From a virus (taxonomy: Duplodnaviria; Caudoviricetes), in the IMG/VR virus record IMGVR_UViG_3300030372_003981, positions 1,609-65,608 of that record: DNA of 64,000 bases. One strand, written 5' to 3'. Positions 1 to 64,000 of the stretch are shown one piece after another (the first letter of the stretch is position 1; each line of letters opens with the position of its first letter). The position numbers and the translations under genes were made by a program. The notes beneath the pieces were generated by a model that searched no databases, was not told the DNA's origin, and saw only the letters and a program-made list of their open reading frames with translations.

Positions 1-93
1 TTTGAAAAGGGAGAATCTAAAGCAAAAGGAAGTTTTGTTAAGTTGTTACCAACATTTCTAAGGGAGCTTGCTTTTGAAAATAAAGATAAATAA
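1..93 (+). CDS. 3' end of an upstream gene (partial; ...SFVKLLPTFLRELAFENKDK*)
   Basis: Frame +1 open from base 1 to TAA at 91-93. Confidence 0.6.
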   Translation, partial: FEKGESKAKGSFVKLLPTFLRELAFENKDK

Positions 94-101
94 TAATTTA
101 T

Positions 102-109
102 TATATTTG
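102..109 (+). promoter_or_regulatory. Bacteroidota sigma-A -7 element (TATATTTG)
   Basis: Exact TAnnTTTG in an intergenic gap 24 nt before ATG 134, followed by an A-rich leader. Confidence 0.6.
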
Positions 110-133
110 TATAATCTATAAAAAGAAAATAAA

Positions 134-619
134 ATGGCATATTCAACAACACCTTCTGCTAGCGCAAGTGTATCAATAACACAGTCGGGGTATACATCTT
201 CTGATGTAACTATAACAAATAGAATGACTTTGCATGATATCACGCATGCTGCTGGTTGTAAAAGAAGTACAGGTTTAAAAAGAGTATTGGGGACAAATAA
301 TAGTAATGCTGGTATTTTAATATTTGACACATCTTCTTATTCTGCTGCAAGTGCAGCTACTACTAGAGGTAGAGGTTATTTATACATAAGCAACCCTAAC
401 ACTACTACAAAGGGAACTAGAAAGTTTTCTGTTCATGAAACTGATGTTTCTGGCGCTTTACTTTGTGAGTTGTATGAAGGGGACTTTTTGTTTTTACCTG
501 TAACTCTTCATGACGGAGCAGATATTACTGTTTTATCATCAGACGATACATTTCCGTTAGAGTATATGATTATATATGAAGGAGCTGATGCAGGATATAT
601 ACCAGGACAAGAATTATAA
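134..619 (+). CDS. Putative virion accessory protein, paralog family A
   Basis: 161 aa, S/T-rich beta composition; YLYISNP motif resembles YLKNL/YVRITSL/YLRITNL in the 637, 30445 and 30916 ORFs. Confidence 0.6.
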   Translation: MAYSTTPSASASVSITQSGYTSSDVTITNRMTLHDITHAAGCKRSTGLKRVLGTNNSNAGILIFDTSSYSAASAATTRGRGYLYISNPNTTTKGTRKFSVHETDVSGALLCELYEGDFLFLPVTLHDGADITVLSSDDTFPLEYMIIYEGADAGYIPGQEL

Positions 620-636
620 AATTAAAATAAAAAAAA

Positions 637-1062
637 ATGGCTTTTAATGAAACATCACCAGTTGTAACAGCACAGGTAGGAGTAAAAAGTACGACTATAT
701 CTAATGCTGCAATAAATGTATACTGTAATTTTACTATGAGAAAAAGAGGTTCTTTAACAGATAATCTTGATGTATCTAGTGGTGTACAAAGAATTACAAA
801 TGGACAAACAGGTATAACAACCATTATAACAGGAAGTTTAATTACTGACACAAAAAATGGATTTGTTTATTTAAAAAACCTATCTTCAACAGCTGGAGAA
901 GAGTTGTTGGTAACTATAGCTTCAACTGTAGTAGGTAATATTCCTCCAGGTTCTGCTGCATTAATACCATTTCAGGGGGACAACGATTTTAAAGTGACCC
1001 ATGCAAGTAATGCGTCACAAGAGTATGAGTTTCTTCATATATTTGAAGATACAACACATTAA
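637..1062 (+). CDS. Putative virion accessory protein, paralog family A
   Basis: 141 aa, tandem with and similar in layout to the 134 ORF (FVYLKNL ... YEFLHIFED). Confidence 0.6.
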   Translation: MAFNETSPVVTAQVGVKSTTISNAAINVYCNFTMRKRGSLTDNLDVSSGVQRITNGQTGITTIITGSLITDTKNGFVYLKNLSSTAGEELLVTIASTVVGNIPPGSAALIPFQGDNDFKVTHASNASQEYEFLHIFEDTTH

Positions 1063-1081
1063 TAATTAAAAATTAAATAAA

Positions 1082-1276
1082 ATGGGAAGTTTATTAGACC
1101 AATTAAAAGGAGGTATGGCTAAGCCAACAAGACGCTCAAAAGCTGGTGGCTCTAAATCAAAAGTAAAAAGAAAAATATCTAAAAAAAGTGCTGGAGATTA
1201 TGCTAGAGCTACAAAAGCTCCGCCTCGTACTCCTGCAAGAACAAGAGGTAGCAAAACTTTAAGTAGAGGAAGATAA
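1082..1276 (+). CDS. Small K/R-rich basic protein
   Basis: 64 aa, A-rich start context, LKGG/KAGG motifs. Confidence 0.6.
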   Translation: MGSLLDQLKGGMAKPTRRSKAGGSKSKVKRKISKKSAGDYARATKAPPRTPARTRGSKTLSRGR

Positions 1277-1283
1277 ATAGAAC

Positions 1284-1871
1284 ATGCCTAGTAATAAGTT
1301 TTTTTATGAAGGCAGTGTTGTATTAAACAACATTATAGATAATTTAGATTTATCTGGGTGGATTAACAGAAGTACAAGCGCTGCAGTTAATAAGGGTGCA
1401 ACCAGTATTGTTTCAAGTGGTAGTTTTGCCACTTTAGTAAATGTTGGAGATATACTTATGGACAGTTTAACAGATAGGTTTATTGGTAGAGTTAAAAGTG
1501 TTTCTACCACTACTGTTGTTTTTGAAAAACCAATAGAAATATCTTTACCTGCTAATTCTTTTGTTCATGTATATCCTAAGTTTGAAATTTCAAAAATTGA
1601 AATTATAGGTAATGAAACGTATATTTTAGAGTTAATTCCTTCAAACACAAGATATATAGGAAGCTCTTTGCCAGACAGAGATACTTGGGCATCTAAGACT
1701 GAAGAAGATTTTGGAGCTGTAAGTGGAGATGGGTCTAAAGTTGAAACTCAAGCTTTGGTCGTGGGAACTGTAATAGAGGGTAGATTTAAAAGGGTTGTAA
1801 TAGATAATACAGGTGTTGCTATTAATCATGCAGCCATTTGTTATTTAAAAGCAACACCAACAATAATGTAA
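1284..1871 (+). CDS. Putative virion accessory protein, paralog family B
   Basis: MPSNK start, PKFEI and C-terminal EGRFKRV...AICYLKA shared with the next ORF. Confidence 0.65.
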   Translation: MPSNKFFYEGSVVLNNIIDNLDLSGWINRSTSAAVNKGATSIVSSGSFATLVNVGDILMDSLTDRFIGRVKSVSTTTVVFEKPIEISLPANSFVHVYPKFEISKIEIIGNETYILELIPSNTRYIGSSLPDRDTWASKTEEDFGAVSGDGSKVETQALVVGTVIEGRFKRVVIDNTGVAINHAAICYLKATPTIM

Positions 1872-1882
1872 AATAAAAAATT

Positions 1883-2509
1883 ATGCCAAGTAATAAAACA
1901 AGTATATATGATGGGTCAGTTTATTTATTAAACGACACCTTGGATTTAACTGGACAAGTTGGTTTAGCAGATACAGCTATAACCAGGGGTGACGCTACAA
2001 TTACTGTAGACAATGGAACTTACGACTGGGTTGTGGGTGATGATGTTTATGGTTGTGAGTCTTCTGGTTTAGGTGAAGTAAAACACATAGGAACCATATC
2101 TAGCATTACAGTTAACAGTGGAACGTCTGGTGGTAGCGATTTAGATGCAACATTAACATTAATAAAACCAGCTAAAATATCTGTAGCTAATAATGGTATA
2201 ATAATAAATACATTACCAAAGTTTGAAATAGCAGCTATACAAATAGTGTTAACAGGAACTTTAACCAATTTAACTCCAGTTTTAAACTATTATCCTGGGT
2301 CTAAATATTCTGATGGGGCAACAACTTGGAGTGACGCTACTAGTGTTTCGTATTATGGGGCCGCAAGTGGAAGTGCTGGTGTTGCGTATGCCCTTGGGAA
2401 CATTGATGCAGGTATAACCTTAGAAGGAAGATGGAAAAAAGTAACTATGAGTAGTAGTGATGCATGTATATGTTATTTAAAAGCAGCTTCTAGTAGAGGG
2501 CAAAAATAA
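1883..2509 (+). CDS. Putative virion accessory protein, paralog family B
   Basis: MPSNK, PKFEI and EGRWKKV...CICYLKA motifs. Confidence 0.65.
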   Translation: MPSNKTSIYDGSVYLLNDTLDLTGQVGLADTAITRGDATITVDNGTYDWVVGDDVYGCESSGLGEVKHIGTISSITVNSGTSGGSDLDATLTLIKPAKISVANNGIIINTLPKFEIAAIQIVLTGTLTNLTPVLNYYPGSKYSDGATTWSDATSVSYYGAASGSAGVAYALGNIDAGITLEGRWKKVTMSSSDACICYLKAASSRGQK

Positions 2510-2515
2510 TAAATA

Positions 2516-3241
2516 ATGAATGTAAGCGACCTATATAAATTTTCACTGGGTCAATATGGGTCGGTGACATTAGATTCTCATGAGCAGTTATCTCTAATTG
2601 GCTCTAATAAGTATCTTATAGGAGCTATACATATATTAAGTAACAGAGAGTCCTCTGCTACAGATAATTCATTTGTATATTTAGTAAGTAACGATTTAAA
2701 CCCCTTATATTGGGGAACACACTATGGTGCTTCTATGGTTTTACAATTTGATGGGGTCAATGTAGACTCAACAAATGATACCATAAAGATAAATAATAGT
2801 GTTGATTGGCAATATATTAGAGTTGGTCATTCTTTTAATTATTTTAAGAGAGGCCAAACTGATTCGTCTTTAGGTATGACCACGGGAACAATAGACGGTT
2901 CTAATACTCCACATGGTGTAACTACATATTATGTAATAGATAAAAATGAATCTAATAAAACAATTAAGATTTCCACTTCTTTAAATGGTAGTGCTGCAAA
3001 TTTAACTCAACAATCAGATGTAGCTGGAAGTAAAAGAGCTTTAGTGTTTCCTGCAATAGAACAACAAACTACAGCTAAAATAGAAAACTGTATAGATGCT
3101 GATTCTGCTAACCATGACGCAGGACCTTTTGTTGCTGGTGATAATATAGTAGAAGGCGTAATATTGTATGGAAGATGGAATTTTGTAAGAATAGGCCAAT
3201 TTGTAAGGGCTGTGGCTTATTTAATTCCTAAAATTATATGA
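2516..3241 (+). CDS. Putative virion accessory protein, diverged family B member
   Basis: C-terminal EGVILYGRWNFV...AVAYL matches the family B end motif. Confidence 0.55.
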   Translation: MNVSDLYKFSLGQYGSVTLDSHEQLSLIGSNKYLIGAIHILSNRESSATDNSFVYLVSNDLNPLYWGTHYGASMVLQFDGVNVDSTNDTIKINNSVDWQYIRVGHSFNYFKRGQTDSSLGMTTGTIDGSNTPHGVTTYYVIDKNESNKTIKISTSLNGSAANLTQQSDVAGSKRALVFPAIEQQTTAKIENCIDADSANHDAGPFVAGDNIVEGVILYGRWNFVRIGQFVRAVAYLIPKII

Positions 3242-4326
3242 TTACTCGTATTAATTATAATAGGGGTAGAAGGTTTTTAAATCCTTTAGAAATAGAAGCT
3301 CAATATCACACAGAAGATAGAGCAACAAATCCTGATTTATTGTTATGGATAGACTTTACAGACCCAACTGCATTAAGAAGTTTTGCTAGTGGTGGCATGT
3401 CTTCTCCAAATAGTGGTCAAGAGATTATGATAGCAGAGAATAAATCTTATTTTGCTACAGGTGCTAATGCTGGTATGGTTAGTGCTGGAGATAAGGCTTT
3501 AGGAACTGCGGTTTATCAAACTGATGTTTCTAAATGTCCTGTTTATACTGACCCAGGAAATGGCACACCCCCATATGCAGACTTTTCTAATGGAGACTTT
3601 ATGGAAGCTGTTAATACCTTAGGGAGAGTATCTGCTAGTAATTTTTCTACATCAGAAATAGAAACTAATAAATTTTGTGCTTATTTTGTTTGTGGAAGGT
3701 CTGATACGGTTCCATCTCAAACTCAAGATGTTATGTTTATAACAACAAATGATTCTACGGGAACTAATAATGCTGCTACAAATCAAATATTGAGATTTTC
3801 TTTTGATGCTAACCAAAAAGGTAATTTTGAAATGTACGATGGAAACCTTTCTCCCCCTAACCATTATGGCTATACTGTTTATGATACAGCAGACGATGGA
3901 AATCCACATTATCACATGTTTAATGCCTATGAAGTTTATAATACTAATTCAAACTATACTAGTTTACAAGCAGATGGTTTGTTTCATCAATTTACAGAGT
4001 CATATGATTATAATAAACTTTCTAGTCCTGGGTTTTCTATATCTCCTGGTGTAAGTGGTTCACTTACAAGAACATTTCAATTTACAGGCACACCTGGAAC
4101 TTATCACCCTAGTATAACAATAGGTGGTCAATCTTCACTTGGAGTTGCAACGCCTGCAAAGGGAAGTTTTGTGGGTAGAATTTATGAAGTTTTATTGTTT
4201 AAAAGTGAACATGCAGGGCCATCTCCATTAGATGTTTTATTTTATAATAAAAATTTTAAAAGAAGATGGTCTAATATGTTGTATTATTTTCAAAGAAAAT
4301 ATCAGCGTATTACACCTAAAATATAA
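3238..4326 (+). CDS. LamG/concanavalin-like tail-associated protein
   Basis: LLLWIDFTD start and G-R-I-Y-E-V-L-L-F end resemble phage lectin-like tail domains. Confidence 0.5.
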   Translation: MITRINYNRGRRFLNPLEIEAQYHTEDRATNPDLLLWIDFTDPTALRSFASGGMSSPNSGQEIMIAENKSYFATGANAGMVSAGDKALGTAVYQTDVSKCPVYTDPGNGTPPYADFSNGDFMEAVNTLGRVSASNFSTSEIETNKFCAYFVCGRSDTVPSQTQDVMFITTNDSTGTNNAATNQILRFSFDANQKGNFEMYDGNLSPPNHYGYTVYDTADDGNPHYHMFNAYEVYNTNSNYTSLQADGLFHQFTESYDYNKLSSPGFSISPGVSGSLTRTFQFTGTPGTYHPSITIGGQSSLGVATPAKGSFVGRIYEVLLFKSEHAGPSPLDVLFYNKNFKRRWSNMLYYFQRKYQRITPKI

Positions 4327-4330
4327 TTAG

Positions 4331-4338
4331 TATATTTG
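4331..4338 (+). promoter_or_regulatory. Bacteroidota -7 element, ATG 4 nt downstream (probable leaderless mRNA)
   Basis: TATATTTG-tatg-ATG(4343). Confidence 0.6.
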
Positions 4339-4342
4339 TATG

Positions 4343-5407
4343 ATGAAAAAGATATTATTATTTTTTGTATTGTTAACTACATTATGTAGCTCACAAAACT
4401 TCTTTAAGTATTCTACTTTTTATGCGTCTTCAACAATAGGTTCTTCTACCTTAGAAGACGGTATGTTTAAGATAGAAAACAAAGAACTTCTAAATGTAAC
4501 AGAAGTAAATCCATTCGATTACAATATTACATTGGGTTGGCGTAAGGTGGCCCGTTTTGATTATGAAGGTAAAATAAAGTCTTTTTATGATGGCACAGAG
4601 TCAAACATGTCAAATAAAGCTCCAATAGGAAACGCAAAAGGCTTTGAATATCTTGCAAATATTTCATTAATACGAGATAGAGGAGAAGAGTACGTAAATC
4701 AGGATTTCTTTTTACGTTATTTAAGTGATTTATACGTTTTTAAAGCACAGTTTGTAGACAATCAAAGGGTAGACCTTAAATATGTGTTATCTGAGCTTAA
4801 AATGCGTAAAAATGTGGGAAATTGGGATTTTACCGCAGGAGCAGCATTTAGAATACACCCAGCATATGGGTTTTTACCAATATATGAGTTTTGGGACCCA
4901 GCTGTAACACCTTTTACGGCAATAGCAGAAGATTTTGGTTATGTAAGTCAACAGTGGATGCAAGGAAACTACGTTAATTACGACTGGTTTGATGTGTCAA
5001 GCGGAGACTCTGTAATGGTTGCACACACTACAGGAGAATTTATGCAGTATCATTTTGGTAATGCTATAGATGATTTTAATGATAGTGAATTAAAAAAACT
5101 AGGACTACAAAAAGAAATATCTGTAACACTGGGAGTTGCTTATTATAAGTGGACTCCAGAATGGTGGTTACACGGCTGGATGAATATTCTTCCTTACCAT
5201 GTTGGAATCGATGACTATAGCTTTGATTACACGCTACCCCAGTGGGAGGATGACCCTATACCAGCCGTCATAGAATGGGACGCAGGTCTCGTATTAGGAG
5301 TTAGATTAACAAAAAGCTTAGGAGTATTTGCGGAGGGATTACACCAAAGATATTGGATGAAACCTGTGTATGAGTTTAAGTTTGGTATAAATTATTTATT
5401 TTTGTAA
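4343..5407 (+). CDS. Outer-membrane beta-barrel protein with signal peptide
   Basis: MKKILLFFVLLTTLCSSQ signal peptide; alternating aromatic beta-strands; C-terminal YEFKFGINYLFL beta-signal-like end. Confidence 0.7.
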   Translation: MKKILLFFVLLTTLCSSQNFFKYSTFYASSTIGSSTLEDGMFKIENKELLNVTEVNPFDYNITLGWRKVARFDYEGKIKSFYDGTESNMSNKAPIGNAKGFEYLANISLIRDRGEEYVNQDFFLRYLSDLYVFKAQFVDNQRVDLKYVLSELKMRKNVGNWDFTAGAAFRIHPAYGFLPIYEFWDPAVTPFTAIAEDFGYVSQQWMQGNYVNYDWFDVSSGDSVMVAHTTGEFMQYHFGNAIDDFNDSELKKLGLQKEISVTLGVAYYKWTPEWWLHGWMNILPYHVGIDDYSFDYTLPQWEDDPIPAVIEWDAGLVLGVRLTKSLGVFAEGLHQRYWMKPVYEFKFGINYLFL

Positions 5408-5408
5408 T

Positions 5409-5921
5409 ATGAGGAAGATTGTATTTTTTTTGTTCATAACTCTGTTTTCTTTTGGGCAAGAGGTTTTTCTTTGGAATATAGGGGACCCAGATATTTATCT
5501 ACATTATATTGATGAGAAATGGTGTGATTCAACTGATAGCACTAGCACTGTAGCAGATTATATGACTCAATGGATATATAATGGTAACATAGATGATTGC
5601 CTCCAACCAAGTGAAGGATTTATAGAGGCTTGGTGGACTGAAGGTGAAGATGTCCCATTGGTACTACATGACTCATATGATTGTTGCTGTAAAGACGCAT
5701 CTACTCCAGGTCATGCAAGTGTAGGTTATACTGGATTTGGTGGTAGCGCGTGTGAAGATTATTTAATTTCTATAAACTGGAATCCATTTTCAGAAATGCT
5801 TTCAAAAAGCAAAGAGCAAGAGCAAATTGGGGAATTATATATTGATACGTTTGGTAGACAACACATTGTTCCGCCAAAGGGATTATCTATAAAAGACGGA
5901 CAAAAATATTTTAGATTATGA
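5409..5921 (+). CDS. Secreted Cys-rich protein with T9SS CTD-like tail
   Basis: Signal peptide ending FSFGQ; 6 Cys; C-terminus YIDTFGRQHIVPPKGLSIKDGQKYFRL. Confidence 0.65.
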   Translation: MRKIVFFLFITLFSFGQEVFLWNIGDPDIYLHYIDEKWCDSTDSTSTVADYMTQWIYNGNIDDCLQPSEGFIEAWWTEGEDVPLVLHDSYDCCCKDASTPGHASVGYTGFGGSACEDYLISINWNPFSEMLSKSKEQEQIGELYIDTFGRQHIVPPKGLSIKDGQKYFRL

Positions 5922-6577
5922 AGAAATTATTATTAATATTATTTGTATTTGCAAGCTCTATAACTTATTCTCAGGGTTATGATTTTCAACAATTATGTTT
6001 AGATTGTGCAGAACAAAATGGTTTTTATTGCGGTGATGACCCAGCTAATTGGACTCAATACTCTCCAAATGGGTGCGTCCCTAATGGTGAAGGTGGATTG
6101 TTTTACCTAAACGATGGGTGGGAAGATTGTGTTGATGGCGCCGATGAGGATGATGCTGAGCCAACTTCAATGGACGAATGTGCTCCACCTATGGAAGAGT
6201 GTGATACTATTTTTGTAGAAATACCTTTGATTCAATATGAGTATATATATCAAATTGACACAATAACTGAAATTGAAATAGTAGTACAGACAGAAACAGA
6301 ATATATATATGTAATAGATACGGTGTATGCAGATGTATTAGACACTATGTTTATAGATGTAATAGAGTATGTTGAGATATTTATTATTGATACACTAATG
6401 CAGGTTGAGATAGAATATTTAGATTGCGAAACAGGAATGCCATGTAATAGTGGTATACAAGAAATAATAAACAAGTCAACAAGTACAGGTTTTATATATA
6501 ATTTACAGGGACAAGTAATAAGAAAACCAGAAGATATTTATATCGAAGGAGGGAAGGTTAAATATAAAATTTATTAA
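5918..6577 (+). CDS. Secreted protein with LDL-receptor class A-like motif, DT-repeat stalk and T9SS CTD-like tail
   Basis: Signal peptide ending TYSQ; LNDGWEDCVDGADE; C-terminus SGIQEI...IYNLQGQVIRKPEDIYIEGGKVKY. Confidence 0.7.
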   Translation: MKKLLLILFVFASSITYSQGYDFQQLCLDCAEQNGFYCGDDPANWTQYSPNGCVPNGEGGLFYLNDGWEDCVDGADEDDAEPTSMDECAPPMEECDTIFVEIPLIQYEYIYQIDTITEIEIVVQTETEYIYVIDTVYADVLDTMFIDVIEYVEIFIIDTLMQVEIEYLDCETGMPCNSGIQEIINKSTSTGFIYNLQGQVIRKPEDIYIEGGKVKYKIY

Positions 6578-6578
6578 A

Positions 6579-6749
6579 ATGAAAAAACCAAACAATCCTG
6601 GATTAAAAAAATTACCAGAAGATGTAAGAAACAAAATGGGCTACATGAAGGGTGGTGGAAAAATCAAAAAGAAAAAAAAGAAATACATGAGTGGTGGAAA
6701 GATGTATGAATATGGACATGGAGGCAATATACTAAAACAACACGATTAA
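6579..6749 (+). CDS. Small basic protein (56 aa, not in ORF track), ends HGGNILKQHD
   Basis: ATG 6579 to TAA 6747-6749, coupled to the next ATG; three YxxGG motifs. Confidence 0.75.
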   Translation: MKKPNNPGLKKLPEDVRNKMGYMKGGGKIKKKKKKYMSGGKMYEYGHGGNILKQHD

Positions 6750-7111
6750 TGTATACATACAAAGCAAAGCTAGATAGGGTGATTGACGGAGACACTATAG
6801 ATGTAAATATAGATTTGGGATTTGATATCTCTGTTCATAAAAGAGTTAGATTAGCGGGTATTGATTCCCCAGAGTCTAGAACAAGAGATTTAGAAGAAAA
6901 GAAAAGAGGACTTGCCTCTAAAGCTAGATTAATAGAGCTTTTAGACAAAGGTGATTTGGTGGTGGAAAGTAAAGAGGTGGGCAAGTATGGTAGAGTTTTA
7001 GGGGTTTTACATATACACCCTGAAGACAATTTACCTTTTAATATTAACAACACTCTTGTTGAAGAAGGTTATGCTGTTGAATATTGGGGGGGTAAAAAAA
7101 AGAAAAAATGA
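6749..7111 (+). CDS. Thermonuclease (staphylococcal nuclease-like)
   Basis: RVIDGDTIDV, VRLAGIDSPESRT and GKYGRVLG SNase motifs. Confidence 0.9.
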   Translation: MYTYKAKLDRVIDGDTIDVNIDLGFDISVHKRVRLAGIDSPESRTRDLEEKKRGLASKARLIELLDKGDLVVESKEVGKYGRVLGVLHIHPEDNLPFNINNTLVEEGYAVEYWGGKKKKK

Positions 7112-7323
7112 TGAACATATTTAAAGACGATAATAACTGGAACGAAAAGTCTATAATAGGCTTTGTGGCTTTTGCGATTATGGTTTTAATTATGATAGCT
7201 GATTTAGTAACAGGGTGGGTGGGCAAAGACCTAGTTATTAATAAGTTTGTATATGACTCCTTTGTGTGGGTGGTTCTTGGAAGTTTCGGAATTAGTGGAG
7301 TTGAAAAATTCGCAAAAAAATGA
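7108..7323 (+). CDS. Small two-TM membrane protein (holin-like)
   Basis: Two hydrophobic segments in 71 aa. Confidence 0.55.
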   Translation: MMNIFKDDNNWNEKSIIGFVAFAIMVLIMIADLVTGWVGKDLVINKFVYDSFVWVVLGSFGISGVEKFAKK

Positions 7324-7601
7324 AAGAAATATCAGAAGAGTCCAAGTTTGAGGTTAGCTTAAAAACATTAGGCGGAATATCAGTTTTAATTTTTGCTTTT
7401 GTGGGCATGTGGTTTACACTACAAGCTGATATAGCTGAAGCAAAAGAACTTCCAATTCCACCAGACCCTGAGGTAACCCAGATGGAGTTTAAAATGAAAG
7501 ACGAATATATTAGAGCTTCGATTTTAAAAACAGAAGAGGACGTTAAAGAAATAAAAGACGACATTAAATATCTTAGAGAAAAGATGGATAATATGAATTA
7601 A
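7320..7601 (+). CDS. Single-TM protein with C-terminal coiled coil
   Basis: Hydrophobic segment LGGISVLIFAFVGMWF, then a heptad-like charged tail. Confidence 0.55.
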   Translation: MKEISEESKFEVSLKTLGGISVLIFAFVGMWFTLQADIAEAKELPIPPDPEVTQMEFKMKDEYIRASILKTEEDVKEIKDDIKYLREKMDNMN

Positions 7602-7602
7602 C

Positions 7603-7992
7603 ATGAATATAGCAAACCACATATTAATATTATTAGGTATTCTATTTTTTATAGCAGGTGCCGCTCTTGGGCAAGACTTTGTGAGCTCTGATAATTTTAA
7701 TAAAACAATAGCAAAAGATGTTGTAGTTGTAGAGTTTTGGGTAGACTGGAATTCTTCTAATGAATTTGCAGAATTAAGTAAACTTAAAGAGTGCGAAAAG
7801 TATAGAGTAGATATTGGTAAATGTAATAAAGTGCAAAAAGAATATAATATATCTGCTGTGCCTACAGTTTTAGTTTTTGAAAACGGAAAAGAAAAAGAAA
7901 GGTTTAACCCAAATATAATGTTTCAGTTAGATGCTGATAAAAAAACAATTCAAAACTCTGTTGATACACTTATATTAAATAAATTTCAATAA
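7603..7992 (+). CDS. Exported thioredoxin-fold protein lacking CxxC
   Basis: Signal peptide; VVVEFWVDWNSSN at the WCxxC position; YNISAVPTVLVFENGKE cis-Pro motif. Confidence 0.75.
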   Translation: MNIANHILILLGILFFIAGAALGQDFVSSDNFNKTIAKDVVVVEFWVDWNSSNEFAELSKLKECEKYRVDIGKCNKVQKEYNISAVPTVLVFENGKEKERFNPNIMFQLDADKKTIQNSVDTLILNKFQ

Positions 7993-8501
7993 TGTCACAA
8001 GATTTACAAACATATTCAGCACAAAAGATAAAGATACAAGCACTTAGAGGTGATTTTTTTCAATTAACAATTAATGTAAAAACTAGCTCTGGGGCAAATT
8101 ATGATTTTTCAAACGATTCAAATAATGCAAGTCAGTTTGATAATGCATATTTTACTGTAACAGATTCCAATGGTAATCCACCCTTAATGTATACTCAACA
8201 AGATGTAGAGGGGTCTACTGGTAATATAGTAAACTTTTCTGCAACCATAACACAAGATGGAAAAATATCAATAGAGTCTTCTAATGATACTGGATTTTGG
8301 CCTGCTGTTGGAAAATATAAATATTCTTTATTTACAGAAAAAGTTGGAGACAATGGTAGCACTAGTCCCTCTCAGCTTACTACGTGGATTTATGGAGAAT
8401 TTATTGTAAAAGAAAGCAATCCTGCCTTTAGTTATTTGGGTGGAATCCCAATTGATGATGACGGCAATCCATTTGTTGCTGGTGGTGGGGTGACATATTA
8501 A
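7992..8501 (+). CDS. BppU-like Ig-fold tail adaptor protein
   Basis: RGDFFQLTINVK...YDFS...GKYKYSL...WIYGEFIVK pattern. Confidence 0.5.
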   Translation: MSQDLQTYSAQKIKIQALRGDFFQLTINVKTSSGANYDFSNDSNNASQFDNAYFTVTDSNGNPPLMYTQQDVEGSTGNIVNFSATITQDGKISIESSNDTGFWPAVGKYKYSLFTEKVGDNGSTSPSQLTTWIYGEFIVKESNPAFSYLGGIPIDDDGNPFVAGGGVTY

Positions 8502-8524
8502 AATGTGTAATAAAATTTTGCAAG

Positions 8525-11500
8525 ATGAAGTCTAATAGTATACGTACATATTGGGCCAAGGATATAACGATTGAAGCTATTTATGGGAGTAAATTTGAAT
8601 TTACCTTAAATGTAAAAAATAAAGACGGTTCTAATTATAATTTTCCTACAGGCCATGTGGCATTCTTTGGTGTTTACAAGGAAGAGTATTTTTTTAATTT
8701 TGGAGAACCATTACATCAAAACCAATCAGGCTCACCTAGTTTTTATATATTTAACACAACCATAGAAGATGGTAAAATAAGTGTTACTGCACATGACGAG
8801 CAACTAGACTTAAATGCTCTTTTAGCAGTTCCAGGGCAATATAAACACGTTTTATTTACTTATGACCCAGAAGATGCTGGGGCAGGATTCTTAGAAATAT
8901 CTTCAGCAGAAGAAAACCCAAATGCTTATTTAAGAGTTGGGTATCAACATCCAGAATCAACTATAGTTCATACCGTTGAGCCAACAACATTAAATGGCGT
9001 GGGTTATTATCACGAATGGTATCTCTTGCCAGGAGATGACGAGGTTAATGCTTATTGCACCATAGGAGCTCCCACCCCTATACAAGCAAATATGTATGAG
9101 GGTCAAACGTCTCAACAATATTTATTGTCATATCCTTTTAATTATTCTTTCTATTCAGACAGTGAAGGTATGTGGCATAATGACCACTGGATTCATAAAC
9201 AGGCAATGCCACAATTAGAAACGATTATTGGTATACAACAAAAAAATGTAGTTAAATGTTTATGGCCAGTAGAACCAGGAGAAGACACTAATACAATTTG
9301 GGACCAACATGCTGTTACGGTTCCAAGTGGTTCTATCCCTATTGCTCCTTCGGTTTTAGATGGCTATATGGCCACCCCCAATACGCCTTTTATACCTGGA
9401 ATGAACCTTGTTGGATATGACATGAGTGGCCCCGTGTATTATGTTCAGCCTGCTGCACCACAATCCATTACTTATTTTACTGGAGGTGAAGACACGTATT
9501 TTGGGGTTGACGATGATGGCAATCAAATTGTTGTGATATCTGGTCAACAGTTTGATTATGATTTTTGGGTTAATCTTCCTAATAGTTTTACAATGACTCT
9601 TCTTGGCAAGAGGTCCGATGATATATATGTGAAATTTCCTCAAGGAACACCACATTCTTTAACCTCATCAGCTGAGATATGGGGTCTTAACTCTGAAGAA
9701 ATAACAACTAACCTTCAGGAGTATGTTGAAAACAACTCTTTGGCAAACGGTATATATGATGGATTAAGTTCTATTGTTCCTTGGGGTCCAGAGGTAGACT
9801 ATATTAATGTTCCTTCGGTTGATTTTTGGAATTTGTTTTGGCTACAAACTGTGGCGACATTGTCACCTCAAGAAGCAGAAAATGCTGGTGTAGAAATTTC
9901 ATATCCAGCAGGTAATTATACAGGTGTTGCTGATGGCCTTTTAAATGCTTTAATAAACGGCTCGCCAACTAATTTTGTTAACCCTACAGATTTAGATTAT
10001 TATGGACAAAATTCTGTTTTTTATGGTTTTGTTTCAAATGATATAGACTCTCAAACTTTAAGTCTTAACTCTCCTGCAGAATATATCAATACAATGGTTT
10101 CTTATCAAGAGCCTGAAGATGCGGTTCCATACACTCAAGAGCTGTACAACGAATGGGTTTCTGAGGGACAACAGGGAGTCACGGGAAACCCATGGAATGT
10201 GGTATATACGCTTGGTTCTGAAGCTAACAATCCTGCTTATGAAACATTTTTAAATGTTACAGTAAAAGCGTCTATAGTAAATATGGGTAATGCAGACGCT
10301 TATCAAAGTGGAAATTTTACAGGTGACGGCAATTGGCCTGATGCTGTAGCTCAAGGAAACTCAACAACTGTTAGATATGGAATAGAATATCTTGACACAG
10401 GAGAAACAATAGTAGAGCAGAAAGAAGTTTTTTTTGAACCCTTGTATAATGTTTCTATTAATCCTTTTTTTATTGGTCAAAGTGCTGGTGCACAAGGCGC
10501 TGGTGCTGTTGAAGAAATAATAAACGATTACCCAGATGTTTATTCTCCAATATATTACACAACTGGAGTTATTCTCAGTGCTGACCCTCAGGCGGCGGCA
10601 GAACAAACATTGCCTCTTGCCCCAGGAACAATTCTTAATTCTGATTTGCCAAGAAACTTTGAAACAGTATTAGAATTTAACAATATACTTTCTCAAGTTC
10701 AGCCAAACTCAAAAGTAAAACTTTTCTTTTCAGTGGGTAATTTAGTTAACACTTTTCCATATTTAACAAGACAGTGGCAAGAAACAATTTATGGAACTGA
10801 GGTTGTTTCCTCATGGGAGACAGTTGAAAATATTGTTGAGGTTCCAGTTACAGAAACAGTTATAGAAGATGTAATATCATATGAAGAAGTATATAATAGC
10901 GCTTCTTTAAGTTGGGAGGGTGCTTTAGCTCCTGGAGAAAACAATTGGCAAAGATTTATAGATATACCTGTTAATGAAGGAGACACTGATGTTTTGGTGG
11001 CAGGATATTTTAAAACACAAAATAGTAGTACTGATACTGAATTTGGAGATTATTGGGATGGAGAAACCTTAACATATCAAACAGGAATGAATAATATGTA
11101 TATAGGTTATACCGTTAGAGTTAAACAATATACATGGATTAGGTTACTTCAGGTTAGCGGCACTTCAACTAATCAACCGTCTTATGCTGATGATGAAATA
11201 TTTTTTCTAGATAGTTTAAGTGATTATACTGATGAACCTGGTAATGTTGGGGTTCCACTTAGCCAAACAACTAGTTGGATTCCTTTTCGTATAATTGCTC
11301 ACAACCTTACTACTGGAGAAGAGGCAGAGTGTCCATGTGAACAAGGAGACTCTCAAGATGAATTTATACCTATTTATCAGGTGCGACATAGAAGCGGATA
11401 TGCTCAAAATTCTCCTTATCGTGCAGTGGAATCAACTAACAATAATGTAAGAATTGACTTGTATGAGCTACCTGAAGGTTTTTTAAATCATAATGACGAA

Positions 11501-12427
11501 ATAAAATTTTATTTCCATTCTGGAACTCACCACTCAACATTACTTGGCACTGCTCCACCTTCTTTAGAGGGCTATCCTGCTATATATGAATACCCATCAT
11601 ATCAAAATATATCGACTGAACAATTTCCTTATGTGCTTTCTGCTAGTAGTACAAGTTATGATAGGTTACAAAATTCAGGGGAAGATGTAGTTGAGGGTCA
11701 TCCTGCATGGAACACAGAATATGTTGAAGATGAAAATAGAGATGTTTATTGGAGTTTTACAAAAACTAACTATGAGTTTTATGCTAATAGGCTTGATATA
11801 GAATGGAGCTGGTATACTACAAATGAAGTTATAACACCAACAGAAACAGAGGTTATTACCTATGTAAGCCAGGTTGTAGAAACTCAAGTTGAGGTTCAAA
11901 CAGAGGTTGAAACTGAAGATATTGTTACAAATACTGAGAGGGTGATTTCTGGTTTTAATAGAGGTATTTGTAATATTGAGTTTAGTGATTTTGAGTTTCA
12001 AGCTAGAAATTTAGTTACATCTGAAGAAACCACTTTTTATGGTGGTACAATGGAAGACCTTTTGGAGTTTGATTATAAGTTTAAATTGATAAATAGAGAT
12101 ACGGGACAAGAATATCTTCAATGGACAAAAACAGCTACATTAGAGCTTGGTAATTATGCGGGTTTAAACTATGCTGAGTTTTCTCATATAATAAATTTTG
12201 AGGATGTTTATATTGGGGACGGTGCTCCTTTGCAAATTACAGTTGAACCCGATGGTGAATACAGGAGGTTTAATAATGATGAAGAGGGTTATATTAGGCT
12301 TACAAAAACAGAGCTGTCTTCTGCTTGGAAAAATTATTCGTATTTTAGTGGAGATTTATACCCCCAAATACCATCACAATTAAACTATTGGTTATTTGGA
12401 AATTTTGTTTTAAAAAGAAACGTATGA
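8525..12427 (+). CDS. Large acidic tail fibre/appendage-like protein (1300 aa)
   Basis: N-terminal domain paralogous to the 7992 ORF; ends WLFGNFVLK like the adaptor strand; beta-rich and acidic. Confidence 0.55.
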   Translation: MKSNSIRTYWAKDITIEAIYGSKFEFTLNVKNKDGSNYNFPTGHVAFFGVYKEEYFFNFGEPLHQNQSGSPSFYIFNTTIEDGKISVTAHDEQLDLNALLAVPGQYKHVLFTYDPEDAGAGFLEISSAEENPNAYLRVGYQHPESTIVHTVEPTTLNGVGYYHEWYLLPGDDEVNAYCTIGAPTPIQANMYEGQTSQQYLLSYPFNYSFYSDSEGMWHNDHWIHKQAMPQLETIIGIQQKNVVKCLWPVEPGEDTNTIWDQHAVTVPSGSIPIAPSVLDGYMATPNTPFIPGMNLVGYDMSGPVYYVQPAAPQSITYFTGGEDTYFGVDDDGNQIVVISGQQFDYDFWVNLPNSFTMTLLGKRSDDIYVKFPQGTPHSLTSSAEIWGLNSEEITTNLQEYVENNSLANGIYDGLSSIVPWGPEVDYINVPSVDFWNLFWLQTVATLSPQEAENAGVEISYPAGNYTGVADGLLNALINGSPTNFVNPTDLDYYGQNSVFYGFVSNDIDSQTLSLNSPAEYINTMVSYQEPEDAVPYTQELYNEWVSEGQQGVTGNPWNVVYTLGSEANNPAYETFLNVTVKASIVNMGNADAYQSGNFTGDGNWPDAVAQGNSTTVRYGIEYLDTGETIVEQKEVFFEPLYNVSINPFFIGQSAGAQGAGAVEEIINDYPDVYSPIYYTTGVILSADPQAAAEQTLPLAPGTILNSDLPRNFETVLEFNNILSQVQPNSKVKLFFSVGNLVNTFPYLTRQWQETIYGTEVVSSWETVENIVEVPVTETVIEDVISYEEVYNSASLSWEGALAPGENNWQRFIDIPVNEGDTDVLVAGYFKTQNSSTDTEFGDYWDGETLTYQTGMNNMYIGYTVRVKQYTWIRLLQVSGTSTNQPSYADDEIFFLDSLSDYTDEPGNVGVPLSQTTSWIPFRIIAHNLTTGEEAECPCEQGDSQDEFIPIYQVRHRSGYAQNSPYRAVESTNNNVRIDLYELPEGFLNHNDEIKFYFHSGTHHSTLLGTAPPSLEGYPAIYEYPSYQNISTEQFPYVLSASSTSYDRLQNSGEDVVEGHPAWNTEYVEDENRDVYWSFTKTNYEFYANRLDIEWSWYTTNEVITPTETEVITYVSQVVETQVEVQTEVETEDIVTNTERVISGFNRGICNIEFSDFEFQARNLVTSEETTFYGGTMEDLLEFDYKFKLINRDTGQEYLQWTKTATLELGNYAGLNYAEFSHIINFEDVYIGDGAPLQITVEPDGEYRRFNNDEEGYIRLTKTELSSAWKNYSYFSGDLYPQIPSQLNYWLFGNFVLKRNV

Positions 12428-12711
12428 CATATTTAGTATCAAATACATCAGCACTTGAAATTGTTCAAAACAATAGTAGTGGAGCTGGAGAAATAACAAT
12501 AGAGCTTGGACTTACTGGTCCAAATATTATTATCACTAACGCTACCTATGTTGGTGGTGTGTATGGTAATAATGGTAAAAAAAATCCAGGAATGCCATAT
12601 TGTGAGGTGAATGAAAAAATACCAAATTTTACAGATGAAATGGTAGCTATATCTAGCGCCACAACAAATCAAATAACATTAAATTTAGATACAAACATAA
12701 ACCAAATATGA
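12424..12711 (+). CDS. Hypothetical protein
   Basis: ATGA overlap start at 12424 preferred over the track start 12388. Confidence 0.55.
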   Translation: MTYLVSNTSALEIVQNNSSGAGEITIELGLTGPNIIITNATYVGGVYGNNGKKNPGMPYCEVNEKIPNFTDEMVAISSATTNQITLNLDTNINQI

Positions 12712-13196
12712 AATTAGAAGTTATAAGAATATCAAATAGCAATGACTCTACAAGTGGGTTATTATATGTGTCGCATGGAGACTTTGATAAAGAGTTTTTG
12801 TGTTACACCCTAGAGGATGAATATAGAAAAGAAAAAAAATATGGAGAAACAAGAATACCCGAAGGTACGTACAAGCTTGGCCTCAGAACTGTTGGCGGAT
12901 ATAATGAAAAGTATAAAAAACGTTTTAGCGACATTCATATTGGCATGCTTCACGTTCTTGATGTGCCTGGTTTTGAGTATATACTTATACATTGTGGCAA
13001 TACTGACGAGCATACAGCTGGTTGTCTTCTCGTCGGAGACTCCCAAGAAAACAACAAAATCAAGAAGGACGGTTTTATAGGTAGGTCTACACAGGCATAC
13101 AAAAGAATATATCCTGAAATAGCTAAAGCTATAAAGATAGGTCAAGATGTGACAATCACATATAAAGATATAACCAACGGAAATTGCGTATGTTAA
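12708..13196 (+). CDS. DUF5675-family putative endolysin (peptidase)
   Basis: CYTLED, ETRIPEGTY, ILIHCGNT..HTAGCLLVG motifs; adjacent to a holin. Confidence 0.8.
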   Translation: MKLEVIRISNSNDSTSGLLYVSHGDFDKEFLCYTLEDEYRKEKKYGETRIPEGTYKLGLRTVGGYNEKYKKRFSDIHIGMLHVLDVPGFEYILIHCGNTDEHTAGCLLVGDSQENNKIKKDGFIGRSTQAYKRIYPEIAKAIKIGQDVTITYKDITNGNCVC

Positions 13197-13567
13197 AAGG
13201 AATAATGAAAAACCTCATTGGTAATGCAGGAGAGATATTAGACACTGTTATTACTACTGACGAGGAAAGATTAGAAGCAAAAAGAAAACTTAAAGAGCTG
13301 ATGCTCAGTCATCAAGCTCAAATGGAACAAAACATAACTGATAGGTGGAAAGCTGATATGAATAGCGATTCTTGGCTGTCAAAAAACGTTAGACCATTAA
13401 TGCTTATATTTGTAATGGTGTGTACTATGCTTTTGATATTCATAGATGCAGGCTTTTTATCGTTTGAAGTGGAGAGCAAATGGGTAGATTTATTACAATT
13501 AGTGTTAATTACAATTGTGGCTTCTTATTTTGGAGGTCGCTCATTGGAGAAGGTAAAGAAAAAATAA
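13190..13567 (+). CDS. 3TM holin (GTA-type)
   Basis: RWKADMNSDSWLSKNVRP plus TM helices and YFGGRSLEK. Confidence 0.8.
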   Translation: MLKGIMKNLIGNAGEILDTVITTDEERLEAKRKLKELMLSHQAQMEQNITDRWKADMNSDSWLSKNVRPLMLIFVMVCTMLLIFIDAGFLSFEVESKWVDLLQLVLITIVASYFGGRSLEKVKKK

Positions 13568-13568
13568 A

Positions 13569-13898
13569 ATGGCAAAAACACCAGCATGGCAAAGAAAAGA
13601 AGGTAAGAACCCTAGTGGTGGGTTAAACAAAAAAGGAGTTGCTTCTTATAGAAGAGCAAATCCTGGTTCTAAACTTAAAACAGCTGTAACCACCAAACCT
13701 TCTAAATTAAAGAAAGGAAGTAAGTCTGCTAAAAGACGTAAATCTTTTTGTGCCAGAATGAAAGGTATGAAAAAAAGACGTACTAGCGCAAAAACAGCAA
13801 GAGACCCAAATTCAAGAATAAACAAATCTCTCCGTAAATGGAATTGCAATACAGGTTGTAGAGTTCCAATGAGAAAAGTTGGAGAACAACACGATTAA
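13569..13898 (+). CDS. Basic protein of a marine-phage family (DUF6321-like)
   Basis: KNPSGGLNKKG...RRKSFCARM...SLRKWNC; extra tail ending EQHD. Confidence 0.7.
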   Translation: MAKTPAWQRKEGKNPSGGLNKKGVASYRRANPGSKLKTAVTTKPSKLKKGSKSAKRRKSFCARMKGMKKRRTSAKTARDPNSRINKSLRKWNCNTGCRVPMRKVGEQHD

Positions 13899-13900
13899 TT

Positions 13901-14086
13901 ATGGCAAAAAAAGATGCATGTTATCATAAGGTAAAAGCTAGATATAAAGTCTGGCCATCTGCATATGCAAGTGGTGCGTTAGCTAAATGTAGAAAAAAAG
14001 GTGCTAAAAACTGGGGCACAGGTGGTAAAAAGAAAATGACACATGGCGGTAAAATTTGCTGTTTAATAAAGTATCAAAAGGACTAA
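13901..14086 (+). CDS. Small basic marine-phage protein
   Basis: KDACYHKVKARYKVWPSAYASGAL..CRK; tail ending YQKD. Confidence 0.7.
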   Translation: MAKKDACYHKVKARYKVWPSAYASGALAKCRKKGAKNWGTGGKKKMTHGGKICCLIKYQKD

Positions 14087-14355
14087 TGGCTGTACGTAAA
14101 ACAAAAAAAGGTTTAGCTCTTAAACGGTGGTTTAAGGAGGACTGGAGAACTCCTTCTGGCAAGAAAGATTATAAAAGCGGAGAAAGTACTTTTCGCCCCA
14201 CTAAAAAGGTTTCAAAAAAAACCCCTACAACATGGTCGCAATTAAGTCCAGCTGAAAAGGCTGCTGCAAAAAAAGAAAAAAAAAGAAAAGGTAGAGTTAG
14301 TAGGTATAAAAAGAAAAAGAAAAAAGAATACGGCGGAATAATTCAATATGATTAA
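14086..14355 (+). CDS. Small basic protein (DUF5872-like)
   Basis: LKRWFKEDW...FRPTKKVSKKTPTT; TAATG-coupled start; tail ending IQYD. Confidence 0.65.
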   Translation: MAVRKTKKGLALKRWFKEDWRTPSGKKDYKSGESTFRPTKKVSKKTPTTWSQLSPAEKAAAKKEKKRKGRVSRYKKKKKKEYGGIIQYD

Positions 14356-14358
14356 GAT

Positions 14359-14637
14359 ATGGCAAGAAATTCATTAGCTGGTAAAAGAACAGGGAAGTCT
14401 AAAACTGCAAAGTTTTATGCAAAGAATCCAAAATCTAGAAACAAGAAAAAAAAGTATGATACAGAATATCATAGTACAACTAACAGAAAGCGTTACCGCG
14501 CATCACTAAACAAGTTTAATAAAAATAACCCAAATAGCAAAAAAGGTGATGGTAAAGATGCTTCTCATAACTTAAACGGTTCATTAACTTTAGAGATTCA
14601 AAGACGCAATAGAGCTCGAAATAGAAGCAAAAAGTAG
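14359..14637 (+). CDS. Basic protein with degenerate HNH-like segment
   Basis: KGDGKDASH...RNRARN. Confidence 0.5.
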   Translation: MARNSLAGKRTGKSKTAKFYAKNPKSRNKKKKYDTEYHSTTNRKRYRASLNKFNKNNPNSKKGDGKDASHNLNGSLTLEIQRRNRARNRSKK

Positions 14638-14710
14638 TTATAAACAGCTAATTGTTAACAATTTAACCATAAATTTTGTGTTTTCTCTAAAAAAATGTTG
14701 AAATTTGGGC

Positions 14711-15115
14711 ATGTTTAATCCAAAATACATAGCTATTGCATGTATTCAGGCGACTGAAAACAAGTTAGAACTTATCAATAAATTTAACAGTTTGCCTGGC
14801 GATTGGGATATTATTAATCTTGATGGCACTCTTAGACAAGTAAGCAATAAACATAACAATGAAAGTATTTGTGATTCTAATGTTACTAGACTCGCTTATA
14901 TTAAGTCTTTTAAAAATTCACACAAAGACAATAGAACATATATGCAAGTAGACTCAATGGAAGTCTATGTTAAATATCATATTTTAAAAAACCCAAACTT
15001 ATACGTTGCTTGTGCAAGCGTATTCTCAGATTATGAAATGGGTTTTGACATTAAAAATTTTGTTGAAGAGCTAGGAGTGGACTCTAAAAATATAATGTAT
15101 AAAGTTATACTATGA
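14711..15115 (+). CDS. Hypothetical protein
   Basis: ATG 14711 follows a near-consensus -7 element (GAAATTTG 14700-14707) with TTTG 21 nt upstream. Confidence 0.6.
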   Translation: MFNPKYIAIACIQATENKLELINKFNSLPGDWDIINLDGTLRQVSNKHNNESICDSNVTRLAYIKSFKNSHKDNRTYMQVDSMEVYVKYHILKNPNLYVACASVFSDYEMGFDIKNFVEELGVDSKNIMYKVIL

Positions 15116-16395
15116 AAAAAGTAGATGAAATGAAAAAATTCCTATTGGACAATCCCGATAGGTTAAATTCAAAATACGCAGATACTGCGAAAATGTTCGG
15201 AACAAACTATGAACAAGTAAGAAGTCTTGCTAGACAAATAAGAGGCTCACACACTAATAATAGGAGTGCTAAAAAAGAAAGGTTACACATGGAAGAGGGT
15301 CCTGAAGGGAAGTTTATAGTGTCGGAGGACAGCACAAGAATACAGTCACTAGATGATTTACTAGAAGCGTTTAGTGTAGATGATAGTGAATGGGAAGTAG
15401 ATTGGTATGATATAGGAACCTATGAACAAACTGGTTTTGATAAAGATAGAAATCCTATTACTACAACTATGTATCGTTGTAAAGCTAAGCTTAAAAAGGT
15501 TGACCCCTTCAAAAACTTAGAGATAACCAGAAGGTCTTTAATGGAAGACTTAAAAGATATGTCTACGTACAAGCCTAAGATTAACACAAAGCTACAAGGC
15601 CAAGACACTACCGCGCATTGTCTAGAGATTGGAGCATATGATTTACATCTAGGAAAGATAGGTATAATAGGTGATGAGTATTCAATGGATATTGCTCAGG
15701 ATAGATTGTTATCTGCTATACAACATTTATTAAAGAGGGCATCTGGGTTTACTATTGACCAGATTTTATTTGTGGTTGGTAATGATTTTTTAAATACTGA
15801 TGGTGACAAGCCTATTCCTAGAACTACTAAGGGTACTCCTCAGTTTAATAGTGACCACCATATTGAAATGTATAAGCGTGGTAGAAAATTAATTTGTATG
15901 GCTATAGATGAATTAGCTAGTATATGTCCTGTTCATGTAGTTGTTATGCCTGGTAACCATGATGAGGAATGTATAATGTACCTAGGAGATGCATTAGAGC
16001 TGTTCTACGAGAAGAACGAGTCTGTTACTATAGATAACACTAGACCATTAATGAAAGGCTTTAAATACGGAAATAATTTAATTGCCTTTGACCACGGCCA
16101 TAAGATGAAAGCTGATAAGGCTGTGCAGATTTTACCTCAAAGGTTTAGAGAAGTGTGGAGTGATGTTAGATATGTTGAGTTACATAGAGGGCACCTGCAT
16201 GGTGTGCACCATAAAAAAATAGGTGCCACTAGCGAACTTAGTGGTATTACTGTTAGAAATCTAGGAAGCATGTCGGCTACTGACCAATGGCATGATGATA
16301 AAGGGTATATAGGAAATGTTAAAAGAGCACATGGTTTTATATGGTCTAAGTATAATGGTCTTCAAGCTGAATTGTTTTACAATGTTCCTATATAA
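15112..16395 (+). CDS. Calcineurin-like metallophosphoesterase with N-terminal HTH-like region
   Basis: DLHLG, GNDFLNTD, PGNHD, DHGH, HRGHLH motifs. Confidence 0.85.
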   Translation: MKKVDEMKKFLLDNPDRLNSKYADTAKMFGTNYEQVRSLARQIRGSHTNNRSAKKERLHMEEGPEGKFIVSEDSTRIQSLDDLLEAFSVDDSEWEVDWYDIGTYEQTGFDKDRNPITTTMYRCKAKLKKVDPFKNLEITRRSLMEDLKDMSTYKPKINTKLQGQDTTAHCLEIGAYDLHLGKIGIIGDEYSMDIAQDRLLSAIQHLLKRASGFTIDQILFVVGNDFLNTDGDKPIPRTTKGTPQFNSDHHIEMYKRGRKLICMAIDELASICPVHVVVMPGNHDEECIMYLGDALELFYEKNESVTIDNTRPLMKGFKYGNNLIAFDHGHKMKADKAVQILPQRFREVWSDVRYVELHRGHLHGVHHKKIGATSELSGITVRNLGSMSATDQWHDDKGYIGNVKRAHGFIWSKYNGLQAELFYNVPI

Positions 16396-16421
16396 AAAAA
16401 GAGGGGCATAAAGCCCCCCTC
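16394..16421 (-). terminator. Rho-independent terminator at the convergence point
   Basis: GC-rich hairpin (GAGGGG/CCCCTC) followed by T7 on the minus strand. Confidence 0.7.
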
Positions 16422-16440
16422 AAAACAAACATAAAAAGAA

Positions 16441-16935
16441 TTAAACAGTTTGTAATTTAAGTATATTTTCTTTTATAGCAGTATATTGTTTTAATTCTTT
16501 TGATAAGTCTTGAATTCTTTTTGTTAAAATACTATTCTCTTTTTTTAATTTATTAATAGCTTCATAGTGTGACACTAATACTTTTTCTGAATCAAACGTT
16601 CTATCAGCCGCCATTTCAACACACGCATTGTAAATCTTCTTATAATAATTAAGAGTCATCATGTAGCCATGTTGTTTTTCATAGTGGATAATAGATGCGT
16701 GGTCTCTATTTAAGTATCTACCTGAATCCATTTGTGTTAATCCAAATACCCTTCTCAGAATATTACCAACACAAATTCTTATATCGCCTATCATTCTTTT
16801 TCTAGAGGTGCTTGTAAGTTCTTCTAATGTTATGTCGCCCAACTTACATGCTAGACCAATTACTTTGTTTATGTCTTCTCTAACAACTGCTTCGTTGTTT
16901 TCTCTATATGTCGTTGTTTCTATTTCTTTGCTCAT
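16441..16935 (-). CDS. DnaA C-terminal-like (TrpR-type HTH) DNA-binding protein with coiled-coil tail
   Basis: ELTSTSRKR...LTQMDSGRYLNRDHASIIHY. Confidence 0.7.
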   Translation of the reverse strand: MSKEIETTTYRENNEAVVREDINKVIGLACKLGDITLEELTSTSRKRMIGDIRICVGNILRRVFGLTQMDSGRYLNRDHASIIHYEKQHGYMMTLNYYKKIYNACVEMAADRTFDSEKVLVSHYEAINKLKKENSILTKRIQDLSKELKQYTAIKENILKLQTV

Positions 16936-17173
16936 CTGTAGTTTTTTTAATTAAAAATTCATCTTCTACAACTTTACCAACAGACATTATTATATCAAAA
17001 AAGTATTCATAATGTTTGTCGTAATCTTTTCCTGCTTCTTCTGTTAATCTTTGCCCTATATATTCTTCATGAACTGGTTCATAAGGAGACACATCAAGGT
17101 CTTCATATTTCTTTTCTATTTTTCTGTGCGTTAATACCATTGCCAACATGTCGGCTTGTAAAATTATTTTCAT
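16904..17173 (-). CDS. Hypothetical protein
   Basis: Coupled ORF within the operon. Confidence 0.55.
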   Translation of the reverse strand: MKIILQADMLAMVLTHRKIEKKYEDLDVSPYEPVHEEYIGQRLTEEAGKDYDKHYEYFFDIIMSVGKVVEDEFLIKKTTDEQRNRNNDI

Positions 17174-17174
17174 A

Positions 17175-17420
17175 TCATAATAGTTTTAAGTGATTGTCTT
17201 TTACCAACTGATTAAAGTCTTTACTAGACTCAGCCTTATTGTGGCATAGTCTACAAAGTGCCGCGAGGTTTTCAATAAAATCTTTTTGTTTGCTGCCGCC
17301 CATTCCACGGGGGTCAATATGATGGATGTCTACCGCCCTACTCCCGCATGTGGTGCATGGAATGTAGTCATCTTTTATATACCCAAAGTGTTGCATATAT
17401 ATTTTAGTATGTTTCTTCAC
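17175..17420 (-). CDS. HNH endonuclease
   Basis: CTTCG..VDIHHI...NLAALCRLCHNK. Confidence 0.85.
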   Translation of the reverse strand: MKKHTKIYMQHFGYIKDDYIPCTTCGSRAVDIHHIDPRGMGGSKQKDFIENLAALCRLCHNKAESSKDFNQLVKDNHLKLL

Positions 17421-17776
17421 GACCTATGTTCAGTAAAATCACCAGAGGTAATTAAATTATCTGTTTTGGTTTCGTTAAAGTAAAGCCACGCGTTGTATAT
17501 CTTACCGCTCAAAGTTTCTATAGGAACCTTCTTGCGTTTATACCACGACGGGTGACCTTCCAACATATCTAAGTTAAAAAGAATTTTTGGTTTTACCAAA
17601 TATAATTCCCCATATATCTGTGAAACTTGCTCATTCTCAGACACATAGGGAATTCCATTCGCATACATAGCGTAGTTGTTTACTGTTCTTGCAACATCAA
17701 TAAACTCACAATCTACAATCAATCTGTGATTATGATATCCCATTCTTAATGTGCCATATACAAAAATAATCTCCAC
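17417..17776 (-). CDS. Gamma-glutamylcyclotransferase (AIG2-like)
   Basis: IFVYGTLRMGYHNH, GELY, LDMLEG motifs. Confidence 0.9.
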   Translation of the reverse strand: MEIIFVYGTLRMGYHNHRLIVDCEFIDVARTVNNYAMYANGIPYVSENEQVSQIYGELYLVKPKILFNLDMLEGHPSWYKRKKVPIETLSGKIYNAWLYFNETKTDNLITSGDFTEHRS

Positions 17777-18594
17777 TATACTTCAAATATTTTATCTTCA
17801 TTATAATTTTGTGGCAACTCACCCCCATGAACATAAGCTTTATAATCTATGATAGCTTGTGTGTACATAAGCCTACCAGCCTTCAACATATCTTCAGACA
17901 TTTTATATACACACATGCAGTGAGGTCTTAACTTCTCTATTGCATATATATAATAATCTTTATAACCTAAAGCGTCGCAATAAAAAGCTGCTTGCATGTG
18001 GTACTTTTGATTAATAATAACTTCTTTAAAAGCTTCTGGATTTGCATCTCTTGTTGTTTTTAAATCAACTATATATTTTTCTGTAGTATTAACAGCATCT
18101 AACTTACCCTTACATTTTATATCTAAAACCTCATTCTTCCATAGGTATATCTTTTCAAACTGATTACAATTTTCTAATAAAGAATAATGTTCATGTTGCA
18201 TTAACTGAGTTCTCATTTCTAACATTTGAAAATAATCTTTATGAGCCAAATGTTCTTTACCATGTGATTTTTCTACAAACTTTTCCCAAGTAACTTTTCC
18301 CAAAGTTGTTCTTTTGTCTATGCCATCAGGTTCAATTGCATAATGCTTATTAAAATCTAAATTTTCTAACACAAGCATATGAAACGCTGTACCAAATTTC
18401 ATTGCAGCTGTTGCTTTAATAGGATTATTTAACACATGTTGAAAAGCTCTAGGACATTTATCTATAAACATTTTTAATGTAGAGTTTGTCATATACATAT
18501 GGTCATCATAATAGTTAAGGTCTGTAACCTCATTGTCTATGATTGGTGTCATCTTTAACACCTCTTTCTTTTTAACTTCTTTTTTCTTAGGCAT
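17776..18594 (-). CDS. PD-(D/E)XK exonuclease VIII/RecE-like (DUF3799-like)
   Basis: AMKFGTAFH, CKGKLD, IVDLKTT, YHMQAAFY. Confidence 0.85.
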   Translation of the reverse strand: MPKKKEVKKKEVLKMTPIIDNEVTDLNYYDDHMYMTNSTLKMFIDKCPRAFQHVLNNPIKATAAMKFGTAFHMLVLENLDFNKHYAIEPDGIDKRTTLGKVTWEKFVEKSHGKEHLAHKDYFQMLEMRTQLMQHEHYSLLENCNQFEKIYLWKNEVLDIKCKGKLDAVNTTEKYIVDLKTTRDANPEAFKEVIINQKYHMQAAFYCDALGYKDYYIYAIEKLRPHCMCVYKMSEDMLKAGRLMYTQAIIDYKAYVHGGELPQNYNEDKIFEV

Positions 18595-18599
18595 AATAT

Positions 18600-18935
18600 T
18601 TAATTTAAATTTAATTTTAATTTACTATTAATTTCATTTGAACTATAATAGTCTACATGTTTGATAGAACCATCAGTTTGTTCTGTTGGTATACTTACAT
18701 AAGGTGTTAATTTATATTGAGAAACCGTAGTCTTTGTTCCCCATCTGTTAGGCACAGCTATATCTGTACTGCTAATATCATACCCATCCTTTCTTAAATT
18801 ATATATAGTTGCTGATAACCTAGTGTTTCCTAGGTCTCTTATTGCTTCTAGACTTGTTATTGTTTTGTGTGCTTTTAGATAATCTAGTAGTCTTGTGTAG
18901 TGTGTTCCCGCTGTTCTTCTTTTTATTTTTGACAT
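18600..18935 (-). CDS. Winged helix-turn-helix protein
   Basis: LLDYLKAHKTITSLEAIRDLGNTRLSATIYNLRKDGYDI. Confidence 0.75.
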   Translation of the reverse strand: MSKIKRRTAGTHYTRLLDYLKAHKTITSLEAIRDLGNTRLSATIYNLRKDGYDISSTDIAVPNRWGTKTTVSQYKLTPYVSIPTEQTDGSIKHVDYYSSNEINSKLKLNLN

Positions 18936-19314
18936 TTTCCTTTTCCTTTATTGTTATTAATACTCCTGGTTTATCCTTGCTGTATTCATATATATCAAAT
19001 ATAGGTAGGAGGTGGTCAGAGCTGTCATCTTCCAACCAGTTGTATTTAACCATTAAATCCTGAACTGTTTGTAAGGGATTGACATAGTCAAACTTCCTCC
19101 TAGACTTCCTATAAAATTTGTAATGAATTACATACGGGGGTTTAAACCTTTCTATAAATTCCTTGAAAGGATATGTGTGTTCTAGATATTCACCTTTAGA
19201 ATCTTTTATATAACGCATTGTAGTCTTACTATGAATCAGGTACTTGCCTGTCCATCTTTTTCCATTCTTACTTGAAGGTACGTTGCCGTTAATAAATATT
19301 TCTAAATCATTCAT
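18820..19314 (-). CDS. rusA: RusA-like Holliday junction resolvase
   Basis: GNVPSSKN, RRKFDYVNPLQTVQDLM...WLEDD, PGVLITI. Confidence 0.7.
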   Translation of the reverse strand: MNDLEIFINGNVPSSKNGKRWTGKYLIHSKTTMRYIKDSKGEYLEHTYPFKEFIERFKPPYVIHYKFYRKSRRKFDYVNPLQTVQDLMVKYNWLEDDSSDHLLPIFDIYEYSKDKPGVLITIKEKENVKNKKKNSGNTLHKTTRLSKSTQNNNKSRSNKRPRKH

Positions 19315-19711
19315 ACTCTACTTCATTGGGGTCAGGTATGTATAGTCCTAAGGACGATGATGCAAACCTTTTGATTTCTTCTATGTATTCAGTCATCTCT
19401 TGGTTGCTCAACTTAGTAGTTGATTTCATTCCGTCTACCCAAATTCCTTTTATTTGATATCTAGTACGAAGAAACATTGATTTTAATATTTCATGTGCTT
19501 CTTCTTTATCATATCCTGTTTCATTTGAGACAAGCCTGACAACGACTGCCCAGTAATAAGAGTTAAGGTTCAGGCTACGCCTGTTCTTTTGCTCCCGAAT
19601 AGTAATGTATACATTCTTACCCTCATTACCAGACAAGTCTTTGTCAAACTGTTCTCTGTTTTGGAAAGTTACCTTTCCTTCTTTGATAAATGCTTTGTGC
19701 TTATATATCAT
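19307..19711 (-). CDS. NinB/YbcN-like recombination accessory protein
   Basis: RRSLNLNSYYW, STTKLS..EM.EYIE.I, GLYIPDP; TAATG-coupled start at 19711. Confidence 0.7.
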   Translation of the reverse strand: MIYKHKAFIKEGKVTFQNREQFDKDLSGNEGKNVYITIREQKNRRSLNLNSYYWAVVVRLVSNETGYDKEEAHEILKSMFLRTRYQIKGIWVDGMKSTTKLSNQEMTEYIEEIKRFASSSLGLYIPDPNEVEYE

Positions 19712-19881
19712 TAACACATGCAATTCTCTGTTCCAAATCCTACATTAAGGACAACTAATTTAAAACATCTTCGCGATATATCAAACTTTAATTCAAATAA
19801 AGTTATACCTAGAAATCTTAGTTCTAATTTAAATTTATCTTTTTGTCTTAGGTTTGAACCAAAATGATTTATTAATCTCAT
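19711..19881 (-). CDS. Small hypothetical protein (56 aa, not in track)
   Basis: MRLINHFGSNLRQKDKF...; fills the gap with coupled start and stop. Confidence 0.6.
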   Translation of the reverse strand: MRLINHFGSNLRQKDKFKLELRFLGITLFELKFDISRRCFKLVVLNVGFGTENCMC

Positions 19882-19883
19882 AA

Positions 19884-20432
19884 TTAAAATGGTGTTTGTA
19901 CTTCTGAAGTTCCTGTTTTATTTAACTCTAAGGCTGCTTCATAAGCTGCTCTATCCTGAGGTGACAATGGTTTATTATAACTTTCTTTAAACTCAATTCT
20001 CTTTCCTTCAGGATTTGCAAATTTATACTCTGTTCTTGACTTTATTACTGGTGTATTGGTGTCTTTGTCTGTAGTCCAATACTCCCTTGACGCTAAACAA
20101 ACCTCTATCTTATTACCTAGCACGCTTCTAGCTGCCATGTGTGGGTCTGTATAGGTTGTTGCTCCTGCTGCCATTAAAAAGTTTTTAAATATACTAGTTC
20201 TAACTTTAGCGGCTGCTTCACTGGTATGTGAATCAATTCCATTAAACTTTAAAAATGCTGCTCCGTTATTATTTTCTACAATAAATTCAAAGTATGGTGT
20301 ACCTTGGTACCCCGCATTTTCATCACTAGTTTTAAAACTTTTAATAGAAACAGTGTGAGCACCTGCTGCTAAATAACTCGATTGTGTATTTGTATTCGAT
20401 GTTATGTCGGTTTCTTCTAATTTTGGAAACAT
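19884..20432 (-). CDS. Putative ssDNA-binding protein (DUF669-like)
   Basis: AGAHTVSI...PYFEF; ends in TPF; lies next to a Sak4-like ATPase. Confidence 0.5.
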   Translation of the reverse strand: MFPKLEETDITSNTNTQSSYLAAGAHTVSIKSFKTSDENAGYQGTPYFEFIVENNNGAAFLKFNGIDSHTSEAAAKVRTSIFKNFLMAAGATTYTDPHMAARSVLGNKIEVCLASREYWTTDKDTNTPVIKSRTEYKFANPEGKRIEFKESYNKPLSPQDRAAYEAALELNKTGTSEVQTPF

Positions 20433-20460
20433 ATATTATTCGGTTTTTATATTAAAACAT

Positions 20461-20482
20461 AGAGGGCAAGTAAGTACCCTCT
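20461..20482 (-). terminator. Intergenic hairpin (weak terminator or stabiliser)
   Basis: AGAGGGTA/TGCCCTCT stem on the minus strand. Confidence 0.45.
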
Positions 20483-20563
20483 ATAAACTATCAACTTTTC
20501 ATTAGTGTATTATGACCAGAGGCACCAATGAAAACCTTCTTACTAAAGTAAATTTTATTCCTC

Positions 20564-21199
20564 TTAACTGTAATATTCTTCACATGCCTCTACAACCTTA
20601 CCTAGATTATTTGGAATGTGTAAATTCTCAAACATACCCATAGGACTCTTTGCAGAATCTCTACCTGTAGTGTTTGTTCTAAATCTGTATGATACCCCTT
20701 CATCAGTTGCTCTTACATCTGTAAATAAAGCCATAACAAATTCTTTCTCAACTCTTTTCTTCCACCTGTTACCATCTACTGCAACATAACGTTCTTCAAC
20801 ACCATTGTCGCCGTCATATACGCCATCAATAGCAGTAAATATAACATACTTATCAGAGTTTTTAGATTTATCTAGAACCTTGTCTATTTCTTTATTATAG
20901 TAACTCCATACATCAAAGCCTTTGTATCTTATGTCGGCCTCTCTGAATATGATTTCTATAAGAGATGTAAATGATTCTATAACTATAGTTTTGATTTTAT
21001 CACTTCCCATAGCTTTATCTAAAGCTGAGTGAAACTCTGATACAGATTTAATTGGAACATTCATAAACTCTTTTGCATTTTTGAATGGCAACTGCTTTCT
21101 TTCTGTATTAAGAATTGCTGTTGTCTTTGGATTTAAACTAGACAAGCTAGTTGATTTGCCTGAACCTGATGGTCCGACAATAATAATATTCGGTTTCAT
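20564..21199 (-). CDS. AAA_24/Sak4-like ATPase
   Basis: GPSGSGKST Walker A; NTERKQLPF; IVIESFT. Confidence 0.8.
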   Translation of the reverse strand: MKPNIIIVGPSGSGKSTSLSSLNPKTTAILNTERKQLPFKNAKEFMNVPIKSVSEFHSALDKAMGSDKIKTIVIESFTSLIEIIFREADIRYKGFDVWSYYNKEIDKVLDKSKNSDKYVIFTAIDGVYDGDNGVEERYVAVDGNRWKKRVEKEFVMALFTDVRATDEGVSYRFRTNTTGRDSAKSPMGMFENLHIPNNLGKVVEACEEYYS

Positions 21200-21420
21200 T
21201 TATCTTTCGTTTTTAAATTAAATAATTCGGTTTTGCTAATCGGTTTTTTCTTATTCTTAGACTGAACAAACTTAACATAGCCTTTGAACATAAAATTATC
21301 CCCCTGGTTAATTGTATGCTCAATCTCTTTGAAAGTTAATTGCAATACTTTCTTCGCTAAAGTCTTGCTAATTTTTAATTTCTTAGATAGCTCTGTTAAA
21401 GCCTGCTCATATCTAATCAT
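21196..21420 (-). CDS. HU/IHF-like DNA-binding protein
   Basis: ELSKKLKISKTLAKKVL..TFKEI...QGD.FMFKGYVKF; internal ATG preferred. Confidence 0.65.
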   Translation of the reverse strand: MIRYEQALTELSKKLKISKTLAKKVLQLTFKEIEHTINQGDNFMFKGYVKFVQSKNKKKPISKTELFNLKTKDK

Positions 21421-21481
21421 AGTATGCAAATGTACTAAATAAATAAGAAAACACAAAACAAAAAGGAACAAATAGTTAACA

Positions 21482-22774
21482 CTACATTGTTGGTAAATTT
21501 TCAAATTTAGTTAAATAATCTATAAATTTTAAATGCTTACTACCAATACCTATGTTCCTGCCTTTTGCAAATATGATTTCTGCTAAACCCTCTACTGAAT
21601 TTCCTCGTTCATCTACCCTTATATTATAATACTCAGGTCTATAAACAAATATAACTGTATCAGCAGCTTGCTCAATTTCCCCAGATTCTCTCAAATCTGC
21701 TAGAGTAGGACGACCCCCATCGCGTTTACTCACATTCCTAGATAGCTGAGAAAGTGCTAATACTGTTATATCTAATTCTTTTGCTAAATTCTTTAGTGCT
21801 CTTGTAACGTGAGAAACCTCTTGCTCTCTGCTACGCCCATTTAAATTATAACTAATAAGCTGAAGGTAATCAACGACCACCATATCTACTTTTTTAGTTA
21901 TAACATATTGTCTTATTCTATTTAACAAATATTTAAGAGAAGTATTTCTACATTCATCTATATATAATGATAAACTCTCAAGCTTTCCAATAGTTTGGTG
22001 TATCTTGGTCCATTCATCTTTATATATAGCTCCCTTTAACAAATGTTTATTGTCAATTTCAGAATCACCACTAACAATACGCATTAACATTTGATTTACT
22101 GACATTTCATATGAAAATACCACGCATTTAAACCCTCTTTTAACTGCATTTAAAGACACGTTTAAAGCAAAACTAGTCTTACCCATAGATGAAGCTCCAC
22201 CTATAATAACTAAGTCTTGTTTTTGCCATCCACTAGTAAAGTTATCTATAGAACTAAAACCAGAAGGAATACCTGTAACTCCTTGGTTGTTAACATTTTT
22301 TTCTATAGCTTTAACCATTCCTGGCATTTGTTCACTAATATGAATTAGCTTATCATTATTTACGCTTCCTATTTTTTGTAACTCAGTTTCTGCATAATCA
22401 ATAATAGAAAATAATTCATCGCCATCATTAACCTTTCTTGACAAAGCAGATGTAAAAAGCTCTAGTTGTGACAATTTATTCTTCTCTAATAGAAGTAATA
22501 TTAAATTATCAGCTAAATAAGGGTCATAAGCTTTTTGTGTGCACTCATGTGCAACAGTAATTGCTAAGTTTTTGTCTGAAGATTTATTATAAAAGTCTGT
22601 CATGTCACACTTTCCGTTTTCTTGCAATGATTTGTCAAGAACTTTATATAATTCTTTGTGAACTTTATCTTCAAATAAATCTATAGACAAAAGTGAATGA
22701 TTATCATAATATATTTTAACATCATTCATAATTTTACCAAGCAATACCCTTTCTAAATAATTTCTATCTTTCAT
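21482..22774 (-). CDS. dnaB: Replicative DNA helicase DnaB
   Basis: GGASSMGKT, FSYEMS, VDYLQL, LSQLSR, DLRESGEIEQAAD. Confidence 0.95.
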   Translation of the reverse strand: MKDRNYLERVLLGKIMNDVKIYYDNHSLLSIDLFEDKVHKELYKVLDKSLQENGKCDMTDFYNKSSDKNLAITVAHECTQKAYDPYLADNLILLLLEKNKLSQLELFTSALSRKVNDGDELFSIIDYAETELQKIGSVNNDKLIHISEQMPGMVKAIEKNVNNQGVTGIPSGFSSIDNFTSGWQKQDLVIIGGASSMGKTSFALNVSLNAVKRGFKCVVFSYEMSVNQMLMRIVSGDSEIDNKHLLKGAIYKDEWTKIHQTIGKLESLSLYIDECRNTSLKYLLNRIRQYVITKKVDMVVVDYLQLISYNLNGRSREQEVSHVTRALKNLAKELDITVLALSQLSRNVSKRDGGRPTLADLRESGEIEQAADTVIFVYRPEYYNIRVDERGNSVEGLAEIIFAKGRNIGIGSKHLKFIDYLTKFENLPTM

Positions 22775-23075
22775 CTCTTGTGTTGTTTTGTGGGGGCTTG
22801 TAAATAAATTTAGAATCTTTGATTATATCTGTCAATTCTGGAACTTCATCTTCCCATCTTTCATGTTTAATCCACCGCACAGGGTGAGGAAAGTCTGGAC
22901 ACCACATATTGTGAGTATCACAAGTATCTTTATATCTTTTTTGGTTAGATAAAGCTTCCATAATTGTAGCATATAATTCTGGCGAGGGTTTGAGCCTTTG
23001 CCATGCATCAAGGGATTGTTTTTTACCCACCTTGCGAGGGTATTCTTTCCAGAATGTATCAAATAAACTTTTCAT
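22764..23075 (-). CDS. Replication initiator/helicase-loader-like protein (C-terminal-domain type)
   Basis: FDTFWKEYPRKVGK..A...W...PHP.RWI..ERWEDE; directly upstream of DnaB. Confidence 0.7.
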   Translation of the reverse strand: MKSLFDTFWKEYPRKVGKKQSLDAWQRLKPSPELYATIMEALSNQKRYKDTCDTHNMWCPDFPHPVRWIKHERWEDEVPELTDIIKDSKFIYKPPQNNTRDER

Positions 23076-23296
23076 CCTTCTAATTTTTCTATGATTTCTG
23101 ACTCTAAGTTAATTAACCAATCATCAGCACATTCTAACATTAATTCCGTTACCTCTGTATCATTATAAAAAATTCTATCTATTTCTACATGAGCCCTAAG
23201 AGGTTCTGTGTCTGGATATTTTTCTTTTTGTTCTGGTATGTATGTATATTCAACAAGTAAATCGTTGTTTCCTATTTCAATATTATATTCTGCCAT
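23072..23296 (-). CDS. Hypothetical acidic protein
   Basis: Coupled ORF. Confidence 0.6.
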   Translation of the reverse strand: MAEYNIEIGNNDLLVEYTYIPEQKEKYPDTEPLRAHVEIDRIFYNDTEVTELMLECADDWLINLESEIIEKLEG

Positions 23297-23356
23297 AATT
23301 TTTACAATTTTAATAATTAATAATTAGTTAGCCAAATAGTTGGCAATGATAGTGAA

Positions 23357-23447
23357 CTACATAGGGGGGAGAAATCGGTAATCGTGAACACAAAGTATAA
23401 CCTATTAATAAATAAAGTTAAAAATGATTACAACTCCCCCCTTGTAG
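23357..23447. repeat. Imperfect long inverted repeat
   Basis: CTACA.AGGGGGGAG...GTAATC pairs with GATTAC..CTCCCCCCT.TGTAG around a ~42-nt loop. Confidence 0.7.
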
Positions 23448-23467
23448 CATGTGTGAATGAGTGGTGA

Positions 23468-24718
23468 TTAATTGAATCGTTCCTCACGCTTATCATAATA
23501 GTCTGCTATGTTATCCCCTTCTATACCCAAGCTTGCAACTAATACTTCACGTATCGATATGCATATAGCTGGGTCTTCTTGGAATCTATTATAGGTTTCT
23601 ATTATGGTTCTTGAATGATTTTCGACGAAGTTAACAAAACTCATGCAAAACAATACCCACTTTCTTATTTTATTATAATCAAGTGAGCCACTATGTTGTC
23701 TAAACTCTATAGTATTACCCCTATCTTTATAACTAAAGTTATTTAGATTGAGCCATTTATATCGTGTAGATGAATAGTGTCCATTTGGATTTCTTGACTT
23801 TTTACAATTATTTTTATTAAATCCTGATGAAGTGTTAGCAATATATTTTGAAAGCAACCTTAACATTCTTTTATATGTGAAGGGAAATTCTTTTTTATTA
23901 ATTGTTCTTAATTCCCTATATTTGTCAGGTATTACTTTACAATATGTATTACTTCTTCTTGACTTAGGTTGAATTCTAAATAATTGTGTTTGCATCATTT
24001 GTCCTAGCATAATAGATAGTATAGCAAATCTTCTATTGAAGTTAGCTCCACCTATATGAACATGAACACCACAAGTTTTATCAACATAACATGCTTTATT
24101 AAGAGCATCACATATGTTTTCTACTTCAACCATACCTTTATTACCCTGAAGAATACCTGTTACATATTCCATCCCGTCAATACTTCCATCAGAAACACAT
24201 TTAAGATTATATTTAGATGTATATTCTAAATACCCATCACATGTTTCCATTTCTACACCAAATGTATATGGCATTCCATATGTTTTGGTGAACATGGTGT
24301 CTTTGGTTCTTGCTGTGCAGTCCCACTCCTCTTTTTCATCAAACTCATCTTCTGGAATCCAATCTTGACGATTGTCGCTCCACCTATACCCTACATCTTC
24401 TGCCACACAACCGTCTTCAAAATATCTATCAGAATACTCTGAATACTCATATCCGCAGTCTTGATGAATAAAACCTTCTCCACCACTACTAAGTTCAACC
24501 CAAACCATGTCGTCCTCAAAATAATAAACTTGATTTTGATTACACCAAGATATACTATTAGAATCAAGGTCTTCTTGATAATAATATTCATCATTTGATT
24601 CACATAGTATAGCCTCATCTCTTTGGCAATATTCTCCATTTTGTAATAAAACACAATCCTCTTCATACTGCTCTTCGCCGTGCATGTCAATAACATAACC
24701 TTCTTTTAATTCTTCCAT
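23468..24718 (-). CDS. Putative amidoligase (COOH-NH2 ligase, Amidoligase_2-like) with acidic Cys/Tyr-repeat N-terminus
   Basis: FGVEMET, DGSI.GMEYVT, CGVHVHIG, TIEFRQHSG. Confidence 0.85.
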   Translation of the reverse strand: MEELKEGYVIDMHGEEQYEEDCVLLQNGEYCQRDEAILCESNDEYYYQEDLDSNSISWCNQNQVYYFEDDMVWVELSSGGEGFIHQDCGYEYSEYSDRYFEDGCVAEDVGYRWSDNRQDWIPEDEFDEKEEWDCTARTKDTMFTKTYGMPYTFGVEMETCDGYLEYTSKYNLKCVSDGSIDGMEYVTGILQGNKGMVEVENICDALNKACYVDKTCGVHVHIGGANFNRRFAILSIMLGQMMQTQLFRIQPKSRRSNTYCKVIPDKYRELRTINKKEFPFTYKRMLRLLSKYIANTSSGFNKNNCKKSRNPNGHYSSTRYKWLNLNNFSYKDRGNTIEFRQHSGSLDYNKIRKWVLFCMSFVNFVENHSRTIIETYNRFQEDPAICISIREVLVASLGIEGDNIADYYDKREERFN

Positions 24719-24729
24719 AATTTAAAGTT

Positions 24730-25662
24730 TTAGTATGAATAATAAATTTCTTGAGCTACATTAGACAATAATTCTTGAGCGTCCTGCAGGGCATCTATTT
24801 CATCTTTGTTTAAATTGTGATGAAACGATATTTCCTGTAATTTGGCCGCAACAGACTCAAGTTTATCTGCTTTAGCATAGTCTTCTTCTTCCTCTGTGTC
24901 CCAATCATAATTGTCATCCCATAAGTTGGATTGATTGTAAATGCTTGAGTGTGAGGGTGTTGAGTGGTGACTATAATTGTTATATGAACGCCAATCAGTA
25001 TTTATATTTACCTTTGAAGGAATTGGTTTGTTTTTAATATTAATAGTATTTATTAATTCGCCATTTTCCCATACGAATAGTTTATCTTTTTTGCACTCTT
25101 TTACTTTTTCGTCTTTGCCTGCTATATTTTCAAGGCCTTCTTTGAGTGAACTAAAATAAACACCTTCATCCTTTTTTAAATAAAATAATGGATTGTTATG
25201 TCTATATACATATAATTTATTGTCATTTGCAGTAAACAGCACAGCTTTTGTACCACCAAATAATCCTAAGTTATTGGGGTCTTCTGTGTCACCTAATACT
25301 TTAATAATCATTTCAGAATCAACAGTTGTTTTCTTTATATTAAACTTATTGCCAACTTCTATATAATTATTTAACACACCATTATGAGCACCAATTATCT
25401 TTTTGTGCTGAAATGGATGTGCGTTCTCAACAGTATTTTTACCGTGAGTTCCATATCTTGTGTGCCCTATAAGAACACTGCCTGTGTCATTTGACTCAAG
25501 CATTGGCAATATATTCATAGACTCATCTAATGTCTTATATATTTTACCATTTACGAACATTCCTGTAGAGTGGCCACCTCTGGAATCGTTGTCCGCTAAT
25601 AAATGTAAAGCCTTTAACACACTTGTGTTTGCTTTACCTGAAAAGCCTACTAATCCACACAT
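24730..25662 (-). CDS. Class II glutamine amidotransferase (Ntn hydrolase)
   Basis: MCGLVG start at 25662; SRGGHSTG, GHTRYGT, NAHPF, AHNG, VDSE. Confidence 0.9.
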   Translation of the reverse strand: MCGLVGFSGKANTSVLKALHLLADNDSRGGHSTGMFVNGKIYKTLDESMNILPMLESNDTGSVLIGHTRYGTHGKNTVENAHPFQHKKIIGAHNGVLNNYIEVGNKFNIKKTTVDSEMIIKVLGDTEDPNNLGLFGGTKAVLFTANDNKLYVYRHNNPLFYLKKDEGVYFSSLKEGLENIAGKDEKVKECKKDKLFVWENGELINTINIKNKPIPSKVNINTDWRSYNNYSHHSTPSHSSIYNQSNLWDDNYDWDTEEEEDYAKADKLESVAAKLQEISFHHNLNKDEIDALQDAQELLSNVAQEIYYSY

Positions 25663-25747
25663 ATTTATATTTTTTTCATTGTTAATTAATTCATGGTATT
25701 CATCTATTGCATCGAAGGGTATACCATTTACCCCTTCATCCCAAACC

Positions 25748-26230
25748 CTACTCATGTTTTGGTAAGTTTTCGGTTGCTATTACAAGTCTTTCTACTTGGT
25801 CTTTTGTTATATTAGCTCTTAAGTTTCCACAACTTAAAAGGTTTTCTATAACCCAAACTATTTTCTCTACTCTAGTATCTATATCTGTTCCTTTATCTAA
25901 TTGAATATAGGTTTCTATTGTTTCAAATTTCTTTTTAATTTCTACTTCTGAGTATGATTGACCGCTAGTAAGGTATGTTGGTGTTTGGTCGGTTTTTAAA
26001 AAGTGCTCTAATGTTTCAAATAAAGTTTGTTTTGTAATATTTAAATCAACTCTCACTCTTTTTCTTGGTGCTGAGTCTATAATGAACGCTTTACTACTTT
26101 CTAAATCCTCAAGCTTATAAGATTCTTCTTTGATTTGTTTTTTATTATACAAGGGTACAATATTGCTATTATTTAGATACTCACCCAAGGCTTCTCTAAT
26201 AATATTATAATTAAGTTTATGTTTTGCCAT
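25748..26230 (-). CDS. Hypothetical early protein
   Basis: 160-aa ORF with A-rich start context. Confidence 0.6.
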   Translation of the reverse strand: MAKHKLNYNIIREALGEYLNNSNIVPLYNKKQIKEESYKLEDLESSKAFIIDSAPRKRVRVDLNITKQTLFETLEHFLKTDQTPTYLTSGQSYSEVEIKKKFETIETYIQLDKGTDIDTRVEKIVWVIENLLSCGNLRANITKDQVERLVIATENLPKHE

Positions 26231-26353
26231 AATTTATTTATTTAAAAGTTTATAAAAAAAGGGGCGATTAGATGGTATACCAAATTCTACCCCTTATATT
26301 AACAAAATACTGTGAATATTACTATGAATATCACCATAATAAGAAACACAATA

Positions 26354-26605
26354 TCAACTACATCCATTATCTACTACTTCATATGAATACTCCCAGTCGT
26401 TATCAAATACTGTTGAACATGATACAAAATCTTCAGTTTCCATAAAAACCTTCCATTCTTCTTCAATGTCGTCTGACCAATATGCTTCATCGAACTCTAT
26501 ATCGTAAGTTGTGTCCATAATAAAATTGGTGTCTATATTTTTATCGTTAGATTCAGAGGAGGAAGACACGAACCAGCCCCAAATGTTTTTTAAGTATTTA
26601 TACAT
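26354..26605 (-). CDS. Small acidic early protein
   Basis: D/E/W-rich; ATG at 26605 preferred over the track start 26782. Confidence 0.5.
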   Translation of the reverse strand: MYKYLKNIWGWFVSSSSESNDKNIDTNFIMDTTYDIEFDEAYWSDDIEEEWKVFMETEDFVSCSTVFDNDWEYSYEVVDNGCS

Positions 26606-26660
26606 AGTAATAATTTTAAGTGAAACAAAAATGTAAGTTAACAAAAAGGAAAAGAACAAC

Positions 26661-26782
26661 TGCATATATGCATAGGAATTACCGCGCATGATGATAGTGA
26701 TTGCTTTGGGGCAGAGGCTAATGAACAGCCTGTCGCCTTGCGACGTAATTGTATATATAAACTGTTGCGTTAGCAACTCCAT
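26661..26782 (-). ncRNA. Candidate structured RNA (multi-hairpin junction)
   Basis: Three perfect 5-bp stems plus a 6-bp closing stem in a locally GC-rich stretch. Confidence 0.45.
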
Positions 26783-26785
26783 TGT

Positions 26786-26819
26786 AAAAAAAAAGGGTAC
26801 ATACCGAAGTACATACCCT
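26786..26819 (-). terminator. Rho-independent terminator
   Basis: GGGTATGTAC-TTCG-GTATGTACCC (two G-U pairs, cUUCGg loop) then T9, just after the stop at 26830. Confidence 0.9.
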
Positions 26820-26829
26820 AATACACATA

Positions 26830-27372
26830 TTATATGTCGTTTGATAACACATCAATCTTTTCATCGTAGTATTTCCAATCAACATAATTAAGCTTGTTAC
26901 CTCGCTTGTATTGTGCAAATCGAAACTCTTTACCACCAGATAAGTGCTTGTCAAACTCAGACAAAGTAAGTCCATTATCTTCAATCATAGAATACAAAGC
27001 TTTACCACGAAGTAAGTCTGTACCGTTTTTATGATTTTCAATAAATTCTTTAGTCAAAGATTCTAATGTGCAACCTCTAAACAAGACTGTAGAATATCTG
27101 ATTCTTTTGTCTGTGCTATCAGTGTGCTTTAGATTCATTGCAAAAGCTGGAACTTCTTCTGTTACATATTTATCGTCACGCTTGGTGTTGATAAGTAATG
27201 TAATATCTGCACAATCAAAAGCTTTTGGAGCTTCACCTCCAAGCATAGTGTAGTTAAGTGCAGGTTTGATAGTGAATAAAGTTCCTGTGAACTTGCCTTG
27301 AGATTTAACAGGCTGTGTTACTGAACAGCTATCAATATCTTTAACAGCTGTACCAAATGATTTTAAATTCAT
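26830..27372 (-). CDS. Hypothetical early protein
   Basis: 180-aa ORF with its own terminator. Confidence 0.7.
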   Translation of the reverse strand: MNLKSFGTAVKDIDSCSVTQPVKSQGKFTGTLFTIKPALNYTMLGGEAPKAFDCADITLLINTKRDDKYVTEEVPAFAMNLKHTDSTDKRIRYSTVLFRGCTLESLTKEFIENHKNGTDLLRGKALYSMIEDNGLTLSEFDKHLSGGKEFRFAQYKRGNKLNYVDWKYYDEKIDVLSNDI

Positions 27373-27437
27373 AATAAATAAAATTGTGTACTCGTTTAAT
27401 AATGGGTGAGTACATTACCCGATAAAGAAAAGAACAA

Positions 27438-27545
27438 TTACTTGTCCAATATGTCTTGATTAAAGTCCCATAGTAATAACATTTCTTCTTGCGTTATTAC
27501 ATCCCGTGAGACAGCATCTTGTAAATAGTCAAAATAAGTATACAT
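27438..27545 (-). CDS. Micro-ORF, 35 aa (MYTYFDYLQDAVSRDVITQEEMLLLWDFNQDILDK)
   Basis: Preceded by the same TAACCTTTAAT leader as the 27719 ORF. Confidence 0.55.
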   Translation of the reverse strand: MYTYFDYLQDAVSRDVITQEEMLLLWDFNQDILDK

Positions 27546-27566
27546 AACATAATAGATAATTAAAGG

Positions 27567-27719
27567 TTAAAAAATAAGTAGCCACAAGCTGATGAACACG
27601 ATGTATATAGCGTTGATACAAAGTACTACACGAAACACTCGTGGGTGGTGATAACAAGTATGAAACACAATAGACACGACAATGCCTATCAATGTAAAGA
27701 ATAAGTATTTAAGTAACAT
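27567..27719 (-). CDS. Small two-TM early membrane protein (50 aa)
   Basis: MLLKYLFFTLIGIVVSIVF...; internal ATG at 27719. Confidence 0.55.
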   Translation of the reverse strand: MLLKYLFFTLIGIVVSIVFHTCYHHPRVFRVVLCINAIYIVFISLWLLIF

Positions 27720-27890
27720 AATAAATAGATTAAAGGTTAGATAATAAATAGTATAGATTGTAAGGTTGCTACGCATAATGCTGAATTTTCACTCACAAAG
27801 TATAACACATTACAGAAAAGAACAAACTGATGTAAAACATATTAATCGCTCAAAGAATACAACGTGTGTATAAATATACTAACGAAGCAC

Positions 27891-27921
27891 TTGACAATGT
27901 CATTTATTTTTCGTACCTTGG
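27891..27921 (+). promoter_or_regulatory. Host-type promoter with overlapping palindrome
   Basis: TTG(ACA)-20 nt-TACCTTGG; TGACA-A-TGTCA palindrome at 27892-27902. Confidence 0.55.
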
Positions 27922-28258
27922 GCGGGAGTGGGACAAAGACTGTACAGCACTAGAACATATCACCTAAATAGTAAGACCACAACACAACAACAAAACACTG
28001 TACAGAATAGTGATAGTGAATAACATGGAATAACCTATGTCACTCTCTCACAGTCACATTAATTTTTTATTGTTAGAAAAGTACTGTACTAGCACTCAAG
28101 AACAACCGAAAGGTTTTCCTGAGGCGTCTGTGTGCAATTTTTCTACCTTAAATTAATCTTTTATAAACTAGGCACGGGGGTTTTAAATTTTGACAAGGGG
28201 GTAGGCATATAAGGAATAAGGTTCACACACTTGAAAATATATAAAAAAAATTTTTTCG

Positions 28259-28266
28259 TATGTTTG
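28259..28266 (+). promoter_or_regulatory. Bacteroidota -7 element (TATGTTTG) at the start of the late block
   Basis: Exact TAnnTTTG with ATG 5 nt downstream. Confidence 0.65.
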
Positions 28267-28271
28267 CATAC

Positions 28272-28409
28272 ATGCAGGTACTATTTAGTTTTCATTGGGG
28301 TTTTGTGTTAGGTATACGACATTACGAGCCTGACGACAATCATCCATATACTGAGGCACATTTTTTTCTAGGCCCAGTGTGTATAACATTAACAGATAAA
28401 GAGGTATAA
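28272..28409 (+). CDS. Small protein, 45 aa (MQVLFSFHWGFVLGIRHYEPDDNHPYTEAHFFLGPVCITLTDKEV), not in track
   Basis: Starts 5 nt after the -7 element and ends 1 nt before the next ATG. Confidence 0.65.
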   Translation: MQVLFSFHWGFVLGIRHYEPDDNHPYTEAHFFLGPVCITLTDKEV

Positions 28410-28410
28410 T

Positions 28411-28788
28411 ATGTGGGGTCATATAGAGAGAAGTAACAATAAGATGGTATATGCAAGAAGTGTTAGTGATGTTGCTGATGACAACGATGCTGCTCGTTCA
28501 GTTTGTTTTCCTGTTTCTGCAATAAGGGGTTTTATTTTTAGTACTAGTGGTAATATTATTCTTAGGTATGAGAGCCCTTATCAATTTGCCATGGAAGATA
28601 ATGGTAACTGTGACGGCTTAATACTATCTTTAACAGTATCTGGCACTCATAAAACGTTTATTGAAAATTTTGCAAGAGAAATAGCCTTTGGGGACAGTTA
28701 TTTTATCACATTGTGTGATAATGTTACTAGTGAGGCTTTTACAGGAATTAATGGTGTTGGTATTACATCTGATACAGGAGCTGATTAA
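28411..28788 (+). CDS. Paralog family C protein
   Basis: MVYAR...FPVSAIRG...FITLCDNV pattern. Confidence 0.65.
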   Translation: MWGHIERSNNKMVYARSVSDVADDNDAARSVCFPVSAIRGFIFSTSGNIILRYESPYQFAMEDNGNCDGLILSLTVSGTHKTFIENFAREIAFGDSYFITLCDNVTSEAFTGINGVGITSDTGAD

Positions 28789-29123
28789 TGGAAAAGTTTT
28801 TTTACATAGGAGATATAAGTGCCTCTAATATAGGGTTGTCTTATCCAGTTGAAAGTTGGAGGGGCGCTCACCCGTCTTCTGACACAGTGTTGAACATATA
28901 CTTCACTCCTGTAGACGAAGGAGGTTTAGCGTCTGATAAAGATAATGATGTTATACACCTAACTCTTAGCTCTGCTAATAAACATAAAGATGTTATGGAG
29001 TCTATCGTTGAAGCAATGAATACAAGTGATGAGCACGTTATTAATATTATTGATATTGATAATAGCTTAAAAATAAACGATTATATATCTAGTGTTTCTG
29101 TTACAATGAGTAGTGATGTATAA
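28788..29123 (+). CDS. Paralog family C protein
   Basis: KFFYI...YPVESWRG..LNIYF...VMESIV. Confidence 0.7.
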   Translation: MEKFFYIGDISASNIGLSYPVESWRGAHPSSDTVLNIYFTPVDEGGLASDKDNDVIHLTLSSANKHKDVMESIVEAMNTSDEHVINIIDIDNSLKINDYISSVSVTMSSDV

Positions 29124-29156
29124 TTTTTACAAAAAAACGCTTCGCGTTTAATTTAG

Positions 29157-29164
29157 TATATTTG
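29157..29164 (+). promoter_or_regulatory. -7 element with ATG 4 nt downstream
   Basis: TATATTTG-caca-ATG(29169). Confidence 0.65.
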
Positions 29165-29168
29165 CACA

Positions 29169-29471
29169 ATGGACAGGTACGTATTGTTTGTAAACACTTC
29201 AGCAGATTATTTAGGTTTTCCTTTGAAAGCTTACATAGGACTTATATATGCCTCTGCAACAACTATAGATTTATATTTTGAAAAGTCTCCCTTATCTTAT
29301 AAGGTTACCTTAACTATAGAAACAGGGACAGGTGTTCAAGTTGCAAAAAAGATACAAGAGCTTTTTAGTAAATATACAGGCTCGCAAATATTGTTTGATG
29401 AGGTAGAAAGTAAATTTCCAATATCAGAGGTTACAGCTATTTCTTCATTTACAAAAGTTATAATAAAATGA
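29169..29471 (+). CDS. Paralog family C protein
   Basis: YLGFPL...IDLYFEK..VTLTI.TG. Confidence 0.65.
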   Translation: MDRYVLFVNTSADYLGFPLKAYIGLIYASATTIDLYFEKSPLSYKVTLTIETGTGVQVAKKIQELFSKYTGSQILFDEVESKFPISEVTAISSFTKVIIK

Positions 29472-30115
29472 TATATCACGTTACATTTAGTCATGGAGCT
29501 AATATAAACTTAGGAAGATGCACTATATCTTCTGCCACTGACACAACTATTACAAGCTATTGGGGTTCTGGAGAAGATTTTTATCAAAACTTTACAAACT
29601 TAAAGATAGTGCCAGGTCAAATTTTATACATGCTGTCTCCATCTTCTAAAAGGGTGCGACTAGGAAGAATATCTGCAGTGACATCTACAGTGATAACTCT
29701 AGCGTCAAACCCTGGAGTCTATGCATATGAGCAAATACAAAAACATGGCTTTTTAGAACTATACGTGGAACAAGAGAAGTCTCTATATTCATATCCTCAA
29801 TCAAGATACTGTGGAGCCTCTTTATCAAAACAGGGCGGCTATTATAAAGAATATGATTCTTCTACTTCTATAGAATCTGAGGTTACAGCAACTGAAACAA
29901 ACTCCTTAATAACACTATATTTTGAAAAGGGAAACACTTTTGATGAGGTGAGAGTAGAGGTTTATCATGGTAAAGAATCAGAAGCAATAAACGCAATTAA
30001 CAATATTTTAACAAATCAAAAAAATATTAGTTTTTCTACATCATTACAGTCTGAGGACAGTAAAATAATAGGAATAAATTCTATAGTGTCTAATGTTGCA
30101 AAAGACAACTACTAG
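29468..30115 (+). CDS. Family C domain carrying an inserted beta-rich domain
   Basis: SYPQSRYCG...ITLYFEKG shared with the 29169 ORF. Confidence 0.55.
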   Translation: MIYHVTFSHGANINLGRCTISSATDTTITSYWGSGEDFYQNFTNLKIVPGQILYMLSPSSKRVRLGRISAVTSTVITLASNPGVYAYEQIQKHGFLELYVEQEKSLYSYPQSRYCGASLSKQGGYYKEYDSSTSIESEVTATETNSLITLYFEKGNTFDEVRVEVYHGKESEAINAINNILTNQKNISFSTSLQSEDSKIIGINSIVSNVAKDNY

Positions 30116-30133
30116 TATATTGTTATTTTTTTA

Positions 30134-30141
30134 TATCTTTG
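30134..30141 (+). promoter_or_regulatory. -7 element with ATG 4 nt downstream
   Basis: TATCTTTG-gggt-ATG(30146). Confidence 0.65.
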
Positions 30142-30145
30142 GGGT

Positions 30146-30445
30146 ATGATTAGAGAAAAAACTTCTTTTGGTGTAATTCATAAAAATTTAATGGGTGAAG
30201 AGTACCATGTTAGTTTTTCAAAAGAATATTATAACGTTGTTAAAAAGGAAGATGATATAGTTATGTATCTTATTGACAATGACTATGAGATATTAGACAA
30301 ATCTATTTATTACGTAGGAGGGAGTGTTCATAAAGGTGTTGACACATACTATAATGATGAAAATGAATCCTTATATATAGAACCATACGAATATGTAGAA
30401 TACGGAGTATGGAAAACTAAGTTTAAAATTAAAAAGAAAAAATAA
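30146..30445 (+). CDS. Hypothetical protein
   Basis: 99 aa, Tyr-rich. Confidence 0.6.
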   Translation: MIREKTSFGVIHKNLMGEEYHVSFSKEYYNVVKKEDDIVMYLIDNDYEILDKSIYYVGGSVHKGVDTYYNDENESLYIEPYEYVEYGVWKTKFKIKKKK

Positions 30446-30909
30446 TGCCACAATTAACAGTAACCACAAGAGAAAACATAATTATAAATGGCAGACAACA
30501 GGGTTCATCTAGAGTGATGACCTTTAATAATATTGTTGATGTTTATAGTAGAGTGTTTTCTTTTAAACAACAAACATTAACGTCCTTATATACCACTCAT
30601 GCAGACACAGTTTCTGCTGGTGTATTTGATGACGGAAGCGTTAAATATGTAAGAATAACTAGTTTAGGTAAAGAACCTATAGTAATAAACGTTTTAGGAG
30701 AAAATAACATTTCTTTTGCATATGAAATAAAACAAAATCAAAACTTTTATTTATATGGACATTCATTGGTAATAGAAGCTGATGATTCTGACGCAATAAC
30801 AACAGCTGATATGACATCTTTAGAAGACATTGATGAAGTAAAAGCTTATTGTCACAAAGGAGCTGCAAGAGTTGAAGTTTTTGTAGCAAGTTCTGAAGCA
30901 GCAAAATAA
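30445..30909 (+). CDS. Virion accessory protein, paralog family A
   Basis: VKYVRITSL; DIDEVKAY...VEVFVAS. Confidence 0.6.
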   Translation: MPQLTVTTRENIIINGRQQGSSRVMTFNNIVDVYSRVFSFKQQTLTSLYTTHADTVSAGVFDDGSVKYVRITSLGKEPIVINVLGENNISFAYEIKQNQNFYLYGHSLVIEADDSDAITTADMTSLEDIDEVKAYCHKGAARVEVFVASSEAAK

Positions 30910-30915
30910 TAACAT

Positions 30916-31386
30916 ATGGCAACATTAAAGGTAAACATATCAGAAGAATGCAATGTAGAAGGCATATCTTATAGTGGAACTAGAACAAAAGTTATAACAG
31001 GTGTTACCACGGTATTTAAACATATTGTTAATGTAACTACCACAGAAGGTGTTATCTTGACCTTCACTGATGCTGGCGGAGATATAGCCACTTTAGATAG
31101 AGACACTGTACAGTATTTAAGAATTACTAACTTAGATGAAAATAATTTTGTAATGATATCTCTTAAAGATGGTACTGCTGCAGTTGCTGCATTTAGATTA
31201 GACGCTGGAAGCACTCTTATTGTCCCAACACCAAATACAATTACTGAACATCCACAATTTTTTGTAGATGATGACAGCGCTACTAGTGGTGCTGGTGCTA
31301 CTATGTTAGATATAGATACTATTACAGCAGATGCAGATACTTCTGCTTGTAATATAGAGATATATTGTGCAATGAATAATAGCTAA
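30916..31386 (+). CDS. Virion accessory protein, paralog family A
   Basis: VQYLRITNLD; DIDTITAD...IEIYCA. Confidence 0.6.
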   Translation: MATLKVNISEECNVEGISYSGTRTKVITGVTTVFKHIVNVTTTEGVILTFTDAGGDIATLDRDTVQYLRITNLDENNFVMISLKDGTAAVAAFRLDAGSTLIVPTPNTITEHPQFFVDDDSATSGAGATMLDIDTITADADTSACNIEIYCAMNNS

Positions 31387-31387
31387 T

Positions 31388-31915
31388 ATGTATTTATTAC
31401 AGTTGAGCAAAAAGGGGGATATTGTAGAGACAGACGATGGTTTGTTTGCTATAAGTGAGTTTAAGGGTTTGGTAGATGATTTAGGAATAAAAGCTATGTT
31501 ATGGGTGGCTTTGGTTTGTGATTATGATAGCCCATATAGACATTTTGTAGAAAGAGAAAGAGTTAAGTCTGTAAGTAAAGCAGTATTTGACAAGTATGAG
31601 TGGAAAGGAATACAAAATAAAAAAATTGCTAGCGCAATTAACAAATATAAAGAACTTCAGTTCGACCCATTAGATGCTCAATTAGTTGCATTTAATGAAA
31701 AGATTGACGAATACACTCGTTTAATGAGAGATACAAGGATAAACGAGGACAATGCCGAAAGTATGCAAAAGATAATGATAGGTATTGAAAAAGTTCTAAA
31801 CACTAGGCAGAAACTTTTAGATGCTATTGAAAGAAGGGGTAGCAGGCAAAAAATAAAAGGGGAAGCAAAAATGAGTTATTTAGAAGAACAAATGAGTATT
31901 AAAGATAAAATTTAA
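31388..31915 (+). CDS. Conserved helical protein upstream of TerL (possible small terminase)
   Basis: DYDSPY motif and coiled coil; position upstream of terL as in crAss-like genomes. Confidence 0.45.
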   Translation: MYLLQLSKKGDIVETDDGLFAISEFKGLVDDLGIKAMLWVALVCDYDSPYRHFVERERVKSVSKAVFDKYEWKGIQNKKIASAINKYKELQFDPLDAQLVAFNEKIDEYTRLMRDTRINEDNAESMQKIMIGIEKVLNTRQKLLDAIERRGSRQKIKGEAKMSYLEEQMSIKDKI

Positions 31916-31919
31916 AATT

Positions 31920-32069
31920 ATGCCAGACAAAAAGGAAAATGTAGGAGAAACAGCTCCCGATACTAAAATGGTGGACGTGGCAACACCTCCTAAGAAAAAG
32001 AAAAAAATGGGACCTGGATATAAGCATGGTGGACGTGTTAGAGACACGTTTAAGGAACAATACGATTAA
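31920..32069 (+). CDS. Small protein, 49 aa, ending YKHGGRVRDTFKEQYD (not in track)
   Basis: ATG 31920 to TAA 32067-32069. Confidence 0.65.
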   Translation: MPDKKENVGETAPDTKMVDVATPPKKKKKMGPGYKHGGRVRDTFKEQYD

Positions 32070-32070
32070 T

Positions 32071-32247
32071 ATGAAAAAAATAAAAATAGGGAACAAAAAG
32101 TTTGTAGTTGATGGCGACACTTATATGGAAGAAAGTGCGTACAAAAACTATATAAAGAAAAAAGAAACCGCTTTTAATATTGGAGGAAGCTTAAGTAACG
32201 TTAAGTCGGAAGAACCTAAATATAAAGAGCATGGGCAAAACGATTAA
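32071..32247 (+). CDS. Small basic protein ending HGQND
   Basis: Internal ATG 32071; FNIGG motif; overlaps the terL start. Confidence 0.55.
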   Translation: MKKIKIGNKKFVVDGDTYMEESAYKNYIKKKETAFNIGGSLSNVKSEEPKYKEHGQND

Positions 32248-34051
32248 AAAATATGCCCCCATTGTTTATGAAGGCATACCTGAGTTAGACCCAGAGTCTG
32301 TGTCTTATCAGGAGTTTTGGGAGGAGCAAATACATAGATGTAAGCATGGTTACAAACCGAAAGGGATGGACCGTATTACTGGTAAACACTATTATTATCT
32401 TAATTTTTATAAGATACTTGGTAATAGTGGTGAGGATGGTAATAGAAAAACGCTTATATCTCCATGGTATAGAGATTTAGATAAGTTATATTTTGACTTA
32501 TTTGAACAATGCAAGGAGGAGGAAAAGGGAATGATTGTTATTAAAGCCAGAGATAAAGGTTTTAGTTATATGAATTCTGCATTATGTGGACATGAATATA
32601 CATTTTATCCATATAATGAAGTTGGAATTGCAGCGGGACTACAAGTGACCGCAGATTCGTTCTTTGATAAAGTGAAAAAAGGATTAAATGGCCAACATAT
32701 TAATCTAAGACATTCTGTTTTAAAAGACACGTCTGATATTATTAGAAGTGGATATAAACAGAAAAGTAAAGATGGTAAATGGCAAATAAGTGGATATCAA
32801 TCTGCAATACATTGTAGAACAATGTCTAATCCCGAAGTATTTAAAGGTGAACGTTTGAGTGTTATGATATTTGAAGAAGCTGGTGAGTTTAAAGAATTGC
32901 TTAACGCGTATATGTCATCAAAAGCATGCTTTATGGATGGTAATATACAGTTTGGTGTTCCAGTTATTGGTGGAACGGGTGGTGATATAGAAACGTCTTC
33001 TAAAGATTTTATGGAAATGTATTATAATGCAGATTCTTTTAATCTTATACCTATGTTTATTCCAGCGTCTGTATGTTATCATGGATTTTTTGATTTAAAA
33101 ACAGGAGTTAGTGATGAGAAGGGTGCAGAAAAAGAATTAGTAGAAGAAAGAAAGAAATTAGAAGGTAGAGACAATAGTAAGGCTTATAATTTACATATAC
33201 AAAACTATCCATTAACTGTAGAAGAAGCATTTTTGAAAACAAAAGGTAGTCGTTTTGACTTGTCTTTAATCAATGCTCAAAGAGGAAGAATAATGTCTCA
33301 TAGTAAATTTAAAAACCAAATTCAACGAGGAAGGTTAGAGTGGGGTTGGAGTGATGAAGATGGATTTACTGACAAGGTAGAATGGGTGGCTGATAAAAGC
33401 GGACCTTATTTAGTCCTTGAACATCCAGATGAAGAATACGACGCTTTAGACATAGGTGGTATTGACTCTTATGACCAAGATACGGCTGAAGCTTCAACAT
33501 CTATGGGAAGTGCACTTATATATAGAAGGTTTGTCTCTGTAGACATGCCTAGCGATTATATAATAGCAGATTACACAGAAAGGCCAAAGACAGCAGAAGA
33601 GTTTTGGGATGGATGTTTAAAATTAGCAGTATATTACAATGCTAAAATGCTTGTAGAGTACACAAAAATTGGTATTATAGATTATTTTAAAAGAAAAGGT
33701 GCTTTAAAATATCTTAAGGAAAAACCAAAAACTGCACATGCTCCTGGTACATTAACTAGGAACAGATATGGATTACAGATGAATAAACAAACAAAATCTG
33801 TAATGGAGCAGTACATGGACGATTATATTAAAACTAATATTGATGATATATGGTTCATAGATTTGTTAAACGAACTTGCTGATTATGGGACTAGAAATAC
33901 CGATAGGGCTATATCTTTTGGTTTGTGTCTTATACACAATATAGACATATTTCAAATGCAAGCTAGACAAAAAGAACAACAAGACAAGAAGTTAGGATTT
34001 ATTTACTATAAGAAACAAGGAGGTAGATTAGTCCCTTATAAAGATGATTAA
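32231..34051 (+). CDS. terL: Terminase large subunit
   Basis: VIKARDKGFSY Walker A, IFEEAG Walker B, GGIDSYD nuclease, TDRAISF. Confidence 0.95.
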   Translation: MGKTIKKYAPIVYEGIPELDPESVSYQEFWEEQIHRCKHGYKPKGMDRITGKHYYYLNFYKILGNSGEDGNRKTLISPWYRDLDKLYFDLFEQCKEEEKGMIVIKARDKGFSYMNSALCGHEYTFYPYNEVGIAAGLQVTADSFFDKVKKGLNGQHINLRHSVLKDTSDIIRSGYKQKSKDGKWQISGYQSAIHCRTMSNPEVFKGERLSVMIFEEAGEFKELLNAYMSSKACFMDGNIQFGVPVIGGTGGDIETSSKDFMEMYYNADSFNLIPMFIPASVCYHGFFDLKTGVSDEKGAEKELVEERKKLEGRDNSKAYNLHIQNYPLTVEEAFLKTKGSRFDLSLINAQRGRIMSHSKFKNQIQRGRLEWGWSDEDGFTDKVEWVADKSGPYLVLEHPDEEYDALDIGGIDSYDQDTAEASTSMGSALIYRRFVSVDMPSDYIIADYTERPKTAEEFWDGCLKLAVYYNAKMLVEYTKIGIIDYFKRKGALKYLKEKPKTAHAPGTLTRNRYGLQMNKQTKSVMEQYMDDYIKTNIDDIWFIDLLNELADYGTRNTDRAISFGLCLIHNIDIFQMQARQKEQQDKKLGFIYYKKQGGRLVPYKDD

Positions 34052-34053
34052 TT

Positions 34054-36330
34054 ATGGCGTATACAAATTTTCCAAGACAACTACTTAGTGATAAGGAGAA
34101 GGATAAAGATTGGTGTGAACAAAACTTGGACGCTATGGCACCATACATAGCACAACATAATAACAGTCTATATATTAATGATAGATATAAAGACATAAGA
34201 AATTATCAGGCATATCATGGTCATTTTGACCCCAAAGACTATGAGCACGTAACTGACCAGTATGGTACACCCTTTCCTGCTCGTATGACTAATTATAATA
34301 TTATTGCCCCCAAAATAGACTTATTAACAAGTGAGGAGTTAAGAAGACCTTTAGAAACTCAAGTAAATTCTGTAAACAAATCTGCTGTATTAAGAAAAGA
34401 AGATGTAAAAGTTGGACTTATAGCAGAAGCTTTATTATCTGATGTTAAAAAAGAGGTTAATGAGGTTATGGGGATGGATGTAACTCAAAATACTATGGGT
34501 ATGGAGATACCTGATAATATTGAAGAGTTTATGAGATACACATATAAAGAAGCAGTAGAAGAAACTGTAGAAGATGGATTAAATTATCTTAAAGAAACAT
34601 ATCGTTGGAAAGATTTATTTAAAAATGGCTTTAGAGACTTTTTGGTTACAGGAAAAGTTTTTTACAAAGTAGAAGCTTTAAATGGAGACCCTATAATTAG
34701 AAGGGTAGACCCAAGAAATATTGCTTTTGACATGTCTATAGAAAATGACTATTTAGATAATGCTCAATGGGTGGTAGAACAAAGATGGTTGGGAATTAAT
34801 CAAATACTAGACGAGTATGGTGATGAGCTCACAAAAGAAGATATTATGGAGCTTGAAAAAATGAGACATGTAGCATCTGGAGACGAATTAGCTCATTATA
34901 ACTCTAATTTAGATTGGATTCAGCATGATACGTCTACTGGTGTAAAAGTTAGGGTTCTTCATGGTGAATGGAAATCTATAAGAGCAATAAAAGTAAAAGT
35001 TTCTCCTAATAAATATGATGAAGCTAATCCATTTAGAAAGTTAGTAAAAGACACATATAAACCAAGAAAGGGAGAAGAAATAGAAACTAAATATGTAGAT
35101 GACATATGGGAGGCAACAAAAATAGGAGGACGTATTTTAGTTAACTGTAGACGTAGACCTAATCAAGTAAGGTCTGTAGATGATGCAGGAGCAACACCAC
35201 TTTCATATACTGGCTGTGTCCATAACCTATCTTCGGGTAGAGTGACAAGTTTGGTTGATGTTCTTAAACATATACAAATGTTATACAATGTGGTTATGTA
35301 TCACATAGAGTTAACATTATCTAGAGCTGGAGGAAAAGCTGTTGTTTATGACGTATCACAAATGCCATCTAATATTGGTATGGACATGCAAACTGTATTA
35401 TACCACATTAAAAATGATGGTATTATACCTATTAACTCAAGAGATGAGGGCGCAGACACAGCTAGGTTTAATCAATTTCAACAAGTAGATTTTACTTTAT
35501 CAAATTCTGTACAACAATTAATGAACCTAAAGCTTATGTTAGAACAAACAGCTGGACAGATTTGTGGTATTTCTCCACAAAGAGAAGGAGCTGTTTCTCA
35601 ATATGAAGCTGTAGGCAACGTTCAAAGAACGGTGGTTCAGTCAAATCTAGTTACAGAAAACTGGTTCTTCCAACATTCTGAGGTTAAAAAACGAGCTGTA
35701 GAAATGGTTTGTAATTTAATGAAGGTTTGTTGGGCTGAAGGAAAAAAAGCGGGATATATACTTGGAGATGGAGGATTTAAAACATTATCTATTTTTCCAG
35801 ATATTGCACTTAACGATTACGGTATATACATAACAGAAGGAGGTAAAGAAGATGCTATTAAACAAGCAATAACACAATTATCTCAGGCTGCACTACAAAG
35901 TGGAAATATAGATTTACTAAATGTTATTAAAGTTCTAAAAGCAGAAACACTCACTGAAGCAGAACACATTTTAGAAAATGGAATAAATGAGATGAAAAAA
36001 CAAGCACAAGCTACACAAGAAGCTCAAATGCAAGCACAACAAGCAGAAGCTCAAGAAAAGCTAGCTGAGAGACAGCATGACCTACAAATGAAGCAAATGG
36101 ATATAGAAGGTAAAGTTGCTGCAGCAGAAAAGCTAAATGAGGGTAAAATTGCTGTAGCTAACATTCAAGCTGATGTAGAAGCGGATATAAGTGCTGATAA
36201 AATAGAAACTCAATATAAAAAAGACATGTATTCTACAGATACAAGCCGTGAACTAGAAGAGGCTAAAATGAAGGAACAAAAAAAGCAGTCTGAAAGAGAT
36301 AGGCAAGCTGCTAATCAACTAAAAAAATAA
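34054..36330 (+). CDS. Portal protein
   Basis: Follows terL; FPRQ...KDKDW, YNIIAPKIDLL, crAss-type architecture. Confidence 0.9.
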   Translation: MAYTNFPRQLLSDKEKDKDWCEQNLDAMAPYIAQHNNSLYINDRYKDIRNYQAYHGHFDPKDYEHVTDQYGTPFPARMTNYNIIAPKIDLLTSEELRRPLETQVNSVNKSAVLRKEDVKVGLIAEALLSDVKKEVNEVMGMDVTQNTMGMEIPDNIEEFMRYTYKEAVEETVEDGLNYLKETYRWKDLFKNGFRDFLVTGKVFYKVEALNGDPIIRRVDPRNIAFDMSIENDYLDNAQWVVEQRWLGINQILDEYGDELTKEDIMELEKMRHVASGDELAHYNSNLDWIQHDTSTGVKVRVLHGEWKSIRAIKVKVSPNKYDEANPFRKLVKDTYKPRKGEEIETKYVDDIWEATKIGGRILVNCRRRPNQVRSVDDAGATPLSYTGCVHNLSSGRVTSLVDVLKHIQMLYNVVMYHIELTLSRAGGKAVVYDVSQMPSNIGMDMQTVLYHIKNDGIIPINSRDEGADTARFNQFQQVDFTLSNSVQQLMNLKLMLEQTAGQICGISPQREGAVSQYEAVGNVQRTVVQSNLVTENWFFQHSEVKKRAVEMVCNLMKVCWAEGKKAGYILGDGGFKTLSIFPDIALNDYGIYITEGGKEDAIKQAITQLSQAALQSGNIDLLNVIKVLKAETLTEAEHILENGINEMKKQAQATQEAQMQAQQAEAQEKLAERQHDLQMKQMDIEGKVAAAEKLNEGKIAVANIQADVEADISADKIETQYKKDMYSTDTSRELEEAKMKEQKKQSERDRQAANQLKK

Positions 36331-36334
36331 TACC

Positions 36335-36342
36335 TATCTTTG
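36335..36342 (+). promoter_or_regulatory. -7 element for the scaffold/MCP operon
   Basis: TATCTTTG between portal and scaffold genes. Confidence 0.65.
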
Positions 36343-36370
36343 TACAAAGTAATGAGCAAAAATTAAAATT

Positions 36371-37402
36371 ATGAGTGAAGAAATCAAAACAGGTGAAGAC
36401 CTAATAGAAAAGGTTGAGCAAGAATCTGCCGAAACAACCGAAGAAACAAAAGAGGCAGGATTTGACCCTACAGCATTTATGTCTGAAGGTAAAACTACTG
36501 AGACAGAAGAAGTAAAAGAAGAAGTAAAAGAAGAAGTAAAGGAAGAGGAATCAAACACTAAAGAAGAAGAAAGTGATGACTTTACCTGGGACTCTGTAGA
36601 AACAGAAGCTAAAGAGAAGGTGGAACAAGAAGAAGAAGAAGATGATTGGGACGCTGAACCAGAAGCAAAAACTGAAGACGCTAAAGAAGAACAAACAAAA
36701 GAGACAGGTGAGTCTCCGTATGATTGGGAAACTTTAGCTGGTGAAATTGGTGTAAAAGCAAAAGACGAAGATACTTTTAAAGCTGAGGTGAAGAAAATGC
36801 TTGATAATCCACCGCCTGTAAATGACACTATAACACAATTACAGGACTTTTTAAAAATGGGAGACAGAAAGCTTGTAGAGGCAGACCTTGAAGCTTCTGG
36901 TTTAGAAAAATCAGAAATAAAAGATACTGTTGATAGAATGCAAGATTCTGGTTTATTAAAAAGAGAAGCAGTTGTTCTTAGAAAGAATTTGCAAAATTAT
37001 ATTGTAAACGAAAGAGATAGATTAAGAAAGATAGAAAAGGACAGAGTTGCTCAAGAGGAGAAGGCTAATCTTGAAAATAGAAAGGCTTTGCAATCTTATA
37101 TTAAAGAAAAAGAAGACTTTTTTGGAGGTAAAATTAAAAATACTGAAAAGAAAGAATTATATAACTATATAACATCTGGAAATTTTTCAAAAGAATTATA
37201 CAGTAATCATGCCAATGTTGCGGATGCTGCTTTTTTATGGAAATACAAAGATAAGATTTTTAAGATGTTACGTGGCCAAGGAATGGAAAAGGGTAAAGCC
37301 GCTGTAATCAATAAGATTACTAATCCAAGCCTAGGACGAAAGTCTCAGCATGTTGAAACTAAACAAAAGGGAGGTTTTGACCCAGCTGAGTTTATGAAGT
37401 AA
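36371..37402 (+). CDS. Acidic scaffold-like protein
   Basis: E-rich with EEVK repeats; between portal and MCP. Confidence 0.7.
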   Translation: MSEEIKTGEDLIEKVEQESAETTEETKEAGFDPTAFMSEGKTTETEEVKEEVKEEVKEEESNTKEEESDDFTWDSVETEAKEKVEQEEEEDDWDAEPEAKTEDAKEEQTKETGESPYDWETLAGEIGVKAKDEDTFKAEVKKMLDNPPPVNDTITQLQDFLKMGDRKLVEADLEASGLEKSEIKDTVDRMQDSGLLKREAVVLRKNLQNYIVNERDRLRKIEKDRVAQEEKANLENRKALQSYIKEKEDFFGGKIKNTEKKELYNYITSGNFSKELYSNHANVADAAFLWKYKDKIFKMLRGQGMEKGKAAVINKITNPSLGRKSQHVETKQKGGFDPAEFMK

Positions 37403-37475
37403 TAAATAAAAAGGCAACGCTATTTTATTTGTTATTGTGTATTAATTTATTTATAACAATTAAAATTATTTAAAA

Positions 37476-38906
37476 ATGGCAAAAATATATACGGGTACGT
37501 ATGGAAAGGACACAACGGATGAAACGGCGTTGGTAACCAACTTACTAAAATACCCAGAGATAGGTAAAAAAATCATCTCACAATATCCACGTTTCTCTCT
37601 AACATACTTGTTAGAAGCTGCAGGTCGTAATGCTGCAGAAAAAGTTATCGGTGACTATGCTTTCGAATGGAAGATGATGGGACGATACAGAAAGCCATCT
37701 ACATTAGATGCAGGATTTACAGGAGCTGCTGCTGGTAGTACATTTAGTTGTACATTTGACCACGCTACAGCGTCTGGAATTTATGGTAACAACCTAAATG
37801 TAAATGATGTTGTAAGATTTAATGATGGTGCTACTGCAATCGTAACTGACGCGGGAAATCCAACAGCTACACAAAACGTAGTTACATTTAGAGCAATCGA
37901 CGCAACAACTTCTGCTGGAACAGCTTCAGCAGCAGGTGATGTAGTTGGTGTTATTGGTAACGCATTTAATCAAGGTTCATTAGGGTCAGAAGTAGGACAA
38001 AACTACGCTTACCCAGATACATACAAGAACTGGTTAACATTATCTCGTAAGAAAACTAAGATTATGGGGTCTGACTTAACTGATGTTACTTGGATTGAAT
38101 CTAATGGACACCGATTATGGTATTTCACAAAAGAACAACAAATGACTGACCAGTTTATGTATGAATTAGAATTACAAAGATGGTACGGTAAAAAATCATA
38201 CGCTGAAACAAGTGGACTTGTAACAAGTGCTGACGACTATCCAGGTGATATCGGAGATGCTATTACAGGACTACCAATGATGGGTGATGGTTTATTAGCG
38301 CAAATCGATGGTTCTAACCAAGCTACATATACAGCTGGTGCGTTAACAGAAGAAGATATCGTAAACTTTATTGGTACATTATCTAAAAATGCTTTAAACG
38401 CAGAAGGCAATGTATTTACAGTATTTACAGGAACACAAGGAAGAATTGACTTCCATAGAGCTATGAAAGACTTATTAGTTAATCTAGGTTCTGGTACTCC
38501 AGTATTTGCTGGTAAAGGTGGTGGTGATGTAGCATTAGGTGCTAACTTCACTGAGTACAATATCTTAGGTAATAAGATGATTCTATCTTACTGCCCAGTA
38601 TTTGATGACCCGAACTTACACAATTCTATTTCATCTACATTTGATTCTTCAAATGAGTCAGGTAAAATGGTATTTGTAGATATGGGAATTCAAAATGGTG
38701 TTAGTAATGTAGAATTAATAGCTAAAGGTGCTGAAGGTTTTAACAGAAGTTTTGTTAAGAAGTATGTACCTGGTATGGTTAATCCTTATGACTATAACTC
38801 GATGATGGCTGCAAACGGTGATGATTTCTTTGAATGTCAAATTCTTTCTGAATCTGGTATTATTCTTAGAAATCCATTATCTTGTGGTATATTATCTAAT
38901 TCGTAA
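37476..38906 (+). CDS. Major capsid protein (crAss-like HK97 fold)
   Basis: 476 aa; FEWKMMG, NWLTLSRKK, ELELQRWYG, LSESGIILRNPLSCG. Confidence 0.9.
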   Translation: MAKIYTGTYGKDTTDETALVTNLLKYPEIGKKIISQYPRFSLTYLLEAAGRNAAEKVIGDYAFEWKMMGRYRKPSTLDAGFTGAAAGSTFSCTFDHATASGIYGNNLNVNDVVRFNDGATAIVTDAGNPTATQNVVTFRAIDATTSAGTASAAGDVVGVIGNAFNQGSLGSEVGQNYAYPDTYKNWLTLSRKKTKIMGSDLTDVTWIESNGHRLWYFTKEQQMTDQFMYELELQRWYGKKSYAETSGLVTSADDYPGDIGDAITGLPMMGDGLLAQIDGSNQATYTAGALTEEDIVNFIGTLSKNALNAEGNVFTVFTGTQGRIDFHRAMKDLLVNLGSGTPVFAGKGGGDVALGANFTEYNILGNKMILSYCPVFDDPNLHNSISSTFDSSNESGKMVFVDMGIQNGVSNVELIAKGAEGFNRSFVKKYVPGMVNPYDYNSMMAANGDDFFECQILSESGIILRNPLSCGILSNS

Positions 38907-38922
38907 ATTTAATATGTGTAAC

Positions 38923-38941
38923 AGGGAGGCTTGTCCTCCCT
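38923..38941 (+). terminator. Hairpin after MCP
   Basis: AGGGAGG/CCTCCCT stem followed by a pyrimidine-rich run. Confidence 0.6.
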
Positions 38942-38971
38942 CTTACCTTTAACTTTTAAAAATAAAATAAA

Positions 38972-39283
38972 ATGGCAAAACCAACTAAATTCTTCTACAT
39001 TAGAAAAGATGCAGATGAAACAATGGCCTTCCCAGTTGACGCAATACGTTCTTTTACAATGAGTGATGACTCATCACTTCTTATAAGTATAGAGGGTATA
39101 GCGGGAACAACTGGAGCTGGTAATGTAGATTTAAGTATAACAACAGGTGAATCTGCAAATGTTATAAAAGCAATACTAAACGCGGGTCGTTCTAGTAGAG
39201 CTTTATTTATAAATATAGCTGATAAGGTTACAGGAAAATATATTCACAGTGGAATAACAGATGTTGCTTCTACAACTGAATAG
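38972..39283 (+). CDS. Paralog family C protein (capsid auxiliary candidate)
   Basis: KFFYIR...AFPVDAIRS...ITTG...VIKAI...YIHSGITDV. Confidence 0.7.
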   Translation: MAKPTKFFYIRKDADETMAFPVDAIRSFTMSDDSSLLISIEGIAGTTGAGNVDLSITTGESANVIKAILNAGRSSRALFINIADKVTGKYIHSGITDVASTTE

Positions 39284-39309
39284 AGTGTTAATGTTTAAAA
39301 ATTAAAAAA

Positions 39310-39621
39310 ATGAGAAAATTTTTATATGCAAGAAATGCAGCAGATGCTGCTAATACAATTATTGCGGTTCCATTTGATAGCATTCGTTCTATGCATTTGA
39401 CAGGCGCAACAGCTTTAAAAATCCAATTTATTGGTGACGACGCTGGTCTAGGTAGTGCAATATTTACTATTACAACGGGCAAGTCTTTAGAGGTGATGAA
39501 AGCAATTGTTAACTCGCAAAGGTCGAGTAGCATGGCTTTCGTTTCTATTGGAGACGATACTACTAGTAAGTATATACATGAAAACTTGACTGATGTTGGA
39601 ACTATAAACTTCAGTGGATAA
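39310..39621 (+). CDS. Paralog family C protein (capsid auxiliary candidate)
   Basis: KFLYAR...PFDSIRS...ITTG..VMKAIV...YIHENLTDV. Confidence 0.7.
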   Translation: MRKFLYARNAADAANTIIAVPFDSIRSMHLTGATALKIQFIGDDAGLGSAIFTITTGKSLEVMKAIVNSQRSSSMAFVSIGDDTTSKYIHENLTDVGTINFSG

Positions 39622-39639
39622 TAAGTAAATCAATGTGAC

Positions 39640-39662
39640 GAGGGGGAAAGTTAACCCCCCTC
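39640..39662 (+). terminator. Intergenic hairpin
   Basis: GAGGGGG/CCCCCTC stem. Confidence 0.55.
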
Positions 39663-39712
39663 TAATCATTTAAAAATAGAAAACTAAGTGTTAACTTTAA
39701 AAATTATAAAAA

Positions 39713-40171
39713 ATGCAAGATAAATTCAAAGTTGTACGTTCAGCAGATAGCGACGACGTACTACGAGCTATACAAGGCCAAATAAGAGAGGTTGTTACCT
39801 TTGGTGATGTGTCTGACTCAATAGAGGACATTAAGTCTGGAGCATTGGTATTAATTAATGCCGCTGCAACAGCAGACAGAACAATTACATTACCAGCACC
39901 AGCTGTAGGTTTATATTTTTCTATTATATGGACTGTTGCTTCAGATGCACAGGCAACTATAATAGAAGTTCCTTCAGGTGCTTTATTAGGTTCTGTTTTA
40001 GCTCAAAACGGCTCAGGTACTACTATAGTACAGTCTGATGGTACAGACACAAAAATTACTGTTAATGATAACATCGAACCAGGATGTAGATTAGAGTTTG
40101 TTTCTGATGGAACTAACTTTATTGTTTCTGGAGCAGTTATGTCAGCAGATGCTGACCCAGCGTTCAGTTAA
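39713..40171 (+). CDS. Head fibre/decoration-like protein
   Basis: RTITLPAPAVGLYF...GCRLEFVSDGTNF pattern. Confidence 0.55.
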   Translation: MQDKFKVVRSADSDDVLRAIQGQIREVVTFGDVSDSIEDIKSGALVLINAAATADRTITLPAPAVGLYFSIIWTVASDAQATIIEVPSGALLGSVLAQNGSGTTIVQSDGTDTKITVNDNIEPGCRLEFVSDGTNFIVSGAVMSADADPAFS

Positions 40172-40191
40172 TAGTTTATTTATATACTTAT

Positions 40192-40207
40192 CCCCTCTTC
40201 GGAGGGG
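40192..40207 (+). terminator. cUUCGg hairpin
   Basis: CCCCTC-TTCG-GAGGGG. Confidence 0.55.
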
Positions 40208-40222
40208 GTGGGTATTATTATT

Positions 40223-40375
40223 ATGGCAAGGACAATATTAAAATATAACCCAAATACTGGGAAAGTAGAAGAGCACTCGGAGTCCACTCCTAAGGAGGGG
40301 TGTAATCTGTTAATTAAACAAAGCGGGCCAGGTTTGAAATGGACTAGCAAACATGGGCAAAAATTAAAAAAATAA
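40223..40375 (+). CDS. Small protein, 50 aa (MARTILKYNPNTGKVEE...), not in track
   Basis: ATG 40223 to TAA 40373-40375; fills the gap. Confidence 0.55.
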   Translation: MARTILKYNPNTGKVEEHSESTPKEGCNLLIKQSGPGLKWTSKHGQKLKK

Positions 40376-40378
40376 GTT

Positions 40379-41086
40379 ATGAGCAAAAACACACACATGG
40401 TATTTTACAGAAGTAAAAACCCACAAAGAATGAGTTATGTATTCTTTGGAAACTACAAGGATAAAACAGGTAAGATGCACACATATACAGATGTAAATGG
40501 TGTAGCACATAGAGGTTTTCCAAATACTAATCCAGTTATAAGATTAGATATTATGCAACCTCATCATACATTGTTAGATGAATTCTTACAGGGACATCCA
40601 TTAGTAGAAAATGGTTCTTGGGTAAGAGATGACTCTATCCAAAGACAGGAGCAAGAAGCTAATGCAATAATGACATCTGCTAATGCTGTTATGGAGGCCG
40701 CTAAATTAAACATGGCTGAAGTAAGAGAATTAGGAAGATTGTTAGGATTAAATTTAGATTCTAGAGACGACATATTAAAAGCACATGTACTAAAAATAGC
40801 TGCAGAAAATCCAGATTATTTTATGTCTATGTGGTTTGATGAAGATAAGCATTATAGAGTGTTTGTTATGGAGTCACAAGAAGCTGGAGTTATAAGATGG
40901 GAAAAAGATGTATTTAAATATGGTTCACAAACTATAGGTATATCAGAAGACCAAGTTATAAAATGGCTAAAAGACAACAAAGATATTTTTGCTATGCTTA
41001 AATCACAATTAAATGGTGGAGGCAAAGTTGAAATGGACTTAGTTGAACAAAAGCAGGAAGCTACTAAGAAAAAAATAAAAAAATAG
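40379..41086 (+). CDS. Conserved crAss-like protein downstream of MCP
   Basis: Position and helical C-terminal domain (KIAAENPDYF...GVIR...FKYG). Confidence 0.6.
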   Translation: MSKNTHMVFYRSKNPQRMSYVFFGNYKDKTGKMHTYTDVNGVAHRGFPNTNPVIRLDIMQPHHTLLDEFLQGHPLVENGSWVRDDSIQRQEQEANAIMTSANAVMEAAKLNMAEVRELGRLLGLNLDSRDDILKAHVLKIAAENPDYFMSMWFDEDKHYRVFVMESQEAGVIRWEKDVFKYGSQTIGISEDQVIKWLKDNKDIFAMLKSQLNGGGKVEMDLVEQKQEATKKKIKK

Positions 41087-41092
41087 TAGCAA

Positions 41093-41872
41093 ATGATTAC
41101 AAATGCATCAAGTGCACGAGAGAGGGTCAGACTTATATTAGATAGGGCTGACTCTCCTTGGTTAACAGATTCGGAAATAAATGGCTTTATAGAGGCTTCT
41201 ATAACCGAGTATATAAGAGAACGCACTAATGTGTATGGTGGTAATCAAAAAGTTAGGGACGATTTTGGCAAGTTTGTTCATAGTGTAAGTTTTTCAAACG
41301 AACCCACTGGTGCTGTAGATTTAGAAAGTGTATTTAGAAGACAATTTGTAAATTTTGATGCAACAGGAGTATATGACAATTCACCAAATATAAACTTAGA
41401 GCATGATTATGCTGGTGGTGAATGGGGTATAAATGCCTCAAGTAATGCAGCTGCTGGTGTAGGTTGTCAAATAGTAGACAGTGGAGATGGTGTTGAAGAT
41501 ACTTTATTCTTTGGAACCTTATTAGAAATAAAAGTTTTACAAGGCGTAAACATAAAGCAATGTAAAGTAATGAGTGTAGATGATGCTTTATCTGCATCTA
41601 AAGACCCATTTAATCAACCAGGTTCATTTTCTGAATATCATGCGATAAGAATAGAAAACACCTACTGGGTAAGACCAGGAGCTGTTAGTACTACTATGCA
41701 AGTTGTAATAACTTACATTTCTAATAATAATAATGTTGAAAATATTAATTGGCTTCCTGTTCATGGTAGAGAAGAAGTTTGTCAAATAGCAAGTAGAAAA
41801 ATATTAGGAACAGTTGCTGATGAAAGACAACCAGCTGTTGATAATGAAATTAAACAATTAGAGGGAAAATAA
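41093..41872 (+). CDS. Tail ring/adaptor protein
   Basis: DSPWLTDSEI start, LPVHGREEVCQIA end; synteny. Confidence 0.65.
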   Translation: MITNASSARERVRLILDRADSPWLTDSEINGFIEASITEYIRERTNVYGGNQKVRDDFGKFVHSVSFSNEPTGAVDLESVFRRQFVNFDATGVYDNSPNINLEHDYAGGEWGINASSNAAAGVGCQIVDSGDGVEDTLFFGTLLEIKVLQGVNIKQCKVMSVDDALSASKDPFNQPGSFSEYHAIRIENTYWVRPGAVSTTMQVVITYISNNNNVENINWLPVHGREEVCQIASRKILGTVADERQPAVDNEIKQLEGK

Positions 41873-41890
41873 TTTTGCTCCCTGCTTTGT

Positions 41891-41922
41891 GATGAGGGGT
41901 TAGGTTCGCCCTGCCCCTTATC
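41891..41922 (+). terminator. UUCG hairpin between ring genes
   Basis: GATGAGGGGT...GG-TTCG-CC...GCCCCTTATC then TTT. Confidence 0.5.
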
Positions 41923-41937
41923 TTTAAATATTAAATT

Positions 41938-42630
41938 ATGACTTTAAATCAAATAGCATATAATATTAAAAATATAGTAGAGGGAGGTATAGCGGGTGAT
42001 GACTCTAATTTATCAATTACACAAATAAAGTACATGGTAAATTATCATAGAGCGCAACTATTAACAAAATATACAGACAGTGGTAGATTTGTTTCTGATG
42101 CAATGTTATCAGTTAAATCTGCGGTAAACTCAGGTGGTACTATGACAATCCCAACTATTTTAGGTTGGGCTAATAATAGAGCTATAAAAGAGGTTACACT
42201 AACAGATAGTACAACTGGAAAAATACACAATCTTCCAGTTATGGCACCATCTGAAGTTGAGTTTTTTTTGTCAACAAGGTTTGCTCCAAATGAGAGTCAT
42301 TTTTTCTCGTCATATAGTATTGATGATGGCTTAAGAGTTAGAAATAATGATGGAACTACATATGCTAATAATAATCATATTCTAACTGCAAAAGTTGTTT
42401 TAACAAATCCAGAAGAATCAGGTTGGAGTAGTACAGATTATCCAATACCAGCAGAGCTTTTAGGCTCTTTAACAGAAGCGGTGTTAGCAAAAGAATTTAA
42501 TGTGTTCTTAAGAGTAACACCAGATTACGCAAATAACGCTGTAGATGAAAGAGCAGCAAAGATGGCAGCTACACCAACAAAAGCGTCACCAAATGCTAAT
42601 GCAAGGTCAAGGAAAGCAAGAACTAGATAA
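41938..42630 (+). CDS. Tail ring/adaptor protein
   Basis: MTLNQIAYNI...QIKYMVNYHRAQL; DYPIPAEL; synteny. Confidence 0.7.
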   Translation: MTLNQIAYNIKNIVEGGIAGDDSNLSITQIKYMVNYHRAQLLTKYTDSGRFVSDAMLSVKSAVNSGGTMTIPTILGWANNRAIKEVTLTDSTTGKIHNLPVMAPSEVEFFLSTRFAPNESHFFSSYSIDDGLRVRNNDGTTYANNNHILTAKVVLTNPEESGWSSTDYPIPAELLGSLTEAVLAKEFNVFLRVTPDYANNAVDERAAKMAATPTKASPNANARSRKARTR

Positions 42631-42632
42631 AT

Positions 42633-43058
42633 ATGAATATAAGAGATTATAAAGAAAAATATACTTTTTTAAAAGATATTTATAATACTATAAAAAAAGA
42701 AATAAAAGTAAAGGGGACAAAAAGACAAAGGCAATTAAGCTATACTGAATATCGCAATATTGTAAGTAGTTATTTTGATATTATGATAGATAGAGTGGCA
42801 AATGAAAGAGATAAGTTTAAGTTGCCAAATAGATTAGGAACCTTATATGTAAAAAAGTGCAAAAATAAAAGACCTTTTCATATAAGAGTGGATATTGCAG
42901 AAAGTGAAAGAATGGGTGAGGTTGTAAAATATAAAGTGCCTATACTTAATGCTTATTATAATAAACTTGTTTGGCTAAGGCCTAGAAAGTTAAAAAAATG
43001 TAAAGTGTTACCTTTGTATAAATTTAAGAAGGTAATTAAAGAGGTAAAAGAATATTAA
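42633..43058 (+). CDS. IHF/HU-like basic protein of the crAss tail cluster
   Basis: FKLPNRLGTLYVKK; position between ring genes. Confidence 0.65.
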   Translation: MNIRDYKEKYTFLKDIYNTIKKEIKVKGTKRQRQLSYTEYRNIVSSYFDIMIDRVANERDKFKLPNRLGTLYVKKCKNKRPFHIRVDIAESERMGEVVKYKVPILNAYYNKLVWLRPRKLKKCKVLPLYKFKKVIKEVKEY

Positions 43059-43059
43059 T

Positions 43060-43719
43060 ATGAATGGACAAGTTGGAAAAAGAGTAAGTGTAAAAAGAGT
43101 TATAGCAAATGTTATAAGGAATTTAGAGATTACAGATGCTTCTAAAAACTTTTATGCTTTTATTGAATGGGCTTTTGAAGCAGAAAGAAAAATAGGTTCA
43201 TATAAAACTTTTGTAAAAAGAACTGCTACATTAAACATTGTAAACAAACAGGCATCTTTACCTAATGATTTTTTAAGTTTAATAGACGTTAAAAAAGCTG
43301 GAGATGCATCTAACTCTACATATTTTTCACAAAGCTCGGCATCTTTTCCAGAAGATGTAGACAAGCAAAATACTTTTTATTTAACTGAAGACACTATTAA
43401 TTTATCTACTGGAGACCATTCTTCTTTAGATGTAGCATATTATGCTATAGATACAGATGATGAAGGATTCCCTACTATTGCAGAAAACCATGAGGATGCT
43501 GTATCTGCATATATTATGTGGAAATATAAAGCAAGAGATTATTATAATGGAAAATTAGCTAGAGCTATATATGTAGACATGGAAAGGAATTGGTCACGGC
43601 TGTGTGCTCAAACTAGAGGTAATGACAATATGCCAACACCTATAGAAATGAAAAAAGCTGCAGCAATATGGAACACATTGGTTCCTGTTAAAAGTTTAAA
43701 TGGATTACTTAACGTATAA
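43060..43719 (+). CDS. Tail ring/tubular protein
   Basis: VSVKRVI, ASLPNDF, DDEGFPTI motifs; synteny. Confidence 0.7.
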   Translation: MNGQVGKRVSVKRVIANVIRNLEITDASKNFYAFIEWAFEAERKIGSYKTFVKRTATLNIVNKQASLPNDFLSLIDVKKAGDASNSTYFSQSSASFPEDVDKQNTFYLTEDTINLSTGDHSSLDVAYYAIDTDDEGFPTIAENHEDAVSAYIMWKYKARDYYNGKLARAIYVDMERNWSRLCAQTRGNDNMPTPIEMKKAAAIWNTLVPVKSLNGLLNV

Positions 43720-46700
43720 TGAGAAAAGCTGGAAAACCAAATAGTTTTTTAAAGGGCATGCAGTTTGACATGGACCCTGGAATACAACCTAAAGACACTT
43801 ATAGGTATGCTAAAAATGTAAGGCTAAATTCTTATAAAGGGAAAAATGTATCAATACACCCATACGACAGTGACAGGTTAACATTAAATTTAAATGGAAC
43901 CACAAGCACGCAAACATCAGGAGCTCAAGAATATATAATACCCCCAATAAGCCAGTGGAGTCAATTTCAAGACGCTATAAGCTCGTCTGATGGACTTGAC
44001 TTAACATTTGGTAGTTTTTTACAATGGGGCGTAGATGAGGGATATTTTAACATATCCAATTTTATACAATCGCCATTTGGTGATGATTTACCAGGATTAC
44101 CAAACGAAGATATGGTTGAGATAATTCTATTTGCTGCTTCAACTAATCCTGATGGTTATCCATATAATGGTGACGAAAATAATCTTATTGGTCCATTGTC
44201 TGAGTGGTTAGGTTTTTTTGAATACCTACAAGTTGGTGTGCAAGCAATTCCAACAAGTTTTATTTTTTCAGAATTAGGGGATTCTGATGGTGTGGGATTA
44301 ACTTTTACAACAACTATTACTACAGATGTAAATGAATATGTAGTTACAACAGAAGTTCCTGCTGGAGTTGACCAAGAAACAATTGCAGGCACTTCTTATT
44401 TTGAAAATCTTATAGCTCAGTCAATTAATGATTCAGATAATGGATTATTATGCAGTGTTTTTACTGTAAACGTTTTTGAGTATACTTTATCTACTTTTGT
44501 TATTCAATCTTTAGTTGGCGTTGAAACTGTTGAAGTTGTTACTATAGATGCTACAGGAAGCTTAATTGTGCAACCCTTTCTTGAGACAGAGGGTTTTGAA
44601 AATCTTCAAAATGATTTTGCTTCAGCGTTTCAAGTTACTTTTGCTTGGTATGCTGTAAGTATATTAGGATATGCGCCAGGAAGCACAAACACTTGGATTG
44701 AGTGTATGGGTTATATTGGACAAGCATTAGCAGGGTGGTTTGTAAACTATATAGGTGATATTAACACTGAAGAAGTGGATTCTATTTTGGGAGGGTTAAC
44801 TACTATAGAAATTGAAGAACAACAAGTTTTTAATGGAGCTTTTGGTGCAGTAGAGGTTCCTGATGGTGATAATTATGAGGCTTTTCAAGCACCTGAAATG
44901 CAAATTGTTGGAACATATGCATTTTCTGATTATTTAGTTTTATTAGGAACTTGGATAAATTCAGAAGAAATATCTAATACCCCTGCAGACTTTATATTAA
45001 AAACCTCTCAAAAAAGAGACGGAATGCTGGTAACCCCAGCTAATATGCAAGAGGGTGATATTTTTCAAATGTTTTTTATGGGAGATTTGGGTTTCTCTAA
45101 TAGAAAACAACTTAAGGTTGTAGGTTCAGAAGAAAGCGACCAAATAAGAAGATTATATTTTACAGATGGTGACTTTCCTCTTAGAACTATAAATGTGGGC
45201 GCAGACCCGTCAATATATACTCCATATACTAATCAGCCAACATTTTTTGACCTGTTCGTAGAGGCGAAACAAAGTCAGCCTAAGATAACAGGGTTTTCAG
45301 AAGGTGGAAGTTTAGACAGTGTAGCACATGCATATTGTTTTAGATATAAAACTAGAGATGGAAGGTATTCTAGAATATCTCCCGTTTGTAATCCAGCATC
45401 ATTACCAGTAACAACTAAAAACACACAAGCTGCTTTTACAAGAGGTGCCAATGCAGATGTAAATACTGGTAAATCAATACAAGGAATTATAGAAGATGTT
45501 GACGCGTCTTTTCCTTTTTTAGAGGTAATACATGTACCATATTTAAATGGAGTTCCAGGTACAGCTCAAGTTATAAATACTATTGCTATTCCAAACACTC
45601 AGGGAGTGGTAGACATTAATTTTGTACATACTGGTACAGAAACAATAATGGAAGAAATTTCAGTTATGGAATTTCAAATAAACTCTGTAAGCTGGGATAT
45701 ATGTAAAGCCTTAGAGGTAAAAGATAATAGACTTTTTTGTGGTAATTTAAAGGGTGGCTCAGCCCGTATAGACACAGACTTTACTGTAGCTTCTTATAAT
45801 GAGGCAAATTTACACCATAGTTATGAAGGTGGAAATCCTGATTTGTTTGACGACCTATTGTACTCTAAAGGGGGGTTAAAATTTAATAATGATGGTGATT
45901 CAGCAAATGTATATGTAACAGACTCACCGTTAGAGGGCGGGTATGTTAAGCCAGAAGGAAAAGATTTGTATAGATACATAAAGGGTCCTGATGAACCAGA
46001 CGGTGAAGGGGAGGGTGGTTCAGCTTTGTATAATTTTACACACCAAATGCATGATGGAATAATTCATTACGATGATGTTAATGAACCAGTTGCATGGGGT
46101 GGAAAGCGTGGTGTATTTGGCGCAGAAAGTAAGTATTTTAATACTCCTATGGATAATGGTGAATATGAGGGTGTAAGGGTTACTTTTAGAATTTTAGGAG
46201 CTAATAATACCCCAGGTAACGCAATACAATTAGACGATAGCAACAACCTGATAACAACTGGAAATAATAAAGGTGCAAGTGCACCATTTTACACATTAAA
46301 TCAAAGTGCTGGAGATGGCAATTACTATGCTAGTTATGCGAATCCAATATATAATTCCAATTATGTAGGTTATACAAGAGGAGAAATATATAGATTTGGA
46401 ATTTTATTTTATGATAAAAAAGGTTCGCCAATGTTTGTGAAGCGTATTGGAGATGTAAGAATGCCAGAACATAGTGCAGAATATATTGTTCCTCAATATG
46501 ATGCACAGGGCGGTATATACCTAACAACAACGGAGTGGCCATATTATTATCAAACAAGTAGAAGTGATTTAGATGGAGGCTTTTTAGATTGGCCAGGCGA
46601 AGATTTTAGTACTTCGTATTACAAAAAACCATATACTGATGGATTAACCGCTAAAGGAGAAGGGCAATACGGATGTGTATTATACCCATATTTTGAGGTA

Positions 46701-49700
46701 AAACTTTCTCAAGAAACTGCATCAAAAGTATCAGGGTATACAATTGTAAGAGTTGAAAGAACACCACAACAAAGAACTATTGTTACTAATGGTGTTTTAA
46801 ATAGAGCGGTAAAATATCAAGACCCTGGATTAGCTTGTTTTAATTCTGATGAAGGTGAAGGAGACTTTAGATGGTGGGGTGCAAATAGAGTTGGTATGGA
46901 AGGAAAATTTGGAAATGACCCCATACCATTTTGGACACCCACTATACAGTCTTATAGGTCTAATAGGTATGGTAATAACAGAAAGAGTTATAACTCTTCA
47001 GGTTCAAGTTCCACTCAAGTGCCATCAATTGAATTGTTACAGGCATCAGGAGTTACAAATCCTATTGGTGGTGACCCTGATTGGTCTCACTCAAATATAT
47101 ACACGTTAGATTCTCCTGACGCAATTATAAACGACACCTTCGATTTAAATTTTGCATCTGGAGATAGGTTAAAAATAACAGAATCAAGATATTGTATAAA
47201 AGAAGCTGTACAAAATGGAGGAACAAGTGGAAATCCATGGCAAGCTTTTATGAATCATTATTTAGCGGATGGTACATATCCTGGAAGGTATGGAGATTTT
47301 CTGCCTAATGACAGTCATCGAGATTATCCTAGGCCACCAAGAAGCGTTAGCTTATTTGCTTGTTGTATACAACCTTCTTTATTAGAAGGTGGTGATATAT
47401 ATTATGGAGGAACTAATGTTTCTTTTGGAGGTTATGAGCATACATTTTCTGTGCAAGCATCGCAATCAACAAATTGGGCTAGTGATTGGAGAGTTTTTCA
47501 TCTTAAAATGGGATATGATAACTGGGCCACATGGCAAGGTGACGACGATGCTTATAATGCTTGGCTTGATGTTGATGACCAACCAACACCAAATGACCAG
47601 CGTTGGAACAAAAAGTTTAATTTTGGTATATATACAAAATTTTATTCAAAAAGGATTGGCGCTTATCCTATGTATGGGATGGCTAGGCCAGATTGGAATA
47701 AGTTTTATTTAAACAGTAATCAAGTAGATGGAACTGGAGAGGGTTATAGTATAAATAGTAGAACTATTTGGTATGATAACTTTAAATACACACCACAGTT
47801 TCTTGCTGGTAATGCTTGGGGTGGAAATGACACTTGGTTTAATAATTTAAATTTAGGCACCTCAGGTTTTGACCAAGAAAATGGAGCAAGAGCATGTAAT
47901 ATTCTTCCAGATATTATTGCAAATGGTGGTTTAGATGGGGCAACTAATTTACCTGGAGAAAGATTAGATGTTTATAGTTCAGCTGATTATACTGGCTCAA
48001 GTGGTCACTGGAATGAAAGTAAAATACTTTTTGCAAAGGTGGTTTCTCCTGGAGAAACTGTATCTGAAGCAGATTTAGGCTCAGATAGAGCTTATACAAA
48101 TTCTACTATGTGGCACGATTTTCATGGCTATGGAATTTCTGGTAGCGACAATAGTGGTAAGTTTGCTTTAAACTCAGATAGAACTGGTTCTAATATGCAA
48201 TTAGGTGGAAATACGGGATTAGACACTACCGACAGTGATGATGAGTATGGTACATATACAGAAGAATATGCAGATTTTGCTCAATGCAATAGAACAATTG
48301 TTTTGTCTTTAGGAAACCATGGCATGCTTCCTATAACCAGACATTGTCTTCAAAGAAATAATTGGAGAGAAAGAGTTTTTTGGCAATTTGGTGGAAGTAA
48401 TTTTAGGTGTCCAATAGGCACTATTACTGGCGTAGCAGTAGATGATATGAATTATGCTGGAATACCAGGTGGAGCCACTTCAATGACAGCAGGTAGTAGA
48501 TGGAGTCAATACTCTCCAGAAATGACAATGGCCGCTATAGTTAAACAACAAACTGCTGACACATTATACGGAGGTAGAACTTCAGTCAGTTTTGCTAGAA
48601 ATACTTTTATATCTACAGGGGCATTCCAACCAGTAAACTCACTAGAAGATACCATGACGTATGGGCATGATGGTCTTCATGTTTTTGGTGGTGACACATA
48701 TATATGCAACTTTAGTTTAAAGAAAACCCTAAATCAAGAAACATCAATGGAGTCCACATCTCCCGATTCAAATGTGACATATAATTTTGCTGAAAGAGGT
48801 GTTTTAACAGCGTATACTTGTCCAGTTGAAACAGAAACCAATTTAGACTTAAGACATGGTTATTTCTTTGGCGGGGACACGCAAAATATAGTTAAACAAA
48901 TACCTGATGATTTTGGTGCTTCAGCATATAATAATTCTTATGATTCAGACAACACAATAAGATTGTTTAATCCAAGGCCTACAGATTTTGTTGAAATAGA
49001 CCATTGGCCAACAACAGTTGCGTTTTCTGAAATAAAATTAGCTGGAGATTTTGGAGATGCATTTTCTATATTTCCTCCTAACCAAATAAAAGATTTAGAT
49101 TATAGAAAGGGTCCTATTAATCAATTGTTAAATTTTCAAGACAAACTATTTGCTTTACAAGACTCAGGAACATGCCTTTTAAGTGTTAATCCTAGAGTTT
49201 TGATACCTGCAGGAGAGTCAGGACACATAACAACTGTAACAGGAACTGACAAGGTAATAGAAAGGTTTGATTATGTAAGTGAAAGTTATGGCTCACAACA
49301 TATGCATGGCCTTGCTGTAACTGACAATGGGGCTTATTATTTTGATGCTAATGCTTCTAAGTTTTTAAAATTAGGAAGAACTCAAGGGGGAGGATTTGGA
49401 GTTACATCTTTAGGAGATTCCTTGGGTGTTCAAACTCATTTTCAAAAGTATATGAATACCAAAATTAATGATAATCCATTATTTTCATATAGTGCTGAAA
49501 CTCAGGTTGAGATGGACGCGTATATGAGTGAATTCTATGCATATCAACAGTTAATTTCTCAACAGGCCTCAGGAACAGTAGAGATGCTTAACTATATATT
49601 ATACGGAGGAATATCAATTGGTTATGACCCAGAGTATGGTGAGATTTTGTTAACTATATACCCTGAGGCAACAGATGTATTAAGTGGTGGTGTAAATAAC

Positions 49701-50726
49701 TATAACCCAACAACAATTGTTTATAGCGAACCTTTAAACATGTTTACTTCTTTTGTTTCAAAAAGACCATCAATGTATTTTAATTTTAATAACAGAATGT
49801 ATTCATTATATGATTATGGAGAAAGGGGGAATACAAAAATTTATCTTGCTAATGGATATGCTACTACATCTGCAAGCTCAATGGATGGGGCGTATGAATC
49901 TACTTGGGTAAATGAAAATTATATAGAAAATAATCAGGCAGACCCTGATGAAAATAAATATTTATATTTTGGAGGTTTTGATTATTACATATATGGGCAC
50001 CCTTTAAATTCTGAATATGAATATAATCTTGGAGGTGGTTCTGAAGAAGAAAATGATGAAGATGAATACACATACGAATATTCAAAACCCATCTATACAG
50101 GTGAGTATGGAAACTTGGGTGAAAGAAGTCTTTTAGCAACTCCAGGCCACATATCTATAGAGCCAATACAACTTCATTTCGTTTTAAATGACGAATTACA
50201 TCAAACTAAAATATTTGATAATATAGATATAAATTTTAAGGGAGACACTCAAATAGGAAACAATCATTTATATTTTCGTAGATTTGTATTTTTAGGCTCT
50301 GCTAATACATATGGTATAGACGAGTGGGATGCAAGTGAATATACAAACTTATTAGACGGTCCTGGTGGTAATGTTTTATCCCCAGTATATTCAAATGCTA
50401 AAAATGGATTTGATGCAGACCCAGATAAGAAAATGTGGTATGTTGTAAAAGACGGAACACATCATATTCCTATGAGGTCTACTAAGCAGGGGCAGTTAAT
50501 GGCAAATTATGTTGTAACCAAGCCAGGCATAAATGAAAACGTAACTAGAGGAAACTATGCTGTAGTTGCTATGGTTATGGGATGGGATGAAGGTGTTCAG
50601 TTTTTTGGAGAAAGTACTGGTCAGTTTAAAACAGCGTATAGCAACGTGGATTATTCTGGGAATTTAAAAGATGAAGGTTTTAGTATATTATCAATAGTTC
50701 CATATTATAGATATTCAAGAAGATAA
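43719..50726 (+). CDS. Tail stabilization/muzzle protein (P22 gp10-like), 2335 aa with large insertions
   Basis: NSFLKGM..D.DP...Y.YAKNVRL start; KDNRLFCGN, YRFGILFYD, GGDTYI, KIFDNI motifs. Confidence 0.8.
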   Translation: MRKAGKPNSFLKGMQFDMDPGIQPKDTYRYAKNVRLNSYKGKNVSIHPYDSDRLTLNLNGTTSTQTSGAQEYIIPPISQWSQFQDAISSSDGLDLTFGSFLQWGVDEGYFNISNFIQSPFGDDLPGLPNEDMVEIILFAASTNPDGYPYNGDENNLIGPLSEWLGFFEYLQVGVQAIPTSFIFSELGDSDGVGLTFTTTITTDVNEYVVTTEVPAGVDQETIAGTSYFENLIAQSINDSDNGLLCSVFTVNVFEYTLSTFVIQSLVGVETVEVVTIDATGSLIVQPFLETEGFENLQNDFASAFQVTFAWYAVSILGYAPGSTNTWIECMGYIGQALAGWFVNYIGDINTEEVDSILGGLTTIEIEEQQVFNGAFGAVEVPDGDNYEAFQAPEMQIVGTYAFSDYLVLLGTWINSEEISNTPADFILKTSQKRDGMLVTPANMQEGDIFQMFFMGDLGFSNRKQLKVVGSEESDQIRRLYFTDGDFPLRTINVGADPSIYTPYTNQPTFFDLFVEAKQSQPKITGFSEGGSLDSVAHAYCFRYKTRDGRYSRISPVCNPASLPVTTKNTQAAFTRGANADVNTGKSIQGIIEDVDASFPFLEVIHVPYLNGVPGTAQVINTIAIPNTQGVVDINFVHTGTETIMEEISVMEFQINSVSWDICKALEVKDNRLFCGNLKGGSARIDTDFTVASYNEANLHHSYEGGNPDLFDDLLYSKGGLKFNNDGDSANVYVTDSPLEGGYVKPEGKDLYRYIKGPDEPDGEGEGGSALYNFTHQMHDGIIHYDDVNEPVAWGGKRGVFGAESKYFNTPMDNGEYEGVRVTFRILGANNTPGNAIQLDDSNNLITTGNNKGASAPFYTLNQSAGDGNYYASYANPIYNSNYVGYTRGEIYRFGILFYDKKGSPMFVKRIGDVRMPEHSAEYIVPQYDAQGGIYLTTTEWPYYYQTSRSDLDGGFLDWPGEDFSTSYYKKPYTDGLTAKGEGQYGCVLYPYFEVKLSQETASKVSGYTIVRVERTPQQRTIVTNGVLNRAVKYQDPGLACFNSDEGEGDFRWWGANRVGMEGKFGNDPIPFWTPTIQSYRSNRYGNNRKSYNSSGSSSTQVPSIELLQASGVTNPIGGDPDWSHSNIYTLDSPDAIINDTFDLNFASGDRLKITESRYCIKEAVQNGGTSGNPWQAFMNHYLADGTYPGRYGDFLPNDSHRDYPRPPRSVSLFACCIQPSLLEGGDIYYGGTNVSFGGYEHTFSVQASQSTNWASDWRVFHLKMGYDNWATWQGDDDAYNAWLDVDDQPTPNDQRWNKKFNFGIYTKFYSKRIGAYPMYGMARPDWNKFYLNSNQVDGTGEGYSINSRTIWYDNFKYTPQFLAGNAWGGNDTWFNNLNLGTSGFDQENGARACNILPDIIANGGLDGATNLPGERLDVYSSADYTGSSGHWNESKILFAKVVSPGETVSEADLGSDRAYTNSTMWHDFHGYGISGSDNSGKFALNSDRTGSNMQLGGNTGLDTTDSDDEYGTYTEEYADFAQCNRTIVLSLGNHGMLPITRHCLQRNNWRERVFWQFGGSNFRCPIGTITGVAVDDMNYAGIPGGATSMTAGSRWSQYSPEMTMAAIVKQQTADTLYGGRTSVSFARNTFISTGAFQPVNSLEDTMTYGHDGLHVFGGDTYICNFSLKKTLNQETSMESTSPDSNVTYNFAERGVLTAYTCPVETETNLDLRHGYFFGGDTQNIVKQIPDDFGASAYNNSYDSDNTIRLFNPRPTDFVEIDHWPTTVAFSEIKLAGDFGDAFSIFPPNQIKDLDYRKGPINQLLNFQDKLFALQDSGTCLLSVNPRVLIPAGESGHITTVTGTDKVIERFDYVSESYGSQHMHGLAVTDNGAYYFDANASKFLKLGRTQGGGFGVTSLGDSLGVQTHFQKYMNTKINDNPLFSYSAETQVEMDAYMSEFYAYQQLISQQASGTVEMLNYILYGGISIGYDPEYGEILLTIYPEATDVLSGGVNNYNPTTIVYSEPLNMFTSFVSKRPSMYFNFNNRMYSLYDYGERGNTKIYLANGYATTSASSMDGAYESTWVNENYIENNQADPDENKYLYFGGFDYYIYGHPLNSEYEYNLGGGSEEENDEDEYTYEYSKPIYTGEYGNLGERSLLATPGHISIEPIQLHFVLNDELHQTKIFDNIDINFKGDTQIGNNHLYFRRFVFLGSANTYGIDEWDASEYTNLLDGPGGNVLSPVYSNAKNGFDADPDKKMWYVVKDGTHHIPMRSTKQGQLMANYVVTKPGINENVTRGNYAVVAMVMGWDEGVQFFGESTGQFKTAYSNVDYSGNLKDEGFSILSIVPYYRYSRR

Positions 50727-50728
50727 AG

Positions 50729-52222
50729 ATGAGTAAAATACAGAAATATATAAAAAGCAAAGAGTATGAAAATGGTGGAACCATGTTGCCACAGGTTAAT
50801 TTATCTGACACCTACAGTGGAACTTCATTAGCTCCAATCGAGTATACACCGCCTATAGCACAACCAATAATGTCAATGTCAATGCCCCCAGAAGCAAAGA
50901 CATATACTGCTTTTGGTCAAACTCGTCAAGACATAGGAAACCTGTTTAGAAATAGAGCTCCAGAATTGACTCCAGGCGGTACTTCTGGCGTGGGTGATGC
51001 TGCTATGGCAGTAGCAGCTATTGGAACAGGGTTAGAAACAATGTCAGATGATTTTGACCCAACAACTTTAAATTTTGGAGAAGCTTCAGGTAGTGTATTA
51101 AAGGGTGTTGGTAAAGGCGCGGCTTTAGGGGCAACCTTAGGAACTGTTGTTCCTGGAGTTGGAAATCTTGTTGGAGCAGGAGTTGGAGCTACAGTTGGCG
51201 CTATAACTAATATTATAGGCTCAATAACAGGAAGAAATAAAGCAAGAAAACAAGCACAAAAAGAATATGAAGATGCTATGTATGAATCAAGAGGAACTTT
51301 AGAAAAACAATTTGGTCAAAAGTTTACACAAGAATCTGCAACACGTTCAGAAGAAGCTATTACTGGGCAAATAGCGGCATCTGAAAAATATGGATTCTCC
51401 TACAAAAAGGGAGGTGAAATAAATTCTGAACCATATTTAAAATTTAAATATAAATCTGGTGGACATGGAAGAACACACTCTCCAACAAAAAACCACTCGT
51501 CTAGGCCTGTTGATTTAAAAAAAGAAAAATATGAAGATGGAGGTAGTATTAATTCAATGGAAGGAACTGACTATCAAAAGTTGGGAACTAAACAAGGAAT
51601 TAAACATGGAGTTAAAACAGGTATTAATTCTGGAACAAAGTATATGGCTAGCCGTGCTTTAATAACTGCTGGATTGCAAAAATTTGGAACTAAATTTATT
51701 CCAGGTGTTGGAACCGCGTGGTTAGCTGGTGATGTTGGTTATTACGGAACAGGTTTGCTTGCAAACCAATACGCTAAAGGGCATAGTCAAGTTTATGGAC
51801 CAACATTAGATGATTATGAAAAAAAGTATGGAAAAGACTCTAGAGACAAGTTAGAGGCCACAACACACACCTATGGTGTTTCGGGTCTAGGCACAGGTTT
51901 TAGTGCAAAATTTAATGAAGGAGGAGAAGTTAGTTATGATGTAAATGATTATTTAAATGTAAATTATGAAACGGGAGGAATGACAAAAGGAGAGTTTTCT
52001 CACAAAACAAATCCCCTTACTGTAGTAGATAAAGAGGGAAACGACACAGGTATGGAATTAACAGGTGGCGAGGGTGTATTTGATAAAGGAGCTATGTCAA
52101 AACTTGATAAATACAAAGCAACAAAAAATTATGAAAAAGCTGGTAAGCTTGTTTTCTCGGAAATGAATTCTTGGAAAGATGCAGGAACAGCTAAGTATGG
52201 AACTAGAATAAAATACAAATAA
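50729..52222 (+). CDS. Ejected cargo protein with glycine-zipper membrane segment and repeated [YF]xxGG motifs
   Basis: GAALGATLGTVVPGVGNLVGAGVGA; six [YF]xxGG; C-terminal SHK.NP...ELTGGEG. Confidence 0.65.
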   Translation: MSKIQKYIKSKEYENGGTMLPQVNLSDTYSGTSLAPIEYTPPIAQPIMSMSMPPEAKTYTAFGQTRQDIGNLFRNRAPELTPGGTSGVGDAAMAVAAIGTGLETMSDDFDPTTLNFGEASGSVLKGVGKGAALGATLGTVVPGVGNLVGAGVGATVGAITNIIGSITGRNKARKQAQKEYEDAMYESRGTLEKQFGQKFTQESATRSEEAITGQIAASEKYGFSYKKGGEINSEPYLKFKYKSGGHGRTHSPTKNHSSRPVDLKKEKYEDGGSINSMEGTDYQKLGTKQGIKHGVKTGINSGTKYMASRALITAGLQKFGTKFIPGVGTAWLAGDVGYYGTGLLANQYAKGHSQVYGPTLDDYEKKYGKDSRDKLEATTHTYGVSGLGTGFSAKFNEGGEVSYDVNDYLNVNYETGGMTKGEFSHKTNPLTVVDKEGNDTGMELTGGEGVFDKGAMSKLDKYKATKNYEKAGKLVFSEMNSWKDAGTAKYGTRIKYK

Positions 52223-52223
52223 T

Positions 52224-54194
52224 ATGGCAGCATTAACAGAAGAGGTGTATGGAACAATAGCTGATATTGAAGGCGGTGTTTCTAGCGATAAAAAAGATAT
52301 AGGAAATTATGTTAAACAAGGTAAACATTATGGTAAAAAGTATTTTGTTGGAACTCGGTATGGTGTTACTTTTGATTTTTGGTTAGAGCAAAATTATCCT
52401 GAAGAAGCAAAAGATGTTTTTAAAAGTGGAAATTTAGATAAATTAATAAAACAATTTGAAAACACCATTAAATCTTCTAATGATGCTAAAGATGTTTTTG
52501 AAGAAGCATTTTTTACTAACCCTAAGGGCAATAATATAAGTTTAAAGGGAATAGAAAATCCTGCCACATCTGCATTTGTTTTAGATGCAATGGTAAATCA
52601 AAACTTTTCTTTTAATAATACAGATTCTAATAATATATATGAAGCTATTAAAAAGGCAGGAGGAACTAATACTGGAGATATAGTAAAAGATATTAACAGT
52701 GTAAATCAGGCAGAGTTTAGAAAATCCTTTTTAGATGTAAGAGTAGATAGATATAGTAAGTCTAAAACGTCAAAAGACCACATGAAAGGTTGGATGAAAA
52801 GATTAGATGACCTTAGTGATACTTGGGCAGACAAAGGTGAATCAAGTCTATTAAATCCAGATTTTAATTTTCAAGACAATATACGCGGAAAAGAAGGCAA
52901 ATATAAATATATAAATCAAGAAGCTTTAGAAGATTCTGAAAAAATGAAAACAGTTGTTCCACCTGGAATGGACAAAATGAATATTATTGGCTCTACCCTA
53001 GAAGAAAAGGCAGAGTTAGAAGAGGGTCGTGAAGAAGAAAAAGCAGAATTACTAGAGAGAGATGCTAAAGCTTTAGGGTTAGAGGAATCTATAAACAAGG
53101 GTTTAAATAAGATAGGGTCAGGGCAGTTAAGTCCAGAGTTTGTTAGGGGGGTTCAAGAGGGAACAGAGAATATATATGATGAAGATGTAAAAAATGCATT
53201 TATGGCAATGGACCCTGATAATCCATTAGAAATTTATGAGGGAAAAGAAATCTATACTGACAGTGTTGGTAATTTAACTGTAGTAATGCCAGGTATGGAT
53301 AAAAGTGGATTGCAACCCATAACTCTTGAAGAAGTAAAATCTAAAGTACAAATGGGTCCTGAGCTAGTGGAAGGGGATGACACTTTTGTTTATGATGACC
53401 CATTAAAAGATGATGAAGGTATTGTTGATGAAGATGAAGATGTGACTATACTTAAAGGAGGCGATGGTAGTGAGGATGATAAAAAAGGTGGAACCACTGG
53501 TGAGGATGAAGACAAAAAGCCTTTCCCTTGGTTGACTGTAGCTGGTGGTGCTTTAGCGGCTTTAGCTGCGGCAAAAGGACAGAAACATATAAAAGAAGCA
53601 ATGGTAGATATACCTGTAGAGGAACAAGCTGGTCTTGATTCGGCCTGGAAGGCTTATATGGCAAGAATGAAAGAGGCTTCAGAATCAGGATTATCTGCGC
53701 AAGAAAGAACAGCTGCTATGGATGGTTTGTCAGAGGCTTATAATTTAGGTGTAAAAAATGTTATGAGAGCTTCTGGTGGAAGTAGAGCTTCCTTTTTAGC
53801 TAATGCTGGAGTATTAAATGCTAATAGGGTTAAAGGTTTATTAAAGTTAAATGCCATGGACGCTGCAGCGCAAAGAGACAGCTTAAACCAATATGGCCAA
53901 GCTTTAAAGTATCAGCAAGAGCACGGAAGAATGACTGGTGAATTTGATAGAAGAATGGCTTATAATGAGGAAAAACGAAAATCCGATTTACATGGTCAAT
54001 TGGGAAATACTCTTATGCAAACTGCAATTCAAGAAGTTAGTAGAGGTTTAACTAATCTTTCTAATAAAGGAAACATGGAAGTATATGAAAAAATGTTAGA
54101 TAGCAAATTAACAAATTCTGCTTTAACAAATTTTTATAACACTGAAAAGAGTAACTATACATCTTTAACAGATAATTTAAACGACGAAGATTAA
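52224..54194 (+). CDS. Ejected cargo protein with N-terminal GH108-type lysozyme
   Basis: EGGVSSD..D.GN...GTRYGVT and KGWMKRL; later TM segment FPWLTVAGGALAALAAA. Confidence 0.7.
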   Translation: MAALTEEVYGTIADIEGGVSSDKKDIGNYVKQGKHYGKKYFVGTRYGVTFDFWLEQNYPEEAKDVFKSGNLDKLIKQFENTIKSSNDAKDVFEEAFFTNPKGNNISLKGIENPATSAFVLDAMVNQNFSFNNTDSNNIYEAIKKAGGTNTGDIVKDINSVNQAEFRKSFLDVRVDRYSKSKTSKDHMKGWMKRLDDLSDTWADKGESSLLNPDFNFQDNIRGKEGKYKYINQEALEDSEKMKTVVPPGMDKMNIIGSTLEEKAELEEGREEEKAELLERDAKALGLEESINKGLNKIGSGQLSPEFVRGVQEGTENIYDEDVKNAFMAMDPDNPLEIYEGKEIYTDSVGNLTVVMPGMDKSGLQPITLEEVKSKVQMGPELVEGDDTFVYDDPLKDDEGIVDEDEDVTILKGGDGSEDDKKGGTTGEDEDKKPFPWLTVAGGALAALAAAKGQKHIKEAMVDIPVEEQAGLDSAWKAYMARMKEASESGLSAQERTAAMDGLSEAYNLGVKNVMRASGGSRASFLANAGVLNANRVKGLLKLNAMDAAAQRDSLNQYGQALKYQQEHGRMTGEFDRRMAYNEEKRKSDLHGQLGNTLMQTAIQEVSRGLTNLSNKGNMEVYEKMLDSKLTNSALTNFYNTEKSNYTSLTDNLNDED

Positions 54195-54195
54195 T

Positions 54196-56043
54196 ATGGC
54201 AAATATAATAGGAGGCTGGGCTTCTGCTGCACAAAGAGGCAGACAGGCAGCAAAACAAGAACAACAAAATGACATGAGGATAGCGCAAATGGAAGCGCAA
54301 GAAAAAATGTACAACATGCAAAACTCTGCATTGTACAAGAATAGCCTTGACCTTATTCATGCTCAAAGTAATGAACTTTCTAAGCACTATAGACCTAAAG
54401 ATGCAGAAGATATGCGTAAGGTTGCAATGGATGCAGAAAATGAATTAAAACTAAAATTAGAGGGGTTTGGAGACGACCCTGCAGCTTTTTTGCGAGCAGG
54501 GGGAATACAACACCTAACTGATTATAGAGACGCTATATTAAATAGTGACAAGGCTAGAATAATTAGAGCTAATCATGGGAATCTAAATAAGTATTTAGAC
54601 CTTATGAAAGAAAATCCAAACTTAGTATCTAAAGCGGACATGGAAGGTTTTGAAAAATGGAAAGACTCTACAAATGATGCTTTTATTTTTCATGGACAAT
54701 TAAAAGACTATAAAAGACCAGAAAACATAGAAGGGTTTGAAAGTCTTGGTCACGCTTATTTGTCAGGGGAAAATAGAATGGAGAATTTTAACAATGCTTT
54801 ATATAATTATAATGTAGAGCAAGGAAGAATGAAACAAGGAAGCGCTAATGCAATTCTTGGTTTTAATGATGTTACTGAAGATGAAATAATAAACTTTATT
54901 AACGATTCAGAAAGTCCAATGGTTATGTCTCAAAACTATAAAGACCAATTAAGAGGATATAATGCAACTTCTAAAAAAGCTAGTCAGCAAATATTAAATG
55001 CTAACGAAAATATGAATAGAGGATATACTGGAGATTGGGGTGGCTTTTGGGAAGAGGAAGCAAACCAAAATGCATTATATAACTTAAAACAAAGAACTCA
55101 AATGGGAGACTTTGTGCAAATGAACAAAGGTAATAATGTATATTCTGCTCGTATGTTTAGAGGTAGTGAATCTAAACTTGTTTCTTCTATATTTGGTATG
55201 AGTGAAAAAGATTACAGTGGAACGCTGTCTAGAACTCAAATAAATAATATGTTGAGAAGTGGAGAGATTCAAATGTATGACGGAGACGGAAACTCTTTAA
55301 CAAGAGCAGAAGGTTTTAGTAGCGGTGGATATGGTAAAAGTTTTGATGTAGAAGGAATAAATTATGCATTTGAAGTTCAAACAGATAGAGAAAATAATAA
55401 AAGTAAGCTGTTAACTTATGAAGACATACAAACAGATGGAGAGGGCTCTGAGTTATTTAAAAATAGAGCTAAAGATGGACAAGTTATTATTGCATTAAAG
55501 GATGAAGACTGGTATAATGAAGATGATTATGTATACATAAAGCTAGATATGAGTCAGGGTCTTATGGCAGATAAGTTTGATAAGGCTGTAGGAGAAATGG
55601 ACTTTAGGTCTAAACAAGTTGCAGAAACTACACCTTCTAATCAATTTGCTTACACACCAGGAAAGTCTTTTTCATTTACAGGTAATAATCCACAAAACGC
55701 AATATTATCATTACACAATGGCTTGGATATGTCAATGAAAAAAATAGGAATTAATGAGTATGACCCAATAGCTTATGCTACCGTTATGACACATTCCTTG
55801 AGTAACATGGAAGACGAGGTTTCTCCCGAAAATTTTGTAAATTTGCTTACAACAAATAACAACCCTGTGATGGTAGAAGCTAGAAATAAAATAAAAGAAG
55901 GGGATGTTGATGGATATATTAGTACATTTATAGAAAATGGGGCAATGTCAGAAAGTGAAGGTAAAAAGCTTAGAAAAGATATACAAGCAATATTAAGGGG
56001 ATATACTGTTGTTGGTGAAATGTTTGAAAATAAAAAATCATAA
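54196..56043 (+). CDS. Ejected cargo protein
   Basis: 615 aa, Q/A-rich helical N-terminus; directly precedes the vRNAP gene. Confidence 0.55.
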   Translation: MANIIGGWASAAQRGRQAAKQEQQNDMRIAQMEAQEKMYNMQNSALYKNSLDLIHAQSNELSKHYRPKDAEDMRKVAMDAENELKLKLEGFGDDPAAFLRAGGIQHLTDYRDAILNSDKARIIRANHGNLNKYLDLMKENPNLVSKADMEGFEKWKDSTNDAFIFHGQLKDYKRPENIEGFESLGHAYLSGENRMENFNNALYNYNVEQGRMKQGSANAILGFNDVTEDEIINFINDSESPMVMSQNYKDQLRGYNATSKKASQQILNANENMNRGYTGDWGGFWEEEANQNALYNLKQRTQMGDFVQMNKGNNVYSARMFRGSESKLVSSIFGMSEKDYSGTLSRTQINNMLRSGEIQMYDGDGNSLTRAEGFSSGGYGKSFDVEGINYAFEVQTDRENNKSKLLTYEDIQTDGEGSELFKNRAKDGQVIIALKDEDWYNEDDYVYIKLDMSQGLMADKFDKAVGEMDFRSKQVAETTPSNQFAYTPGKSFSFTGNNPQNAILSLHNGLDMSMKKIGINEYDPIAYATVMTHSLSNMEDEVSPENFVNLLTTNNNPVMVEARNKIKEGDVDGYISTFIENGAMSESEGKKLRKDIQAILRGYTVVGEMFENKKS

Positions 56044-59000
56044 TGGCAAATAATTTTTTTAAAAATTTAATGGACTCACCTCAACCAGAAAGTCCTAATC
56101 CTAAGGAACAGGTTGAGCAGTATGATGCAGGACAAACATCTGTGCAAACAGCAGAAGCTACACTACAACCACCTACACTTATTGACCAAACAGTTCCTTC
56201 TCCATCGCCAGAACCACAATCAGTTGTTAGTGCAGGAGATGACAGGAAATATGGTTTTGTAGAACAGGAAACATTTGACCAACCAGATATAATGGAGGGC
56301 TATCAGGCTCCTGTTGGTTATGATGAAATGCAAGCTGCCAGAAATGCAAATCTAAATAAATTTGATTTTTTTAGTGTATCAGAATATAGTAGTGATGCTG
56401 TTAAAATGGCTGCTCAACAATCTGATATACAACCCACACAAGATTATTCTTCAGTGGGAAAGTTGTGGAGAAGTGTTTCGGCTGGTGTTGGTTCACAAAT
56501 ATTTTCAGCAGCGGGAGATATTATAGATTGGGTTGATGGTATGTCAGATTATGTCACTGGAGAGGATATGGAAGGAAGAAGTGTTTTTGACTCTAAAGAA
56601 GAGGATGTGATGACACCTTACCAAAGAGGTGAAAAGTTTAGACCAAATATTGGCATGGTTAATCCATTAGCAAGTTTAAATAATGTGTCAGAATATTTTT
56701 TAGGAATAGACTTAACCGCTTCATTTACTGACGGATTAAGAAAAATTGGTAATGCTTTAGAAACTATAGATGATGGCGTTGAAGAACAATTTAGAAATGA
56801 ACATGGAGAAGAATTTTTTACTAGAGATGAAGAAGGAAATGTAAAAGTAGATTATTCTCAATTATTTGTATTAGACTTTTGGTTAACCAAAGTGGCTAAG
56901 CAAATACCAAATATGGTTGTTTTTGCATATACTGGTGGTAAGGGTCAAGCTATAAGTAGAATGGCATATGCAAATTTAATGGCAAAAGAAACTGTTAAAA
57001 AACTAGGTGTAAAAGGAGCTGTTAAAAACTTAAGACAGGCTGAGGTTGGTTTTAAAATGTTTGGAACTAAATTTACAGGACTGGGTATTGCAGAGTTCCT
57101 TGGTGGTGGTATTGGAGCAAACTTATCAGAAGGAGCTGTTTTGGCTGGAGACGCGTATAAAAGAGCGTTAGAAGAAGGGTTAGATAGAGACCAAGCAGCA
57201 ACTGTGGGTTTAAGAGTTATGAGAGATAACGCAAAGTATATGGCTATTGACGCCATGCAATACGCAATATTTGACAAAGGTTTTGGTTCTATAGGTAGAA
57301 AGGTTAAAAGCGCGGAAAGGGTAAAAATGGGAACTGGAGTAACATTTAAATCTGGTATGGCAGACTTTTTGGTTGGTAGTGGTTTAGCTGTTACTTCTGG
57401 AAAGATGGAAGAGTTTCAAGAAATATATCAAGATTGGAGAGTAAATACTAACCTTGCTTTAATGAAGGGTGAAGAACCAATGGAGTATTGGGATTATTTT
57501 CATAGTCCTGAGGTGGCAGAAACAAGACTTGTGTCGTTTGGTATGGGTTTTGCGACAGGGGGTATAGGTACAATAAAAACAGCTATAAATGACTTTGCTA
57601 TAGCATCTAATATTATAGATGAAAAAATAGAAGCTTCAGGCTTAGGGGAAGACGGAACAGCACTTATGTTTGCAAAGGCTGCTGAAGAAATAGAAAAAGG
57701 AGGAACGGAAGGTGGTCAATATACAGAGGCAGAAATTCAAATAAATAAAAAACATCAAGCTATTGAAAGTGCATTATTAGGCTCAGTTGTTTTAGGACAG
57801 GTAGACCAGGGTAAAGCAAGAATAGAACAATTAGTGGAAAAGAAAAAACTTTCTAGACAAGAAGCTGACTCAGCTATTAAGTTAATGGAAGATATGAGTG
57901 AGGCTTATGATGTTTATGCAAATGCATTCCTTAATGGAATGCCTATTGAACACAAAAAAGAAGTTGCTAGATTGGGGTATAGGCTTGCTATGGAGAGAAA
58001 GATTATGGAAGAAACTAATTCTACCTATGAATCTCAAAAGGAAACTGTAAAGGCTGATACTACTAGAACAGAAAAACAAAAACAAACAGAAATATCTCGT
58101 ATAGAAAAAGAACAAAAGAAAGCTATGGATTTGTCACAAGAAACCATACAGGGGTATCAAGGTGGAATAGAACAAGTTCGTGTAGATGCTTTAGCTTATT
58201 TAGAAGGTTTGGCTTTAGAGTCTAAAAATAAAAGACAAGATAAAGTAAATGAAATGAGACAGCAAGAGGCTGCTGATGAAATTACTAAAGAAGAGGTTTC
58301 AGAGGCACAAAAAGAATCTGCTGAACAGCTTTCACCTAAACAAAGAGAAAAAAGAATTAAGGAGATAGATAAGCAGATTAAAGGATGGAAAGATACTTTA
58401 AAAGGCGATGATGCCGCTCTTCTTGATGACAATAGAGGAACAAAAAGAAATGATGTTATTAAAGAAATTAATAAATTAGAAGCAGAAAAAACTGCACTTC
58501 AGGATTTAGACAAAAAACAAACTAGAAAAAAAGCCAAAGCTAAAAAGTTATCTAATAATCAAAAGGAGTCAAGAGATAAAAGAACCAAAACACAAAAGCC
58601 AATAGAGGGTGATGTGGGTACAATAGCTAGTATTAGAAGGCAAATGGGAGAACGGTATTATGGTGCTGAAGCAATTATAAGAAAAAGATTAAAAGAAAAG
58701 GGAGTCCCACTTACTGTATATACTAATTTTAATAAATCTAAAAATGGTCTTAGACATCTTGGTTTATCTATAGGAATGTCAGTATACTTAGATGCTAATA
58801 GGGCAACACAGGAAGCGTTTTTTCATGAGTTAGCACATGTATATCTATATCAATTTTGGGATAGCTCCCCAGTTAAAGCTTTAAGAAAGTTAGTGTTAAC
58901 ACAGCCTGTAATGAATACTGTTAAAAACTTATACTTTACAGAGTTAGTATTTGACAATGGGAAAACATTAGAGGAAATTAGCATGTCTGATAAGGACATA

Positions 59001-62000
59001 AAAACATATGCTGCCTGGTCAGAACAAAATCCTAATAAGCAAAATACAGAATATATAGATTATGTAGTAAAAGAGGCGGCTAAAAAGAATATTAATATTA
59101 AACCAGACTCTCAACAAAATACAATTATAGAAGAAGCTGTTGTTATGGTTATGGCTATGTCTGCAAATAATCAAGACCTAAGTGGACTTGTTGATATTAG
59201 CTCAAGAACAAGATGGAAAAACAACATGAAGAAATTCTTTGGTAATACTTTTAATTTTTATAAGAAAAAATTTAGTAAAAAAGAATCAAAAGAAATATTA
59301 GAAGATACAGGTAATGAGGAGTTAGCAAACACTAAAGATGTTTTAAAGGAAGTTATGGACGACTATAACAAACAACTATTGGGTGGTAAAGGTAAGTTTG
59401 AGTTTAGGAGAAATAAACCTTCATTTGCTAGCAAGATGAATGTGTTAGAAGATAGAGATAATGTTGCAGTGGCAGGTACAGTAAGAGAGTTGTTTGCAGC
59501 GTATTGGTCAGAAGATAAGTTTAATTTATCACAAGATGCAAAAGGAAAATATACTGCAGCTTCTATAAAGAAATATCAAAAATGGTCAATAGACACATTA
59601 AAAGATATTAGTAATGATATGGCTAACATGGAAAAGTCTGGAGCCATTAAAAGAGAGGAGCACCAAAACTTTAAAGACAATAAAGTTTATTATTTAAACG
59701 AGCTTATACTTCAAAAATTAAAATTAAGACAAGCTGTAAAGCAAGGAGAGATAAGTGAAAACTGGGTAGACAATTATTTAGAAACTAGAAACAAAGAAAA
59801 CGAAAGTATATCAAAATGGAATAAAGAGTTTTCTAAAATAGCCCCAGAAATAAGAGGAGAAAACAATGTAGAACATATTGTAAGAAGGTCTCTGTGGAAC
59901 AGTATACACCCACAAGGACAAAATATACCTCTTAGTCAATTTAAAGAAAAGATAGAAGACCTTAGAAGTAAATGGAAAGATGGTAAAGGAATGAAGGATG
60001 GAAAGCCAACCATGACTATGCAAGAAGAGGTTCTTATAAGATACATACAGTATGTAGAACAGGCATACAGAAACGAAGGTTCTAATCCAAAAAATGTTGT
60101 ATCTGACTTACACCATGATATAAGTGGTTATAAGAAAATAGATTGGATAACTTACTATGAAGATAAAAATGGTAAAGTTCAGGTTAATAAGCATAAAGGC
60201 GCACAAATACTTTTAGGGGAAACATATGCTAAGGCAGAAGAAAGTAGAAGGCAAGATATAGTAAATATCTTTCAAAAAGATTTTAGTAACCCCAAAGCGT
60301 ATAATCAGTATCTTAAAGATATAGTTGATTTAGAAAGTAATTTAAAGTCTGCAAAGGATGAACGTGTAAAAAGAAAGATAGCGTCTGAATTTGTTTATAA
60401 AAACTTTTTAACTGACGAGGTAAAGGACACTATTGTGCCGTCTGATTTAGTAGACACTAATGCAATTACTAGTATTATACAAGATAATGCTGGAAAATTA
60501 ATTGAGGACACAGCGTTATTTAGAGTAGATGGAGTGTTTACTAGATATAAGAATAATATTAATAAGCTTAGTAGTTTGGCTCAAAAGTCTTTGGCTAGAC
60601 CTACAGATGAGCAAAAATGGGGTAAAGCTAAACTTGAAAGAATAGGAAACACCACTGTAGTTTTAAGGGCAGACAACATAAATGTTAAAAGTGTTGGTGG
60701 CATGCTAACATCTTTAAACTCTATAGCAGAAAGTATTACTGCTGCTCAGTCAGAAGCTCAGTTTGATTCTATGATTAAGATGCCAGGTGGAGAGATGACA
60801 GCAAACATATCTAAAAAACATCAAGCAGATATAGTGGTTAATCAGATAAGCCAGCTAGCTCAAACCGAAGAAGGAAAGAAACAGTTAAAAAAACTATATC
60901 CTAAAAATCCATTAATTGACAGGTTAATAAAAGAAGGTGTAGAATTAGACATAAAACAAATAATAGGAGGTAACTCTTTTAGAGATGGCGTGAGTTTTGA
61001 TGCAGGAAAACAATCTGCTCAAATGATGACAAAACTCCATATAGGAGAAATATTTAGAGCTATACAAGAAGGCTCAAATACATATAGTCAATCTATTTCT
61101 ATTTTTAGTGATAAGTCTATGGACTTACATTTAAATAATGCACCACTATATAGTCCAGATGTTGCTATTAAAATGGCAACAAAACTATTTGGAAAGAAAA
61201 ATGTGCAACAATTTATTAACGACTTTAAACAGGTGGCACCTGAAGAGATGCATAATAATGCAGCACAAATATCCCTAACCTATGCTATAAACAAATATCA
61301 TGCCAGAGATATAATTGTCGGACCACAAAGTTATTTTAAAGGAATTAAAGATTATGTTAAAAGGGCAGCAGGTGCTGTAGCTATGCATGTAGGATTTGGT
61401 AGTGATACTAGAATTGAACCTATTATGCTTAGAGATGTATATCCTGAATTTAATGTTGGTGGAGAAACTATAAAGCTAAATGCAACAGATGCGGCTTCAT
61501 TTATTTTACCAAGACATGCTGATGTGGTTCAGTCTAAATATGGGGCTAGAAATGTTGGTAGACACTATAAGTTTGTTTATTATGGACAAAACCTAGACAA
61601 CACTACCTTTGCAAACAAGGTTGGGAATAGACATCCTTTTTATTTAAAAACAAACACTTTTGTTTTAACTGATGAGTTTGTAGAAGCAAACCCTGGATAT
61701 AAATCTATAAGGGACGCGCTAGAAGCTAGAGCTGAGGCAACAGCTACATCAGAAAAGTTTGTATTACCTATGGTGGTATTTGAATCTGCCAATAAGGTTC
61801 TTAGTGAAAAGGGTTCTGGTATAGAGAAAGAGCTTATATCATTAGAGGAGTTAGAAACTAAACTTAAAGACAATACATTTAATCAACACCAAGATGACCT
61901 ATTTACATTTGATGGTCAACATGGATTAGATGGTTCGTATCTTGGAATACAAACAGAACTTGATAGAAGGGGTGAAACAGCTTCTGTGTCTAAACAATTA

Positions 62001-64000
62001 AGACACATGTTATATTCTAATCCTGATTTAGTTTCTGAAGCCAACCAAGTGTTAAACGATTTAATAGATGCATATAAGTCACAAAAGTCTTCTGTGTTTT
62101 CTAAGTTTGGTTTTAAAGGAAAGGTTTTATCTAAAGAAGATTTAAATAAAATAGTAGATAATGTATTTGATATAGCAGATAGAGATGCATATGGTGATTA
62201 TGTTGTTGAGTTATTAAGAGATGGTGGTTTAGATAGCGGAAACCTTAAGGTAATAAAACAAATTATAACTAAAAATATAATTAGAAAAGCTGTACAAATG
62301 CGTGGTCCAGGTGGATTAGGTATACAGTTTAGTGACTTTGGTGTTAAAAATGGACTTAAACATTATGTAAGAGACGAACAAACGGGTGATGTAACACAAG
62401 AGGCAGAGATAATATTAGATAAATCTGTATTACAAGATTCAGGTTTAGATGTTGAGGTGGGAGATATTGTTATGGTTCAAAGAATACCAACATCAAAATT
62501 AGGTGATGGTGTGGTTTGTAAAGTTGTTCAGGTAACAGAGAACCTTGGAACTATGGCTTCTATATCTGCAGCAACATCTGACTTGTTGGGTTCTGATTTA
62601 GATGGAGATTCTTTACATATAGTTGGTAGACATAGAACAGCTAAAAATGCTAAACAAGAGGCGTGGAATAAGTCATTTGACTCTATGGTTGACTTTATTA
62701 AGGATGGGCGAAATGAAGTTTATACAGAAGCTGGTATTAATGAACTTGAATCCAAAATAGAGGCTTTTAAGGAAAATAATTCTGTGCCAGATATTAATTT
62801 GAATGATTTAAGTGTTTTAGGAAATCAAAATCTATACATATCTAATATAGGAAGTGGTGACATGATTGGTAGGGCGGCCATAGCAAACAACTCACATAAA
62901 CTGTTTAGTGCTTATGGTTTGCAAGGACCAGAGTTAATGCTTAATGGTAAGCCTGTAGACAGGTCTTATGTAGATAAGGGTAAATCAGGATTGACGCTAG
63001 CATATATACTTAATATGTTTTTAGATGACGCTAATAAAGGCTTTGCTTCTGATTTAAATCTTAATAGACACACCTTTGAAACTGCTATAGAATTAGCTTC
63101 ACGAAACGTTTCTTTTGAAAATGTTCTAAAAGTTATTAACAACTCTGAAATGAGAAGTATGGTAGCTGAGGCCGAAAGAAAACAAATAAGCATAGTAGAT
63201 GTAGCAAAAGACAAGAACACAGAGATAAGTCGTTTAGTTCTAAACACAAACGATAGACAGCATTTAAATAACCTTGGCACAATAAGAAACCTTAGTAATT
63301 TAGACACTCGTATGCCAAGCACTACAGCTGAGGGTGTAGAGATGATAGACTCATTAATAAACCTATCATATGGTGTTCGTAAAACAAGGTTTGATAAAGT
63401 TTTAGCAAAGTCTACATTAGAACTTGGTGGTTTAATTACAGTAAACAAAGAAACTACACCAGAAAATTTACAATTAATTAAACAAAAATTATTCTTAGGA
63501 GACTTTAATTATATAAAAAATAATATAACATTTGCAAACCCCATGCTTCAAGCAAACTTTGATACACTTTTACAAACCGTAGAAAATCAAAGAAAGATAG
63601 ACCCTGCATATACTAATGGGTATTATCAAATTGTAAATCGTATTTTCCCCTTAAACAGATTGTTTGATGTTAACATGCCATTTGGTATGACCAGAAAAAA
63701 AAGAGTGGAGGCGATAGAAAAAATAGAAAACAGAATAAGAACCAATAGACTTATGCGTTCTGATGCATATAACACCCTGTCTTTCAATGGATTAGAGAAT
63801 GTTATTATGGATGGTTTGCTTCCAGCTGATATAACTAAAAAGAATCCAGAATTAATGTTAGCTATACAAGAGCTTGAAGATTCTATTAGTGATAATATAT
63901 CAGTGGAACAACAAATGCATAGTGTTATAAACTATTTAAATGGTTTAGCTAAAGCAGACCCAGTAAAATATGAATACATATCTAAAGTTCTTAGAATTAA
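56043..64000 (+). CDS. Giant virion RNA polymerase polyprotein (partial, >2650 aa) with zincin-like HExxH
   Basis: ATG at 56043 (TAATG coupling); in-frame at all points checked and open at the window end; HELAH at 58824-58838, VQRIP and GSDLDGD (DLDGD 62595-62609). Confidence 0.9.
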   Translation, partial: MANNFFKNLMDSPQPESPNPKEQVEQYDAGQTSVQTAEATLQPPTLIDQTVPSPSPEPQSVVSAGDDRKYGFVEQETFDQPDIMEGYQAPVGYDEMQAARNANLNKFDFFSVSEYSSDAVKMAAQQSDIQPTQDYSSVGKLWRSVSAGVGSQIFSAAGDIIDWVDGMSDYVTGEDMEGRSVFDSKEEDVMTPYQRGEKFRPNIGMVNPLASLNNVSEYFLGIDLTASFTDGLRKIGNALETIDDGVEEQFRNEHGEEFFTRDEEGNVKVDYSQLFVLDFWLTKVAKQIPNMVVFAYTGGKGQAISRMAYANLMAKETVKKLGVKGAVKNLRQAEVGFKMFGTKFTGLGIAEFLGGGIGANLSEGAVLAGDAYKRALEEGLDRDQAATVGLRVMRDNAKYMAIDAMQYAIFDKGFGSIGRKVKSAERVKMGTGVTFKSGMADFLVGSGLAVTSGKMEEFQEIYQDWRVNTNLALMKGEEPMEYWDYFHSPEVAETRLVSFGMGFATGGIGTIKTAINDFAIASNIIDEKIEASGLGEDGTALMFAKAAEEIEKGGTEGGQYTEAEIQINKKHQAIESALLGSVVLGQVDQGKARIEQLVEKKKLSRQEADSAIKLMEDMSEAYDVYANAFLNGMPIEHKKEVARLGYRLAMERKIMEETNSTYESQKETVKADTTRTEKQKQTEISRIEKEQKKAMDLSQETIQGYQGGIEQVRVDALAYLEGLALESKNKRQDKVNEMRQQEAADEITKEEVSEAQKESAEQLSPKQREKRIKEIDKQIKGWKDTLKGDDAALLDDNRGTKRNDVIKEINKLEAEKTALQDLDKKQTRKKAKAKKLSNNQKESRDKRTKTQKPIEGDVGTIASIRRQMGERYYGAEAIIRKRLKEKGVPLTVYTNFNKSKNGLRHLGLSIGMSVYLDANRATQEAFFHELAHVYLYQFWDSSPVKALRKLVLTQPVMNTVKNLYFTELVFDNGKTLEEISMSDKDIKTYAAWSEQNPNKQNTEYIDYVVKEAAKKNINIKPDSQQNTIIEEAVVMVMAMSANNQDLSGLVDISSRTRWKNNMKKFFGNTFNFYKKKFSKKESKEILEDTGNEELANTKDVLKEVMDDYNKQLLGGKGKFEFRRNKPSFASKMNVLEDRDNVAVAGTVRELFAAYWSEDKFNLSQDAKGKYTAASIKKYQKWSIDTLKDISNDMANMEKSGAIKREEHQNFKDNKVYYLNELILQKLKLRQAVKQGEISENWVDNYLETRNKENESISKWNKEFSKIAPEIRGENNVEHIVRRSLWNSIHPQGQNIPLSQFKEKIEDLRSKWKDGKGMKDGKPTMTMQEEVLIRYIQYVEQAYRNEGSNPKNVVSDLHHDISGYKKIDWITYYEDKNGKVQVNKHKGAQILLGETYAKAEESRRQDIVNIFQKDFSNPKAYNQYLKDIVDLESNLKSAKDERVKRKIASEFVYKNFLTDEVKDTIVPSDLVDTNAITSIIQDNAGKLIEDTALFRVDGVFTRYKNNINKLSSLAQKSLARPTDEQKWGKAKLERIGNTTVVLRADNINVKSVGGMLTSLNSIAESITAAQSEAQFDSMIKMPGGEMTANISKKHQADIVVNQISQLAQTEEGKKQLKKLYPKNPLIDRLIKEGVELDIKQIIGGNSFRDGVSFDAGKQSAQMMTKLHIGEIFRAIQEGSNTYSQSISIFSDKSMDLHLNNAPLYSPDVAIKMATKLFGKKNVQQFINDFKQVAPEEMHNNAAQISLTYAINKYHARDIIVGPQSYFKGIKDYVKRAAGAVAMHVGFGSDTRIEPIMLRDVYPEFNVGGETIKLNATDAASFILPRHADVVQSKYGARNVGRHYKFVYYGQNLDNTTFANKVGNRHPFYLKTNTFVLTDEFVEANPGYKSIRDALEARAEATATSEKFVLPMVVFESANKVLSEKGSGIEKELISLEELETKLKDNTFNQHQDDLFTFDGQHGLDGSYLGIQTELDRRGETASVSKQLRHMLYSNPDLVSEANQVLNDLIDAYKSQKSSVFSKFGFKGKVLSKEDLNKIVDNVFDIADRDAYGDYVVELLRDGGLDSGNLKVIKQIITKNIIRKAVQMRGPGGLGIQFSDFGVKNGLKHYVRDEQTGDVTQEAEIILDKSVLQDSGLDVEVGDIVMVQRIPTSKLGDGVVCKVVQVTENLGTMASISAATSDLLGSDLDGDSLHIVGRHRTAKNAKQEAWNKSFDSMVDFIKDGRNEVYTEAGINELESKIEAFKENNSVPDINLNDLSVLGNQNLYISNIGSGDMIGRAAIANNSHKLFSAYGLQGPELMLNGKPVDRSYVDKGKSGLTLAYILNMFLDDANKGFASDLNLNRHTFETAIELASRNVSFENVLKVINNSEMRSMVAEAERKQISIVDVAKDKNTEISRLVLNTNDRQHLNNLGTIRNLSNLDTRMPSTTAEGVEMIDSLINLSYGVRKTRFDKVLAKSTLELGGLITVNKETTPENLQLIKQKLFLGDFNYIKNNITFANPMLQANFDTLLQTVENQRKIDPAYTNGYYQIVNRIFPLNRLFDVNMPFGMTRKKRVEAIEKIENRIRTNRLMRSDAYNTLSFNGLENVIMDGLLPADITKKNPELMLAIQELEDSISDNISVEQQMHSVINYLNGLAKADPVKYEYISKVLRI

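Follow-up and report, generated by a model that had tools for sequence, protein, structure and literature searches.

A strictly C-terminal Q-x-D peptide on unrelated small basic proteins of marine crAss-like phages, a candidate capsid-loading label

The window analysed here is a 64,000-nucleotide stretch (positions 1,609 to 65,608) of IMG/VR record IMGVR_UViG_3300030372_003981, a 65.6 kb phage contig. The phage genome as a whole is Crassvirales-like, with crAss-type structural genes that match PF23898 (major capsid; 2e-32), PF25731 (muzzle; 1e-117) and the PF24228 and PF25702 ring proteins. Its TerL is ~28% identical to that of gut crAss phages, and the nearest cultured relative stands no closer than about 28%. 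Six ORFs for small basic proteins end in Q-x-D-stop, and the six ends listed by a first-pass annotation of this DNA are all present where it had placed them. These genes, and the features discussed with them, are as follows.

6579–6749, + strand: R-N-K-M-G-Y family protein, 56 aa, lysine-rich, pI 10.1; three [YF]xxGG motifs; the tag is the last 12 residues (6711–6746), ending K-Q-H-D-stop
13569–13898, + strand: DUF6321 protein (by Pfam and alignment), 109 aa, pI 11.7; conserved core to residue 93, then a 16-residue tail (13848–13895) ending E-Q-H-D-stop
13901–14086, + strand: protein like the N-terminal half of DUF5872, 61 aa, pI 10.1; tag at 14039–14083, H-G-G-K-I-C-C-L-I-K-Y-Q-K-D-stop
14086–14355, + strand: protein like the C-terminal half of DUF5872, 89 aa, pI 10.5; near-canonical tag at 14326–14352, E-Y-G-G-I-I-Q-Y-D-stop
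31388–31915, + strand: candidate small terminase (terS-like), 175 aa, assigned from its position
31920–32069, + strand: basic protein, 49 aa, between the terS-like gene and terL; long-form tag at 32019–32066, G-G-R-V-R-D-T-F-K-E-Q-Y-D-stop
32071–32247, + strand: 58-aa protein directly upstream of terL, which it overlaps by 17 nt; islands F-x-[IV]-G-G-x-L and G-Q-x-D-stop with a variable spacer between them (32173–32244)
36371–37402, + strand: scaffold-like protein, 343 aa, between the portal and major capsid genes, assigned from position and composition
50729–52222, + strand: 497-aa protein just after the muzzle gene (itself recognised by PF25731), in the position of crAss001 cargo C1

The 109-aa protein matches DUF6321 (PF19846) at 69.3 bits against a gathering cut-off of 28.5, over profile positions 1–72 of 72. 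DUF5872 (PF19197) is split in the window into two separate genes: the 14086–14355 protein scores 40.6 bits (cut-off 27.5), only over profile positions 48–113, and the 13901–14086 protein, which is covered by PHROG 727 and 3477, scores 15.2 bits over positions 12–39, below the cut-off. The tail of the 31920–32069 protein is kept in L001, L005 and L026 as G-G-[KR]-[IV]-R-[DN]-x-F-x-x-Q-Y-D. The overlap with terL had led the first-pass annotation to regard the 32071–32247 instance as weaker; this reservation can be dropped, as both islands are kept in 12 orthologues with the ending ...G-Q-[KR]-D-stop, and some of these end before terL starts.

Three of the tagged genes adjoin a holin-like gene, outside the head block. 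Tagged genes also adjoin the terS-like gene, whose product has no match in Pfam or PHROG, is conserved in all eleven genomes of the core set described below and is encoded directly upstream of terL in other subclades. The scaffold-like protein has a very acidic N-terminal half and carries G-F-D-P-x-x-F-M near both ends, and it is a candidate receptor for the polycationic tagged proteins. The small basic protein at 14359–14637 is untagged. The large presumed cargo proteins (497, 656, 615 and >2,652 aa) also lack a Q-x-D ending, so that the label does not serve as a code for cargo in general. The 497-aa protein among them has glycine-zipper segments and tape-measure-like matches; inside it, the first half of the tag, [YF]xxGGx[IV], occurs 6 times against 0.25 expected (6, 4, 3 and 2 times in orthologues, against about 0.2).

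Composition alone predicts about 0.2 Q-x-D-stop endings in the window, so that the six observed have a Poisson P of about 1e-7, and internal Q-x-D is not enriched (47 observed versus 41 expected). The string CAANNNGAYTAA is found in exactly six copies in the window, all on the + strand and each forming the end of one of the six tagged ORFs, and hence there is no out-of-frame copy; the observation that the first-pass annotation had named as fatal, a motif tracking the DNA string out of frame, is not made. The recurrence of the tag is confirmed, and it is much stronger than was visible in that first reading. In about 150 IMG/VR contigs of relatives (TerL identity 64–93%), the enrichment expected among relatives is present with an even sharper consensus, [YF]-[KS]-x-G-G-x-[ILV]-Q-[HY]-D-stop, of which Y-K-x-G-G-x-I-Q-H-D is the commonest form. 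The canonical tag is terminal in all 73 distinct occurrences and internal in none, and tagged ORFs lie on the coding strand in 98 cases versus 1 on the opposite strand. Several synonymous codons are used at every tag position, and all three stop codons occur. These codon, strand and position data support the earlier suggestion that selection acts on the protein, with codons varying while frame and end position are kept.

The shared ending had been written as G-G followed by Q-x-D. The Q-x-D part stands, and the G-G, although frequent, is not obligatory: some relatives end in ...R-Y-T-Q-H-D or ...F-R-Q-L-D. The invariant core has Q at −3, preceded by a hydrophobic or aromatic residue, and at −1 it has D or, rarely, N; position −2 is variable, usually H or Y; where G-G is present, it lies at least 5 residues before the C-terminal end. 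The tag is restricted to one large, uncultured clade of marine crAss-like phages, in which dozens of small lysine-rich proteins with nothing else in common carry it. A strict DNA pattern of the tag matched 55 stretches in IMG/VR, mostly from this clade, and only 51 scattered single sites in 596 Gb of prokaryote genomes, which is the chance level. The cultured crAss-like phages FpV4 and crAss001 lack the tag, and no published description of it was found in the literature.

The relatives yield 134 distinct tagged proteins, whose bodies form 49 unrelated groups, with a median length of 89 aa, a median pI of 10.4 and between 1 and 9 tags per genome. A pI above 9.5 is found for 93% of tagged proteins versus 15% of untagged genes. 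That the tail is appended to these unrelated bodies, as first proposed, is borne out by alignment with untagged homologues in other phages, since proteins with the same body stop before it. In other phages, more than 70 DUF6321 homologues finish with ...W-N-C-stop, and the window copy and its close relatives run on for 11–16 additional residues ending in Q-x-D. Homologues of both DUF5872 halves and of the R-N-K-M-G-Y family likewise stop short of the tail. AlphaFold2 gives the DUF6321 tail (residues 97–109 of the window protein) a pLDDT below 50; the tail is thus predicted to be disordered, as a docking peptide should be.

Several observations connect the carriers with the phage head. In two subclades, every tagged gene belongs to a tandem array that immediately precedes the terS-like and terL genes. 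The core of eleven tag-bearing genomes comprises 17 genes, of which 12 were assigned to the virion or to packaging in this analysis. Around untagged DUF6321 genes at 77 loci of other phages, the 119 neighbouring genes include 15 for portal, 9 for adaptor, 5 for terminase, 10 for capsid and 19 for Cpn10, and in cyanophage P-HM1 the DUF6321 gene lies between terS and terL. In cyanophage S-SCSM1, the 517-aa product of ORF29 is an untagged fusion of a DUF6321 module with a module like the 13901–14086 protein, and its depositors' record labels it a virion protein; the S-SCSM1 paper reports 45 proteins, 13 of them of unknown function, by mass spectrometry of CsCl-purified virions. Together, these data give the capsid-targeting signal suggested at the outset partial, indirect support: the gene neighbours, the S-SCSM1 label, the arrays beside terL and the composition of the core all fit, and the function itself is read from them.

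S-SCSM1 is a T4-like phage, and a very basic protein may be found with purified virions simply because it adheres to them. Another phage has the same modules joined into a single chain of 707 aa with x-x-G-G punctuation, in which the linker after the DUF6321 module resembles the tail of the window's clade. DUF6321 is 60–90% identical across phages of cyanobacteria, SAR11 and Bacteroidota; such extreme conservation suggests a universal target, not necessarily one inside the capsid.

Our preferred reading, held tentatively and at slightly below even probability, is that the tag is a C-terminal docking peptide that loads polycationic proteins into the capsid. The ending would be a short linear motif at the extreme C-terminus, selected on the protein and serving as a common address label. 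Each carrier would consist of a disordered polycationic body and a flexible tail, closed by a hydrophobic or aromatic residue, Q at −3, any residue and D at −1, often with [YF]-x-x-G-G before it. The last residues and the free carboxylate may fit a pocket on one of the clade's conserved morphogenesis proteins; the acidic scaffold-like protein, the crAss-type capsid protein (through its inner face) and the portal are candidates. The small basic proteins would thereby be built into the procapsid before DNA enters, and inside the head they might neutralise the packed DNA, help to organise it or leave together with it at ejection. Function, receptor, head loading and the role inside the head are all inferred. 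As for history, modules such as DUF6321 and DUF5872, which belong to the head and packaging blocks of other marine phages and are often fused into one long protein, would have entered this clade as small genes of their own, each then given the local label.

Other readings explain parts of the same data. The tag may instead dock the basic proteins onto the packaging machine (the terS-like protein, TerL or the outer portal face), where they would act as DNA-bending or DNA-condensing helpers or be threaded in with the DNA. This would suit the position of tagged genes beside terS-like and terL, the place of DUF6321 between terS and terL in T4-like cyanophages and the presence of TerS-like, TerL and portal within the 17-gene core; terminase small subunits, such as those of P22 and lambda, also usually have partner-binding C-terminal tails. 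However, 4 of the 6 tagged genes of the window lie 18–25 kb from terL, TerL tails differ between subclades while the tag is constant, and 1–9 unrelated disordered carriers fit passengers better than a defined motor accessory, so that we consider this reading unlikely. It is slightly less likely still that the tail is a processing or turnover signal, cut by a protease at or after G-G or recognised as a degron, that limits the toxicity or sets the timing of DNA-binding polycations. Most tags do have G-G before the end, and the 707-aa chain, with its x-x-G-G punctuation and tail-like linker, speaks for this reading; several tags lack G-G, however, and one G-G lies within the conserved DUF6321 core, where cleavage is improbable. 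The protease signal raised in the first-pass annotation finds no counterpart either, as no protease domain turned up in the roughly 55 window proteins scanned with Pfam (small ORFs incompletely covered) or in the 17-gene core. Furthermore, a cleavage site alone would leave the invariant terminal Q and D and the strict terminal position unexplained, and the ssrA-type degron is hydrophobic, unlike this ending. The tag was also considered as a mimic of the TerL tail, a proposal that was rejected. TerL itself ends in ...Y-K-D-D, which is no tag.

That the tag imitates or binds a host hub for C-terminal peptides, for example in cell division or among chaperones, and that its carriers are host-directed effectors and not virion parts, appears improbable. 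The conservation of DUF6321 at 60–90% identity across phages of very different hosts would suggest a universal cellular target, and at the C-terminus of FtsZ from a flavobacterial genome an aromatic residue precedes ...N-V-D; this likeness is loose and its spacing different, the tag is confined to one clade while its carrier families work untagged in phages of many hosts, and the strict pattern stays at the chance level in the 596 Gb of prokaryote genomes. A Pup-like modification or ligation of the terminal carboxylate or Gln, with the tag marking substrates of a phage amidoligase, a class II glutamine amidotransferase (GATase) and a gamma-glutamyl cyclotransferase (GGACT), has very little probability left. 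The window encodes Amidoligase_2, class II GATase and GGACT, the ligase also occurs in five relatives, and the tag requires a free C-terminus and has an invariant Gln, but these enzymes lie in an early block and the tags in late blocks, and the enzyme pair is common in tagless phages. The phyletic pattern largely refutes the link, and with it the modification signal first envisaged: five complete or near-complete genomes (G007–G011) have no amidoligase by family and protein search, lack GATase and GGACT too, and yet bear 1–4 tags each. Least of all is to be expected from a signal in DNA or RNA where genes end (translational coupling, a terminator, part of a promoter) or from chance, even though the next start codon falls within 0–4 nt of many tagged genes and the bare string CAANNNGAYTAA reaches 6 copies in 7 of 100 shuffles. 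Codon and frame data refute it: all six copies are in frame at the ends of small basic ORFs, and synonymous codons vary at every position with all three stops in use. Moreover, the amino-acid motif reaches 10 residues upstream, and 98 tagged ORFs lie on the coding strand for 1 on the other. Sequence conservation does not continue downstream, where 26 of 71 tags lack an ATG within 12 nt.

The route by which head proteins are loaded in crassviruses and other podovirus-like phages is not, to our knowledge, established, and a 10-residue, strictly terminal label that hundreds of environmental genomes have kept makes this question directly testable. A wider form of the docking-peptide reading is possible but rather doubtful: that the decapeptide is a portable encapsidation code of an entire marine crassvirus-like family, by which any protein ending in it is loaded and foreign head modules, fused into one long virion protein in the unrelated phages that supplied them, become usable once labelled. 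If this holds, the tag would correspond, in a virus, to the cargo-loading peptides of encapsulins and be the first identified loading signal for crassvirus-type capsids. It would also tie DUF6321 and DUF5872, small and highly conserved genes of unknown function in cyanophages, pelagiphages and Bacteroidota phages, to the virion as modules movable between very different virions. A transferable label might furthermore be put to use for directing proteins into phage capsids.

Among known systems, Pup and ubiquitin-like tags differ in that the present tag has no G-G or G-G-[QE] at its very end, and amidoligase is absent from five tag-bearing genomes. In adenovirus and African swine fever virus, x-G-G|x is the site at which viral proteases process the precursors of core proteins. 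Those precursors, like the carriers here, are small, very basic proteins with G-G, and for those viruses the virion-core destination and the condensing of DNA are known. Their system is, however, defined by a clan CE cysteine protease, of which none was found among the window proteins scanned with Pfam or in the 17-gene core, and here the conserved element runs past G-G to the last residue.

The P22 scaffold, the 80alpha scaffold and SaPI1 CpmB are unrelated proteins that share a short C-terminal element inserted into the major capsid protein during procapsid assembly. The present tag is similarly one short C-terminal element on unrelated proteins, with capsid insertion known for those systems. 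Each of those systems has one or two carriers, helical scaffolds that exit the capsid, whereas up to nine disordered basic carriers occur here, and the scaffold-like protein of this clade has another motif, G-F-D-P-x-x-F-M, in place of the tag. Encapsulin cargo-loading peptides are short and C-terminal, follow a flexible linker and dock unrelated cargo inside an HK97-fold shell. The tag shares the short C-terminal peptide and, with a tail pLDDT below 50, the flexible linker; the encapsulin consensus is hydrophobic, of the G-S-L/I type, and pairs with an encapsulin shell, whereas the tag reads Q-x-D and its shell is a crAss-type phage capsid. Encapsulins enclose enzymes in a cellular nanocompartment that packages no DNA, and the carriers here are polycations.

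The internal proteins of T4 have diverse bodies with only the capsid targeting sequence (CTS) in common (PMC3012670). As in IPI, IPII, IPIII and Alt, a peptide of ~10 residues is the sole common part of diverse, fast-changing and mostly basic proteins. The T4 CTS carriers end up inside the head, and their CTS is transferable in principle (PMC3012670), and an arrival inside the head is what we propose for the tagged proteins as well. In T4, the CTS sits at the N-terminus, attaches to the scaffolding core and is cut off by the prohead protease gp21; neither a gp21-type prohead protease nor any other peptidase family turned up when about 55 window proteins were scanned with Pfam, a set that covered the small ORFs incompletely. 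Unlike the CTS, the present tag is strictly C-terminal (73 terminal, 0 internal), is unrelated in sequence and belongs to a crAss-like phage.

The closest structural setting is that of crAss001, whose cargo proteins C1 and C2 (gp45 and gp46) are stored inside the capsid and tail; the structure paper describes megadaltons of cargo and names no loading signal (PMC10172136). The crAss001 cargo proteins are large and have no Q-x-D ending. The window encodes the same capsid type, with the PF23898 capsid protein, the PF25731 muzzle and the ring proteins, and its protein in the C1 position carries the [YF]xxGG half-motif of the tags, which shows only a weak excess in crAss001 cargo (3 versus 0.9).

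Six small, basic proteins encoded in the window (pI 9.2–11.7) end in Q-x-D-stop, and each carries the ending described for it in the first-pass annotation. Such terminal endings would be expected 0.2 times in the window, and internal Q-x-D occurs there at expectation (47 vs 41). In the tagged proteins starting at 31920, 13901 and 32071 the tag takes a long form, in which a G-G island is followed by 6–20 variable residues and then by the Q-x-D end.

The genome that encodes these proteins is a phage contig of 65.6 kb with 34% G+C, nearly all of which is covered by the 64 kb window. Its TerL is ~28% identical to that of gut crAss phages, and its capsid protein is only ~25% identical to those of its closest kin in culture, the Flavobacterium FpV4 group. 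Because cultured kin are this distant, the phage is classed as an uncultured marine relative of Crassvirales. The features on which the argument draws are as follows.

1–16.4 kb and 28.4 kb to the contig end, plus strand: late genes
16.4–27.8 kb, minus strand: early and replication genes
6749–7111: staphylococcal-nuclease homologue (PF00565), its start overlapping the stop of the tagged gene at 6579
17417–17743 and 23468–25755, minus strand: GGACT, Amidoligase_2 and class II glutamine amidotransferase (Pfam)
36371–37402: scaffold-like protein whose N-terminal half is extremely acidic, with G-F-D-P-x-x-F-M near both ends
52224–54194: protein of 656 aa that begins with a GH108 lysozyme-like domain, encoded in the cargo region behind the muzzle gene and conserved in all eleven genomes
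56043–64000: giant open frame of >2,652 aa that runs off the contig end, with no match in Pfam
Also encoded in the window: crAss-type major capsid protein (PF23898)
Also encoded in the window: ring proteins 1 and 2
Also encoded in the window: muzzle protein of 2,335 aa (PF25731)

The giant open frame occupies the place of the virion RNA polymerase-type giant cargo proteins of crAss phages. A 564-aa ORF at the contig start, directly upstream of the window (contig positions 8–1701), may be its continuation if the genome is circularly permuted. Stop-codon recoding, which had been proposed for an apparently ORF-free region at 56–64 kb, was rejected, as this one ORF fills the region.

A search of IMG/VR with TerL yielded 80 loci at 66–93% identity, in which the enrichment of Q-x-D-stop recurs: 98 coding-strand ORFs end in this way vs one ORF on the other strand. 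The canonical form common to 80 distinct proteins has Tyr or Phe at position −10, Lys or Ser at −9, Gly-Gly at −7 and −6, Ile, Val or Met at −4, Gln at −3 and Asp at −1; residue −2 is His (70 of the 80 proteins) or Tyr. When the search was repeated from a TerL that shares 66% identity with that of the window, a sister subclade emerged in which 66 of 76 loci carry at least one tag. Its endings, up to four in tandem, read G-G-K-F-Y-K-Q-H-D, G-G-S-Y-R-Q-L-D or R-S-F-Y-R-Q-L-D, the last of these without G-G. In the motif first described as GG...Q-x-D, G-G is thus common yet dispensable; the constant core is a hydrophobic or aromatic residue, Gln at −3 and Asp (rarely Asn) at −1. Variant endings Q-H-N-stop and, once, Q-H-S-stop occur in two related genomes (G002 15487–15969; G008 8573–8902 and 9548–9865) and at a further contig locus (L082 8001–8318); these natural substitutions could indicate tolerance at the last residue of the tag. 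Tagged genes number from one to nine per genome in eleven complete or near-complete clade genomes. No description of the motif was found in the literature searched, where DUF5872 occurs only in a gene list.

Selection on the tag acts at the protein level, as had been suggested, since synonymous codons are freely interchanged at every position of the tag. All four Gly codons and all three Ile codons are used, and counts are similarly divided between CAA and CAG (52 and 19), CAC and CAT (36 and 25) and GAT and GAC (37 and 34). The stops that follow are TAA (50), TAG (20) and TGA (1), and no conservation was seen in the DNA downstream of the tags. Out-of-frame copies of CAANNNGAYTAA, which the first-pass annotation had named as refuting, were not encountered: all six copies in the window are ends of tagged ORFs. 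This result and the codon variation together rule out a DNA-level motif. Across all open frames of the fetched loci, the canonical heptapeptide is terminal in 73 distinct occurrences and internal in none. The bodies to which it is joined are unrelated: by body, the 134 distinct tagged proteins sort into 49 groups. Low-complexity, lysine-rich sequence predominates among these proteins, whose median length is 89 aa and median pI 10.4. Judged from sequence, the tag is a true short linear motif of the C-terminus, which marine crAss-like phages of a large family have appended to polycationic proteins of diverse kinds.

That the tail is an addition is seen most directly in the DUF6321 protein. More than 70 DUF6321 homologues of other phages end in W-N-C, and the clade copies run 11–16 residues further to Q-x-D. 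An AlphaFold2 model of moderate overall confidence (pLDDT 69.6) has a helical core (pLDDT ~70–88) and a tail that is disordered (pLDDT below 50). A Foldseek search with the model matched nothing in the PDB, and the ESM Atlas returned only the family name. DUF5872 is split between two genes in the window, with a separate tag on each half. The DUF6321 core (window 13569–13847) is nearly invariant at ~60 of 93 positions, with 60–95% identity, among phages that infect cyanobacteria, SAR11, OM43 and Bacteroidota, which is unusual for a small basic phage protein without an assigned function.

DUF6321 occurs in 508 phage records, from cyanomyoviruses, pelagiphages and OM43 phages, at 60–90% identity to the window's copy. 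The surroundings of its gene in other phages are indicative of head and packaging blocks: among 119 neighbouring genes at 77 other phage loci were 15 portal, 9 adaptor, 5 terminase, 10 capsid and 19 Cpn10 genes, and in Prochlorococcus phage P-HM1 the DUF6321 gene lies between gp16 (terS) and gp17 (terL). Modules of the carriers are fused in other phages into proteins of 340–700 aa. ORF29 of Synechococcus phage S-SCSM1 (517 aa), three genes upstream of terL, joins a module resembling the 13901 protein (77% identity) to DUF6321 (67% identity). Its depositors labelled it "virion protein", and its link to the virion rests on this GenBank label; 45 proteins, 13 of unknown function, were detected by mass spectrometry in CsCl-purified S-SCSM1 virions (PMC9602691), and are given only in a figure. 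An IMG/VR contig (3300029319_001586; L100 680–2803) encodes a 707-aa polyprotein-like chain of DUF6321, a module like that at 14359, an R-N-K-M-G-Y module and M-Y-G-G-K-M repeats, separated by x-x-G-G; the linker after DUF6321 is similar to the first half of the tail on the clade's DUF6321 proteins. In other phages, long polycationic proteins hinted at a second lineage-specific C-terminal motif (...N-Y-K-x-G-[QE]), for which the only two examples, themselves related, are too few.

The best-supported mechanism that we infer is that the free C-terminus of the tag would dock to a conserved morphogenesis protein, and that this docking would load the carriers into the head. Candidate readers of the tag are 17 genes of the window that have a homologue in each of the ten other tag-bearing genomes. 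By our own assignment 12 of these serve the virion or packaging: the terS-like gene, TerL, portal, acidic scaffold-like protein, capsid, two ring proteins with two small neighbours of their genes, muzzle, the cargo-like protein with the GH108 domain and the giant ORF, which makes up two entries of the list (the frame that runs from 56043 to the end of the contig, and the 564-aa ORF that precedes the window). The others are three replication genes and a metallophosphoesterase-like protein. At the C-terminus of the scaffold-like protein G-F-D-P-x-x-F-M is conserved in all relatives examined, and is possibly the scaffold's capsid-binding element. The first half of the tag, [YF]xxGGx[IV], is present six times, where 0.25 would be expected, in the 497-aa protein encoded directly after the muzzle gene, an excess kept in its orthologues. 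This protein sits in the position of cargo protein C1 of crAss001, which is located within the capsid and tail (PMC10172136); in crAss001 gp45 the [YF]xxGG excess is only weak. The GH108-bearing protein is probably an ejected cell-wall hydrolase. The PF00565 protein, which ends in Y-W-G-G and five lysines, is present in only two of ten relatives.

The leading rival is that the tag docks its carriers to the packaging motor. In the two more distant subclades every tagged gene belongs to a tandem array that immediately precedes the gene of a conserved 175-aa protein, terS-like only in its position, and terL. In the subclade of the window the terS-like gene and terL have two tagged genes between them, and further tagged genes are found in the late block close to a holin-like gene. 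The window TerL itself ends in G-G-R-L-V-P-Y-K-D-D, and in relatives its last residue is free and Q-x-D is absent. Mimicry of the TerL tail was rejected, since these tails differ between subclades and the tags do not. Ranked next is a processing or turnover signal, against which no protease was recognised in the Pfam-scanned window proteins. The modification signal also envisaged in the first-pass annotation was abandoned because the amidoligase, GATase and GGACT, present in G001–G005, are absent from the sister subclade G007–G011, five complete or near-complete tag-bearing genomes. On this distribution the enzymes are rejected as readers of the tag, and their target is evidently something else.

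Ranked third is a host target. The strict DNA pattern for G-G-x-I-Q-H-D-stop was found in 55 IMG/VR stretches, mostly of this clade and often two or three per contig. In 596 Gb of prokaryote genomes it gave 51 scattered single hits, which is chance level, and a host signal was rejected; only eight of the 51 end an ORF, with unrelated pI values and no resemblance to the phage carriers. The likeness of the tag to FtsZ tails is also weak. No tag endings were found in FpV4 or crAss001, and a Mesohalobacter contig (L253), with neither a TerL homologue nor a tagged ORF, was ruled out as a clade phage.

Loading of carriers through a docked C-terminus would be analogous in role to the capsid targeting sequence of T4 (PMC3012670), from which the tag differs in sequence, position and clientele. 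Encapsulin cargo peptides offer a further analogy of role, and the tag differs from these in sequence and clientele.
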